DNA from: Macrostomum lignano | Lineage: Eukaryota | Direction: 5' to 3' | DNA length: 64,000 nucleotides | Assembly: GCA_002269645.1 (NCBI GenBank) | Contig: NIVC01000109.1 | Location: 483,670 to 547,669 of the forward strand | Shown here: piece by piece, positions 1 to 64,000 of the stretch | Layout: the number at the start of each line of letters is the position of its first letter | How positions within the stretch are numbered: position 1 is the first letter of the stretch | Program-made: the position numbers and the translations under genes | Notes under the pieces: generated by a model | Seen by the model: only the letters and a program-made list of their open reading frames with translations | What the model was told of the DNA's origin: nothing | The model's database searches: none

Positions 1-3000
1 CACAAATGGTTGCACTGTCAATTCCTCAGAAGATCCTAAGCAAGGAAATAACCGAGTGCCTGTCGATTGTACAGAAATTTATACGAAAATTAGAAGATTC
101 AAGTACGCAACGAGTCTGAGAGACGTGCGACGATTTTGTGAATTTTTACAAGTTTTTTATAGATTACTTCAAGAAGAAGGTAGCTCTTGCGGATCCAAAA
201 TCGACAGAAAATCCGAGCAAGAAGGCATTCCTATTTTCTCTTTACATTTGCTATTACGTTAGAATTGCAGATTTAAACGATCGCAATGAATTTGCTGAGA
301 AAATATGCGGCTTTTTCGATAAAACTGCAGTGCAGATCCAAGACGATTTCATAAAGGAAGAGCTTGACGTTCTCAAGCGAATGCGTGTTCCACGTAAAAC
401 GGCTAGAAATCTTGCCCTTCGAGAGAACGCATTTATTCTTTTCTGCTGTATTTACTGTCAAGTTCCTGTGCTTTTAGTAGGAAAGCCTGGCTGTTCTAAA
501 TCGCTGGCGGTAAATCTGATTCGTAGCAACCTTCGTGGTAAAGATTCAGAAGATCCTTTGTTTCGCCAATACCCATCGCTACGCTTTTTCAGCTATCAAG
601 GATCAGAGGCTTCAACTTCAGAGGGTATTCGTCGAATTTTCTGTAAAGCTGAGAACAGCATCGACGCATGTAAGGCTGAAGATTCAAAGCCTATAGTTCT
701 TATTGATGAAATCGGGTTAGCAGAAAAGTCACGATACAACCCTCTTAAAGTTTTGCACAGTCTTCTTGAGCCTGAGTCTTCACTAGACTGCAAAAGTCGC
801 GTTTCTGTTGTTGGAATTTCAAATTGGGCTCTTGACCCTGCAAAGATGAACCGAGCTATTCATATTTCGCGACCTGACATGAATGAGGATGAACTGTGCG
901 AGACAGGAAAGGCTATCTGTGCATCTGACGGAAGCAAATCTGAAAAGTTAATTTCGGATGAAGTACTCAATAGCGTTGCAGTCGCGTGTCATCGCTATTT
1001 TAAAGACCAGCCGTTTGAAAACTTTCACGGCCTTCGAGACTTTTACTATCTGTTAAAGTTCATTTGCGATCGAAAATCGGATAGTGACAATCAGATTTCG
1101 TCTATTAAAGAGGGCCTTTTAAGAAATTTTAATGGAGACAAGCCATCCCGAAAACAAGTTATGAGACATTTCGAGGATGCATTTCCTGGTCTAAAAAATG
1201 CGGAGATTTTAGATCATTCCATGTCAAGCGAGTCTGTGACTGAAGCACTAATAAACAGAAACTTACGCGATTCTCAAGCAAGACATCTTATGTTGATATA
1301 TGAGAGCGAAGGCTGCCTTGATCTTCTGTGTTTTATGCTTTCCCAAAACCATCGAACGTTTAAAGTCATGTACGGCAGTCAATACGAAAAAGACCAACAT
1401 TCGGAAGAGTTTACGTACAGAAAGCTAAACGAAGTGATGATGTGCATGGAAACTGGAATGGTTTTGATTCTAAAAGACTTTGATTTGATCTACGGCAGTC
1501 TGTACGACATGCTGAACCAAAACTACTCGGAATATGCTGGCAGAAAGTACTGTCGAATCGCAATGGGCGTTCAAGCCAATCAGAATTGTGTTGTCCATAG
1601 AGACTTTCGCTGTGTTGTACTGGTGAGCAAGAAGGAAGTTCGGAGACTAGACCCGCCGTTTTTGAATCGGTTCGAGAAACAAGTATTTGATTTCGAAGAT
1701 AAAATATGCAGCATGAGGCTAGAAAAAGCGAGAAACAGTCTCTCATCTTTGATGGATAATCTCTGTCGTGTTGTTTCTGATGATGTGGTCAGGACATTCA
1801 AAAGAACTGAAGTATTTCAAGGATACACTCCCGATCTCGTTGCCAGCTACCTGATCAAAACTGGTCGATCAGATTTGGAAGATCACCAAGCAATCCGAGA
1901 AATTCTTCCTCTGCTATCTCGTCACATGTTTCCTGATGCAGTTCTTCGGACAACGTGTTCCAAGTTTGAGCACAGCCGACAATATCAGCAAGAATATTTT
2001 GCTACATCTGGATTGATGACGGACCTTGGCACTGTCATGCGCCATGTTGCTAGCTCAGAAGAGTTAATTCAGAAGGTATTTGTGTACACAAAATTTTCGC
2101 TGTATCTGGACATTGTTAAGCCACTGCAAGGCCTTGAATCTCACTCTGTGAAAGAAATTCGCCTGATGGATTTTAGTCGAGAGATTGACCTACTGGACAG
2201 CATCGTTCCTTTCTTTAAAGAGAACAAATCTGATGGAATCCTTTTAGTTCGCATCAAACCTTCGATTGATGAGCGCTACATCCTTCATGTTCGGTGCATT
2301 GTTGACGGACTGTGCCAAAGATACAGCGAAGAGGTTTCGGTTAAGAAAAGCATTGTCTTTATAATTCATGTCCAGCATGAGGACCTCGACGCGCAAAACT
2401 ACTCTTGGAATTGGAGTCCTCTAATAGACTGGAAAGCGTATTTTACAGAATCGCTCAATCCAGAATCTGACGTCTGTCTTTCTGAACTGGTTTTGAGCGA
2501 CTGTGCGAGTTTGATATTTGAAAATCCAGAATTGATTGAGGGCTTGCACAAGAGTGTAGTCACCAGCGCCTTTACAGATGCCATTCGTAGTCCGGAAATG
2601 CTCGACAAAGCAGTTAAATTTTTCAGTCGCTCTACTGAACTAGAAAAGCAGATCAGTTGTTTTATTGTGGAAGAAATGCTGACAAAATCATCAAAGAATG
2701 TACAGCCATTCTCGACGGATCACTGGCTTGTTAAACTCGCACTTGAGACAACGCAACTTGCCAATTTTCTATCTTTTTCAACATTTGTTATGCACGGTGT
2801 AAAAAGCAGCTACAAAGAGAGCCTAATAAAAGTCTTGAGAGCAATGAGTGAATTCGGCATTTTTACCGACGATCTAAGTGACTCCGATTTAATCTTAAAG
2901 GCTCTTCCTGTCATTTTGCAATATGTGCTTCAGAAAGCTTCGTCAGACAGATTTTCGCGTGTACGCGGTCTTCGAAATTTGTCACTTCCGTTTAGCACAT

Positions 3001-6000
3001 TTTTGTTTTGCATCGCATATGATGCCTTTTGCCGCCATTTAAACGACAGAAACACTTTTGTAACTGAGATCGAGAACCTTCTCAAGCAGTTTCTTGAAGA
3101 GTCGGAGTTGTCATCTTCGGACAGTTTACTAGGTACCGATCTGTGGAAACTTATAACGACTGCTTTCTGTGGTCGCGATCGCAGTGAGAATTTGCGCATT
3201 GTGTTACACAAACAGATTGACCAGAGCTCTCAACTTATGGAGGCAGTTTTTAATGTTCTGACACACTTCAAACAGCATGAAAAAGATCTTGCAGACCTAC
3301 TTAACGTTCATCATCACATGAGTAAATTGGTCTCCGGTGTTGCTGATTATGTCGTAAAAGAAAGCTTTGTTGATGGCAACGAGTTTTCAACCACGCTTAA
3401 CAATCTTCTAAATTTATTGCTACCAACCGAAGAAAATTTAAGAAACTTGAACATCAAGGAATTTAATGATTGGCGCAGAGTGACTGTTAGCTTTCTCGGC
3501 ATGCTGAGAGCCCGCAGTGGACTGGAATGTGTGGCTGAATTGGAGGGCATGCTCAAATTTTGCGACTTTTTTCTGGAGCAGAATGGCGACATTGAAATGT
3601 CAAATGTGTTCACTGACCTAAAAGAACGAGGCCTTTTGACTTCTGAAGACAACTCCACACAGCTTCTGCAATGGAGAGCGTTTGCAAATGCGCTGACTGA
3701 AGGTGAAGACTGTAGCGATCGGTTGATTTCTGCTGAGATTAGCTTTTATTATGCTGTTTTAAGTGGTACTAAGTTGAGTGAAAACCTGCTAGAAGACGTT
3801 GTTAAGAAAATATTTGATAGCATTTTGCCTGTCGGATTTGTTGCTATTCTATGGAGCAAAATTAAGTACGAATCCAAGGAGCTGCTGCCCTGCTTCGGGG
3901 AGCTGATGGAGGGCTGCAAGTCATTGGAAAAGCGATGCAGCATTTATTCAATTATCGCCACTTTTCTTACCACCGAAGAACAAGTAGACGTAGAAAGTTT
4001 AATGGAAACAATAGACTTTATGCGCTCTCAGCTGAATAAATCGCTAGCTATCAGTTTGGCTGAAATGGTTGATATTTCTGACATTTTTAGTTACTTTGAG
4101 GAATCTATTCAAAACTGCACAATCACTCACAATGATTTGGTTTGTTTTGGAGACCATCGAGATGATATGCTTGCTATGATTAACAAGCTGGTCCAAACAA
4201 GCGTCGTGCATCCTCTTTGGTTATCTTTTTTGCGATTTCTTAGACGCCGTTTTTCACTGTCTGAGATGGAAACATTCCTGAAGTTTGATCGTGTTACCTC
4301 CGTTGTCAGCAGCTTGTTCAGAGAAGATTTTCTAAAGTTTGGGCGTGGCTCGGAGTTCATCGCAGCCTATCCTCTTCGTTTTCCGTTTGCTATCTGTCTA
4401 AGCACTGATGTGTTTCAGCAAGCTCTGTTTGCTTATCAACAGGGTATGGTAATCAAGGATTGGAATGAGTTTCAGAAGTTGCGGCAGCGGTTAATAAGCT
4501 TAAAAAATGACGTACCAACTTTGCGGGGTGTTCTGACCGACTGTATCAGCGCCTACGTAGAAATGGTTGGTCTAAGAAAGGCACTTAGCAATTTCAAAGT
4601 ACAAGAGAAACAAGTAACCCGCGAGGTTTTGGGCCTTGTGAATTTAACACCGGCCTCATCAAGCTGTCCAGCAATTGTTCGACTTTTGTGTGGTGAAGTC
4701 GAGAGCAAATTCAGTTGCTTCAATCTCACAGCCCAATGCAACAATGAAAGTGTGTGCTTAGCTACTCTCTACTATGCAGGACTTCTTGTGTGCTTACCGA
4801 GTGAATTCAAAGAAGGCAGTCTACTGCACGAGCTGGGAAAGATGACTGTAACAAATGCCAGCACTAAGCTTGTTGAGCATTTTGCATCGCGCGAAAACGA
4901 CAATAGACAGATTCCAATTCATGTCAGAACATGCTCGTGTTATAATGTGACTATCAGCTCCGAGAATGATGAGAATCCGAATTCTATGTATCCGTGTCAA
5001 TTTTGTCAGTCGGAGTGGACGCAGGACTTGTCTTCAAAGATGGTAGAGTTTTCTGAGGAGTTCCTGACCGTCGTAGTGCCCTTGGTATCAGAGTTCATAT
5101 GCATTGTAATGAAGGCTGTGCTGCTTGATATCGAGCGTGTGAAATCTTCGTCCTCTCCTGCCAGTGGCGATCTAAAGATTGAGGAAAAGTTCAGACAATT
5201 ACAAAACATTCTGCACCTGTCAAATGAGGAGACAACCTGGTTGTTACATTCGATCATGGAAAACAAAGAGGAATTGTTCTTCAAAGTGCCGCAGTCTGAT
5301 AGCAGTGAATTGTTCGAGAATATGGCTTTCTTTGTAGGAAAGCACGTGCTGAAGGCAATGCATAGTATCCGCGAGTTCAAGCACCGTAGGATGACTGAGC
5401 GTCGGGTTGTTGAGAACTTTGCACTGGCTTGTCTTGTTGACAACGTTGATCTGTCAGACGACCAGCTGCCAAGTGAGCTGATGCCACCAGGTCGTTCGAA
5501 GGAGGATGTAAAGGCGATCGCAGCCAATCCGCTTTTCTTCCCAAAGCGCCAAGTGACATTTGATGATGCTTGCATGCTCTTTGACTGCCAGCTTGCTGAG
5601 GGCGAGCGACGTCCACTGATGCATTTGATTTTACGATTTTCCGACAAGCTCGTCGGAATGCGACACGCTTCGAAGCTTGTGCATTGGCATCAGACAGTAC
5701 TCAAAAAGTCAGAGAACGTATTGAGCCAAGAAGAGCTTGAAGCAATGCGAATTGATGATTTTATTCGGCGATTCCGCAACTCAGACATTCTGGAATCGGC
5801 GGCAACTGCTTATAGAGCGCTGAGGCCTTCAGCAGATGCAAGCCCTGACAACCCGTTTGACAAAACTCGCTCGCTGCTCAGCAGCCTCTTGACTGACAGA
5901 ACTGAGGTCACCAAAGTCTTGAAGGAAGCTGTGGATGGTGTCAATGAGTTCTTTGAACATGTTGCCGTGCTGTGCATCGAGGAGAAGCATCTCCCAGAGC

Positions 6001-6884
6001 TGCTCGGCGATGATGGCTCGTGTGTGCTGCCTCTGTGCGACGTAGTGACTCGGCCAGACAGCGTTCCCAGTTGCTCGAAAGAAGAGCTGGATGAGCTCGT
6101 GCGAGTTCTGGCCAGCTGTCCTGGAGGCGGTGACCCCAGCGTCCACTGGGAGCTGCTGGAGGCCGCTCTGGCGAAGCGGCTTCTTGCTAGCAAAGGATTC
6201 GGCTGCGTGGAGCCGTGGGAGGGTCGTCTGAAAGGTGCCACCGAGAGAGACCTGGGCACCCTGGTGTCCGCATTTAGACAGATGTGCCAGTGTGAGCGGC
6301 TGTCCGAGGCAGAGCTGGCTGCGTTCCAGCGTCGGCAGAAGGAGGACTCGAGTCGGGCAGCCCGCACGGCCGCGCTGTGCCGCACGCTGCTCGGCTTCTG
6401 CCATCGAATTGGCGTGCCAAGTGGCGCCTGCACCGTCGCCGAGTTTCTGCAGCAGCACGCGGGCTCGCTGGCTGGAGGCGCTGCGCTGGCCGAGGCAGAG
6501 GCGGAAGGCGCGGGCGGCCTCGCGCTGTCAAAAGTGCCAGCGCTGCTGGAGGCTGCAGAGCAGGAGCAGTTCAGCGTTATCTTCGCCGACCTGCAGCGGC
6601 GTTTCGGCGGCCACGAGGAAGCGGCGGAGCGGGTGGCGGCCTCCGTGCACGAGGGCGACAAGCCGGCGCTGCTGGCGCTTCTGAAGAGCGCCTGCGTCCG
6701 GCTGCTGATGGCCGACAGCACCCAGTGCGGCCTCACCATGGCCGACCTGCTGGCCGACGCCTCGCTGCTGCCTGTGGGCGCTCCGGAGCTGCGGCTTCGC
6801 AGCGACCCGGCGTTGGACAAACCGGCTATGGAGCTGCTGTTCCCGCTGGCCCACTGCCTGCACAGGAGCGTGAGTGCTGCTTGA
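1..6884 (+). CDS. RNF213: RNF213/mysterin-like giant AAA+ ATPase, 3' part (5' end outside window); end of AAA3, AAA4-AAA6, E3-module region, C-terminal domain
   Basis: ORF 138-6884 (2248 aa, uninterrupted). Walker A VGKPGCSKS (nt ~477-503), Walker B LIDEIGLAE (~699-725), VGISNWALDPAKMNRA, FHGLRDFYYL, LILKDFDLIYGSLYDMLNQNY and LDPPFLNRFEKQ all match RNF213 AAA4/AAA6 signatures as I recall them. RPLMHLIL...HQTVLKK resembles the RNF213 C-terminal domain. Homology continues upstream of 138 (EITECLSIVQKFIRKLED, SLRDVRRF) across two compensating 1-nt frameshifts. Confidence 0.93.
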
Positions 6885-6925
<41 letters not shown>

Positions 6926-6977
6926 GTCTGTCTGTCTGTCTGTCTGTTTGTCTGCCTGTCTGTCTGTCTGTCTGTCT
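6885..6977. repeat. (TCTG)n microsatellite immediately after the RNF213-like stop codon
   Basis: Direct tetranucleotide repeat visible in the sequence. Confidence 0.95.
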
Positions 6978-8693
6978 AGCTATTGAGTTCACACTCTCCG
7001 CCATCAAATTTCACTGCAGGAGCAAAACAAGACCAAAGGACAGCGCAAGTTTCAGAAGCTGCTTAACCGGATGTGAGCAACAGTCATTGCAAGCCTGCAA
7101 TGCACGCTCTATTAATAAACTATGCACTAAAATCGTTTATTTTCGATTTACTTCACGTTGCGTTCCGTACTACTTATATCCTATTGTTTTTGTGTAAGTT
7201 TTGCCAGTGCAAGAAAGACACGATTAACATAATTTCAAGAATATTTATAACAAAAAAACAATTTATTAAGAACCTTGAAAAACATTTAAATTAAAAGTCT
7301 TTGTTTCTTTCTGGCCTGGCTAAACACGTTTCGTATATTTATTTTTAAAAATTCATTTTTTGTTCTTCAAATTCCATACTTTAGTACTTCTAAATAGTAG
7401 TTTAAATCGAATATATCACCAAGCTACCCAATTCTAATAATATCCTTAGGTATTTTATTATAACCAACGCACTGATACGTATATATCTAGCTAGAGGAGG
7501 GGAGAGAGGAGAGGGAATAGATATGAGAAATAGAAGAAGAGAGAGGAGGGAGCGAAAAAGAGAATGTAGAGGAAAAAAAGAGATAAGAAGAGAGGAGAGA
7601 GTTGAGGATATGAGGAGAGGAGAGGAGATAAGAAGAAGTGAGAGAAGAGACACAAACCTTGAGCGGGCCGGATTGCTATTGTGAGTTTTCAAAGGACCCG
7701 AAGGCCCGAGATTGAGGCTTTTGCCCACCCCTTCTCGACAGCCTATCGAAATAAATTCAAGCCTAGCAATCTGTTTTTATGTATGTCTAGAATCCTCAAT
7801 TGTTTGTTAATTGATCGCTTAAGCTAACAAATTTAAATTAAAAAACAAATATAATTTACTTTTTTCCCTCGGTGATTTGCTACACTTATTATTATTTTTC
7901 TATCATTCACTAAAATGAAGTCTAATATATATTTCATAATATTAAATACACGAACACATATTCTAGCTAGTAGCCTTGTACTCTGAGATTCATGCGCCCT
8001 AGTTTTTTCTCTGTTTAAATAAAAAATAAACCTGTTTACTCCAGTCCTACCGGTCATTTTCCCGTCATTTTCATAACTACGCGTCTTTGGATTTAGTTGA
8101 TTTTTATAACTAAAACTATTATGCTAGTTTCAATTAGAAGTATTATAAAATGTCTAAGAATTGCTCAAAGCTCTGACTACTTACTCTAGTATATAGTAAA
8201 TACGTAGTGAAGATGCTTGCGATTACGCGAAAAATGAGTTGATGACATGAGACAGGTGCTTTCGCTGTGAGTTGGCAAGTGCATGTGGGGATGTGGGGAT
8301 TTTCGTTTGCATAGAAAGAGTATAGCTCAATCAGTTGTAACACAAAAATTCTCACCTCTATGCATTCAGACTGTTAACTTAGTTTCTTATTATTAAAGAC
8401 CAAGCAAAAAATCCTTAATGTTCTGGATGGTCCATAAAATGTTTTCTGTTTTTAGCATCTAGCTAGCTAGCTACTTTTGGGCATAGAGCGCGAATTACCC
8501 TCGAATTTTGCTACGACGCATCAGATCTGTCGCGTCGGTTTTGACCTCAAAATCAACGCCCAAATTATCACTTTTGCCGTGTTTTGCGAAGCGGTGGGCA
8601 TGCCATTTTTACTTTTTATTTGTAACTAACTCAAGAAAGTAAGCTATAGGCAACTCAATTTTCAGGCTATGTGGATCGATGAGCCAAATGAGT

Positions 8694-9850
8694 TTTTATT
8701 TACAGAAAAATATAGCATTTTCCAAGCCAATTGAGCCTTGGAGCAAGCAATTTAATCCTTATTGGGAGAAACAAGCTATGGAAGACTTGTTTTTCATTGT
8801 CTATGGCCCAAAAAGGGGTCTATGCAGCAACCAATTTGAGAATCTGGGCGCGCAATTAATCCTTTTCACAGTGCTCGCATATCCTTCACTAATAACTTCA
8901 CAGAAATAACGTCTGCAAATAGATGGCATATCAAAAAACGATGTATCCCCCTTTTGCCCCGGGCGAGTGTCTATGTGACGCATGTTTTCATTTATTTCCC
9001 TAGGTGAATAAATCATTTATTTCCCGCTGCCCCGCGGGCTGATAAATTCGAGACAACAACCATAGACAAACAGCTAGCAGCCAACATACCGAACGGGGGA
9101 TACATATCATATTCCCCACTCATTTAGCTGTCTAGGGCCAAAAGCACTCGGTGTCTCGATCATTGACCTCGGCTTCGCCTCGGTCAATAAACGAGACACC
9201 TCTTGCTTTTGCCCGCTAGACAACAAAATAAATGGGGAATATATACCATTGATTTCACTTTGATTTCAGAGAAACCAATCAAAACAGGCAAAGGCAAAAC
9301 CATGGCATACAGTATAAGCCGAGAACCATCGTGTCTCTCAAAACAGTGTTGGGCAGATTTAAATCAAACCCGATCAATGTTCAGAGAATTTCTTCCTCGT
9401 TTAAGCAGTGCGTGATGAAGCAAAGCATCTGTTTTTCTCTTTACGTCCAGCCATGGCGAAATGTGCTCAGCACTATCACCTCTCTCGATGGCAGCGACAA
9501 TCAGGTCGTACTTTTCGTTGCTTATCTTGCAATAGGGTTCTCGCCCTGGAGGATTCTGCTCATCCACTGCATATTGGGCTGTAGCAAAACTTTCGTTACT
9601 GCTCTGCTAGCTAAATTCTTCGTCTGCCATATCTATGTTTGTCTAATGAAATCTGTTATTTTCTATGGTCTAAGGCTTGCACAACTGTGGAAAAGCGCGC
9701 CCAAATTCTCAAATTGGTTGCTCCATAGACCCCCCTTCGGACCATAGACAATGAAAAGCAAGTCTTAATAGCTTGATTTTCCCACTAAGGACTAAATTGC
9801 TTGCTCCTGGGCTCAATTGGCTTGGGAAATGCTATGCTGTATTTAAAAAC
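8694..9850. mobile_element. Non-autonomous DNA element with ~155-bp imperfect inverted repeats (8694-8851 and 9695-9850)
   Basis: ccaatttgagaatctgggcgcgc vs gcgcgcccaaattctcaaattgg; ccaagccaattgagcc vs ggctcaattggcttgg; no coding capacity; TSD not identified. Confidence 0.6.
9109..9242. repeat. ~134-bp imperfect palindrome (hairpin/MITE-like) with central ctcggcttcgcctcgg
   Basis: Paired arms atattcccc/ggggaatat, tgtctag/ctagaca, caaaagc/gcttttg, ggtgtctcg/cgagacacc, attgacc/ggtcaat. Confidence 0.75.
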
Positions 9851-9946
9851 ACATTAATAAAACAACACTTCATTTAATGACATATGATGTCAATTAAGTT
9901 CAAATTTTCAGCGCTATTATGGCTTTCACTCGTTATACCGAAGGCG

Positions 9947-10045
9947 GGGTTGTAGCTTAGTGGTCAGAGCGTCGGACTTACGACTAAGGTTGGGGGTTCG
10001 ATTCTCGACCCACTCGGAACAATTTGTGGCCTTGAGCAGTTAATT
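9947..10045 (+). mobile_element. tRNA-derived SINE head or tRNA pseudogene (TAC anticodon-like loop)
   Basis: A-box TAGCTTAGTGG, B-box GGTTCGATTC, acceptor-like stem GGGTTG/CGACCC; only 66 nt with a non-pairing anticodon stem; followed by a SINE-body-like tgtggccttgagcag. Confidence 0.55.
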
Positions 10046-10723
10046 CAAACTCTTGAGACCATAGAAATGGATCGTTTTTGCATGCCTACTGTTCCACCAC
10101 ATGGCACGACAAGAAAACCAGTAACTATCATAACGGGATTGATCCATTTAGTGTTGATAGTATTTGTCTAATAAACTGCTTGGGCGCACAGAATTTCAAA
10201 TATCTCGCCTTCTGGACTTGCGAATTCTAAATAAAGCGAGTATCTGTCGTGTACGTGTTTTCTTAGCGGGTTTTTTTTCCCAAAAATTTGCTTTTTTGCA
10301 CAGCGCTGAATAGACAAGTTCGATATTGAAAAGTACATTAAAAAGACAGGAACAGCTGGAATTTTAGCCGTAATTTTAGCTTGGTTTTTGTGTCACAGGT
10401 AGCATTTTATGAGAAAATAAATCGCTTGATAAACTTGTCAGTTCCCTCTCTGACAAAACTCCTACTTCATATGCAATTGGGAAGTCCAGAAGGTGAGATA
10501 TTTCGAATTTAGTGCTAAAAACGGAAAACTTCCTGTACTTGCAGAAGTATGGTATTCAGCTTAGAAGTCAGAAACTACTGTAAGCTACTTAGTAAGTAGT
10601 ATGTATACATAATCTGAGCATTTTTTAGAAACTCGTGTACCGTTTTAAAACTTGTTTGTTTCGAGTTTTAATTAACTTTATGGTAATGCATGCCAGTGCT
10701 ACTATTATACACATTAGCAGACC

Positions 10724-13700
10724 ATGGAGTGTAAAATTTGCAACGTGAAAAAGTTGACATCGGAATATCCGTCTAATCCGCTGTCTGATCTGTGCGAGCA
10801 CCATCACCTGCTGGTGTGCCTGCGGGTAAGGTGGAACTGGACTGATGCATATGTACCTGCTAATTATGTACCTAGCTGATAGCCCTTTATTAAAGTTGTT
10901 TGGCAGACACGAACACTAGAGGATAGATAGCGTAGGGAATATACAATGGATAGTAGGGAATAGACGGTGTAGGGAGTAGACAATGTAGGGAGTAGACAGT
11001 GTAGGGAACAAACAGTGTAGGGAGTAGACAATGTAGGGAGAAAACAGTGTAGGAAGTAGACAGTGTAGGGAGTAGACAGTGTAGGGAGTAGACAGTGTAG
11101 GGAGTTGACATTTTAGGGAATAAACACTGTAGGGAGTAGACAATGTAGGAAGTAGACAGTGTAGGGATTAGACAATGTAGGGAATAGACAGGCTAGACAA
11201 AGCTCGGCAAAGAAAAGAGAGTGCCAAAGGTTGGGCATATATTGAGTAAACATGATGGGGGGGATGAGAAATATCAGTAATCTGACAGCTTAGAAACAGA
11301 ACGGGATCGCGGATGAATTTACATCTAAGTTGCTTGCGCATTCAATGGCTTCTATTCCTGCAGTGCGTTATCAGAGAAGTTGACAAGAACTACCAATGCC
11401 CAGTTGAAGGCTGCTCCATCATGATTGATGCTGGCGAATGCATTCCACTGTGGGAGTGCAAGGCTAAACTGAAGCAGCTCACATTTGACTACTCAGATCG
11501 GGAGAGAGCTCAGGCTGCTGAGGCTGCTGCTGCTGCATCTGCTTCCGGTGCCTGTGAGGATTGTGACCGATTCAATTGTATCGCTTGATACTTTTCCTAA
11601 TTTGTAGCTAATTCACGTTTTCTATTTAACTTCAGCTTCTGGCATTTTCACTGTGAACCTCACCACTCTGCTGGGCGAGTCTTTAAGTGTTGATTTGGAC
11701 TCCAACCAGCCGGTGGACAAGCTCAAGGATCAGGTGCTGCAGCAGTGGACAGATCGCAGCAAGAATAAAATTAAACTGCTGTTTAATGGGGACGAGTTGA
11801 CTGTGAGATGCTTTTGCTTTATAATTGCGTTTTACTTATTTATTCTTTGATTTCCACCTCTGAACTTATCTCAGAGTATCCGTGAGTACATGTAATATCC
11901 CCGAAGTATCCCAGAGTAATCCGCCCCTCCGCCCATATCCCAGAGTAATCCGCCCCTCCGCCCCATATCCCAGAGTAATCCGCCCCTCCACCCCATATCC
12001 CAGAGTAATCCACCCCTCCGCCCCATATCCCAGAGTAATCCGCCCCTCCACCCCATATCCCAGAGTAATCCGCCCCTCTGCCCCATATCCTAGAGTAATC
12101 CGCCCCTTCGCCCATATCCCAGAGTAATCTGCCCCTCCGCCCCATATCCCAGAGTAATCCACCCCTCCGCCCCATATCCCAGAGTAATCCACCCCTCCGC
12201 CCCATATCCCAGAGTAATCCGCCCCTCCGCCCCATATCCCAGAGTAATCCGCCCCTCCGCCCCATATCCCAGAGTAATCCGCCCTTCCCTCCGCCTCATA
12301 TCCCAGAGTAATCCGCCCCTCTGCCCCATATCCCAGAGTAATCCGCCCTTCCCTCCGCCCCATATCCCAGAGTAATCCGCCCATCTGCCCCATATCCCAG
12401 AGTAATCCGCCCTTCCCTCCGCCTCATATCCCATAGTAATTCGCCCCTCCGCCCCATATCCCAGAGTAATCCGCCCTTCCCTCCGCCTCATATCCCAGAG
12501 TAATCCGTCCCTCTGCCCCATATCCCAGAGTAATCCACCCTCCGCCCCATATCCCAGAGTAATCCACCCTCCGCCCCATATCCCAGAGTAATCCGCCCCG
12601 CACCCACCCGCTCCGGCAGGACAGCCAAAGCTTAGCATCAGCCGGCCTCAGCAGCGGTTGCCGGGTGCAGGTGCTGTTCGTGCTGCAGGAGCTGACGCCG
12701 GACCTCACAGAGGTTCGCATGTGCATGTCCTGGGGCTGGCCGGGCGGCAAGGACCACACGGATTACCTGGACACGGCCTGCTTCACTTTCTCGGCCGGCG
12801 CCACCGGTCGCATCCAGTTTCTGCACTGCATCGATTTTCGCAGCAGCCATCGGCAGAACGCCATCAGCGCCGGGATCAGCCAGACCTACAATCAGGTGAT
12901 CCGACACGACGGACCAGCTAGGAAGTGTGGGCAAACTCGAACTTCGGAATCTTCTTTCACTGTCTGGCCGCAGAATCTTGACGAGCTTCGAGCTCCGGTG
13001 GGCAGATTCGACCAGCAGAACGTTCGAACTGTGCCGGTTACCCACCTGTTCTTTGTCACCTTTACCTATCGAAATACCAATATTGACAGGTTCAACCACC
13101 CGCAGCTGCAGGTGAGTTATGATTATTGGCACTGGGCCATTGTTTTCTGAATTGCCGCCTCTGGCTTCTTGTTTTCTGTGAAAATCGCCAAATCTCTTGA
13201 GAATCGGCCTATCATGAGAATCGCCCTCTTTAAGAATCACCTTTTTTGAGAATCGCCCTCTACTTGAGAATCGCCCTGTACTTGAGAATCGCCCTCTTCT
13301 TGAGAATCGCCCTCTCTTTAAAAATCGCCCTCTCTTTTAGAATCGCCCTCTCTTTAAAAATCGCCCTCTCTTTTAGAATCGCCCTCTCTTTAAAAATCGC
13401 CCTCTCTTTTAGAATCGCCCTCTCTTTAAAAATCGCCCTCTCTTTTAGAATCGCCCTCTCTTTAAAAATCGCCCTCTACTTGAGAATCGCCTTCTTCTTG
13501 AGAATCACCTTCTTGAGAATCACCTTCTTGAGAATCACCTTCTTGAGAATCGCCCTCTTCTTGAGAATCGCCCTCTTCTTGAGAATTATTTTAAGAATCG
13601 CGGCCCTCTTTTTGAGAATCGCCCTCTTCTTTGAGAATCGCATTGAGAATCGCCCTGTTATTAAGAATCGCCAACTCCCATGAGAATCGCCCTGTTATTA

Positions 13701-14011
13701 AGAATCGCCAACTCCCATGAGAATCGCCAACTCCCATGAGAATCGCCAACTCCCATGAGAATCGCCAACTCCCAACTCCCAAATGAATGGCGCAGGTATT
13801 CGACCAGCGCGATCCCCAGACGCCGCTGTGCAGCACCAATTTGAATCCCCGAGCCAAGGGTCTGGTTGTCTGCCTGCTGAGCAAACCCGGTGGTCGCGGT
13901 GCCTGGCAGGTGACAGACGTCGGCCAGCCGCTGGCCGAAGGCAGCATCAGAGACTACAGACCGGTTGAGAGAGCCTGCGTTCGAATCATCAACTCAACTC
14001 GACGCGTTTGA
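10724..14011 (+). CDS. RING-like Zn finger - ubiquitin-like - TerD-like fusion protein, copy 1 (388 aa, 5 exons)
   Basis: Exons 10724-10825, 11364-11553, 11636-11802, 12620-13111, 13796-14011; all introns GT..AG, phases compatible, total 1167 nt. CKIC...CEHHHLLVCLRC...CPVEGC (RING-like); VNLTTLLGESLSVDL...[20 protein letters not shown] (Ubl, no terminal GG); WGWP...DYLDTAC...RHDG...VTHLFFV...PQLQVFD...PLC...WQV...GSIRDY (TerD-like). The exon-2 donor is the least certain boundary. Confidence 0.82.
10960..11190. repeat. 16-bp minisatellite (gtagggagtagacagt)n in intron 1 of copy 1
   Basis: About 14 imperfect tandem units. Confidence 0.9.
11905..12600. repeat. ~29-34-bp minisatellite (ccccatatcccagagtaatccgcccctccg)n in intron 3 of copy 1
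   Basis: More than 20 tandem units; source of the spurious ORFs at 11840-12638. Confidence 0.93.
13200..13775. repeat. 18-bp minisatellite (gagaatcgccctcttctt)n with a 36-bp higher-order block, intron 4 of copy 1
   Basis: Tandem units; alternating dimer at about 13305-13470. Confidence 0.92.
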
Positions 14012-15069
14012 GCACTGTGAGCTTATTTGTCCTTGAGAATGAAGTTTACTGAAGTTTGTGCCTAATTAGATAAACTGGAAACCTCGTTTCTTAGAAACCA
14101 TTTTTTAAGAGAATTAAATGAACAACTTTTTTTATGAATCTTTGGCTAAGGACATTGTTGTGTCGTAACTAATCAGGAGCAAATTTTTCAGTGTTAAACT
14201 TTTTGTTTTCATAATTCTTATTCATGTTTAACTAATTTTCTCTATATTTTTACTATTAGTAGAGTAGCGAGGGAAAGCTCCTTGTAATATTTTATACATG
14301 TAATATTCTGCTGTTTTTACTGTAAGTAGAATATCGCAACGAAATGTTAATTACAGTAGTTGTGTTAGTGTATTTTTGCATTTTATTGAAATTATAAAAA
14401 AACTGCTACCAATAAAGCTTTGAAAATTTAAATTGAGTTGTAAATATCCGCAGTGTATGGGGGCGCAGCCCAGTGCTCTGGCTCGATTCCAAGTGCAGTC
14501 ACGTGTCTGTGCGTATGACTGGGTACGTATCCGCGCGCTTGTATGCCTGCTCAGGGAAGTCAGCGGAATGGGCAGCACACAGCCTCCTTAAAAAGGCTTA
14601 ATTGATTATATTGATAACCAGTTCTTGTCTTTGATTGCAATTGCCCTGATCAACGTAATATTAATTTGATTATTACTCCAGTTATTATTTTGCACTACAT
14701 GTATCGTGGCACTAAACGTTTAAAACGGTATTTATAATTATATTAGGGCAAATGTGTATTAATGTATGTATCTTTGTTTATTGAATAATTCCATATTGGA
14801 CTCGGAAGTTATTTTAGTTTTGCGAAATGCAGATTTTTTATTTTTCATACTTTTTATCAGATATATTGCTCTGATTATTTACTCATCTGTTGCAGTTCAA
14901 CTGCTATAGTTACAATATAACTACAACATTTCATTTCATATGGTAAATATAAGTGCACATCCGGTGTTTATAGTATAAATTATAAATATCACATAAATTT
15001 CTGTGCAGCATGTTTTCAACTGCTTTGCAAGACTAGAATTTTCATTTTTTACTTAGTTTATTCTGAGTC

Positions 15070-15715
15070 ATGGCAATTGAGCAGTCTAAAGAATCTCAGC
15101 GTTTAGTGATTGAGCAGTCTGAAGAATCTCAGCCTTAGCGATTGAGCATTCTAATGAATCTCACCCTTGGTGATTGAGCAGTCTAATGATCTCAGCATTT
15201 AGTGATTGAGCAGTCTGAAGAATCTCAGCCTTAGCGATTGAGCATTCTAATGAATCTCACCCTTGGTGATTGAGCAGTCTTAAATAATCTCACCCTTAGT
15301 GATTGAGCAGTCTTAAACAATCTCACCCTTAGTGATTGAGCAGTCTTAAACAATCTCACCCTTAGTGATTGAGCAGTCTTAAATAATCTCACCCTTAGTG
15401 ATTGAGCAGTCTTAAACAATCTCACCCTTAGTGATTGAGCAGTCTTAAACAATCTCACCCTTAGTGATTGAGCAGTCTTAAACAATCTCACCCTTAGTGA
15501 TTGAGCAGTCTTCAATAATCTCACCCTTAGTGATTGAGCAGTCAAATAATCTCACCCTCAGTGATTGAGCAGTCTTAATAATCTCACCCTTAGTGATTGA
15601 GCAGTCTTAAATAATCTCACCCTTAGTTATTGAGCAGTCTTAAATAATCTCACCCTTAGTGATTGAGCAGTCTAAAGAATCTCAGCATTTAGTTATTGAG
15701 CAGTCTAAAAGAATC
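15070..15715. repeat. 33-bp minisatellite (aatctcacccttagtgattgagcagtcttaaac)n directly upstream of copy 2
   Basis: About 19 tandem units with no unique spacers. Confidence 0.93.
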
Positions 15716-15775
15716 TCAGGCCATATATTTTGGAATCTCATACATGGATCAACACCGCTTGTCTCTCATGCCGTG

Positions 15776-18700
<2,925 letters not shown>

Positions 18701-19180
18701 ACTGAAATAGTTAATCGACTCAATATTTTTATAGGTGCCTGTTCAATTATTTTCTCTCAATTCCTTGTAGGAGTATAATAAATAAATCATTATTAATTGA
18801 GGTGCAGGACAGACGCTGCTGATAGATTACATGCTTTTAGTAGATTGATGGTTGCACCTTCTTGTGATCTTTAAAAAGTATGAATTCCTGCGTTTGCACC
18901 TGATTTTTATCGTGCGTCGGCTGACTGACTGACTGACTGACTGACTGACTGACTGACTGACTGACGGGCGATTTCTCAACTTCTGAAGTGCCGGAGACAA
19001 CACGAAAATTAGCTCACACAGAATCAGGAAAATTTCTAGCACAGTTAAATCACTGCTCTTGCTATTTCCTTCACGTATTATTCCCATCTCAAAGTTGTCT
19101 GTGATGCCTTTCCGTTCTGCAAATTCCATTTAAAGTACCGCACTGTATTTTCTCTTTCAAACAACAACAACAACAACAAA

Positions 19181-19602
19181 GTACACTGGATAGTCTCTAG
19201 TGTCACAGGGCGCGTCTCAAGGCCAGAGTGCGAACATAGGCCGCTCCGCCGGCAGAGTCCGGGGCGCCGGCGTCAGCCAGCAGGCAGTCGACGAAACGCC
19301 GAGTGCGCGCCTGTCCTCGCCGGTAGGGTGCCTGCAGCGTGAGCAGCAGCACCTCCTGCACCGGCTGTGGGCAGTACGACTCGGCGCGGATGATATGACC
19401 TGCCAGCTGGAGTCGCCGACGGCGCAGCAGGTCACTTGGACGGGCCAGGCCGGCGCGGCGATAGAGTGCCGCGTTGGTGACTCGCTCGTCGCTGATCTTG
19501 AAGGCGGCGCGCAGCAGGCCAGCGTGCGCCGCGTCGACTTGATGTTCAAGCGTCCAGGTCTCTGCGTTGTAAAGCAGGACGGTTTCGACTACCGCCTGGA
19601 AG
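19181..19602 (-). mobile_element. 5'-truncated non-LTR retrotransposon (RTE-like), 3' end of ORF2
   Basis: Minus-strand translation QAVVETVLLYNAETWTL...LLRAAFKI...VTNAALY...LRRRRLQLAGHIIR resembles the post-RT C-terminus of RTE-type LINEs; flanked by the 13-bp direct repeat caacaacaacaaa (19168-19180 and 19603-19615). Confidence 0.8.
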
Positions 19603-19789
19603 CAACAACAACAAAATTTTCTAACTTTAGGCCAGCAAACTTGTAAATTATAAAGCTTTAATCAAGCATTAGCTAAATGCAAAATGAGCGCGCTTGATGC
19701 TTGTAATGACCGTTGAAGGCTTATTCATATTTGCCACTGTCAGCCAAGCCAGTCAGCCAATTCCTATTGCAGTCAGCCAAGTAGGCTCT

Positions 19790-20110
19790 ACTTTGGATAC
19801 TTTCCAAGTAACTTGGAAGTAGACATAGGAAGTGTACTTTGCAAACTTGGAAAGTCAGCCAACAAGTAGACTCTAACTTTGGATACTTCCCAAGTAACTT
19901 GGATGTAGACATAGGAAGTGTACTTTGCAAACTTCCAAAGTCAGCCAAAGTAATCCCAACGGGAAATACTTTGAAAGTACTGCCAAGTAGAGATACATTC
20001 AAACATGACAAACTTCCAAAGTCAGCTAAAGTAATCCCAACAGGAAATACTTTAAAAGTACTGCCAAGTAGAGATACATTCAAACATGACAAACTTCCAA
20101 AGTCACCAAA
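19790..20110. repeat. Local duplications (two 81-bp tandem units and a ~55-bp dispersed direct repeat)
   Basis: caaacttccaaagtcagc...ttcaaacatga repeated at about 19929 and 20010; tttggatact...ctttgcaaact at about 19791 and 19878. Confidence 0.75.
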
Positions 20111-21949
20111 GTAGGAAAGTACCATTAATAAATTGGAAAGTTTTCAATAATATTTTTTCTCGGATACTGTCGAGGCTTGATCCGAAATCAAAGAAATTCG
20201 CAACAGGGGTGTCCATTGGTTCCAACTGTTGAAGGTCCACAGAGGGAGCCTCTGTTGCGAATATAAAGTCTGGTTGGCCACCGAAGTCAGCTGATGCAGT
20301 CGTACACGTCCGACCGGACAGAATTGTTGAATGCGAGCTATATTTGGCGACCGCGACTTGGCTCTTGTTTGAGAAGGTGCGCAAGAAAGTAAGCCCGTGT
20401 TCTTTAATTTCGTGTTCCTATAGCTCCGGCGCAGCAAAAATGCTTGTCACGCAGGATTACTCCCCATTGGCACTTGTAGTTCTACTCGTAATATACATTG
20501 CATGTACAAGTACAAGTACGTGTATAGATGTGCATGCTTGGTACTCATCTGAATATACCTCTACGGCCTAGAGGCTTGAATGCGGGCCTACAGAGCTCTA
20601 CTGCATTTCTCGCTTGACAAAATTCGCTACAAAGACTCCTCTGACACGTGCTCAAGACGGACTGCAGGAGGGATTTGGCAGAGAATTCGAGCCGTGGTCC
20701 CTAAGACGGCGGACCACAACCCTTTTATTGACGATCTGCGCGTCCTGTACCTGACTCCTAGATAGAGAGGCCATGCGCCTTCGCTTGTGCGCTAGGGCTC
20801 TTCGAGTCCTGTGCGTCGTTTACAACTATACTATTTGTATACGGTAGGCTTACAGTAAGCTCTACGCTCATAGCAGCGGTAGAAATAAAAGCATAAGCAT
20901 ACCCCTTTGGGTTAGAAATCATAGCATACTTTGCTACTGGGTGAACACGTGGGTTCCTTTATGTTACTATAGCTGTGTTGCTTTATGCTATAGATTTATA
21001 CCTGGATGTAAATATAGAAATAAGTAAATGTAGCCATGTACTCGTAAATTACGTTCTAGTAAATGAGAGCAAGTACGAGCGTACGCTCCAATCCTTTCTA
21101 TCAATCTCAAATCCCAATGGTCTTTACAACCAAATCTGCTGGGTAATGGTTTTTTAAAGTAATGATTAACAATCAATGCGTTTATTATAGTTCCATTTGT
21201 TACCACCTATTTTTTTATAAATATTGGTACGAAAATTTAGAGCACAGAAACAATAATTTAATATTCTGTAGCAAGAGTACATGATAAAAATAATTCAATC
21301 ACCAAAAATCTATATCGATAGCATACAAAAAATTTAAAATTATACAGGAAAGTTTAAATACTTGTAACGCTGTAGGAACTTTTATCCAATTACTCAACGG
21401 GACAAAAAAAACTGGAAGAAAAAGGCCCTCCTACCTGGAAATACTAAGTATGCATGTATAGTATTATAATATCGATATAATACTAATAAGACATTTACAG
21501 TATAATTTATTTAAAGAATTTAGATCCTCCAGGAATTTCCTACATATCGTACCTAATTATAGCTAATTATTTTTATTGTGTCTAGATTCAACGAGAATAT
21601 ATAGTTATAACATTTTATAGCACAAATTTAATACAATAATTTTTCTTTAATTATTAACTTCTACAAATGAAGGGGCAAATAAAGCAACATTGTGTTATAG
21701 ATTGTGTATAACTGGTATGTGACTTCCTCGGAGGATAAACGAATAGCCACAGCTATAAAACAGAGCCAGCTTAGCAGAAGTACTGTAATAAAATATACAG
21801 CTAAGCTATCGCTATCGGAATAAATAAAACGTTGCAGAAAGTTAACGGCTGCGCTAGTTTACAACCGCCCCTTACTTGCGCAATGATGTTTTCTGCTAGT
21901 TCCATTTCTTCTCCAATAAATAATTGACAATCTATTTTGTCTGTCTTTT

Positions 21950-22850
21950 TCGAACAAAGTTGACAAAGAAGGCCTTCAGCAGCAGGTTAAAGTTGTCTAC
22001 AAACTGGACTCAATGCTTCCACAAACAAGTTTTCCCGACTTCTGAACTCTGTCAAAGATGGCAACGAATTATCTAAAGTCAAGAAGTAAAATACCCTGTC
22101 AAAGTCAGCAATGCACTGCAGTTTGCTGCTCAGATGGATGCTGGGATCCGAGTCGCTGATCATCCACATCCACATGAAAGTTCTTCTCTAGTAGTAAACG
22201 CACTTGTCGGACGCTGCAGTGCCGATAGCAAATGCTCCAGACTAAAGCCAAAAGTCCCAATCAGGACTCTGAAAATCATTGTGATGACCAGAGTAAGCAT
22301 TTGCCAAGAACAGCTAAACATTTGAGATTCATGTCATGCGAATTGTTTTTCTACAGTATACGAATCCAACTAAAATTGGTTAAGCCCATTTGTAGCGGTT
22401 GCATGACGGTAAACAGTAAACCTGAAGCATTTTTGAACGATTTTAGAGGCGGGGACGACGGTGCCGCATGCTTGGGTTCTTTGAATGGTGTACGCTGGAT
22501 GACCTTCTGAATGCGGGACTCCTGCTCATCGTCGTTCTTGCCATCACACAGCTTCTTGGCGTTGTTGATTCCAAGGCGTGTGTGCCTGTCTTGGGTGGGC
22601 AAGAAATACACCTGGCTCGGAAAACTCAAAATCGTCGCCATGTTGTACTGCGAGTAGCGTGAGCCACATAACGCAGATGTGAGAATCGATTGCAATGTAG
22701 AAAATTCAAAGAGGCTTGGAAGACCTTGTGCAATTAAATTGACAGTTAGGACACAACGAGCATGATTTAGCAAACAGCCAACACTCCGTCCAGCCTAGGT
22801 CGGTCTGGGCAGACAGACAAGCCTTCCAGCAAATCAAATAGCGAGAACTC
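21950..22850 (-). pseudogene. Degenerate third A/B unit of the RNF213-stalk-like gene
   Basis: 21950-22260 is clearly alignable at nucleotide level to 28316-28685 but carries deletions and frameshifts. 22450-22850 translates to LNHARCVLTVNL...SFPSQVYFL, weakly similar to exon-A starts (LLDAKCNITLSL...AIPSWKLFFL), with a frameshift. Confidence 0.7.
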
Positions 22851-23020
22851 TAAGCGGCGCACAAGTCGCGTACAGAACAATACAGTATGTACAAGTCGTA
22901 TTAAGATTAGAAATCCACATTACAAAATCTAAAACTTGGATATTACTTTGTAGCTGACTGCAACGTTAAAATACATGTAAGCTGTAAATCCCCCAGAAAG
23001 CAAAACAAACAATTTCTTAC

Positions 23021-23163
23021 TGATTTAGGCGCAGCTTTGGAGCCGGCTTGACCTGCTGTTTTTCTTCTAGTACGCCATTCGCTGGAATATCTGGTGCCAC
23101 CTGCAGCTGCGTTGGCAACTCCGCCTTTGCCCTGCCGATGAAGCTTCTGCTTTTTGCAGGCGC
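23021..23163 (-). CDS. Putative basic low-complexity linker exon of the stalk-like gene
   Basis: Acceptor ttttttag-like (cttctcatttttag) and GTAAG donor; open and phase-compatible with the donor at 26814 (G-ACKKQKLHRQGKGG...KAAPKS). No homology support. Confidence 0.4.
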
Positions 23164-23310
23164 CTAAAAATGAGAAGTTTTATTTTTTAATAATTCGTGG
23201 CAGTATTCGTAAGCAAACTTCAGAAATTTCATAATTTCATCAGACAGATGCTTTTAACTTAAAACTAATTTAATGAATACGCTCGTAATAAAAATGTTTT
23301 ACGTACAATA

Positions 23311-26300
23311 TGTTGTGTTCTAATTAACACAGAGAGTTTCTTTGATTGAAGCTTTTGAGTTCAGAGATACACATCTCGCTCACAATATATTTATAGAGGT
23401 GAAACTCCTACTTGCACGTTGCATTGCCAAATCGATACGCAATCACCTACTCATTCTAGTCTGAGTACAGTATACGCCCACGCATTCAATAAGGTCAATA
23501 GTTAATTGTTAGTGGTCAGTTCATTGCGCAAGCATTGTCAGTCACAACATTCTCCCCCCTTCCGGAAGAGGATAACGCGCCGGTTGCCGTCGAGCTCGAG
23601 TTGACCTTCGAAGTTCAGGTGGAGGTGGCGGCTCGCCTGTCCGTGGGGGCGGAGCCGGCGGCAGCGGCAAATCGAACAAGTCGTCCTCTTGGTCGGCCGC
23701 GCTGTCGTCAGCCGGTGGGCTGTTGCACTTAACCAGCCGACTCGCTTGCCACTTTGTACCGTCGGACAGCACGAAGGTGTTGCGCCCTGCTCGGGAGGCG
23801 ATCTTTAGCGGTTCCTTCAGTCGGGTCGCCAGCTTGTGCGCTCGGTGCGGCGTCTGTCGCCAGACCCAGTCTCCGGCCTGGAGCATAGAGTCACGAGCCC
23901 GTCGTGGCCCATCTGGACAGCATGTCCGCGCACTTGTTGTCAGCGCCAGGGATGTGCTCAAACCGGACGTCGTAGCCGCGAAGTCTCTCGACCCATCGAT
24001 GAATGCGAAGAGGCCTGTGCCCCATGCCTTTCGAGTCGAGCAGAGTTGTCAGGGCCTTGTGGTCGGTGCGTAGCGTTACTCGTCTGCCGTATAAATAGTA
24101 GTGCCAGCGTTCGATGCTCCATACACAGGCCAGGGCTTCTCGCTCTCCGGCTGAGTATCGCTTTTCCGCTGGGCTGAGTGCTCTCGATGCGAACGCTATT
24201 GGCACCTCTTTTCCGTTTTGTACTTGGCTGAGCACTGCCCCCAGTCCGTCTAGACTTGCATCGCAGGTGACGTACGTCTCAGCTTGGCAGTCAAAATGAG
24301 CTAACACTGGGCTGCTGGTTACGGCTGACTTGAGTGTACGGAAGGCTGTACGTTCTCGCTCACCCCAGTGCCAGTCCGCGTCCTTTTTGAGCAGTTGTCT
24401 CAGAGGCTCGGCAATTGCTGAGTAATGCGGTATGAACTTGTGCAAAAAGTTCACTGCCCCGAGAAACGATTGAATTTGCGCGACCGTTGATGGCTCAGGA
24501 ATTCTTAGAATTGCGTCGACGTTGGACTTGGTCGGTTTGAGGCCGTCTGCAGAGATGACCAATCCGAAGAAATCCACGCTCGCCTGCCGGAATTTGCACT
24601 TCTCTCGATTGAGTGTGAAGCCTTCGCGATGAATCCGCCCTAGGACTTCTCGGAGGTTCTTGTCGTGCTCAGTCTCGTCCTTGCCGTGCACCAGGATGTC
24701 GTCCACGATGTTGATGGCGCCAGGAGCTCCTCGAAGCACCGTCTGCAGGGCTCGCTGGAAGGCAGCTCCGGAGCTGGATAGCCCGAATGGCACCACGGTG
24801 AACTGGTACAGGCCGGCATCGGTGATGAAGCACGTCAGTCCTCGAGAGTCTGGATGCAGCGGAATCTGCTGGTAGCCTTGACGCAGGTCCAGCTTGCTGA
24901 AGCACTTCGAGCCGTTGATGCTGGCTGATAGGTCCTCGATTGACGGTACCGGATAGCGGTCCGCGATCACCGCCTTGTTGACCTGCCGCAGATCCACGCA
25001 GAGACGAACCTTGTTGGACTCCTTCTTGCGCGTCACGACAACGTTGCTAACCCACTCGGACGCGTCGACCTTCTCAATGATGCCCTGTTGCTCCATCCGG
25101 CTGATCTCTGACGTCACTTCGTCCTTCAGGCCGATCGGCAGCTTCCGCATTGGCTGAGACACTGGCTTGACCGAGGCGTCGATCTTTGTCCGGTGAATGA
25201 AGCTCTTGGACCGGCCCAGACCGTCGAAGATTCCGAGGAAGTCGCGCTCGATCGTAGTCTCGCTGATGCTCATCACTCTGTTGTCACCTTGGAAGATTTT
25301 GAATCCGAGGGCCTGAAACAGGTCGCGGCCCAGGATGTTCGCTCCTTTGTCGGCGACGTAGAATGTGGCTTCTGTCCTGATGCCGTTGAACGTCACAGGA
25401 AGCTCGACCTTGCCGATGGTCTTGATCGCAGATCCGCCGTATGCCTCCAGTTTTGTGCTCGTCGGAAGCAGCGGGTGCCTAGCGAAAGACTTCTTGAACG
25501 TCTCCATGTTGAGCAACGAAACGGCAGCACCGCAGTCGATTTGCAGTCGAATCAGCTGTCCGTCCAGACGGCATTCGCAGAATAAGCTGTCTGTGCTCTT
25601 GTTGTTCACGGCCAGGACCGTCAGGCTGGACTCTGCAGGCTCTTTGGTGTCGATCGCAGAGACCGCTTTCATGCGGCACATTTTCGCGAAATGGTTCGTC
25701 TTGCCGCATCGTCTGCATTTCTGGCCCATCGCCTTGCATTCGCCCTTGTGTCCGTGGTTGCCTCCGCATCGAGTGCACTTTGGACCTGCTGCTGCGGTCT
25801 TCTCATGGCGAGCAGCTGGCTTCGGCTTCTTGCTCAGCGCCTTCACGTGGAGCTCTGGGCCGCTGACCTGCTTGGCGTCTCTGATGGCTGCTTCGATTCG
25901 CTCGGCCTTCTTGATGGCGTCATCTAGCGTCAGATCGTCCTCCTCCATCAGGAGTCTTTCCCTAATGCGAGGTACGCAGGTTTTCTCCACAAGTTGGTCT
26001 CGAATCATTTCGTCGTGAAAGGTGCCAAAGTTGCAGTTTGTTGCCAGTTCTCTCAGGGCCATCACGTAGTCTCCGATGCTCTCGCCGTCGTGCTGGGCTC
26101 GCTGCCGAAAGGCGAAGCGCTCTGCTATGACGCTTCTCGACGAGCTGAAAATCGCCTTCAGTGCCTTTTTGGTCTCCTGAAGCGACTTGCTTGCATCGAC
26201 GTTTGCAGCTCGGCGGCGTCCTTCCTCACCAAGCAGATGCAGGAGGATCGCCTTTTTCCGACTCTCTGATGCCTCTTCAAGAGCTCCAGCTACCAGGAAG

Positions 26301-26635
26301 TTCTCAAATGACTTGATCCACCTTGCCCATGGCACAGGAGGTTCGCCTGGTACTGGTTGAAACTCCGCTGGGTACGGGAGTCCGCTCGTCGCCATTTGTT
26401 GTGTTCTAATTAACACAGAGAGTTTCTTTGATTGAAGCTTTTGAGTTCAGAGATACACATCTCGCTCACAATATATTTATAGAGGTGAAACTCCTACTTG
26501 CACGTTGCATTGCCAAATCGATACGCAATCACCTACTCATTCTAGTCTGAGTACAGTATACGCCCACGCATTCAATAAGGTCAATAGTTAATTGTTAGTG
26601 GTCAGTTCATTGCGCAAGCATTGTCAGTCACAACA
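23311..26635 (-). mobile_element. Ty3/Gypsy LTR retrotransposon (Mag-like), integrase-deleted, 3325 bp
   Basis: 239-bp LTRs 23311-23549 and 26397-26635 (TG...CA, identical by eye); 5-bp TSD CAATA; PBS-like TGGCGACGAG next to the 5' LTR; PPT GGAAGGGGGGAGAA next to the 3' LTR. Confidence 0.96.
23891..26395 (-). CDS. Gag-protease-RT-RNase H polyprotein, ends just after RNase H
   Basis: ATG at 26395; Zn knuckles CTRCGGNH and CRRCGKTNHFAKMC; protease IDCGA; RT KLDLRQGY, PFGL, IVDDIL; RNase H CDAS...EREAL...TDHKAL...NKCADMLSR followed by a stop. Only the integrase C-terminal tail remains (GDWVW...RRSTRARRQP, ~23545-23910, other frame). Confidence 0.93.
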   Translation of the reverse strand: MATSGLPYPAEFQPVPGEPPVPWARWIKSFENFLVAGALEEASESRKKAILLHLLGEEGRRRAANVDASKSLQETKKALKAIFSSSRSVIAERFAFRQRAQHDGESIGDYVMALRELATNCNFGTFHDEMIRDQLVEKTCVPRIRERLLMEEDDLTLDDAIKKAERIEAAIRDAKQVSGPELHVKALSKKPKPAARHEKTAAAGPKCTRCGGNHGHKGECKAMGQKCRRCGKTNHFAKMCRMKAVSAIDTKEPAESSLTVLAVNNKSTDSLFCECRLDGQLIRLQIDCGAAVSLLNMETFKKSFARHPLLPTSTKLEAYGGSAIKTIGKVELPVTFNGIRTEATFYVADKGANILGRDLFQALGFKIFQGDNRVMSISETTIERDFLGIFDGLGRSKSFIHRTKIDASVKPVSQPMRKLPIGLKDEVTSEISRMEQQGIIEKVDASEWVSNVVVTRKKESNKVRLCVDLRQVNKAVIADRYPVPSIEDLSASINGSKCFSKLDLRQGYQQIPLHPDSRGLTCFITDAGLYQFTVVPFGLSSSGAAFQRALQTVLRGAPGAINIVDDILVHGKDETEHDKNLREVLGRIHREGFTLNREKCKFRQASVDFFGLVISADGLKPTKSNVDAILRIPEPSTVAQIQSFLGAVNFLHKFIPHYSAIAEPLRQLLKKDADWHWGERERTAFRTLKSAVTSSPVLAHFDCQAETYVTCDASLDGLGAVLSQVQNGKEVPIAFASRALSPAEKRYSAGEREALACVWSIERWHYYLYGRRVTLRTDHKALTTLLDSKGMGHRPLRIHRWVERLRGYDVRFEHIPGADNKCADMLSRWATTGS

Positions 26636-26814
26636 CAATACTTGTCATACAATGCCATTCTTGATACTTTAGTTACTGATAATAAAGGTAACAGAATACT
26701 ACATGCATACAATTAACAATTGTGTAATTTTTAGTACAAAATATTGTATATTAAGTAAAATATCTGTTTAGTCTTTTCTGTAACACCAGTAAACCCATTT
26801 TCCAGCGAGCATAC

Positions 26815-28700
26815 CTGGCTTAGTTTCGGTCTGGCTTGGCTGGATTTTGGTCTGCGGCATTTGATGAGATGCAGCGGCTGGTGATGTAGTAATCTCTGAT
26901 TCTCGAGCAACTGGTGCTGGGGATGCTGCAAATAATGACCTCCTTTTCACCTCTTTTTCACCGACGATGCCAATAGCAAGCAGTTTCGATGTCTCTCCAC
27001 GAGAGCCCATGCTGGCATGCAGCGTTTTTATGGAATTGATATGGCCATTGCACTCTTTAATCCGATCAATTAACTTTTTACCAGCCTTTCGTCGCTGGTT
27101 AACTTCATTCTGTATGTTGGCATCAGTATCTGCTGCTTCGAAATACTTCAAAGCTTGAAGGACCGACTGCTCGAGTGCCTTAACAGTTCTTGGCGAAGAT
27201 GACAAAAAACTTCTTAGTGCTTGCTGTAATGAAATTAAAGAGTTGATCACGAAAAGACTCAAGTCCTGTGCGATAGTATCGTCTGTGTTATCAAGTAACT
27301 GTTGGAAGTCGGATGACTGCTGCTCTCTCAAGAATGGCAGCGTTTCCTTTCTACACTCATACATACTGGCTAAGACTTCCCACACATTCGGATCGACACC
27401 ACCAAACGCTCCATCGACATCACGAAACACTTCTAAATACTCACTGAGTGATGCAGTGCTCTCGCAATGGCTGATGAACTCTTCAATAAGAGCCGTTGCG
27501 TCTTCATAGTTGATGAAGGCTTCTTTGCAGAAACTGGCTACATTCTTAGTATTCTCGTCATCAGAAACTTCACTAGCCGATGCATATGACTCTCCGGGTG
27601 AGTCAGCAGAACATTCATTTGACGTAAAAAACTCGGTGAGAAAGAACTGAAGCAGATGCACTCGACTGAGCCAAATGTCGCGCAGCTGGATACTGCGAAG
27701 CTTTTCAACAATCGAACTGGAGATGCCAAGTTTAGAGACAATGCCCTCCTCAAGCTTAAACTCGATTTTTGAGCCCTCGGAAATAAATGATTCTATACTT
27801 TCTAACAATAAGCTTCCTCTCTCTACCTCAACCCAGAACTGCTTGTAGGCAGTGTATGCATCAGGTAGCATTTTGTCAAGCACATAGCTGCACTGAACAG
27901 TGATCTGAGCTCCTGGTCTCGAATAGACTGCAGATTGAGACTCGGCTTCAAACAAATTGCGTGAGCCACCAGAAGCAGGCTTGGATCGGACAAACACTCT
28001 CCTGAACAACTCAGATTGGACAAGTGACTTCATTAATTCAAGGTTCTGCACATTTCTGATTTCGAATATCTGAAAAACCAAATCATCGCTTCTAAAAGAA
28101 CCAATTGAGTTAAAAAACTGCTGCTTCAATGACTGGTATCGAGATTGCTTTTCGTTCAGGTCAAGCAGCTTTAAGTTCATTTGAGAGTTTTCTCCCGAAA
28201 TGAGGAACAGAAAATCAAAAATTTGGTCAACAACAGCGCACTGCTCGTTCCAGCTTCTTTTATTTTGCTCTAAGCAACGTACAGTTTCTTCTGTATGTCC
28301 ATCTCGACCAAAGTTGACAAAAAAGGCCTTCAGCAGCAGGTCAAAGTAGTCATACAAACTGGACTCAATGCTTCCACGAACAAGTTTTCCCACCTTTTCG
28401 AGTCTTTCAAAAATGGCAACGAATTCTCTGAAGTCAGCAAAAGACAAGTGCTTGTCAGCATCTCTATTGAAAAATATGCTGGCAAAGTCAGCAATGCACT
28501 GCAGTTTGTTGTTCAGTTTCAGACGAACAGCCTCTGCAAGCGGTTGGATGCTGGGATCCGAGTCGCTGGTCATCCACATCCACATGAAGTTCTTCTCCAG
28601 CAGTAAAGGCAGCAGCTCCAACGCATTTGTTGGACGATGCTGGCTTGGCTGTGCCGAAAGCAAATGCTCCAGACTGAGCCCAAAAATCTGATAGAGTGAT
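26815..28700 (-). CDS. Exon B2 of RNF213 N-terminal stalk-like gene
   Basis: Acceptor ttttcag at 28701, in phase with exon A2; ORF open to 26768 with an internal GTATGC donor at 26814. RIKECNGHINSIKTLHASMGSRGETSKLLAIGI resembles RNF213 KLRDSARNLEWLKTVNESHGSVERSSLTLATAI as I recall it; FLREQQSSDFQQLLDNTDD...INSLISLQQAL fits invertebrate RNF213-like stalks. Confidence 0.68.
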
Positions 28701-29760
28701 CTGAAAAGTATGGTATATTTTTCATTAAATTATTAAGGATCAAGTAATTTCCAACCTATCATAAAATACATGAGCGGAAAAGCAGAATAAAAGCTGGCAC
28801 GAGGTCAGACGCGCATTTTATAATGCGTGTAGAGTGTTGGCGAGGCAGCAGAAAAAACTTAACTGGCATGAAATATTTTCTACTTTAAATTTTGTTACAA
28901 TATTAAGTATAGTTTACTGTATAATAGGCTAAAATCGAGGTTACACAGGCGTTGTAGAAGAAACAAGGAATATTAAAGCCTTTGAACTAAAATAATACTG
29001 TGGCAGCAATCCTAATTAAAATACGAGCAACTGAGGCATGATTCTCCTCTCAGCGATAAACCATTCAGTAAGCGCTCTGTTTTACCTGCAAACAACACCA
29101 CAATTTTGAATTCATTACACGCCGAATTCTGTTGGGACCCCCACCGAAATTAACTATCTCCTGTAGAGGCCAAGATGCTACAAAAAATTTACAAATTTTG
29201 TTAATCTTACTCACAAATAGTGAACCACGAGCATAAAGTATAAATACGGTGTTTCACTTAAAGCTCCAAAACAGTCCTGCTTATGATTCCATTAGAATGC
29301 GACCCCGTAAAAATGCTATCTGTAAGTCAATAAAAGCATGACAGCTAGCCGTCCATCAGTATTGTTATCGTTGGGCATTTTTCCAAGGTTATATCAAAAT
29401 GCTCAAACAAGGTGACAGCTTTTTGTAGCTCGTTGACATTTTTTAAAATCATCTGACATCTGACACCCAGCTATTAGAAAAAGATTACAAATACATGATC
29501 CGTGACATCTAAATCTAAATGAACTAGTAGGCTAGCTCCGAGGAAAGGCCGGCGCTTCGTTAAAGAAATAAAAAGTCTCTTTTACTCTTACCTATCGAGG
29601 ATGGGATAACCGTTTGCATGATACTTGCTACTAACCGAAGACTACTTTTACCGATTGAAGACTACCAGAGGACTATTTTAACTTCTGTTAAAATCAAGCA
29701 ATAGGGTTTTTACTCGTATTTGTGTCTGGGCAAATTGAAATTGGAATTGCGGCTTTAAAC

Positions 29761-31308
29761 TAGGGGGCGACCGGGACAGCCAAAGTCGGGCCCGGGTCGG
29801 GCCCGGGAATGAGGACTCGGGCCCGGGTCGGGCCTCGGGAATTCGGGACAAGATCTTTAGGACAGCTCAATAATTGGAAAAAAAATCATAATAAATCTTA
29901 ATACTTTTAGCATATGCGGATTACTATTAAATATATAATAAATATATAGATATATTAAATCTAATATAATATATTAAATGTATAATAAATATATGATAAA
30001 CATTAAATATATTATAATATATAAATATATTAAATATATAATAATATATAAATATAATAAATATAATATATTAAATTAAATATATATTAAATATATAATA
30101 TAATAAATATTATTTTTATTTAATACATTAGTTAAGACTTCAGAATAGATAAGAGTTACATTAAAAGACTTAATACTCAAATATCAATATACCCAATAGT
30201 TCAAATTCAATGTCACTGTGTGGCACAAGTACTGTGTGTGTGCCAGTGACAGTGACACTAATAGGCAGTGAGGTAGGCAAGCAGGCACTGCGGTAGTGCG
30301 GCTGGCACTGGCAGTGGCAGTAAGCAAAAAGAAGAAAAGCTGAAGCATTAAGTGTAAGGCACTTGGCATTGGAAGCAATAAGGAAGTAAGAACCAAATCA
30401 ATTGATTGATTCTTTTATTTGAATTTTTAGTTCCTTTACATAGCTTCAATATAAAGAGCCATGTATACAGTCAGTATTCAATAAGACAACAAGACAAGAC
30501 AACAGAACAGAACACAAGTGAAGTGACAACACAACACAACACTCAACTGTCTCAACAGAACAGGCAAACAGACAATGGAAATACAAGTAATTAGCTGATA
30601 CCTGCCTACCTGCTCACCTACCTACCTAAACGAATATGATTACGAATATGATACTATGAGTCTACGACTACAACTACCTACGAATACAATACAAATATGA
30701 ACACGATTACAAACTCTGACAGATAGCAAACTTCTTGGAAAAATGGTAGCCTTGGCCCTTAATAGGTACTTCTTGGAATGTAAATAGGAAATGTTATTTA
30801 CAAAAGCTTAAAATTGACAAATCAACTTTTTTAAGAATCATATTTTTGCTTTTAGGCTGCAGCCTACAGCGTGTAAAGTGGAATCAATATTGCAAAAAAG
30901 TATTGCAAAACTATGTTTTAATTTTATCTTCCTGGAAAAAATCCGATCTTCCTGGAAAGTGGAAACTAGCTGTGGCTGACGCTCACGGTCACAGTCACAG
31001 ACGCTCACGCTAAGAGCATACTACAAATCAATGATATTGCTACTTCACATCATATCATCTATTACTATTACTGCAGTCGTGCAGTGCTTGAGTCTTGAGT
31101 GCTGATGCGATGCTTAACTGAGTGTTGTGCTGTGCTGTGAATAAAAATAATTTTATTCTTATTCGCACGCGGTTAGTGCCTTTAGGGAAAAAAGACTTGT
31201 CCCGATTTCCCGACTTTTTTAGGGTCGGGCCCGGGCCCGGGTCGGGCCACGATTTTGGTCGGGATTCCCGACTTTTCGGGCCCGGGCCCGGGACTGGGTC
31301 GCCCCCTA
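29761..31308. mobile_element. Non-autonomous hAT-type element in an intron, 1548 bp
   Basis: TIR TAGGGGGCGACC / GGTCGCCCCCTA, subterminal gggcccggg repeats, perfect 8-bp TSD CTTTAAAC (29753-29760, 31309-31316). Confidence 0.9.
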
Positions 31309-32030
31309 CTTTAAACAAGCCTATTTTTTCTTCAATTCTTTAAGTCTCCGTCTATCTACCAGTTATGTGCTAAGGACTGACTCTTTATTCTATTTAAATG
31401 ATTACGCTCGTAGAATGAAATTCTAATACAAAAACCCATCCATATGCCAAGAACGACTTAAGTAGATCGGGAAGCTTTGTTTTTACTTAAAATGATTCAT
31501 GAAAATTTACATATCTTACGATCATGTGTAACTAAAATATACACTTCGTTCTAATTAGTGCCAACCACTTAAAGCGAAATTGAACTAGGCGTATTTTTTC
31601 GATAACTGCCAAAGCCTCTTCAGAATTCTTGCTAATAAGAAGACGACAAAGAATTTATCTTATGTATCTTACACATGTATCTTATCCTATTAAATAAGCA
31701 TTCGTCGATCTCCTAAAACTTAGCTATTGCTATTCTGTGTTTAAAAGTGACAATTTTCTTTCTCAGTAGTATCGATATTATTTCGCACAAACCCAGCCTT
31801 AAACTTTTTCTATAAGAAATAAAGTTACACGTCTACATCAGTGGTCCTTCCAACATGCAAGATCCATTACTGACAAAAGCTGTTTTATGATGCCTCATTA
31901 AATGAGGAACAAGATGATTTTAAATGACAAAAAGTGCTGGATAAGCGACACTAGAACAGACGAAAATCCTAGCAATGTAAAGATCAAGGTGCTATTAACA
32001 ATTATGAAGAAATAAAATTGAGGTTCCTAC

Positions 32031-34078
32031 CTTGACAAGTCATCAGTGCAAAATACATCGTTCGGATGCTGAAAGAACTTCAAAAGCTCTTCTTTTTGCT
32101 GTTTTTCGAAGCCGCTATTGTCACTAACTTGTTGCAGACAGACTTGGAATACAATGTCAGTGAGATCAGCAGACTTTCCATCTTCAACATTGCTTTCAAT
32201 CACTGCTCTAGTCAGCCTCTTCTCATTCAAAACTTCAAGTGCTGCTTCCTTGCACAAACTGACGAGAGAACTCTTCTGTGACATCTCAATGAGTGGCTTT
32301 ATCGTTGCACACACGGACTTGTGCAGGTAGTCACAACTCAACCGAATAAACTGCCACATTACATTTCTTTGCTGTCCAACATCGGCTGCTAAAATATGTG
32401 CTACAAAAAAATCTGCGAAATTCCCGAGGCAAAACTTGATCAGCCAGTGCGTCTTCGATGAAAATATGATAGACAAGAACTCGATTGCGAAATTTTCATC
32501 CAAAAAACCTTTGATGCCAAACAATAGAGCCAGGTCACGGCGATTGGGCGCTGAATTGTCATTCTCGTATTTTGAGCTTATCGATGCAATTATGGCTCTC
32601 CGAACAACAGGAAGAACCTGCTCGTGCCACACTGACTCCTCGACACAGTACAATTTCTTTACTCTTTGATAGATGTCACACAACCGCTGCCAAGAATCTG
32701 TCTGCAGCTCAGCTAAAAGTTTCGTGTACATCAATGAGGATCCAAAACTCTGAACCCAATCCTTGAGCGAAACACTCAAAATTTCAGAAGATTCGAAGGC
32801 GCTCAGCGTCTCATCAGCGTCTTTAATCTTTAGAAATTCTTCGAGCAGCGATTCGAAGCTCGTGAAGTCTTCTGCGTCATTAAAAACTGCGGCTGCAATG
32901 CTCACAAAGTTGCTGCAGCTGATGCACTTGAGCAATCCAGATTTGACCAGAGCTTCAGTAAAATCAGTTCTGAACTTGTCGCCACCTCGTTCAACAAATC
33001 CGAGATTCTTCACAAGCTGTACGAACTCACCAGGTGGTGCAGACGGGTGCAGTACCTTGGCGCAATAGCACAGACTCAGGAAAGAAGGCAGCGACGAGTC
33101 TAAAAAGCGCATGGCCTGTGAGCTGATGCTTTTTATTGCGGGCTTCTGCAAGAAACTCAAAAGCAGAGTGGCCTCGTCAATTTTTCTAAAAGACTTGTTT
33201 TCTGGAGCGAATCTGACATGAATGAAGAGCGACAGTCGGCACAGCAGAATTCCTCCTCCCGGCTTCAGTGGGAACTGCTCTGCAAATGGAGGACTCAGCA
33301 TTCTCTTGATGACGGATAGGAACTCAGTCGTATTGACTTCAAGCGCTTTCTTGCTATCATTCTCTGTGACACTTCTGAGCCATTTGGACACGAGGGAAGA
33401 GTAGCACTGATCGATAAATTCGACTGGATCGCTGCTGCTTACTAGCGATGTTGAGTCGGCCATGGCCAGTGAGACTGCATGAGAAGCGAATATCCGCCAG
33501 AACACGTTGGACTTTCGGACAACTGAATCAATGAACGGCTCAAACAGAGCGTCGAAACATACTAGTCGGTCTCTGTTGAGAGGCCGACTTTCCAGTTCAC
33601 TAATCATGCCATCAGAAGGTGCAATACCCCTTTTAGAACAGCATTTGAAGATTGTTTCTAGAATATTGGCACAGTTATTCACAGCTCTTTGAATTGGTGC
33701 TGAAACAGACGGCCCCATATTTTTCAGCAAATCTTGGAACTGTCTTTGATTGGTCAATTCTAATATCGGATTTCGACTGTGCAATCTGTAACTATAGACA
33801 AAGTCATCAAGTCGCTCGGATAGAAAGAACAGTTTCCAAGACGGAATCGCATAAAAATCTTTAATGGAATCCACCTGCTTTTTCAATGAAAAAGATCTGT
33901 TGGTCTTCTTTACGCAAATAGAGAGCGAAAGTGTAATGTTACACTTAGCGTCTAGAAGCAACGTCGATAGAGTTTTATTAAGTTGCTGATTTTCTGAAGC
34001 GTCCCTCTTGGCATTCAAAACCTCATCCAAAGTAAACTTGACGACGTCCGCGATATACAGACGGAACTCGCAGGGCGT
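32031..34078 (-). CDS. Exon A2 of the stalk-like gene (helical, ~683 aa)
   Basis: ORF 32027-34084; acceptor ttgcag (phase 0) and donor GTAGGA (phase 2); colinear protein similarity to exon A1 (EFRLYIADV, ELESRPLNRDRLVCFDA, FLDSSLPSFL, WQFIRLSCDY). Confidence 0.78.
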
Positions 34079-34334
34079 CTGCAATAGTAAACATAAAATA
34101 TTATCAAAGTAATTCAGCTTTACTGAAAGTGCCTTTGTAATAATTAAAATAAACTATCGGACTTCAAGCATTGCCAGTCTTTTTGCATCTTTGACAGGAT
34201 ATGTAAATAATGATACACCATCGCAGTTGTTTAAAGTTTTTGAATTTGAGGTACAGGATTTGGCCAAATAGCTTCTTTCAATCCTTGCAGCCATCTGCTG
34301 ATCACTGCATGACTGAGGAAATATGGACTCAATC

Positions 34335-35570
34335 ATGGATGAAGGAATAACATGGGTTGCTCATCTGCCGAGAGTCTATGGTCAGCGTTATGGAGTATAT
34401 ATATATACATGTACATATACATCCGTACTAACGCTATTGGCTGATGAAGTCTATAAATAGTCCCCCTACTAGTTCGACTGGCTGCTGAAGATTGAAAGAA
34501 TGAACGTTTGAACTCTCGGATCTCCCTTTCTGGCAAAATCACGGCATCTAGGAATTCCCTAAGCAAGTGCCGAAGTAAGTCTAACTCGTAAGTAGTGACT
34601 ATGAATAGACTTCATCAGCCAAGGGTTAGTACGGGGGTAAATTCCAGAACGCTGACCATAGACGCTCGGCAGACGAGCAATCCATGTTATTCCTTCATCC
34701 ATGGACTCAATTTGACAGGAAGGGTTTACTATGAATCAGCACTGAAGCTTACAACGTTTTACCATAGACAAGACACAACTATATAAGGGATCTTCAGCAG
34801 CCAATCGGTGCAAACGGGGGCTTCACAGGCATGGATGAAGGCTTGTACCATGACCTTTGTGCCCGCTGGGCACTTATTCTTGCCTTTTTAATGCCATAGA
34901 CTACATTTAAGCCCGCTTGCAGGAAAGAAATATCGATATTAGCGGGCAGTTAATGACATTTAACGCCCGATTGTCTATGTCAAACTTACTTTAATGCAAA
35001 TTAGCGGGCATTTAATGACATTTAACGCCCGATTATTCTGTCCCACTTTGTTAAGGACACAAATGTCTATGGCACAATAATAGTAATACCCATGCTTTGC
35101 GGGCGTTAATGAGAAATCCTCGGGCGCCCTCTGATTTTCCCATTAACGCCCCTAAAGCATGGGTATTAATGTACTAATAGAAAGGATCGCTCATCTGAAT
35201 GCAAGTCTATGGCCAAGACTTCCTAAAAATTGGGATACTCCCCCGTGAATTCATTGGCTGCTGGAATTTAAAATAGTCCCCCTTATGTCCTTTATGGCTT
35301 AAGCTTGTACGCGGGGATCGAGAATGCTAATTTCTTTTCCTTAAGCCGTGGTGACCTAGAGGAAGAAAGCAGTTAAAGATGTCTTACGTTAATCGTGACT
35401 TTGGAATTTCCCTCGCGTCCAAGCTTCAGCCAGTAAGAACTTTGGGGGAACTATTATTAAATTCCAGGAGCCAATAAAATTCATGGGGGGAATATCCCAA
35501 TTTTTAGAAAGTCTTGGCCATAGACTCGCTTTCAGATGAGCGATCCTTTCTATTCCCTCATCCATGTTCA
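34335..35570. mobile_element. Modular multi-palindrome (foldback/MITE-like) element
   Basis: Inverted pairs 34335-34382/34655-34705 and ~35178-35250/35465-35560, plus small cgggc.gttaa..ttaacgcccg hairpins; no ORF. Confidence 0.55.
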
Positions 35571-36094
35571 CAGGGCAAAATTGCATCCCCAACTTTAAGG
35601 CAGACGAGCAATCTATGGTTTTATTCATCCATGACTTCAAGCTATTTTAATATTATTTTTCTAAATATAATTTCCATAGATCTTATATTTGGAAATGTAA
35701 ACGGCTTCCATGGCCACATAAGTAGTTAATGAGTGGCCCATCTTGTGTAAATAGATCTTTGATCCTTCCCTAGATTTGTCTAGGTCTTAAGCTCGTACAA
35801 AAGCCAGTGGTGTATCTATTAGGTAGAGTTTTTATATTAGTAAATTTTATATATTATAGAGTGGTGACTTTCGTATAATACGCAAATTAATTAAAAGCAA
35901 TAACAAAGGTTTATGCTTTAGTTACCCTCATTTCATCGTACGAACATTTGTCTACCAACTTAAAATTCCTTCTAAGGTGCTTTATATTACCAGCTTGACT
36001 CACATTCGAATAAACTCAAAATAAATTTGCATTTGTTTGACCTTATTTGTCTTAAAAGGCAGGAAGTAATGAAGTCGTTAAATGAACAGAGTTC

Positions 36095-36251
36095 CAGACG
36101 CGTAGCCAGGATTCACGTAAGGGTGGGGGACAGATTAACTCAATCCATCTCCGATGTTAGCGATAGAAGCAAAATACAAAGGCAATAAAAAAATTCCCCC
36201 CTCCAGGGGGAAATGTCCCCAGTGTCCCCCCCCCACTTGGATACGCCCCTG
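36095..36251. mobile_element. hAT-type MITE, 157 bp
   Basis: Imperfect TIR cagacgcgtagcc / ggatacgcccctg; 8-bp TSD CAGAGTTC on both sides. Confidence 0.75.
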
Positions 36252-36420
36252 CAGAGTTCTACGAACATACAACAGCGCTTACATATGCTTTCTTGCTACA
36301 TTCGTCCAACCGTAAAAATTCTTGACACATCAACCAAGGTTCCTGCAAAGTAGAGAAGTTATAAGATTGTACGTGTTAAAAAGTATAAATATTTTTTCTA
36401 AACGTATATTGGATACCTAC

Positions 36421-37420
36421 CCTAAAAACTGATTGAACAAATCGATCCGAAAATCCAAGTGCGTTGACAGCTTTAGCTTCGACCCGGCTGTTAAATTTGG
36501 TGTCTCCATCAATATCAAGTTCTCTTCTGGCCTGTTCCGTAGTCATGGCACCTGTATCAATCGATGTCCATAATTTTTTACATGCACCGATTGCAGGGGG
36601 AATCAGTTTATCCAGCAGATAGCGGCATTGAACACAGACGATAACGCTTTTCACATTCAGTCGACTTTCCTCAGGATCTTCGGCACAGGAAGATAAGTTG
36701 CATTTAATGAGCATTCTTTTGAAGATCAAAGATTCGGCAAGGGAATTTAGCAATTCCATATTCAAAATACTATCGATTTCGAAAATCTGCTTAACGAGAT
36801 TGTCACTTCTAAACTCGACAGTGATTGATGTTTCATACTGCAGCTTCAGATCTTCATACTGTGACTTTCTGTCATGCAAATCGGGGAGTTTTATCTTCAC
36901 TTCATCTGTTTCGCTGCTGACTCGGCTCAGAATTTCAAATACTTCATCAACCATATGGCACTGTTCATTCCAGCTTCGAACGTTGGCTTCGTGAAACTTC
37001 ACCAGCTGAGTGGTATTCTTACTCTGTTTAGCACTGGGAAAGAATGCAGCTAAGAGTTGGTCAAATAAGCCGTAAGACCGGCCTTCATTACTGCTGTTCT
37101 TTTTCCCTCTGCGATTCATCTCCAGTGAATCAAAGACGCAGACAAAATCGTTGAACTCTTGAAGGGAAACACCTTCAGCATCAGCTTCAGCAGATAATCT
37201 CTTCGCAAACTCTTTGATGCACTTAATTTGAGCTCCAACACGAAAAAATAAATTTTCTTTTAAAGATTGGATGTCCGAATGCGAATCTCCGATCATCCAT
37301 GTCCAAAGAAAACTTTTCTCAAATAGCGTAGGCAGCAGGTCGAAAACGGTCGGCGATCGATGATTTGGTAATCCTGCAATAAACTTCTCCAGAACAGCGC
37401 AGTAAGTTTTGTACACATGT
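36421..37420 (-). CDS. Exon B1 of the stalk-like gene (corresponds to the 5' half of B2)
   Basis: Acceptor cattgcag in phase with exon A1; LLPTLFEKSFLWTWM...EQCHMVDEVF...FRSDNLVKQIFEI aligns with B2; GTAGGT donor at 36420 (phase 0). Confidence 0.75.
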
Positions 37421-37493
37421 CTGCAATGACAATATTGTGGTACAATTAAAGTTCTAGATTTTATGTTAGCAATAATTTAAATACGTTTGTATG

Positions 37494-37846
37494 CAGGGGC
37501 GGATTTAGGGGGGCGGGGGGGCGGGCCCCCCCCCCCAAAAAAAATAGCTTGACCGAACATATTGCGCCCCCCAAAAACCTAAATTTGCGTCCCCTAAGCT
37601 TGATTTTTCGCCCCAAGTGCATTTTTTGCGCCCCTAAGCTTGATTTTTCGCCCCCAAATGCATTTTTTGCGCCCCTAAGCTTGATTTTTCGCCCCCAAAT
37701 GCATTTTTTGCGCCCCTAAGCTTGATTTTTCGCCCCCTACACACATTTTTTGCGCCCCCTAGCTTAAAAATTGGCGCCCCTTACACTCGTGTTGGCGCCC
37801 CAAACTTGGACCGCCCCCCCAAAATGAAACTCTAGATCCGCCACTG
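37494..37846. mobile_element. hAT-type MITE with internal ~41-bp tandem repeats, in the A1-B1 intron
   Basis: TIR CAGGGGCGGATTTAG / CTAGATCCGCCACTG; flanks tttgtatg and gttgtatg (7/8 TSD match). Confidence 0.8.
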
Positions 37847-37961
37847 GTTGTATGTAACAATAAATCTAAATTTAGAAGACTCAGAGTCAATAGATACGAC
37901 TATGGCAATAAAATACACGTAGATACTACGAAGAGACTTGCACATCGGCAAATAAACTTAC

Positions 37962-39955
37962 TTGTAAAGAAATTCACTGGAAAAAGCAGGTGCATTCTCT
38001 TGCAACCAATCCAGAATCACATCTGTATCGCTTTCATTACTTGAAGTAGAGATTCGTTGGTAAAAAGTTTCGAAAATGATACGCAATAATTCAGCTGTAT
38101 TCTGCTGTGCATCTCGCATGTTGATCTCAATTGAAGCTTTGGTAAGCGGCTGTTCAGCCAGCAGACTTTTGCCGCAATCTAAGCAAACAGTTCGGAAATG
38201 ACAATTTTTGGATCTCTCGAGCAAGAATGACACTACAGAACAGGTTGACTTGCAATAGTAGTCACAACTTAGACGAATAAACTGAGCCAACACAGCAGGA
38301 AGCTCATCTGAGTTAGAAGCTTCAATATGGCTCAAAAGTGCCGAGTCGAAGGCGTCGAGACATAATTTGATCAGCCACTGGCAGTCCGAGGAGAAAACTT
38401 TGGACATGAATTTCAGAGTGAATTGTTCATCAAAAAATCCGCTCAAGCTGAGCAAGTCATTCAGAGCTCGTCGGTTTGATGCAGAGTTTTCGTTTTCGAT
38501 TTCAGACCCGATTGAGTCAATGACTGCAGCTCGAACGACTGGAACTCCTTCGGCATGCCAAAGCATCAAACTCTCGCACTGCAGGCTTTTAGCCTTTGCA
38601 GTTATTTCGCAGAGTGGCTTCCATCCTTCTGTTTTGAGTTCAGCCAGCTGCTCGTTAAACAAAACCTGAGAGCTGCAGTCTTTCACCAATTTTAGCGAAG
38701 AGGAATCTAAACATTCGGAAGACTCAAACGCTTTCACTGTCTCTACCACTTCATTGATTGTTAGGAACTCAATCAGGAGATCGCTCAAAGCTGAATTACT
38801 CTCTGCATCGTGGAACATTGAGCTGAAAATCACAACAAAATTATCTGAGTTCAACTCTCGGACAAGACCGGAACTTAGAAGAAACTGAGCCAAAGCAGAT
38901 CTGAACTTGTCCGCTGCGCGCTGGATGAATCCGAGACTGTCGACAAGCAGAATAAAGTTTGCAGGAGATTCAGAAGAATGCAGCAGCTGGGCGCAATGGC
39001 AGAGGTGCAGAAACGATGGTAAATACGAATCCAGAAAGAAAACTGACTGAACATCAACAGAACCCAAATCTGGCTGTTGAAGGCATTGCAGTAACCACTG
39101 AGCTGCATCTTTAGGCCAGAAAGTGTCGCCATCAGCTTCGAATCTTTGGTGAATATGCAGCGAAACTCTACACAGCATCAGCTTTCCACCGGGCTTGAGT
39201 GAACCAAAACCAGCTGAAAAATATTGCGTGACGGCTGAAATAAATTCGACTGACTCTGCCGCGATTTGGTCGGTGATAACAGACTCAATCCATGTTTCAA
39301 TGAGCACAGCACAGCATTGATTGATAAATACAGATGGCTCAGAATTGTCAAGCACAGTTTGACTACCAACACCAGCTAGTGAAGCAGCATGGAAGGCAAA
39401 GATTTTCCAAAATAAAGCTGGTTCTCTTGCAATGGACTGCAGGTATGGCCGAAGAAAGGCGTCAAGGCAAACCCGTCTGCCGGCATTCAAAGGACGAATT
39501 TCGAACTCCTTCAGTGCACCATCGATAAGACGAGTACATCGGTTCGGACAGTTCTGGACGATGATGTCAGATATTTTAGCAGCAGAAACTGTAGCAGCAA
39601 CACCTGTTGAATAGGTAGCGTCCATCTGCTTCAAATCAGGAAATGTTGCAGGTTGGTCGCAATTGCTGAGCTCATAGCAGTATTCACTGCTAACAATGTC
39701 TGCGGCGAGAATAAAAACTCGCCACACAGGTAGTGAGTAGAAGTCACAAAGCTTTCTGATTTTGTACTCAATGGAAGAAGATTGATTCCGTTTGGTATTT
39801 GTTAGCACTAGCAAAGCTGTCATATCACATGTGGCATTGAGCACAGCACTGATGAGTGCATTCTCCTCGTCAACTGAAAGATTTTCGCCCTTTGAAGCCT
39901 GGTCAAGAAAATGTCTGGCTACATCCGCAATGAAGAGCCGAAATTCGAATTCGAC
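37962..39955 (-). CDS. Exon A1 of the stalk-like gene (~664 aa)
   Basis: Acceptor cattttag (phase 0), begins VEFEFRLFIADV; GTAAGT donor at 37961 (phase 2); includes ORF 37958-39844; paralogous to A2. Confidence 0.78.
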
Positions 39956-40404
39956 CTAAAATGAAGTAAATATCAGTATGATAGTCAATCATTTGCCAAA
40001 AGAGCAACTACGTACAAGGGTAAAGCAGCTTCTGTATCGAATCAAATGAAAAGGTTTAGGACCAAATATAATACATGTATAAAGCTTAGCTTTGGCCAAC
40101 AAGATGTACACACAAACAATCTCTAATCCTAGTAAATGAGTATGCTAATTCACTCACATAGCAGGACTGAGCACTCGGTAAAAGTTGAGCGTAGTCAGTT
40201 TCTTGTATGCACCAGCTCTACAATTCAATCGAAATTTTTGGTGTTGTGCTTATATTTAAATATGTAAAATTAGATATAAAATTAGAGGCATGAAATTATA
40301 GGTATTATTTGTGCGTACTTAGTACAACTATCTGGTACAACTTTATCAGAGCAAGCCTATTTGCAGAAGATGAACCAAACAATTTATGATAAAACAGTAC
40401 TCAC

Positions 40405-40684
40405 TAGTTCGAGTGCAGATTCACTTGGTGATGCTTTGATTGACTGGAACAGAGCTCTAACACATGGGCAGGTTTCTGGACTAAACTGGCAAGACCCAAC
40501 CGTAACACTAGCTGGGATTTCAGGCAAGGCAGAGTTTGGAGCAACTAGTGGGTCCGGTGGAACCTTTGGAATCCTGAGCCGACGCGCTGGTTGATGGCTG
40601 GCGGCATCATCAGCTGCTGCTTCTGAATCGGAGCTACCTGACTGCTGTCGCGCTCTCAGAGAGTCTTGCTTTCGAGCACGCTTT
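40405..40684 (-). CDS. Low-complexity 5' exon of the stalk-like gene
   Basis: ttttttag acceptor, GTGAGT donor, 280 nt open, phases match both neighbours. Confidence 0.62.
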
Positions 40685-40805
40685 CTAAAAAACAGAATAT
40701 TTAGAGATAAAAGCAGGCTACATCTGCTGAGAAGAGCGACAATATGAAGCTAAATTCCCAATAACTAGATTATGGTCTAATTTGATTCCCTGCTTCATCA
40801 CTTAC

Positions 40806-41226
40806 TCGAGACTTCGCAGCTTCCTGCGAGCAGCCGTGTAATAAGCCTTGCCCAGAATGACACGGAAGAACTTCAGTCCCTTCACTTTCGGCTGCACATG
40901 CTCAGTCAGCCACAGATTTAGTTGGCCAGAGTCCAGAAACTTCTTTAGCTGAACCAGCTGCTGGCTGCTGGTCACATCGAGGCTGAACACAACCCGAGAC
41001 AGTCTACTCAGCTCCTTGGCTTCGTCGCATTCTAAATCATCACTGCTACTGCTGCTGGAGCTGCTCTCAGATGTTGATGCAGTTTCAATCTCGATGGTCT
41101 TTAGACCGCCAGTAAATGGTAACAAATGGGACAAATCGCTTTTTAACTGTAGAAGGCACCTGCGAAGCCTCTTTAACACTGTAGCGCTGGCATTGTACTT
41201 TACAACAGCTGTCTCCTCATACGGAA
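40806..41226 (-). CDS. 5' internal exon of the stalk-like gene (needs an upstream phase-1 exon)
   Basis: caattttag acceptor, GTAAG donor, includes ORF 40802-41179; phase 2 end matches the 40684 exon. Confidence 0.62.
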
Positions 41227-43382
41227 CTAAAATTGATTAGTAAGTAAGATGCTTAAATGATATTTAACAGTCAGTGACAAAGGACAATGATACAGATTGG
41301 ATTACTTAATCAAGATTGAACAGGTAAGGAGTTCAGACATTTTTGGCTTTGAGGGTTACTATCTGCACTAGATTGGCCTATGCTGGGAGGGTGTTTGTTT
41401 GCTATATTATGCTAGATACACTATCTCTACATATAAAAATCAAAACTCTGTGTGTGTGTTTGTGTGTGGACAATTTTGATCGCTATGGACTCCCAAACCG
41501 CTCAACCAAATGACACCAAACTTTACACCCACCCTAAACTCACTACGGAGAATGTCTTAGGCTACCTTTAAATTTCCTAAATTTGAGTCTTCCTACCTAA
41601 AAGTGCAAAAAACTGCTTAAAATGCGCGATTTTTTCACTAAATCCTCCATAGCGCCGCTCCACTTCTACCGATTCTCTTCAAATTTGACACAGATAATCT
41701 TAAACTATTTTGGCACAATCGTGTAAAATTTCAAGTCTCAAAATGAATCCTAAACGGCTGTGTGCACTTTTAAAGTTAGGCTGTTTTTTTCAGCGAGGCA
41801 GCCACCCCAACCTCCGCCCGCCTGCCTCTCTTTCCCGATCTGGGCCCAGATGTGTAAAAGGGTTTCAAAATTGACTAACTTTCAGCTGCCATAAGTTTGC
41901 TCCACGTAAAGTTTGCTGACTTCAAACTTGACACAATTCTTCACTGACCAATTCTCTATCTAAATGTAAAGTTTCAACTCTGTAACTCAACCGAAAAAGA
42001 AACTGTAAGCATGTGAAGTTTGTCTGCTTTTTCTGTTGTTTGTGCCACTCACTCACTCATTGCCCCAGAGCCAGACGAAGGGTCAGGCGATGGGACTGAA
42101 TGTACATAGCAAATGTACAGTGTTTTGGAATATCTTTATTTATAGCCTTCTCTGCACCCCGCGAGTGGAGAGGCGTAGAGAGGAGAGACAGTTTAGCGAG
42201 AGATTCAAACCACTGTCCTCTGTATAGACACAAGTCTGCAGCAGTTTAACAGTGGATGGCAATTGGCAATTGGCAAATCGAGGGAATCCACTATCCAGCA
42301 TGGTTTGTAAAAGCGAAAGATTTATGAAAAGGCGATGCGATGCAATGCAATACAACCCTACTAAATTGGGCACACCATGGAAATTTTAGGTTTCTTTTAA
42401 AGGTACTGTGTAAATATTAAATGGCCTCCTAAGAAATGCGTATTTCCTTGGTTGTTAGACTGATGCAGACTGCAGTGGAGCTGAAGATACAAAAATTCCT
42501 TTCAGGGCTGCAAATTGGCAAGAAAGATGACGTGATCAAAGCATGAGAACAACCATGAGAGTATTACGTCCCACAAACTGGCTTTCCATGCAGGGATGGG
42601 CAGACTTTTACCTCAAAGGCCAGATAAAGAATCCAGCTCATAGCTGAGGGGCAGATGAAAGTGGAAGAAGAAGGAATAGACGATTCGAAGAGAGGAGAGG
42701 CGACAGAGGGGATAAAAGAAAAGATAAAAGATAATAGGAGAGATGAGGGGGTGAGGACGATGAGAGAGAGGGGGAGAAGAGGGGAGAGAGGAAAAGCGAG
42801 AGGAGAGAGTAGAGATGAGAGAGCAGAGAGCTGCAGATGAGAGGAGAGAGCAGAGAGCAGAGAGGAGAGCAGAGAGGAAACAGGTGAAAGAAGAGATGAG
42901 AGAGTAAAGGGAAGAGAGAAGAGATAAAGATACATCTCTACATCTCTAAGGTTGTAGAGATGAGAGAGGTGGAAGGAGAGATGAGAAATGAGAGATGAGA
43001 GATAACGGAGAGAGGAGAGTGGAGTGAGAGAAGAGAGGGAGACAGAGTATAGAAAAGGGAAGAAAAGAGAAAAGAAGAAAGGAGAAAGGAAAGTGAGGAG
43101 TCAAAAGAGGGGAAAGAAAAGAGTACAGAGGAGAGAGGTGAGAGAACATATAAGACAGAGATGCCAGATTAAAGAGGGGGATGAAAGAGCAGAGACGAGA
43201 GTGAACAGATAAAAGATGGGAGAGTAGAGAGAACAGAGGAGAGGTTACAGAGACGAGAGGAGAGAGGAGAGACAAAGGTAGAGAAGTGAGTGAGAAGAGA
43301 GGAGAGGAAAGAGGAGAATGGAGAGGGAGAGAGTAGAGAGAGGAGGAGAGATAAGAGAGAAAGACAGAGAAGAGAGAGAGAT

Positions 43383-43507
<125 letters not shown>

Positions 43508-44096
43508 CAGAGAGAAATGAGAAGAGATAAGAGAGAAAAGATAAAAAGAAGAGAAAGGAAAGATGAGAGAGCAAAGACGAGAGAGAAAAGAGGTGCGGGA
43601 AGAGACGAGAGAAGAGGGGAGAGATGAGAGAGTTAAGAGAAGAGAGAAAAGAAATAGAAAGGAGAAGGAAGATAAGAGAGAAGAGGGGGTGAGAGGAGAG
43701 AGGAGAGGGGGGAGAGAAGAGAGAAAACGGAAAAGTAGAGAGGAGAGAGAAAAGAAGAGACAAGAGATGAGATAAGAGAAATGAAAGAGAAGAGAGATGA
43801 GGGAAGATACGAAAGAAGAGGGGAGAGAGGAGAGACGAGAGAGGAGAGACGAGGGACGAGAGAGATGAGAGGAAACAAAGAGACGATAGAAATTTTAAAG
43901 GATCCAAGGGATGTAGGGAGAGACAGGGAGAGACCAGAGTTTAGCAATATATGTTTTAGAGTCAGACAGACATTGCCTGACATTCTGCGCAGTACCCCAG
44001 CCAACAATGTCTCAAACCCTAATTTTAAACGAATGTGCTCCATTTTATGTCTACCTCTATCCTACTAACTATTAACAAGTTTTTGTTTGTGTATGG

Positions 44097-46997
44097 CTAG
44101 GGCGGGCAAACTCCGGCCCGCGGGCCAGATCCGGCCCGCGAGGCTTTATTTTCTGGCCCGCCACATAGCTTCTCATTTGCATTAAAATCCGGCCCGCATA
44201 AGTCTGGCACTAGATTTTCCAGATTCTAAGGCTCTACTAAGGAGTCTAGACTCTAATAAGCAAACAAAGACTTATTCCCCTCTCCCTTTATATAGTATAT
44301 TGTCAGATTCTAAGATTCGAAGGTATGGGCTGTGCCCAACCTTAAGCTCAATTTGGCTGTCTGTCCCTCTGGGCACGTGGCGTACGTCCATAAGTTCTCT
44401 TCCCCTTTCTAGCAGTCTTCCTATCAAGCCTTAGACATTGTTATATTATCCAGAGAGAAAAGAGTTGGTTTGGCCCCTGCACTGTTTAGCAGGCTGCAGC
44501 CTGCTGTTGGTAGACCACCTCCCCCCGAATCTGTTTATTTATGTGCCTATTAACTAAAAGTTCCCCTAAAATAAAATTTCCCTCAGTGTCACAGTGTGCC
44601 TTCCATCTATCTATCTAATCATGTCTACTACACCTCAACCTGCTAAAAAGAGAAAAGTAGATCTCGAGTGTCGGGCCTTTAAAGCTGATTGGCAGGAGAA
44701 GTACTTTTTTGTTGAGCGCTTTGGCCAGGCGCAGTGTCTTATCTGTTTTAAGATTGTGGCCGTCCTTAAAGAATTCAATGTGCGTCGCCACTGGGAAACT
44801 AATCACCAAACATCAGCCTATGCTTCAATGCCTGCTGATAAGAAGAAAGAAGCTATCACAAAGCTGTCTGGCAACCTGCAGAAGACGACTTTGCTCTTCT
44901 GCAAGCAGACCACTGAGGCCGACAAGGTGACTCGTGCAAGCTACGAGGTCTCCCATCTACTAGCTTGCCGGATGAAGCCTTTCTCGGATGGGGACTTCAT
45001 CAAGGAGTGCCTTGTGACTGTGGTGAATTCTGTCTGTCCAGAACAGCGTTCTGCTTTTGAGAGCGTGAGCCTCTCATCCCGTACTGTTCGACGGCGCATT
45101 GAGGAGATGTCGGACAATGTGCACGACTTGCTGAAGACCTGCTGCTCTGATATAGTTGCCTTCTCCCTAGCTCTTGACGAGAGCACTGACATGAAAGATA
45201 CAGCCCAGCTGGCCATTTTTATCCGAGGAGTCACTTTTGACCTCAAGATTCACGAGGAGTTTCTGCAGCTTGTCCCACTGCATGGCACCACCACTGGCAA
45301 GGACATCTTTGATGCTGTGCTTCAGTGTGTTGAGCAGCACTCACTTGATCTTTCTCGCCTTGTGTGTGTGACGACCGATGGTGCCCCAGCAATGACTGGA
45401 GAGAGGAAAGGCGCCGCATCACTCCTAGTGCATCACTGTGAGGCTGCCGGCCATACCCAGCCAATACAAAAGATGCATTGCATTATTCATCAGGAGGCCC
45501 TGTGCGCCAAGTCTGCCAAACTTGCTGATGTCATGTCGATTGTGGTGAAAGTTGTCAACTCCATCCTCTCTAGCAGCCTCAACCAGACTCTAGTGGACGA
45601 GGTGAATACGCAATATGGAGACCTGCTCTACTTCTGCGAAGTCCGCTGGCTGAGCCGTGGGGCCATGCTTTCTCGTGTGTGTGACCTGCAGCAGGAGATT
45701 GTCACATTTTTGCGCTAGAAGAATCTGCCCCATGCGGACTGCTTTTCTGACCCAAAATGGCTTGCTCGCCTGGCCCTGCTGACTGATGTCACTGCACACC
45801 TGAATGCCCTCAATTTAAAACTTCAAGGCCAAGAAATTCTTGTGACGGACATGCACGCTGAGATCACTGCATTCGAGGTCAAGCTACGCTTGTGGGAGGC
45901 TCAGCTGACTGCTGGTCAGTTTGTGCACTTTCCTCGTCTTGCTGCCTGTGCCCCAGATGACGTGGACCTGGTCACTTGCGCAGGGGTTGTGGCTTCTCTG
46001 CGGGAGGAGTTTGCCTCCCGCTTTGCAGGAGTCAGACGCCTGGCTGTGGACTTCAAGCTCCTCACTGCTCCCTTTGACTGCTCGGTGGATGATGCCCCAG
46101 CTGCCCTGCAGATGGAGTTGGTTGAGCTGCAGTGCAACGATGGACTGAAGGCAAAGTTCCGCACTTCCTCCCCTCTAGCCTTCTTTCGGGACCTTGTTCT
46201 CCCATCCAACAACTTTCCAAACTACATCGCCCATGTTCAACGTATTGTGGCCATGTTTGGGAGCACCTATTGCTGCGAACAGCTGTTTTCCAAAATGAGC
46301 TTCACCAAATCTCGCCTTCGTTCCCAGATTTCAGACCGCCATCTTAATGATATCCTTCTGCTGTCTACTTCGTCTATCAAGCCGGATTTTGAAGCACTTC
46401 TTCAGGGCAGACAGTACCACCCATCTCATTAAGTTCAAATGACTGAATTTCTGCTAACAGACTGTAGATTGGGCATGTCTGTCAACCAAAATTTGTCACT
46501 AATATCTCCTCTAACGGCATGCTATCACTGCCCATCATTGTTCGAGCATTTTGTCAATGTATTTCTTTTTGTATCTTTCCTATTATAATTCCCTGTCAAT
46601 GTCACTTTTTATTGTCCATTTTTTCTATTGCTAGTACTATTTTCCTTCATTAAATATCAACTGTATCATCTATATATAGCAAGTAACTAATAACTTTTTC
46701 ATCAGCGCTGATGTTATTGCCATCGGATGTAAGAGCAGTTACGTAATTTTTTAAACGTCATTTTTACTTAAACTTCTCATTTGTTAATTCGACTTTATAT
46801 AAAGCAAATATCTGCATATTCAATGATACATGTATTTCACTAATTGTAATGAAACCTACTATTAAAAGCTTGATAAGCAAATAAACTAAACTGTATTTCT
46901 ATCTACCAAGAAAGTTGCCTCGTTATTGAGCTCCGGCCCGCGGCTGTTCAACGAAAGTATTATTTGGCCCACTCTCTAAAAAGTTTGCCCGCCCCTG
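44097..46997 (+). mobile_element. hAT DNA transposon, SPIN/GTF2IRD2-like, 2901 bp
   Basis: TIR CTAGGGCGGGCAAACT / AGTTTGCCCGCCCCTG; 8-bp TSD GTGTATGG (44089-44096, 46998-47005); the empty site is preserved at ~58010 in Helitron copy 2. Confidence 0.95.
44621..46432 (+). pseudogene. GTF2IRD2/SPIN-like hAT transposase with one premature stop
   Basis: LALDESTD, VCVTTDGAPAM, HCIIHQEAL, EVRWLSRG, FGSTYCCEQLFSKM; in-frame TAG at 45716-45718 with homology continuing in frame to 46432; small deletion near SSSLNQ. Confidence 0.92.
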
Positions 46998-49144
46998 GTG
47001 TATGGCCTTAGATTTCAGAATACATGCAAAAGTAGTTCCGGGGATTGGAATTCCCCGGGTTCAAAATCCGCGGGTTTCAACAGCTTGTCTCTACATATAA
47101 AAATCAAAACTCTGTCTGTCTGTCTGTGTGTCTGTCTGTCTGTGGACAATTTTGATCGCTATGGACTCCCAAACCGCTCAACCAAATGACACCAAACTTT
47201 ACACCCACCCTAAACTTACTACGGAGAATGTCTTAGGCTACCTTTTAATTTCCTAGACTCAAGTCTTCCTACCTAAAAGTACAAAAAACTGCTTAAAATG
47301 CGCAATTTTTTCACTAAATCCTCCATAGCGCCGCTCAACTTCTACCGATTCTCTTCAAATTTGACACAGATAATCTTTAACTATTTTGGCACAATCATGT
47401 AAAATTTCGAGTCTCAAAGTTAATCCTGAGCGGTGCTGTGCACTTTTAAAGTTAGGCTGTTTTTTTCAGCGTAGCAACCACCCCAACCTCCGCCCGCCTG
47501 CCTCTCTTTCCCGATCTGGGCCCAGATGTGTAAAAGGATTTCAAAATTGACTAACTTTAAGCTGTCATAAGTTTGCTCCACGTAAAGCGATTGACTTCAA
47601 ACTTGACACAATTCTTTATTGACCCATTCTCTATCTAAATGTAAAGTTTCAACTCTGTAACTCAACCGAAAAAGAAACTGTAAGCATGTGAAGTTTGTCT
47701 GCTTTTTCTGTTGTTTGTGCCACTCACTCACTCATTCCCCCAGAGCCAGACGAAGGGTCAGGCGATAGGACTGAATGTACATAGCAAATGTACAGTGTTT
47801 TGGAATATCTTTATTTATAGCCTTCTCTGCACCCCGAGAGTGGAGAGGCTACGTTTAGACATGACAGTTTAGTGAGAAATTCTAACCACTGCCCTCCCCT
47901 CTGTATTGGCAAACTCTGCAGCAGTTTAACAGTGGATGGCAATTGGCAAATCGAGGGAATCCAGCAAAAAAGCGAAAGCGAAAAGTGGTTTGTAAAAACG
48001 AAAGATTTATGAAAAAGCGATGCGATCCTATGCACAATGCAATACAACCCTACTTAATTAGGCACACCATGGAAATTTTAGGTTTCTTTTAAATGTAGTG
48101 TGTAAATTTTAAATGGCCTCCTAAGAAATGCGTATTTCCTTGGTTGTTATTGTTAGACTGATGCAGACTGCAGTGGAGCTGAAGATACACAAATTCCTTT
48201 CAGGGCTGCAAATTGGCAAGAAAGATGACGTGATCAAAGCATGAGAACAACGATGAGAGTAGTACGTCCCACAAACTGGCTTTCGAAGCAGGGATCGGCA
48301 GACTTTTACTTCAAAAGCCAGATAAAGAATCCAGCTTATGTGCGGGCCAGATGAGAGAGGAAAGGAGAAGGAATAGACTATTAGAAGAGAGGAGAGGCGA
48401 GAGGGAGATAAGAGAAAACATGGAAGATAAGAGGAGAGACAAGTGGTGAGGAGAGAGCAGAGAAGAAGGGAGGAAGAAGCGAGAGGAGGGGAGAAAGGAG
48501 GGAGAGGAAAGAGTAAAGGTGAGAAGAGGGGAGAGATGAGACAGAGGATCAATGAGAGGAGAGTAGAGATGAGAGAGCAGAAAGAAGATGACAGAGGGTC
48601 AAGAGGAGAGGAGAGATTAGAGAGGAGAGAGTAGAAAGGATAGAGAAGAGAGGAGATAAGAGGGGGAGAGAGGAGTGAGAAGAGAAGAGATAGAGATAAG
48701 AGAGGGTTGTAAGAAGAGGGGAGAAAGGAGAGATGAGATTGTAGAGATGAGACAGATTAAAGGAGAGATGAGAGAGTAAAGATGAGAGATGAAAAAGGTG
48801 AGAAGAGAGTGCAGAGAGACGAGAGAAGATAATAGAGGAGAGAGAGTATAGAAGAGGGAAGAGAAAAGAAGAGAGGAGTAAGGAAAGAGAGGAGTCAGAA
48901 GAGGTGAAAGAGAAGAGTACAGAGGAGATAAGTGAGAGAACGTATGAGAGAGTAAAGATGACAGATGAGAGAGCAGAGATGAGGGTGAACAGACGAGAGA
49001 TGGGAGAGTAGAGAGAACAGAGGAGAGATAAGAGAGAAGAGATAACAGAGACTAGAGGAGAGAGGAGAGACAGGGAGAGAGAAGAGGAAATATGAGAATG
49101 AAGAGGGGAGAGAGTAGAGAGGAGAAGAGAGATGGGAGAGGAGA

Positions 49145-49233
<89 letters not shown>

Positions 49234-51778
49234 AGAGCAGAGAGAAACGAGAAGAGATAAGAGAGAAAAGATAAAAGAAGAGAAAGGAGAGATGAAAACG
49301 CAGACGAGAGAGAAGAGAGGTGAGGGAAGAGACGAGCGACGAGGGGAGAGAGAAGAGATAAAACAAGAAAAGAGATGAGAGAAAAGAGAGAGGAAAGAGA
49401 AGAGAGATGAGGGAAGATACGAGATAAGAGGGGAGAGAGGAGAGAGGAGAGACGAGGGACGAGAGAGAAGAAAGGAAACAGAAGAGACGATAGAAATTTT
49501 AAAGGATCCAAGGGACGTAGGGAGAGTCAGGGAGAGGCCAGAGTTTGCCAATACATGTTTTAGAGTCAGACAGAGGGGGGGTTTCACAAACTCGAAATTT
49601 CACAACGTCGAAAGCACCCTCCTTCATAAGGTCGAAATTTCACAAGGTCGAAATTTCACAACATCGAAAACTCGAAAAGCAGCCACTTTCATAAGGTCGA
49701 AATTTCACAAGGTCGAAATTTCACAACATCGAAAACTTTAGCAAGAGACTTCATAAGGTCGAAATTTCACAAGGTCGAAATTTCACAGCATCGAAACTCA
49801 AATAGCAGCCACTTTCAAAAGGTCGAAATTTCACAAGGTCGAAATTTCAAAACATCGAAAACTCAAAAAGCAGCCACTTTCATAAGGTCGAAATTTCACA
49901 AGGTCGAAATTTCACAACATCGAAAACTCTAGCAGAAAACTTCATAAGGTCGAAATTTCACAAGGTCGAAATTTCACAACATCGAAAATTCAAAAAGCAG
50001 CCACTTTCATAAGGTCGAAATTTCACAAGGTCGAAATTTCATAACATCGAAACTCAAATAGCAGCCACTTTCATAAGGTCGAAATTTTACAACATCGAAA
50101 ACTTTAGCAAGAGACTTCATAAGGTCGAAATTTCACAACATCGAAAACTTTAGCAAGAGACTTCATAAGGTCGAAATTTCACAACATCGAAACTCAAATA
50201 GCAGCCGCTTTCATAAGATCGAAATTTTACAATATAAAAACTGAGAATTTAGCAGCCTTAAGTATGACAAGGTCAAAATTTTACAATGTTGAAAACTAAG
50301 GTTTTTATTGTGTCAATGAATATATTATTATTTTTTGTTTTAATAGCTTTGGTTCAACTACGTTTTTAATCACCACTTCTTTAAGTAGTTCAACGTCAAG
50401 GGGCCTTTTCATATTGCTTGTTCTGGTTCCAGAACCAGAACCAATTTGTAAAGTATAACTTTTTGTCTCCATAACTAGAGGGAGATACGTGCTATAAAGT
50501 TTTTATTATTGAATGACAATCGCCAAGAAGAAAGTGAAAAATTGTGCTAAGTGAGTTTGTTAAGGCAGTCAAACATTCAACGGAATTAAATAGTTATACT
50601 GCTGTTTTTCTTGGAAGATCCGAACCGATTCTGATTCTGGAATTGGTAATATGAAAAGCCTCCTAAGGAGTGACTGAGTGCTCTGCTAAGTGTTATGACT
50701 ACTGGGACGATGGGTTAGTTTACATAAGTAAGTTTAGCTATATAGTTGGGAAGCATTTTGGAATTAGAAGCAGTAAAAAGCACCTTAAATTTGGTATCAG
50801 AAGTAGGATAAATTTAGGGGAAAAGAGATAGCCCTGTAAAAACTTTGGCAATAAATGTGTAGGATAAATTAGAATAAGTGACAAACAGAAAAACACCTAC
50901 AACATATTTACTATATAGGCCTACTAAACAACAATAGAATATAGAAAAGCCTTGAAGGCTTACAACTATTATGATTCAACAATAAAGTGACAATTGAAGA
51001 CTAAGGCCTAATATTATTGATAAAAATATTGTGAAAGTGTGATAGGCCTATTTAAAAAAATAAAGAAGTGCATAACAGAAAAATAATATGATTATCCTCT
51101 ACAAGGCATTTGAAAAAGATAAGACTCTTATGGCTTACAATGTATTTGTAAGAATTGACCTAAATTGGCTAAAAAGAGGCAAAGTTTTGCAAATTTTAGT
51201 TTTTTTGCAAACAAAAAATATATAGGCCTAGCAATTTTATGTTCAATTACAACCAAAAGATAAGAGATAAAAAGCTAAAATTGATATATTAGGCATAAAA
51301 ATTGGTTAAGTTAAAAGTTATATAGAAATATAATATTTTTAATAACTTAACTTTCTAGGCAAAATGATCATAGTGTAAAATAGGCAAAATGAATTACAAA
51401 AGTGCTAGCTAGCCATTGTAGAAAGAAAAAATATTGGGAACACAAGGGTAAACTTTAATATTTTTGTATATAGATATATTTTGTTATCATAGAATTATTT
51501 GTCATTAAAATATTAGGAAACTAAAGCAATGCCCTTTGGCCTTGGGCTTTCCTACTAACAAAATTATTAGGCAGGTAATTGCCCACCTTGCCCCTAGTTC
51601 TGTCATGCTTAGTGCTAGCTATCTTTTCAAACATAAAAAGGAGTTTGGCTTTTTAGCTTATAAAATATAAAAAAGTATATAGATATTTTTTATTCTAAAT
51701 CTATATACTAGCTACATTTTTGTATAAATTCAAATTTTTGTATTATTTTTAATTAAATTAAATGCCAACCATAGATTC

Positions 51779-52220
51779 TAGAATAACCAGATGGGCCACT
51801 CAGCACATTTGCATATAAGCTACTTTCAGTTCAGTAGCAATTTAAACAGAAGCATTTTAATATATTTTAAAGATAAGGTTCATTTATTGCTCTAACCCCC
51901 CGTCAACAATAAAACCTCCAACTGCGCCTTTCTTTCCACTCTACCCCCACCCCGCCCGCTCCAATTATAATTGCCTTTCTCGGAAATTCTAGCCTAAAGC
52001 GGCCATGTACATTTCAGTGGACTGGCCAATGTACATCATTGCTGAACCAATTAGCAAGTTGTTTATGCCTGCAAGCTTGAGCTTCTAAACTTATCAAAGT
52101 GATTTCAGCTGCCTTTGTTTATAAAATAGCTTATGCATTCTTCTTTGCTACTGAACTGAAAGTAGAAAGCTGTTTTACTAAGTATATATGCCTGAGTGGG
52201 CCATCTGGTTATTTTAGTAT
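51779..52220. repeat. Nested inverted-repeat (MITE-like) element inside the Mutator element
   Basis: aataaccagatgggccactcag vs ctgagtgggccatctggttatt; tactttcagttcagtagc vs gctactgaactgaaagta. Confidence 0.6.
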
Positions 52221-52515
52221 CTGTGATGCCAACTGAGGTCCAATCCAATGTATAGTGTGTGTATACAGATATAAAATAGATAATTGAATATATACAAACT
52301 ATTATTTTATTTTATTTATTATTGATTAAAAATATCTACTTATTTATTTATATAGTGATCACTTAGTTATTTTTATTTATTTATTATAGTCTTATAATAA
52401 TTAACTGAGTAGTTAAAACCATAGGGATTTCTAAACTTAGTTGCATTATAATTATAGTTGTTAATCTCTTTAATATCTTCCAGGTCAACAAGTATTTTCA
52501 AATTGCCAATTTATA

Positions 52516-54775
52516 ATGGCTTTCCAATTTGTAGAAGGAAGGCGTGGATCTCGGCTGCTACTATATGATAAACAGCTATATAAAATTAACAAAAGCTATA
52601 ATGGCAAGGAGTATTTTGTGTGCCGCTATACTACTTGTGCTGCCAAAGCACAACTAGAAGGTGGAATTGTAGTGACTAGTGGTCAGCACAACCATGGACC
52701 AGAGACTGATGAAAAATTAAATGTGATGTCTTTGAAGCAGAGGCTCTGCGATTCTGCCATCAGTCAACCATCAAAGCGGCTTCGCACATTGTTTGACGAA
52801 GTGTCTAGTGGAGATCTGGCTGAAAGTTCTGTTGGGTTTCCACAGGTAGAACTGTGCATGTGGCGCTCTAGACGCTCTGTGCAGCCAAGAATACCAACGT
52901 CAATCAATGAAGCCATTGAGTTGCTTGAAGCAGAAGGCCACTTGCAGCACTGTGGCAAAGATGGCAAGAAAGTATATAAAGGCAGCATCCAGGCAACCAA
53001 TGACCAGGCAGCGATTTTTTTTTGCTCATCCAGATCTACTAGTTGAGTTGGAAAGAGAGACGCGGGTCTTTATTGATGGAACATTCTATGTAGTTCCCCG
53101 ACCTTTCTATCAACTTGTCACCATTGGTGTGACCAAACAAGGCTACTTCTTCCCATGTCTGTTTGCCTTGCTAACAGGCAAGTCAAAGGCAACTTATCAT
53201 TTAGTTTGGACAAAGCTTCAGCAACTGTGCCCATTGTTCCAGCCACTGGAATTCATGGCCGACTTTGAGGTTGCATTGCGCGATTCATTTTCTGAGGCCT
53301 TTCCAGAAGCTACTATATCTGGTTGCTGGTTTCACTTCTCTCAGGCAATTTTAACAAAGCTTAAAAAGCTGGGCCTTTGGGCTGACATGCTGCGCAATGC
53401 TGACATCCGGCATTATGCCCGCCTGCTTATGTGCCTACCATTGCTCCCAGCTGTGAACATTGGCCCAACGCATGCAATCCTGCGGCCTGAAAACTTTATT
53501 GTCAATATTGCCGAACCGAAGATGCAACAGTTGCGCACTGCGCATGACTATATTCGCACCTATTGGATTGAAAAAGTGGGAGCGAATGTTATTTCTGTCT
53601 ACAGTAGTGATGATCGCACTAACAGCAAAATTGAATCCTATCATAGCCGTTGGAAGACATTTGTTCAGAGCCCACACCCAAACGTCTGGGACTTCATCGT
53701 CGCATTGTATGCGTCACCTACGCGCAGCGTCTGCTCGGCCTACTCTGCCGACCTGTCTAGACTCCTTAATGGCAAGCAAATCCGGCGTCTGCAGAAGCCA
53801 CCAAACTTGGCCAGGAGTGCTCAGATCCGACACCAGTACAATCTCTTGCGCACTGGCCAAAGTACTCCCATCGATGTTCTGCGCAGCCTTGCTCTCAATG
53901 CCATTGAAGGCCTGCCACTTGAAATGCAGGCTCCTGGCCAGCAGGAGGCCCAGGTAAATGGCCAGCCAGCCCCTGACGGCGATGAGCCAGTCCTCGTCGG
54001 TGAGCAAGGCATCGTTGGAGAGCCAAGCATTGGCGACGAGCCAGGACCAGGAGTCGGCGACGAGCCAAGCATTGGCGACGAGCCAGGCGTCGGCGACGAG
54101 CCAGGACCAGGAGTCGGCGACGAGCCAAGCATTGGCGACGAGCCAGGCGTCGGCGACGAGCCAGGACCAGGAGTCGGCGACGAGCCAGGCATTGGCGACG
54201 AGCCAGGCGTCGGCGTCGAGCCAGGACCAGGAGTCGGCGACGAGCCAGGACCAGGAGTCGGCGACGAGCCAGGCATTGGCGACGAGCCAGGCGTCGGCGA
54301 CGAGCCAGGACCAGGAGTCGGCGACGAGCCAAGCATTGGCGACGAGCCAGGCGTCGGCGACGAGCCAGGACCAGGAGTCGGCGACGAGCCAGGACCAGGA
54401 GTCGGCGACGAGCCAAGCATTGGCGACGAGCCAGGCGTCGGCGACGAGCCAGGACCAGGAGTCGGCGACAAGCCAGGCATTGGCGACGAGCCAGGCGTCG
54501 GCGACGAGCCAGGACCAGGAGTCGGCGACGAGCCAGGCGTCGGCGACGAGCCAAGCATCGGCGGCAATGGTGGCCAGCTGCACGTCGTTCGTGGAATTAG
54601 TCGTAACTGTCCGGTTTGCCTCGAAGTTACTGTTTCGGTTAAAGCCTTCTGCCCTTGTGGGCATGTTGTCTGCACTGGCTGTGCCGTGCACTTTGAATCT
54701 AGGCGTAGTGGCTTAGAGCTGAGGTGCCCAGTGTGTCGGGACGTAGCTATGATGCTAATGCCAATTTTTTTTTAG
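52516..54775 (+). CDS. FLYWCH + MULE DDE transposase + acidic repeat + C3HC4 RING finger (~752 aa after correcting one extra T)
   Basis: FLYWCH-like LLLYDKQLY...YFVCRYTTC...HNH; FIDGTF, FMADFE, GCWFHF, TNSKIESYH; RING CPVC...CPCGHVVCTGC...CPVC; frameshift in a T9 run at 53015-53023 joins ORFs 52516-53046 and 52907-54775. Confidence 0.88.
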
Positions 54776-55904
54776 CAATTTACTCGTTATTATTATCTTC
54801 CAGTAATTTTAGCTGCAGCCAGGAAATGGGCTAAAAGATCAAATAATTGGGTAAAAAATGTGTGGTGACCAGAACAGTGGATTGATTTAATTTTGGGCAA
54901 AGCTGTCAAACCGAGACTATTTCTATGCTCAAAATTCAAGAACAGTCTTGCATAACAGTAAGAGAAAGAAACTTGCGACTTTGAAAGAAAAGCTAGAGCG
55001 TTAGATATCCACCACAACGATGATATTTGCAACAGAGGGAACTTCAGGGTAGGAGATATAGCCATAGACTATATACTATAGTATGACAAGCTTTTTGGCT
55101 ACGTAAAACTGGTTACACCAACCAAAATCTATTACCTAGAGTGCAATTCGAGCTACAAAACCGCTGTCTTATTTTTGTATGTGCTCTCATTTTATCATCA
55201 ACTCTATTTAGCTCAATGTTTTAGATGCCATGTTTTGGCTTCAATTTTTATCGTTTTAAAAATCAAACCTTTTCTTCTTACTTTTGCGAAACCTTTTGGC
55301 TTTTGCGAAATGTTCACAATTGCATTTGCAATTTGCATTATATTAGCTTGTACTATACACTATAATATATTTTTGGTTTTTATGATACTTTCTAGTTAGA
55401 CAATCTAACAATAAATACTAAACGTGATATCGATAAATCAGTCGATAAATAGATAGATGCTTTGATAGATTGGTCAAGGTTAATACATAGACAGATATGA
55501 ATAGGTAGATTGATAGAGGTATTCTGCTTTGATTTTAGTATTATCACTTTAGCAACAATGAAGAATAAATATTAATATTAGATGGACAAATAAATTGGTA
55601 GATGAATAGGTACAATTAGACAGTTATACAGTATATATGAATCGATAGACAGGCTGTAATAATCATTTTGGCTAAAAAACTTACTTATTTGTCTATATAC
55701 CTAACAGTGTCTTACTGAGGTCTTTGCTTTAATGGTTGCCTTCAGTTGATTGAAAATATAAAACATGCCAAAATATTTTCTCTTGTTTTTGAAGTTTCTG
55801 GATATTGTGCTGATTTTTGTCTTAAGTCTTAATTGATTGAACCCTAAACTTTTAATTATATTATATAAAAATACATGCAAGAAAACGCATGCTATATACA
55901 TGTA

Positions 55905-56414
55905 CACTCAGCAACAGTCAAAACCGCCACCCTACCGAGAGAGGCGACTTCTCTCTCACCTCAACTGCAAGTGACGTAACTTGCGCCACAACGTGGCTAA
56001 AGCTGGGTGAGAGTGAATTCCAGGGTGAGAGTACAAAAGGGGCTGGGGTTGGGGGTGCAACAGTACACGTGACAATGGTCAGGCATATGACAGACTCTGA
56101 ACGATGGCGCACTGTTGGCAGGATAGTCCCAAGATACTGGTAGTGTTCAGCACGCAGCCATAGGCAGCCAGCGCCATGATCTCTGCGGCTCAACAGCCAG
56201 GGCAAATCGACGTCTGCTACGGATTGTCAGGCGAACTCCGACCGCGCCAGCCACCCTGCTCCGTCTAATGTGGGGTGAAAGAAGCAGATGGGGCATCTCC
56301 TGATTGCCCTCTCCTGCATTCACTCTCACCCAGCTTTAGCCACGCCGTGGCGCAAGTTACGTCACTTGCAGTTGAGGTGAGAGGTAGGGTGGCGGTTTTG
56401 ACTGTTGCTGAGTG
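55905..56414. mobile_element. TA-flanked MITE with ~125-bp TIRs, nested in the Mutator element
   Basis: TA|CACTCAGCAACAGTCAAAACCGCC ... GGCGGTTTTGACTGTTGCTGAGTG|TA. Confidence 0.8.
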
Positions 56415-56994
56415 TACATGTTTTTACTACAGCTAGGATATTGTACGAGCGTAATACGGCGAGTTGTTTGTAGTTTTTTACATAACAGGGGGGGGGGGGG
56501 TTTCAAACCTCCGGCCGGGCGTGGGTTTACAAACTCCAACTTTCACTACACTGCCAAACTTGATAGCAAACGCACTTAAGCGACTTGCAACTTTGTGAGG
56601 TACGCTGTACGCACCCCACACGCACAGGTGAATAGCTAAAAGCTGCACAGCTGAGCAGCTCCTACATAGTACATGGAACAAACCACCTTACTTTCTCTTA
56701 CTTATTAAGCGAATACAGATACAAAACGTATATTGTGTCAACAGTAAGTCAAGCGATTAAATTCCCTGCCGGTCAAATCCAAATTAAAGTCGGAAACCCA
56801 AATTTAAAGTTATCGATATTTGTATTTTATATATAGACTTGAAAGAATTTCTGATTTACATTTCCAGTATTGGAGAGGAGGCTAACATGCTTCAAAGTAT
56901 CAATAGCTTGGAGTTGTATTTCAATTTCGTAACGTATTTGAAATACTTGCTATAGTAGAGACACTGTTTATGAGAAAACAGCACTACTTTTGTC

Positions 56995-57875
56995 ATAGTG
57001 AGTTTCGATGTGAAATTTCGACCTTATGAAAGTGGCTGCTATTTGAGTTTCGATGTTGTGAAATTTCGACCTTATGAAAGTGGCTGCTATTTGAGTTTCG
57101 ATGTTGTGAAATTTCGACCTTATGAAAGTGGCTGCTATTTGAGTTTCGATGTTATGAAATTTCGACCTTATGAAAGTGGCTGCTATTTGAGTTTCGATGT
57201 TGTGAAATTTCGACCTTATGAAAGTGGCTGCTATTTGAGTTTCGATGTTGTGAAATTTCGACCTTATGAAAGTGGCTGCTATTTGAGTTTCGATGTTGTG
57301 AAATTTCGACCTTATGAAAGTGGCTGCTATTTGAGTTTCGATGTTGTGAAATTTCGACCTTATGAAAGTGGCTGCTATTTGAGTTTCGATGTTGTGAAAT
57401 TTCGACCTTATGAAAGTGGCTGCTATTTGAGTTTCGATGTTGTGAAATTTCGACCTTGTGAAATTTCGATCTTATGAAGTTTTCTGCTAGAGTTTTCGAT
57501 GTTGTGAAATTTCGACCTTGTGAAATTTCGACCTTATGAAAGTGGCTGCTTTTTGAGTTTTCGATGTTGTGAAATTTCGACCTTGTGAAATTTCGACCTT
57601 ATGAAGTTTTCTGCTAGAGTTTTCGATGTTGTGAAATTTCGACCTTATGAAAGTGGCTGCTATTTGAGTTTCGATGCTATGAAATTTCGACCTTGTGAAA
57701 TTTCGACCTTATGAAAGTGGCTGCTTTTCGAGTTTTCGATGTTGTGAAATTTCGACCTTGTGAAATTTCGACCTTATGAAGTCTTCTACTAGAGTTTTCG
57801 ATGTTGTGAAATTTCGACCTTGTGCAATAATTTGCTTTTTGACGTTGTGAAATTTCGACCTTGTGAAAGCACCCC
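56995..57875. repeat. Right Foldback-type TIR: ~9 perfect 48-bp units followed by mixed modules
   Basis: (gagtttcgatgttgtgaaatttcgaccttatgaaagtggctgctattt)n, reverse complement of the modules at 49575-50260. Confidence 0.92.
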
Positions 57876-58100
57876 CAGACAGACATTGCCTGACATTCTT
57901 CGGAGTACCCCAGCCAACAATATCAATGTTTGCCTCAAACCCTAATTTTACACGAATGTGCTCCATTTTATGTCTACCTCTATCCTACTAACTATTAACA
58001 ATTTCTGTTTGTGTATGGCCTTAGATTTCAGAATACATGCAAAAGTAGTTCCGGGTATTGGAATTCCCCGGGTTCAAAATCCGCGGGTTTCAACAGCTTG

Positions 58101-59870
58101 TCTCTACCTATAAAAATCAAAACTCTGTCTGTGTGTCTGTCTGTCTGTGTGTCTGTCTATCTGTGGACAATTTTGATCGCTATGGACTCCCAAACCGCTC
58201 AACCAAATGACACCAAACTTTACACCCACCCTAAACTTACTACGGGGATAAGAGAATAAATAGAAGATATCAGGAGAGACGAGGGGGTCGAGGGCAGAGC
58301 AGAGAATATGGGAGTCGGGAGGAAGAAGCGAGAGGAGGGAAGAGAGAAGGGAGATGGAATAGTAGAGATGAGAAGATGGAGAGAGAAGAGGGGAGAGATG
58401 AGACAGAGGATCAATGAGAGAGGAGAGTAGAGAAGAGTGAGAAGAGATAAGAGATGAGAGAACAGAGAGGCAGATGAGAGAGGATCGAGAGGAGAGGTTA
58501 GAAAGGATAGAAAAGAGAGGAGATAAGAGGGGGATAGAGGGGAGAGAGAGGAGTGAGAAGAGGAGATAAGAGATGAGAGAGGGAAGAGCGAGAAGATGAG
58601 ATAAGATATAAGAGATAAGAGAGAGAGAGAGAGTTGAGAAAGAAGAGAGGAGAAAGGAGAGATGATAGAATAAAGGGAAGAGGAGGAGAGAGGAAAGAGA
58701 TGAGATCGTGGAGATGAGAGAGATGAAAAAAAGATGATCGAGAGAGTAGAGATGAGAGATGAAGGAAGAGAGAGCAGAGTACAGAGACGAGAGAAGAGAA
58801 TAGAGGGGAGAGAGTATAGAAGAGGGAAGAGAGGAGAGGAGTAAGGAAAGAGGGGTGTCAGAAGAGGGGAAAGAGAAGAGTACACAGTAGAGAGGAGAGT
58901 AAAGATGACAGATGAGAGATGGGAGATGAGAGAGCAGAAACGAGAGTGAACAGACAAGAGATGGGAGAGTAGAGAGAAGAATAGAGATGAGAAATAAGAG
59001 ATGAGAGGTGCAGACAAGGGAGAGATGAGAAGTGAGTGAGGAGAGAGGGGGAAAGGGAGAGAATCGAGAGGACAGGGGAAATTGGTGAAAAGGACGAGAG
59101 AGGAGAGGAAAGAGGGGAGAGATTAGAGAGAAGAGAGAGAGGGGGGAGATAGCAGAGAGATGAGAGGAGAGAGAGGGGGGGAGAGGAGAGAGAAGATAAA
59201 AGAAGAGAAATGAGAGATAAGATAGCAAAGACGAGAGAGAAGGGAGGTGAGGGAAGAGACGATAGAAGACATGAGAGGAGAGAGTTGAGAGAAGAGAGGA
59301 AAAAGAAGAGAGTAGAGATAAAGAAAGTGTTAAGAGAGGGTATAGTAAGGAGTGAGAAGAGAGGTGAGGGAAGAGAGAGCAGAGAGCAGAGGGAAACGAG
59401 AAGAGATAAAAGAGGAGAAAGGAGATATGAGAGACCAGAGACCAGAGAGAAAAGAGAAGAGGAGAGAGAAAAGAATAGAGGGGAGAGGGAAGAGACGAGA
59501 GAAGAGACGAGAGAGGAGAGAGGACAGAGGAGAGAAGAAAGAAGAGATAAGAGGAGAGAGAGAGAAGAGACAAGAGAGAAGAAAACAGACAGAAAAGAAG
59601 ATAGAAGTTTCAAAGGATGCAAAGGACATATGGAGAGGCAGAGGTAGAGGCCAGAGTTTGCCTGACATTCTGCGTAGCACCCCAGCCAACAATAGCAATG
59701 TTTGCCTCAAATCCTAATTTTACATGAATGTACACTATTTTATGTTTAACTCTAATCCTAACTATTAACAAGTTTTTGTTTGAGTTTGACCTCAGATTTT
59801 AGAATACATGCAAAAAAATTCCGGGGAATGGAGTTCCCCGGGTTCAAAATCCGCGGGTTTCAACAGCTTG
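58101..59870 (+). mobile_element. Non-autonomous Helitron-like element, copy 3 (internally deleted)
   Basis: TCTCTAC start abutting copy 2; ~150 bp of shared 5' sequence, GA-rich interior, shared 3' end with hairpin and CTTG|T flank. Confidence 0.75.
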
Positions 59871-60560
59871 TTAACTAATAAAAATGAGTGCACTAACCAA
59901 TAAAACCTTCCAAACCCATTGCACCTTTTATCCAACAATTAAATATAATATCTTTATTATTCAGCTTATCTTTCACTGCATAACAATAGGGGCTTATATA
60001 ATGAATTAGCTTTAATGAATAGTCAGTTATATTTCAAACATTCTTTTTTCATAAAATATCTCAAATAATTTTATAGGTTAACAAAATTTTATATAGCCTA
60101 CTAGCATAGTCTTTCAATCTCTTTTTTAGTTTCTAATTTCAACTAGAAAAAAGCCAGCCAATGGCCAAAATTACAACAATATCAAAAATAATATCAAAGA
60201 TAGATCCAAATTATAAGTAATCATTTTAATAATTCAATTTTTAAAGAAATCAATAAATTAAATTTGAATTATTGGCAAGCAAATGCTAAGTAGGTTTGCT
60301 TTAAAATCAAAAAAATATTTGAAAAATTAAATATTTTCTTATAAATTTACATTTAAGTCTAAATTAAAATTAAAATTTTTAATTTTTAAATGCTAGGCCT
60401 ACTTATACTTGCCTGCTATTTACACAAAAATAATTTGATTTTTGTCTAGAATTTCAATAAAAGAAAACTACTGTACTGAAAGATGGTAAACAGCATAATT
60501 TCTATTGAAATATTTGATGAAGCTAATAAATATAACAATGAGACCAGATAACAAACTTAC

Positions 60561-60606
60561 CAAGAAAAACAGACAAGCTTAATGATGGTATCAATTGGTC
60601 CTCCAT
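60561..60606 (-). CDS. Speculative first coding exon (MEDQLIPSLSLSVFL) of the stalk-like gene
   Basis: ATG, 46 nt, GTAAGT donor, phase 1 matching the acceptor at 41226; CpG-rich stretch at ~60950-61060 upstream. No homology support. Confidence 0.25.
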
Positions 60607-63149
60607 CAGCTCTCATTAACTATGGTTGACTTCGCCTTGGGTTATAATAGAGGGATGAGTATTATCTTTTGCCACTTACAGTACAGTTTTATGCAGTGAA
60701 GCTGTAATTCGTACATTTTACATTTTCAACATGTTACAATTACAAGCTGCACATTTTGGTTATATAACTTAAAAATCGAAATCTCGACCTGCGAAAAAGC
60801 GAAAAAGGTACGCTGAATCGAAACTTAGATAACGAGAACTGCTTACATGTGTGGCCAGAAGTTTTTATTTTGTTTTTAATTATTTGCTAAGTTATTCCTG
60901 GTAAACCTAAGGCAAAGAGTTTGTTTCTTAAAATTTTGTTTTATTTGGTTAGCGCGAGAAAACCTCGTGCGCGACTCCGAACTCTTCGTACGACTCCCGA
61001 TCGTACACGTCACAATCTTTGTCGACGATATTAAACGAGTTCGGGCAATGAGAAAACTTTAGAAAGAAAAATTATAACCCCCTTTTCCTACTGAACCTTT
61101 CTACTAAAAACAGGGATGTCTTCGTGGGTCCAAGTCTAGACCAGTACTATATTACACCGTTCTGTAATTGTGTACATGTACATGTAGAGGAAGGCTGCGT
61201 ACATAGCTGAATTATATCATAGCTCAAATCATATCTGAATGTTAGTAGGCGACAGATTAAATACAAGGACCACTGTTGAATAACTAATACGGTAATTGTT
61301 TTATACTATAGTGGAGCTTTAATTTACCAAGTCCAATTTAATGGTACGAGCGTATTTCGAGTGGCGGCTACAAAATGCATTTTCAAATGCAGGGAGAGAA
61401 TAGTAATATAATACTACTACTACTAATAATAAGAATTTTTGTAGACCGTGTCTACTGCGGAAGAAAGATTGATCGGCTCCGAAAGAGCCCGTTGCTTTTA
61501 TATATATTTAGCAAATAACAAAGACCCTCGAGGGTCTCATACATGTACGCAAATAAAAATGGGCAAAGGGAAAGGGAAGGAACGAACAAGCAAGCAAAGG
61601 GTGACGCATCGAAACAAAGAACATTCCTACCCCACTTCCCCTCAACCCCTCTCACACAACACAACTACACTGTACGTCATCACAAGAATTGATTACACCT
61701 GCTCCAATAAATTAGCAGGTTAATTGCAACCGACAGCTCAGCCGCTGACAGACAACAAGGAGTCTGTCTTCCCGTGAGAGCTCGTGCCGCAGCCCGTGTA
61801 GGCTGCATGTATCGGTGTGGCTGTCGAGTTGCCACCGCCCAGTGAAAAAATGATATGGATTCCATGTGGATTTTTCATATGAAATCCATATGTGCATTTG
61901 TCTCCGTCCATCCATGTGGAATCAAGATATGGATTCCACATCGAAGATCCACATGGAAGTAATTATGTATTTCACATAGAATCCACATTGTCATTGAATA
62001 GCAGCCATTATACTGGTTGCCATAATAAATTGTTGCATCTTAAATCTCAAAATAATACCAGATCTCAAAATTTCATACAAACCCCAGATCTCAATACCAT
62101 ATAAAAAAACTGAAACAGAGATAAAAACACTAAAGCCAAAAAATATTTCTGCACAAAAATATATTCAAAAAGGATGTCTCAATAAGTAAGGTGTATTTAT
62201 GTACAGTAGTAAGTCACTGGCACACAAAGAATAAACACACTGATGTAGATATTGATACCTTTAGAGTTGCATATATGATATAATATATAGTTTGAAACTG
62301 ACATTGTCAATAGCATTAATTGACAATATTATAATGCACCAGAATTAGAACACTCAGAAACAAGCTGCTGCCAATTGCCAGAATGCTGCTTCTTCAGGTC
62401 AGGTGAGAAACCTTAGAAAAGAAATGAGTTAAATTACAGAATTTTATTAGTATCTGTGGATAACAGATAAATGTACATTTTGATGACAGAAAAAATCAGT
62501 TTGTAACTAAAACTTACCACTGCTTTACAAAAGGTAGCATTCTGGATATTAAATTCAAATTCCAAGTAGCTTTGCATGCTTCTTCAAAGGCAAGACCAAG
62601 GTGACACCCAAGTTTCAGGATAAGCCACGTGATGTTAGGCATGCATGAAACAAAAAAATAGTTGTTGCCAATTAAGATTGATAGATTATATTAGTAGACT
62701 TTTAAGGATGAATACTTAATAAAGACTATTTCAAAAGTAATAAGGCCTAAGTCAATAAATAGAAATACCAATAAAATAATGAGTACGGAAATTATTATTA
62801 TATATGTTTATACTATAGACTTAATTTTTTTATTTTAAAATTGGTTCTAGACCATATAGTTTTTAGGCAAAACAATGCAAGTTCCATTTATTTGCTAGTA
62901 TGATAAAACATTCCGTCATTAGGCCTAAGTCTAAATAGGCATTATGCCCCATGGCTATTAAATTCTAGACTTGGCCTAGCCCTACATCTGATCAAATTTA
63001 CAATAATCATTATTTATTCATAATAACAACCTTAGCTGCTAGGCTAGTTATGCCAAAAGTAAGTTGCAAGTATAATTGCAAAGAATTTATTTATTAGATC
63101 TAATAACATTGTTTTAAAAAATGCAACAAATCTAAAAGATGCTAATAGG

Positions 63150-63367
63150 CAGGGTTTTTTTTGTGCGCAGAGTGTGCGTAGGCCCTATGCACCTTAAATT
63201 TTAAAATTGCACCCTGAAATTAAAAGGTGCGGTCTTGTCTATGTCTATACAATCCCAGTTGTCTGAAACAAGACTCAAGAGAAATTACACTCTGAGCCTT
63301 AAAATTGCACCTTGAAATTTGGCACAAGGTGCAATTTTGCACTTTGTCTCTGGCGAAAAAAACCCAG
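63150..63367. mobile_element. hAT-type MITE, 218 bp
   Basis: TIR cagggttttt / aaaaacccag; flanks ctaatagg and ctaacagg (7/8 TSD match). Confidence 0.65.
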
Positions 63368-64000
63368 CTAACAGGCTTTCTTGCAGAAAATCATAATTTA
63401 ATAGATTTAACTGAATAGCTAGATTGACTACTCAATTCACAAAGTCAAGCTAGTCCTAACCTTAATTAAAATAGAAAGACATAACTTGATAGTTATGGCT
63501 TAAAATAGGCCTAATAAGCATACATATAAACAGATAGGTAGGACTAAGAGGAAATTATGAGCTTCTGTAGGCCTATTGAAGTTAAAAATGAGTATCTAAA
63601 CTATGGGCATGGCCATGGGATTCCTAGAAATTGGATAAATAATTTTATCATGGATTTTACCAGAAGTAGGCCTATCTATGAAAAAATACTGATTTATCTA
63701 ATTTATAATCCCATGGAGGCCATGGCCATATAAGTATTGCCTATAGGTTAGGCCTACTAAAATTTATAAGGTGCTTAAATAGCCATAAACAAGGCAATTT
63801 ATCTTTCAAGGCCTTGAACCAAGACATTGACGTATAAAAATAAAATAAATTCAATTTTAAAAAGCACGAAACATTTTTCACTGTCCACTTCTATTTTGTC
63901 TATTTTAACAAACAGCGTCTAATTTTTCGATTTTAATTTAGCTTAAAGTTATTAAGTTTTACTTAAAAGCACATAAATATAATAATTAATAAAATTAATT

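Follow-up and report, generated by a model that had tools for sequence, protein, structure and literature searches.

The window we analyzed, a 64,000-nt stretch of Macrostomum lignano DNA (assembly GCA_002269645.1, contig NIVC01000109.1, 483,670-547,669), contains an RNF213-like gene, two tandem RING-Ubl-TerD genes that we name RUT1 and RUT2, and a gene restricted to the N-arm and linker of an RNF213-like protein (the N-arm-only gene), with the remainder made up of the transposons that surround these genes. The RUT genes are convergent with the N-arm-only gene, which lies on the minus strand. The domain calls and the tandem, convergent layout of the original prediction were recovered throughout, with each element present where it had been placed. 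Rfam and tRNA scans of the window were empty. In the list below, P0004 and P0005 are full-length M. lignano RNF213-like proteins used as references for the N-arm cassettes.

1..7076, plus strand: 3' part of the RNF213-like AAA+ gene, covering AAA4-6, the E3 shell and the CTD
480-503, plus strand: AAA4 Walker A, GKPGCSKS, aligning with LVGKPGSSKS of human RNF213
693-710, plus strand: AAA4 Walker B, IVLIDE, aligning with VVLDEVGLAE of human RNF213
4932..5006, plus strand: Cys4 motif CSC-x18-CQFC (aa 1599-1623) at the RZ-finger position
10724..14011, plus strand: RUT1, RING-Ubl-TerD, 388 aa; five exons (10724-10825, 11364-11553, 11636-11802, 12620-13111, 13796-14011) with GT-AG introns
15776..18700, plus strand: RUT2, its tandem paralog, 388 aa in our model (389 aa in GenBank); exons 15776-15877, 15960-16149, 16267-16427, 16838-17338 and 18488-18700, with GT-AG introns
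21862..22276, minus strand: degenerate fragment, 5' part of cassette 2, in tblastn pieces 53-72% identical
23308..26635, minus strand: young LTR retroelement just downstream of cassette B2, its 242-bp LTRs 100% identical
23891-26416, minus strand: gag-PR-RT-RNaseH ORF of this retroelement, with Pfam RVT_1, RNase H and zf-CCHC
26768..28708, minus strand: cassette B2, N-arm/linker, P0004 aa 888-1478, tblastn identity 90-91%
32030..34078, minus strand: cassette B1, P0005-type, aa 549-1232, tblastn identity 82% over 684 aa
36274..37419, minus strand: cassette A2, diverged, 33-35% identical to P0004/P0005 aa 888-1604
37961..39955, minus strand: cassette A1, P0004-type, aa 227-890, tblastn identity 88% over 665 aa
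40552..41233, minus strand: first exons of the N-arm-only gene, P0004 aa 16-201

Vertebrate RNF213 (mysterin) is a giant AAA+/E3 ligase of cell-autonomous immunity, and the plus-strand gene resembles it in both size and domain content. Its 2,248-aa ORF (138-6884) is open at the window start, with the gene continuing upstream, and the GenBank product, which ends near 7076, is 5,070 aa long, compared to 5,207 aa for the vertebrate protein. The dynein-like AAA4-AAA6 are homologous: residues 14-624 of the ORF match human RNF213 2708-3331 at E of about 1e-73 (phmmer, PDB), mouse RNF213 is matched as well, and the ORF has a Pfam AAA match. Homology extends to the E3 shell and CTD around the RZ finger, where a profile of aa about 1540-1930 and relatives finds the human and mouse proteins (E 1e-22 to 5e-14). 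AAA1-3 and the N-arm lie upstream of the window and, as no homolog search returned the 5,070-aa product, were judged solely from the 96%-identical paralog P0005, in which AAA1-3 are present. The part inside the window is 96-97% identical to the paralog locus L003, with Ka/Ks of 0.13-0.15. Another paralog, P0007, is named CARD domain-containing in UniRef, but Pfam does not reproduce a CARD at E<=0.01.

The original prediction described this ATPase as RING-less, having lost its RING and retained a degraded RZ finger. The protein is indeed RING-less: neither a regex nor a search for eight Cys/His ligands in RING spacing found a RING in the ORF, and its densest 50-aa stretch has 7 Cys/His residues without the Cys-x2-Cys pairs of a RING. 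The absence is not a loss in this gene but clade-wide, as no RING occurs in any of the 120 closest RNF213-like proteins, which range from cnidarians to flatworms, and just one of them has a true RZ. Similarly, the RZ position is not degraded but holds a conserved Cys4 variant (CxC...CxxC) that is found in 53 of 86 full-length relatives. Residues C1599, C1620 and C1623 occupy invariant alignment columns shared with the true RZ of the relative P0089, and a profile of the Cys4 region lays the motif over CPNGH...CIDC of human RNF213 (E 1e-22). Pfam ZnF_RZ has no match in the window's ORF, although it matches P0089. The Zn-ligand His, nucleophile Cys and general-base His of the RZ, which in human RNF213 are His4509, Cys4516 and His4537 (PMC11549300), have no equivalents in the ORF, which means that the known site of transthiolation is lacking. 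Neither an intact RING nor an intact RZ is present in the ATPase itself. The giant gene, whose AAA4 Walker A and B are intact, probably belongs to a large invertebrate clade of dynein-type AAA+ proteins that share the E3 shell and CTD of RNF213; in this clade a RING was never present or was anciently lost, and a putative CxC...CxxC zinc knuckle occupies the place of the vertebrate catalytic RZ finger. We suggest that the giant protein may still work as a scaffold or a coat-forming machine driven by ATP, and that any ubiquitin ligation by it would have to bypass the RZ cysteine.

Unlike vertebrate RNF213, the M. lignano gene belongs to a multi-copy invertebrate clade, and a separate gene alongside it encodes an N-arm-only paralog. 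Minus-strand ORFs from 26768 to 41233 share 82-93% identity with aa 16-1478 of the full-length M. lignano RNF213-like proteins, and aa 1479-2386 of those proteins have no match anywhere in the window. The N-arm-only gene is composed of two tandem, duplicated cassette pairs, preceded by first exons that are 92% (aa 16-158) and 57% (aa 157-201) identical to P0004 by tblastn, with Ka/Ks of 0.37. Cassettes A1 and B1 are intact ORFs of 628 aa and 685 aa; Ka/Ks is 0.40 for A1 against its full-length paralog and 0.35-0.44 for B1, equal to that between the copies at L003 and at L004, a second M. lignano contig. In cassette B2, Ka/Ks is 0.17-0.25, the value seen between two full-length genes; homology stops at 26942 in a donor-like site (GAG/GTAAAG), the ORF ends at 26768, and no AAA exons follow. 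Since phmmer of the minus-strand ORFs against PDB gave no match, their RNF213 origin was traced through the M. lignano paralogs, a profile and an AF2 model. The profile of the last 250 aa of cassette B2 matches human RNF213 at about aa 1320-1520 (E 0.013), and the AF2 model of B2, itself of moderate quality, has mouse RNF213 as its sole Foldseek match with prob >0.13 (prob 0.98, E 0.17), so that likeness to the vertebrate N-arm/linker is detected by both profile and fold. The gene had been predicted to be a stalk-only RNF213 paralog; the lack of an ATPase part holds, and its content is better described as the N-arm and part of the linker, of which it is probably a partial duplicate with neither ATPase nor E3 parts.

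These cassettes could also be pseudogene fragments or the product of an assembly inversion, with the 2,654-aa GenBank model of the minus-strand gene, whose annotated 3' end lies near 22242, an annotation artefact. Cassette A2, whose ORF stops after 346 aa with the conserved linker segment gone, fits such decay, as do the degenerate fragment at 21862-22276 (DNA repeats D2 and D3, 75-87%) and the young LTR element adjoining cassette B2; M. lignano assemblies are rich in repeats, and a comparable N-arm copy in Gigantopelta aegis ends at a mid-exon breakpoint. A homolog search with cassette B1 returned one 666-aa M. lignano protein, which is neither the 2,654-aa model nor P0005. However, the four minus-strand ORFs (346-685 aa) are free of stop codons despite Ks of 0.12-0.26, and their overall Ka/Ks of 0.17-0.44 is purifying and equal to that of other paralogous cassette copies, where about 0.6 would be expected with one neutral lineage. 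P0204, from a separate annotation, is likewise a model of a cassette-only protein. Upstream, the plus-strand gene has an N-terminus of its own, because its product is 5,070 aa long, and an assembly inversion behind the convergent N-arm gene is unlikely because an independent M. lignano contig has the identical layout, with N-arm cassettes in the same orientation. We therefore regard a non-functional origin as rather unlikely. The long intact ORFs and purifying selection matching that of full-length paralogs suggest that the N-arm-only gene probably encodes a real protein, which may bind what the N-arm binds and act as a competitor or adaptor.

Between the giant gene and these cassettes, RUT1 and RUT2 encode proteins with 77% amino acid identity; our RUT1 model is 100% identical to GenBank BOX15_Mlig002613g1. 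The Ks between them is mosaic (0.09-1.2), Ka/Ks is <0.5 in all segments, and the flanks of the variable TerD segment appear homogenized by gene conversion. The TerD domain had been predicted to be variable, and its core does diverge more between the two genes, but this divergence is accompanied by high Ks (about 1) and Ka/Ks of 0.38, which gives no evidence of diversifying selection and led us to rule it out for this segment.

The Ubl is recognized directly in both RUT proteins, matching Pfam ubiquitin at 35 bits in each (in RUT1, PF00240, aa 104-172, against a cut-off of 25.4) and aligning with ubiquitin and NEDD8 in Foldseek at TM 0.8-0.93. It is internal and lacks Gly-Gly, and so is not a conjugatable modifier. 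A Pfam scan of RUT1 and RUT2 at E<=1 matched neither TerD nor RING, so membership in these families was established via homologs and profiles. A phmmer search of 1.84 billion representatives with RUT1 aa 176-388 recovered 74 homologs, and of the 59 that were scanned, 55 carry Pfam TerD PF02342 and 26 carry ubiquitin. The eight RING ligands (C3, C6, C24, H26, C32, C35, C46, C51) are invariant across 17 sequences from several phyla, with a non-canonical His-to-Cys spacing of 4-5. Pfam RING matches in RUT relatives are weak, and a family profile against PDB gave 23 weak matches, 18 of them RING fingers (best E 0.09). The AF2 model of RUT1 has a mean pLDDT of 87, with 85-94 over aa 1-50. When the whole model was searched with Foldseek, ubiquitin matches dominated the list; the sole non-Ubl match near the top, 2qng (unknown function), was not relied on. 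The prediction of two RING-Ubl-TerD genes thus stands, with the Ubl assigned by Pfam, and the RING and the TerD beta-sandwich at profile or family level.

The likeness of the RUT C-terminus to bacterial TerD proteins appears in the family profile, which covers the C-terminal 200 aa, has RUT1 as its first row and matches the TerD structures 2kxt (Klebsiella) and 3ibz (Streptomyces, TerD-like) at E 3e-13, and in RUT family members that reach 72 bits to PF02342. In contrast to bacterial TerD, the TerD domains of the RUT proteins are eukaryotic and share their chain with a RING and a Ubl, and RUT1 alone has no Pfam TerD match. They also differ at the position of the 3ibz stretch HTGDNITGEGEGDDE, which we take to be the TerD Ca2+-binding motif (GDN..GDGDDE type): here the family consensus is HSGD...G.H (hmmsearch alignment), RUT1 has RHDGPARK...SESS and RUT2 has RHDGESRK (family alignment), and the Ca2+-type motif is absent from both at the aligned position. 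Ubl-containing RING E3 ligases such as parkin likewise combine a non-conjugatable internal Ubl and a C3HC4 zinc finger in one chain, and the CPxxxC end of the RUT RING resembles RBR RING1. Unlike parkin, RUT proteins have the RING before the Ubl, lack an IBR and a RING2, have TerD as the third domain, and space the RING His and Cys by 4-5 rather than 2-3 residues; their E3 activity is putative. The RUT-type RING signature is also found in Haliotis, Gigantopelta, Potamilus, Patiria, Branchiostoma, Glomeromycota and Mastigella, and RING-Ubl-TerD is an ancient, widespread and uncharacterized eukaryotic family (animals, Glomeromycota, Amoebozoa). In the literature available to us on TerD with ubiquitin or RING in eukaryotes and on invertebrate RNF213-like proteins, these architectures were not found described, and no publication there treats Macrostomum together with RNF213. 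We suggest that RUT proteins may be small RING E3 ligases in which TerD would sense a ligand or Ca2+ or take part in targeting, and the Ubl would provide docking or autoregulation.

Whether RUT-type and RNF213-like genes are linked was assessed at nine RUT-type loci (the window and L004-L011) with flanks of 10 kb, a synteny check proposed with the original prediction that gave a divided answer. Three of the nine, namely the window, L004 and L010 of the gastropod Gigantopelta aegis, have RNF213-like DNA within 10 kb of the RUT-type gene; the other six (L005, L006, L007, L008, L009, L011) have none. Within M. lignano, L004 has the same order as the window (the 3' end of an RNF213-like gene, a pair of RUT genes, then N-arm cassettes in reverse orientation), with RUT genes 98-100% and N-arm cassettes 73-81% identical, and is likely a duplicate of the window locus; the genes for P0004 and P0005 have no RUT gene in the 5-10 kb downstream of them. 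In Gigantopelta aegis, one of two RUT-type genes converges, at a distance of 4 kb, on a truncated RNF213 N-arm copy that terminates at a duplication breakpoint inside an exon; a full-length RNF213-like gene is 450 kb away, and full-length genes occur within 0.75 Mb. Across molluscs, the recurrent partner of RUT-type genes is a VWA domain, either fused or neighboring. By rough judgement, such a recurrence in two phyla would be improbable if genes were placed at random, which makes a functional link possible.

The original prediction proposed a split ubiquitin immune module in which the RING-less ATPase, the RUT proteins and the N-arm-only protein cooperate. RUT proteins would recruit an E2 in trans and dock on the ATPase through TerD or the Ubl, with the N-arm-only protein as a sensor, decoy or adaptor. 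The tight convergent cluster in the window, with its order repeated in the second contig, favors such cooperation, as does the Gigantopelta aegis parallel, yet the second M. lignano locus may be a mere genome-duplication copy and the mid-exon breakpoint of the Gigantopelta copy fits a random partial duplicate. An ATPase with neither a RING nor an RZ nucleophile would suit a system with a separate RING, but the RING is absent clade-wide, including in species whose examined RUT-type locus has no RNF213-like sequence within 10 kb. Evolution is also faster in the N-arm cassettes than in the AAA part (Ka/Ks 0.35-0.44 vs 0.13-0.16), and in primate RNF213 it is the N-arm that evolves fast and has been proposed to recognize pathogens (PMC11549300). 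Against a shared module stand the lack of RNF213-like sequence within 10 kb at six of nine RUT-type loci, the presence of the RUT family in fungi and Amoebozoa as well, and the VWA partner in molluscs. We consider a split module improbable, and the evidence that these genes cooperate in a single immune system is no more than suggestive.

The window is transposon-rich, segmentally duplicated M. lignano DNA holding two old gene families as neighbors. We lean slightly towards reading these families as separate genes lying side by side, clustered by local duplication and retention rather than through an established obligate partnership. It is quite doubtful, though worth stating, that RUT ligases, N-arm-only proteins and RING-less, RZ-less ATPases form a functional set in spiralians, in which the N-arm-only protein would recognize or mimic targets, TerD would sense a small ligand or Ca2+, and the RUT RING would provide a ubiquitin-transfer step beyond the giant ATPase's ability. 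If true, such a set would amount to a modular, invertebrate version of the immunity that RNF213 provides in vertebrates.

In humans, RNF213 is a major disease gene (Moyamoya disease), and its product is a ubiquitin ligase of innate immunity whose N-arm is proposed to recognize pathogens and whose catalytic cysteine lies in the RZ finger. TerD is known from bacterial stress and anti-phage systems, and the RING-Ubl-TerD family, which appears unstudied, couples this domain to the ubiquitin machinery. RNAi and transgenesis can be applied in Macrostomum lignano, which makes these ideas directly testable there. For the RNF213 family, our results indicate that in most invertebrate relatives both RING and RZ nucleophile are missing while a Cys4 knuckle is retained at the RZ position, that N-arm-only copies lie tail-to-tail with RING-Ubl-TerD genes in two phyla, and that purifying selection can maintain such N-arm-only copies.

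Four genes were annotated on contig NIVC01000109.1 (assembly GCA_002269645.1) in the portion of the record examined, and our five-exon model of RUT1, which lies on this contig, was 100% identical to GenBank BOX15_Mlig002613g1 (Macrostomum lignano).

Genes of the window in GenBank and in our own models
138-6884, + strand: ORF forming the 3' part of the giant RNF213-like gene; annotated gene ends near 7076 (5,070-aa product)
10724-14011, + strand: RUT1, a RING-Ubl-TerD gene; five exons with GT-AG borders, 388 aa in our model and in GenBank
15776-18700, + strand: RUT2, its tandem neighbor; five exons with GT-AG borders, 388 aa in our model, 389 aa in GenBank
3' end near 22242, - strand: annotated N-arm gene (2,654-aa product)

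The other long ORFs of the window are transposon-borne, so its host genes are all RNF213- or ubiquitin-related. The original prediction of such a locus, tandemly duplicated and convergent, was therefore a real observation and well read.

Transposons of the window
23308-26635, ORF on - strand: LTR retroelement with 242-bp LTRs, 100% identical
44594-46432, split over two ORFs: hAT-like transposase fragments, weakly matching the Pfam Spin-doc zinc finger, DUF4371 and hAT dimerisation domain
about 49611-57842: Mutator-like element; FLYWCH and MULE-transposase-RING ORFs between inverted subterminal repeat arrays

The LTR retroelement, inserted downstream of N-arm cassette B2 and ~130 nt past its stop, carries a single gag-protease-RT-RNaseH reading frame (23891-26416, - strand), and no integrase was seen within 23308-26635. 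The arrays of the Mutator-like element (49611-50146 and 57009-57842) consist of an inverted 48-65-nt unit, 93-98% complementary, and enclose a FLYWCH ORF (52516-53046) and a MULE-transposase ORF (52907-54775) with a C-terminal RING and an internal coding tandem repeat of 60-204 nt. This element is bracketed by two of three purine-rich blocks (42000-44000, 48000-49600 and 58000-60000; GC skew and AT skew both ~+0.5); a degenerate (AG)n array lies within them at 43249-43871. In RUT1 and RUT2, most of the intron and 5' flanking sequence consists of different minisatellites with 16-, 30-, 18-, 33- and 34-nt units plus (ATAG)63 (10953-11191, 11907-12599, 13196-13766, 15076-15718, 16457-16708 and 17370-18268); the two genes have their exons in common, but not these intron repeats.

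The ORF of the giant gene encodes 2,248 aa and is open at its 5' end. Residues 14-624 match human RNF213 2708-3331 (AAA4 to AAA6) as well as mouse RNF213 (E ~1e-73), and the AAA4 Walker A (GKPGCSKS) and Walker B (IVLIDE) motifs are intact. For the other 1,600 residues, a single-sequence search matched no PDB chain and BLASTP returned just two weak matches outside the M. lignano paralogs; a profile built with relatives around residue ~1600 matched human (E 1e-22) and mouse (E 3e-14) RNF213, so the E3 shell and CTD are homologous to those of RNF213. No RING was found in the giant protein by RING regex, and its Cys/His-richest 50-residue window holds 7 Cys/His without the Cys-x2-Cys pairs needed for a RING. 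The same regex found none among the 120 closest homologs, drawn from cnidarians, echinoderms, molluscs, brachiopods, rotifers and flatworms (86 of them >3,300 aa); the RING is thus absent clade-wide and was not, as had been proposed, lost locally from this ATPase. A true RZ finger was present in one of the 120, the relative P0089, where Pfam confirmed it (77 bits).

At the RZ position, the giant protein carries CSC-x18-CQFC (aa 1599-1623), which HMMER placed over the 'CPNGH...C...CIDC' of human RNF213; three of the four cysteines were invariant in the alignment, in register with the true RZ finger of P0089. A CxC...CPxC pattern occurs ~700 residues from the C-terminus in 53 of the 86 full-length relatives, and its average anywhere in these proteins is 0.67 per protein, so the matches are position-specific. 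In human RNF213, the RZ metal ligands are C4505, H4509, C4525 and C4528, with C4516 as nucleophile and H4537 as base (PMC11549300). The flatworm variant retains three metal-ligand cysteines, has a Cys two residues past the first in place of the His, and lacks both nucleophile and base. The finger that had been called degraded is therefore better termed a conserved Cys4 variant, unable to use the known catalytic cysteine. The giant protein may act as an ATP-driven scaffold incapable of RZ-type transthiolation. At L002 (NIVC01001505.1) 23726-23746, the M. lignano paralog P0004 has no equivalent of giant-ORF residues 924-1984, a span that takes in the Cys4 motif and makes up most of the E3 module; with its AAA part fused straight onto the final 260 residues, this RNF213-like gene model is naturally E3-less.

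In the RUT proteins, the RING ligands C3, C6, C24, H26, C32, C35, C46 and C51 are invariant in all 17 sequences compared, and the family profile matched mostly RING fingers in the PDB, weakly (best E 0.09). The Ubl at residues 104-172 scored 35 bits against Pfam ubiquitin (cut-off 25.4), and the ubiquitin-like part of the AlphaFold2 model (mean pLDDT 87) matched ubiquitin and NEDD8 with TM 0.8-0.93; it is internal and without Gly-Gly, and is therefore not a conjugatable modifier. Pfam TerD gave no direct match in the RUT proteins. Exhaustive phmmer with residues 176-388 returned 74 homologs, and 55 of the 59 scanned contained PF02342 (best E 8e-22), 26 a ubiquitin domain. A family profile with RUT1 as first row matched the TerD structures 3ibz and 2kxt (E 3e-13), placing the 3ibz stretch HTGDNITGEGEGDDE, which we take to be the Ca2+-binding motif of TerD, opposite HSGD...G.H of the family consensus; both RUT1 and RUT2 have RHDG at this position in alignment A2.

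The RING-Ubl-TerD architecture was also found in the gastropods Haliotis and Gigantopelta, amphioxus (Branchiostoma), Glomeromycota fungi and the amoebozoan Mastigella, with an extra VWA domain in the bivalve Potamilus and again as a tandem pair in the sea star Patiria. Given this spread over animals, Glomeromycota and Mastigella, it is an old eukaryotic family; its members are annotated as uncharacterised in all these organisms, and a search of a limited literature collection returned no paper on it. A VWA domain is the recurrent partner of the mollusc genes: a VWA gene adjoins a Ubl-TerD gene in Haliotis rubra (L006), and Potamilus streckersoni (L007) has a VWA-RING-Ubl-TerD fusion. This association recalls bacterial ter operons, which have vWA (TerY) partners. 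RUT1 and RUT2 are 77% identical in amino acids overall, and their Ks varies from 0.09 to 1.2 between segments (0.09-0.26 in the linker, Ubl and TerD ends; ~1 in the RING and TerD core), a mosaic that suggests partial gene conversion within the tandem pair and is in keeping with an old duplication. Diversifying selection on the variable TerD core does not fit its Ka/Ks of 0.38 with this mosaic Ks. The RUT proteins may be small RING E3s whose Ubl docks or autoregulates. On the Aravind group's proposal that specialised nucleotide derivatives are what TerD domains recognise (PMC7159879), the TerD domain could sense a ligand or ion, or steer the RUT protein to a target.

Five ORFs on the - strand match full-length M. 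lignano RNF213-like proteins, and therefore form a short leader plus two cassette pairs, A1-A2 and B1-B2.

ORFs of the N-arm gene
40805-41233, - strand: leader, matching the full-length proteins
37961-39955, - strand: cassette A1, matching the full-length proteins
36274-37419, - strand: cassette A2, a fifth, diverged and shortened copy
32030-34078, - strand: cassette B1, matching the full-length proteins
26942-28708, - strand: cassette B2, matching the full-length proteins

The leader, A1, B1 and B2 share 82-93% identity with residues 16-1478 of the paralogs P0004 (3,618 aa) and P0005 (3,411 aa as modelled, with an ORF running on to ~5,000 aa full length), and P0004 residues 1479-2386, including AAA1-3, have no match anywhere in the window. 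A profile built from the conserved B2 end matched human RNF213 ~1320-1520 (E 0.013); on the mouse domain map (N-arm 1-1290, linker 1291-1774; PMC7311170), this is the linker that follows the N-arm. The AlphaFold2 model of B2 was moderate (pLDDT 67), and mouse RNF213 was the sole Foldseek match with probability >0.13 (prob 0.98, E 0.17). Cassette A2 and a fragment at 21862-22276 are decayed. The N-arm exons are intact, and their Ka/Ks against full-length paralogs (B2 0.17-0.25, B1 0.35-0.44, A1 plus leader exon 0.37-0.40) equals that of other paralogous copies (0.17 for cassette 2 between two full-length genes, 0.37 for cassette 1 between the M. lignano loci L003 and L004) and is far under the ~0.6 expected if the window copy were neutral, so the region is probably a real N-arm/linker-only gene rather than debris. 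All these genes, RUT1, RUT2 and the giant gene included, are under purifying selection. The part of primate RNF213 that evolves fast, and that putatively recognises pathogens, is the N-arm (PMC11549300); an N-arm-only protein might compete for, or bridge to, whatever this arm binds.

Linkage in related genomes, the criterion set with the original prediction, gave a mixed result for one split functional module of the ATPase, RUT and N-arm-only proteins. A second M. lignano contig, NIVC01000475.1 (L004), keeps the same order of giant ORF 3' end, two RUT genes and reversed N-arm cassettes, but may be a whole-genome-duplication copy. A cross-phylum hint comes from Gigantopelta aegis, where the RUT-type gene P0182 has a convergent neighbor of 1,188 aa at a distance of 4 kb (L010, CM027797.1 19539593-19582339; 36883-42747 of the locus, - strand), whose last exon is a DNA copy (92.6% identical) of the N-arm of the RNF213-like P0100. 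The L010 layout mirrors that of the flatworm; P0100 lies 450 kb from the P0182 locus, and a second RUT-type gene 250 kb away on the opposite side. However, homology and ORF of this N-arm copy both end at a breakpoint within the giant exon, the outcome to be expected of a random partial duplication, and the sister RUT locus has no RNF213-like neighbor. Linkage held at L004 and L010 but not at five other RUT-type loci (a diverged M. lignano paralog, Haliotis, Potamilus, Patiria and Branchiostoma), which had no RNF213-like sequence within 10 kb; nor did any RUT gene follow P0004 or P0005 within 5-10 kb, and the partner that recurs in molluscs is VWA. The central premise, that RING and RZ were lost locally and that neighbors make up for them, is unsupported, their absence being clade-wide, and we regard the split system as an attractive but unlikely hypothesis. 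The most durable results are a clade-wide RING-less, Cys4-variant RNF213-like family and a widespread, unstudied RING-Ubl-TerD family.

Follow-up and report, generated by a model that had tools for sequence, protein, structure and literature searches.

A double-stalk gene of Macrostomum lignano, probably a chimera that arose in an RNF213-like paralog cluster and has lost its catalytic parts

We analyzed a 64,000-nt stretch of Macrostomum lignano DNA (contig NIVC01000109.1, positions 483,670 to 547,669; hereafter, the window, with positions counted from its first letter). On the minus strand lies a double-stalk gene whose eight exons, in the order exon 1, e1, e2, A1, B1a, B1b, A2, and B2, join through GT-AG introns into a single 2593-aa reading frame of 7782 nt, in which the terminal stop is the sole stop. 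The window also holds a convergent gene on the plus strand, the relic of a third B exon, and an LTR retrotransposon:

60561 to 60606, minus strand: exon 1, ATG plus 15 codons (MEDQLIPSLSLSVFL), with the phase-1 donor G/GTAAGT
40806 to 41226, minus strand: exon e1, N-terminal domain, splice sites read from the DNA
40405 to 40684, minus strand: exon e2, Ser/Ala/Pro-rich spacer, phase-0 donor
37962 to 39955, minus strand: exon A1, part A of the first stalk module, 664 codons, acceptor phase 0, donor phase 2
36421 to 37420, minus strand: exon B1a, opening 333 codons of a B exon up to the phase-0 donor AGG/GTAGGT
36283 to 36342, minus strand: exon B1b (the x exon), 60 nt, phase 0 at both ends
32031 to 34078, minus strand: exon A2, part A of the second stalk module, 682 codons
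26948 to 28700, minus strand: homologous part of exon B2, 584 codons, last residues GIVGEKEV (the whole of B2 spans 28700 to 26768)
26768 to 26947, minus strand: read-through tail beyond the rearrangement breakpoint, 59 non-homologous codons and a TAA stop
23311 to 26635, minus strand: LTR retrotransposon, 242-nt LTRs with 1 mismatch, 5-bp target-site duplication CAATA
21893 to 22288, minus strand: B3 relic, remnant of a third B exon with its acceptor and about 130 codons, frameshifted (tblastn pieces in three frames)
3 to 6884, plus strand: convergent RNF213-like gene, 3' part of a giant exon from AAA3 on (human RNF213 2708-3331, E=1e-73)

All seven introns of the double-stalk gene have kept GT-AG (7/7), and there is neither a stop nor a frameshift across the 7.8 kb of coding sequence. 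Two computed M. lignano gene models of uncertain provenance and with odd internal deletions, P0123 (A0A1I8GWE3) and P0001, reproduce all junctions but e2-A1, where P0123 uses an earlier donor near 40558, inside e2; the B1a-B1b junction is found in P0123 and the A2-B2 junction in P0001. Exon 1 matches the N-terminus of P0123 exactly and completes the frame of e1. The sequence-only reading had placed the start of the gene at 41226, but the first coding exon begins at 60606, 19 kb upstream. Exon e1 is 98.6% identical to P0123 and 31% identical to the N-terminus of the full-length paralog P0122 (E=3e-15), and A1 is about 89-92% identical to P0123. This model shares the order exon 1-e1-e2-A1-B1a-x with the double-stalk gene at 92% identity and joins B1b to a following A exon (DESSKKAY/MPFEFRLYIADV), i.e., a multi-unit stalk array. 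It differs in being a 1492-aa fragment with internal deletions, in which 49 residues of A give way to a B unit only 71% identical to B2, and then a third A begins.

The two stalk units are long, stop-free, and diverged tandem paralogs, as had been noticed from the letters. A1 and A2 share 39% identity over 621 aa (E=8e-151), and B1a and B2 (residues 9-322) share 35% over about 320 aa (E=5e-55); in both units, the phases read from the DNA are 0 for A acceptors and 2 for A donors and B acceptors. B1 comprises only the first 333 B codons plus an ancestral mini-exon, and tblastn found no counterpart of B2 residues 334-590 near B1a. The mini-exon, B1b, follows B1a after an intron of only 78 nt and is homologous to the one preceding exon A in the full-length gene (L001 17553-17615; 10/20 residues identical when the translations were compared by eye). 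A phase-0 B1 donor had been proposed to fit A2; the phases agree, but the 60-nt B1b exon intervenes, its donor fitting the phase-0 A2 acceptor, so that the phases from B1a through x to A2 are all compatible. The suggestion that one multi-stalk protein of ~2500 aa is possible was borne out by the 2593-aa frame and by P0123, which joins B1b to A2.

P0122 (PAA67123.1, M. lignano BOX15_Mlig007995g5) is a transcript-derived RNF213-like gene and a canonical member of the family. Its exons run in the order N-terminal domain, low-complexity spacer, 60-nt mini-exon x, exon A, and one giant exon that starts with B and goes on to encode the remaining linker, the AAA core, and everything that follows; at the parent locus, L001, exon A lies at 18068-20125 and the giant exon starts at 21261. 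P0122 has one A+B unit at residues 549-1816, and from there the protein runs on uninterrupted ("GIVGEKE-VIRFLIK...") to an AAA core aligning with residues 2428-3332 of human RNF213 (AAA3-AAA4 region, E=1e-117) and carrying GETGCGKT and GKPGCSKS motifs. A2+B2 is 86% identical in protein to this unit (A2 versus exon A, 81.6% aa and 85% nt; B2 versus the start of the giant exon, 90.8% aa and 88% nt), and the parent locus also aligns with the introns next to A2 and B2, which are included in the 85-88% DNA identity. For A1 and B1, the identity is 37-39%. The N-terminal domain, x, A, B, the intron positions, and the phases place the double-stalk gene in the Macrostomum RNF213-like paralog family of the Mlig007995g5 type, with which it has the x-A-B order in common; a HMMER sweep of 1.84 billion representative proteins returned only four relatives, all from M. 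lignano. Mlig007995g5, however, contains only one stalk unit, and its B exon extends for about 11 kb to take in the AAA core and the remainder of the gene, whereas the double-stalk copy stops at codon 584 of that giant exon and has A2+B2 fused upstream to the N-terminal domain and stalk of an older paralog.

RNF213 (mysterin) is a giant AAA-E3 ligase of vertebrates with known cryo-EM structures (6TAX, 7OIK, and 8S24). The sequence-only reading had called the gene an RNF213 derivative. This stands by way of P0122, since its A+B unit is contiguous with an AAA core matching RNF213; it is only from this contiguity that A and B would belong to an RNF213-like protein, an assignment that is indirect but firm. 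A direct similarity of A and B, in sequence or fold, to solved RNF213 was not detected. Phmmer and profile searches of the PDB with A2, B2, and an A profile gave no RNF213 match, and neither did P0122 residues 1567-2527. The AlphaFold models of A2 (pLDDT 60.8) and B2 (pLDDT 36.2) were too poor for a fold test, and the 50 Foldseek matches listed for A2 were all generic alpha-solenoids with TM ≤0.26. By collinearity with P0122, A+B would sit where the N-arm and most of the linker sit in RNF213, and the unit is predicted to be all-helical, as is the N-arm, a "string of helical bundles" (PMC7311170). The double-stalk protein differs from RNF213 in having two stalk modules in tandem instead of one and in lacking the AAA ring, the hinge, and the E3 module; moreover, the searches detected no sequence resemblance between A+B and the N-arm or linker of the vertebrate protein, and a CBM20-type domain was not detected in the ORFs scanned.

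The homology of B2 to the full-length paralog ends sharply right after GETSKLLAIGIVGEKEV. Against L001, it breaks off after GAGGTG (GIVGEKEV) at 26948, a point past which the L001 exon goes on to encode the remaining linker and the AAA core. Because a single giant exon of the parent holds B together with the AAA core and all that follows, and the homology stops so sharply, we interpret the tail of B2 as read-through past the breakpoint, with the protein model stopping 59 codons beyond it; the similarity stop recognized earlier was correct, but the low-complexity tail is not a domain. We also confirmed that no AAA or E3 exon follows on this strand, as tblastn down to E<1 found nothing resembling the remaining linker, the AAA core, or the C-terminal region anywhere on the minus strand of the window. 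Neither Pfam nor tblastn revealed AAA-like sequence, let alone the dynein-like core of six AAA units, with Walker motifs in AAA3 and AAA4, of the solved RNF213 structures, in the 2593-aa model or on the minus strand, and the scanned ORFs A1, A2, B1, B2, e1, and e2 contained no match to the RING or zinc-finger domain of an E3 module. The predicted product lacks both the AAA ring and the ligase module and consists of an N-terminal domain followed by a pair of all-helical stalk modules.

The dN/dS of A2+B2 against L001 was 0.275 (bootstrap CI 0.22-0.33; A2 0.35, B2 0.18), a pairwise value versus a full-length paralog that averages both lineages and the time before and after truncation. The five indels relative to the parent (3, 3, 3, 6, and 9 nt) are all multiples of three. 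In a neutral simulation, a stop-free frame remained in 0.15% of runs at 5% divergence and in 0/2000 at ≥10%; neutral drift is ruled out as the source of the stop-free frame. These comparisons show in part that purifying selection has probably acted on the A2+B2 frame over most of the period since unit 2 and the full-length copy diverged. Selection on an ATPase-less, ligase-less derivative had been proposed, and purifying selection was indeed found, but its signal is not assignable to the period after the catalytic loss: a recently truncated, formerly complete gene would yield identical dN/dS figures.

The plus-strand ORF is 96.4% identical in nucleotides to L001 25746-32711. Its dS versus L001 was 0.10-0.125, compared with 0.24 for A2+B2, and its pS was 0.096, compared with 0.206 (z=7.4); judged by these divergences, it is part of a different, younger-diverged copy than A2+B2. 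Because the left flank of the window is out of view, a stalk of this gene's own can only be presumed. The B3 relic is 70-73% identical in nucleotides to both B2 and L001. The LTR retrotransposon encodes reverse transcriptase and RNase H domains in its ORF and sits 130 nt beyond the B2 stop, 310 nt from the breakpoint; it is young and shows recent activity in the region of the double-stalk gene. The locus is also rich in transposons.

We reason that the double-stalk gene is probably a chimeric flatworm gene descended from an RNF213-like paralog cluster, with a double stalk, its catalytic parts lost, and its frame kept by selection. An old paralog, whose sequence is joined about 50-78 nt upstream of the x exon, would be the source of exon 1, e1, e2, A1, and B1 up to codon 333; x would then lead into the second, younger unit, A2+B2, with B2 cut at codon 584 of the giant exon. 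We infer that illegitimate recombination or a deletion took place between tandem paralogs, so that one copy lost its 3' part and the following copy its 5' part.

Alternatively, A2-B2 might have belonged, as the 5' part, to an RNF213-like gene that was complete until a deletion or rearrangement recently removed the remainder, the frames reflecting past selection on a locus that is now decaying. A recently disabled pseudogene would account for a break within an exon and the arbitrary codons read past it, the hardly aged LTR element 310 nt off with the dead B3 relic further downstream, the transposon-rich locus, and a truncation that is not datable by dN/dS. However, the B1a-x-A2 fusion is common to P0123, a model about 8% diverged in protein, so at least that rearrangement is old, and the frames on either side of it are all intact. 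Given also the uninterrupted coding sequence and the seven preserved introns, we consider recent disablement unlikely.

The units could also be two genes, the first (exon 1 to B1b) ending soon after B1b and the second (A2-B2) being expressed alone, e.g., by spliced-leader trans-splicing onto the acceptor of x or of A2. Without use of the B1b donor, the frame read from the DNA stops after 7 codons, and trans-splicing is common in M. lignano, where 38.8% of genes are trans-spliced and many transcriptional units are multi-gene (PMC5730564). Yet unit 2 has no homolog of the family N-terminal exons upstream of A2, the first Met of A2 comes roughly 115 residues in (translation read by eye), and the parent gene joins x to A by ordinary cis-splicing. 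With compatible B1a-x-A2 phases and the units joined in P0123, two separate genes appear quite improbable.

We regard as very improbable an assembly artefact or a true inversion, in which the stalk array and the plus-strand AAA/C-terminal ORF would be one gene with its 3' part flipped. M. lignano contig NIVC01001505.1 carries A, B, and AAA collinearly on a single strand, in the window they occupy opposite strands, and the intervening 908 residues (P0122 1817-2724), absent from the window, could lie just left of it. But the divergence from the M. lignano gene differs (dS 0.24 versus 0.10; pS twofold higher for A2+B2; nucleotide identity 85-88% for A2 and B2 versus 96.4% for the plus-strand ORF), which makes a simple inversion or misassembly unlikely; past the breakpoint lie unrelated DNA and the LTR element with its intact target-site duplication, with no assembly gap; and since Macrostomum has three roughly equidistant younger-type units (unit 2, P0001, and P0122), extra stalk copies are expected. 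A processed (retro-)pseudogene was rejected because seven GT-AG introns are kept, intron homology to the parent persists at A2/B2, and the frame is intact.

The double-stalk protein probably works without enzymatic activity, and one may speculate that it could bind the stalk ligands or partners of the full-length enzymes and so compete with, buffer, or scaffold them. Among the regions of primate RNF213, enrichment for positively selected sites is greatest in the N-terminus and stalk, which have been considered as a surface for ligand contact (PMC11549300). A bolder proposal, which we offer with considerable doubt, is that the RNF213 system includes this protein as an expressed and selected member devoid of enzymatic activity, a free stalk that would bind the microbial or cellular ligands or partners of the full-length AAA-E3 machines and serve these machines as decoy, buffer, or adaptor, with its modules shuffled between paralogs as an evolvable recognition cassette. 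By analogy only, it would resemble truncated or decoy paralogs of large immune proteins (integrated-decoy, truncated NLR), in which the presumed recognition or scaffold part is kept, the enzymatic or signalling part is lost, and a partial duplicate adjoins its full-length relative.

RNF213 is a giant innate-immune ubiquitin ligase and disease gene, and, to our knowledge, little is understood of what its N-terminal stalk does; in M. lignano, RNAi and transgenesis are feasible in the laboratory. For annotation, the locus is a warning that a stalk without detectable vertebrate RNF213 similarity would go unrecognized where a full-length paralog is lacking. Were the gene a mere by-product of segmental duplication, it would represent ordinary gene-cluster turnover. 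If our reading is true, a selectively maintained stalk-only protein would be a natural separation-of-function allele in a laboratory-tractable animal, and the stalk would be shown to be capable of a function of its own.

The window is eukaryotic DNA with many transposons and simple repeats. On its minus strand, four long stop-free frames alternate as A- and B-type exons and make up two tandem units (A1 with B1, and A2 with B2), preceded by two further exons, e1 and e2. Because e1 begins in phase 1, another exon was required upstream, and we located it via the N-terminus of a relative; it comprises an ATG and 15 codons and ends in the donor G/GTAAGT. The parts of this stalk gene are as follows.

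60606..60561, minus, exon 1
41226..40806, minus, e1, upstream of A1
40684..40405, minus, e2, upstream of A1
39955..37962, minus, A1 stop-free frame, 664 codons
37476..36379, minus, B1 stop-free frame, 366 codons
36342..36283, minus, B1b exon, 60 nt, phase 0 at both ends
34153..32030, minus, A2 stop-free frame, 708 codons
28729..26771, minus, B2 stop-free frame, 653 codons

Splice sites read from the DNA gave A1 and A2 alike a phase-0 acceptor and a phase-2 donor, and B1 and B2 alike a phase-2 acceptor, in agreement with the identical splice phases proposed for the tandem units by the sequence-only reading. That reading had also noted that the B1 donor fits the A2 acceptor, making a single protein possible, and placed the gene at 26768-41226. 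The phase-0 donor at the end of B1 (AGG/GTAGGT, final exon base 36421) and the phase-0 acceptor of A2 at 34078 are real, but the B1b exon sits between them, separated from the first part of B1 (B1a) by a 78-nt intron and carrying a donor compatible with A2; the exon array lies in the proposed interval, but exon 1 had been left out. Joining the eight exons yielded 7782 nt, or 2593 codons, with the terminal stop as the only one and GT-AG at 7/7 introns, and the frames, splice sites and joined model together confirm the tandem array of A and B exons. Intron 1 spans 19 kb and is filled with transposons.

The two units are diverged paralogs. A1 and A2 share 39% identity across 621 residues (E=8e-151), and B1 and B2 share 35% (E=5e-55), limited to the first ~320 residues. 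The start of a third B exon was also present:

21893..22288, minus (same orientation as B2), B3 relic, an acceptor and ~130 codons with several frameshifts

At 70-73% nucleotide identity, this relic points to a partial duplication that came earlier. A relaxed tblastn of the window recovered neither the missing 3' part of B1 nor hidden AAA exons.

Word-index protein searches with A2 and B2 returned a single relative, P0001 (UniRef A0A1I8GHU5, M. lignano, 85-88% identical), in which the end of A2 (DDLSR) is joined to the beginning of B2 (SLYQIFG), matching the predicted junction precisely. When an A+B profile was run exhaustively with HMMER against 1.84 billion representative proteins, there were only four hits, all from M. 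lignano. One of these, P0122 (86% identical, 3411 aa), had been overlooked by the word index, so empty word-index results are uninformative for this RNF213-like stalk family. P0122 is PAA67123.1 (BOX15_Mlig007995g5) of the Mlig_3_7 annotation, whose source is a genome-guided transcriptome assembly (PMC5730564); it has a single A+B unit at residues 549-1816 and runs uninterrupted into an AAA core ('GIVGEKE-VIRFLIKTPQ...'). Unit 2 of the window, P0001 and P0122 are three copies of one unit type, roughly equidistant at 85-87%. Another of the four, the protein model P0123 (A0A1I8GWE3, 1492 aa), is 92% identical to unit 1 and reproduces the exon 1-e1, e1-e2, A1-B1a, B1a-B1b and B1b-A junctions; since it continues into more B and A units, it is a multi-unit stalk array. 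With its odd internal deletions and uncertain provenance, P0123 is weak evidence for real splicing. Look-ups returned no contig on record encoding P0001, P0123 or the B2 ORF, and we found no mention of RNF213 in Macrostomum in the literature.

The similarity of the A and B exons to the RNF213 stalk, as first proposed, was not borne out by direct sequence matching: phmmer and profile searches of PDB found no RNF213 match to A2, to B2 or to a profile of three A sequences, a Pfam scan of A and B returned nothing, and residues 1567-2527 of P0122 did not match solved RNF213. AlphaFold2 produced a poor model of A2 from a three-sequence alignment (pLDDT 60.8), with which Foldseek retrieved only generic helical repeats among the PDB matches listed, and a model of B2 from five sequences too poor for a fold search (pLDDT 36.2). 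What does hold is contiguity with an RNF213-type core. P0122 residues 2528-3394 match human RNF213 2428-3332 (E=1e-117) over a stretch that takes in the Walker A motifs of AAA3 and AAA4, and the ORF of a neighbouring plus-strand gene (138..6884) matches human RNF213 2708-3331 (E=1e-73). The putative RNF213 identity of A+B thus stands on its contiguity with the AAA core in P0122, not on direct comparison. At AAA3 the numbering differs from that of mouse by about 170-190 residues; assuming no large indels, this offset would place the A+B unit at approximately mouse residues 360-1630. In mouse numbering, RNF213 has an ordered N-arm at 475-1290 and a linker at 1291-1774 (PMC7311170), and the mapped unit would cover about the N-arm and most of the linker. 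The label "stalk" is therefore a putative, positional assignment that agrees with an all-helical prediction.

We then compared the stalk gene with L001, the locus of P0122 on M. lignano NIVC01001505.1 (L001 coordinates).

17553-17615, exon x, 63 nt
18068-20125, exon A
from 21261, giant exon carrying B, the remaining linker, the AAA core and onwards

A2 and B2 are 85% and 88% identical to L001 at the nucleotide level, in reverse orientation. The alignment extends over roughly 300 nt of intron next to the donor of A2 and the acceptor of B2, so the window copy is a DNA-level segmental duplicate. B1b is homologous to exon x (EPWLMCQEFLRLDECSKKAY versus DSWVEPQDFLDLDEDHKKFY); hence the B1b-to-A2 splice is the ancestral x-to-A splice, and B1a-to-x, across a gap of only 78 nt, is the new junction. 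This B1a-x fusion is common to P0123 and is therefore old. At the 5' end, e1 resembles the N-terminal domain of P0122 (31% identity, E=3e-15). At the 3' end, homology between B2 and L001 stops abruptly past GAGGTG (GIVGEKEV) at 26948, a sharp break where the sequence-only reading had placed it; what had been read as a low-complexity tail is indeed non-homologous, but is unrelated sequence past the breakpoint, 59 codons long and ending in TAA. Consistent with the claimed lack of downstream catalytic exons, nothing on the minus strand of the window corresponds to P0122 1817-2724 or to the plus-strand ORF. The simplest history would be two deletion or illegitimate-recombination events within a tandem paralog cluster: in one, an old paralog (N-terminal domain, A1 and B1 codons 1-333) would have fused to exon x of the copy beside it, and in the other, the giant exon of that second copy would have been cut at codon 584. 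Repeated rearrangements of this kind are suggested by the B3 relic and by the three units of the P0123 model.

An inversion or misassembly, in which the minus-strand unit and the plus-strand neighbour are a single gene with one part flipped, is unlikely given the divergence of sequences inside the window. Window 3..6977 is 96.4% identical to L001 25746-32711 in forward orientation, and the intergenic DNA past 6977 is 92% identical. The plus-strand ORF has a dS of 0.095-0.125 and a dN/dS of 0.10-0.14 against L001, versus a dS of 0.24 for A2+B2, and the proportions of synonymous differences lie twofold apart (0.096 versus 0.206, z=7.4). These values identify the plus-strand gene as the close counterpart of Mlig007995g5, with a stalk of its own that presumably lies left of the window; the minus-strand unit is an older paralog. 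In the plus-strand ORF (3..6884), two compensating 1-nt indels (~102 and ~143, within 95..150) create an in-frame TGA at 117-119, which could reflect either an assembly error or a true lesion in the "complete" copy; in L001, a frameshift near 27755-27806 cuts the P0122 model short.

Transposons and repeats surround the stalk gene.

23311..26635, minus, LTR retrotransposon, 242-nt LTRs with one mismatch, 5-bp target-site duplication CAATA
37569..37765, 41-nt tandem repeat in a G/C-run-rich element, A1-B1 intron
41424..42000 and 47088..47675, repeat pair, 92% identical, beside large GA/CT-rich low-complexity blocks
about 42-44, 48-49.7 and 58-59.7 kb, GA-rich blocks along intron 1
44594..46432, plus, two adjoining ORFs with zinc-finger, DUF4371 and hAT dimerisation domain, within intron 1
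52907..54775, plus, intact 622-aa ORF with MULE transposase domain and C-terminal RING finger, within intron 1

The LTR retrotransposon lies 130 nt downstream of the stalk gene stop and 310 nt from the breakpoint, and its insertion is very recent; the element is short, and its ORF matches gag, protease, reverse transcriptase and RNase H, without integrase. The ORF pair at 44594..46432 resembles a hAT-type transposon whose frame is broken, and the repeats and GA/CT-rich blocks of intron 1 suggest that a unit of several kb is repeated in tandem.

Selection was assessed by pairwise dN/dS against the 85-88% identical M. lignano paralog; A1 versus A2 was not used because synonymous sites are saturated at 39% protein identity. 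For A2+B2 versus the parent P0122, dN/dS was 0.275 (bootstrap 95% interval 0.22-0.33), with 0.39 and 0.31 along the halves of A, 0.20 at B codons 1-333 and 0.15 at B codons 334-584. Neutral drift of the window copy since the split would predict a pairwise value of at least ~0.5. The five indels measure 3, 3, 3, 6 and 9 nt, and in simulations of 1269 codons the frame stayed stop-free in 0.15% at 5% divergence and in 0/2000 at 10% or more. Together, the dN/dS, the in-frame indels and the simulation indicate that selection kept the frame open through most of its history. For the proposal of selection on an ATPase-less derivative, frame maintenance stands, but dN/dS does not apportion that selection to before versus after loss of the catalytic part.

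Overall, the description of an ATPase-less, ligase-less, tandem-stalk RNF213-like derivative was largely right, once corrected for exon 1, the indirect link to RNF213 and the tail past the breakpoint. The stalk gene is a chimeric, truncated paralog within an expanding immune-type gene cluster, and a candidate function for its predicted product is non-enzymatic, as a binder, decoy or scaffold.
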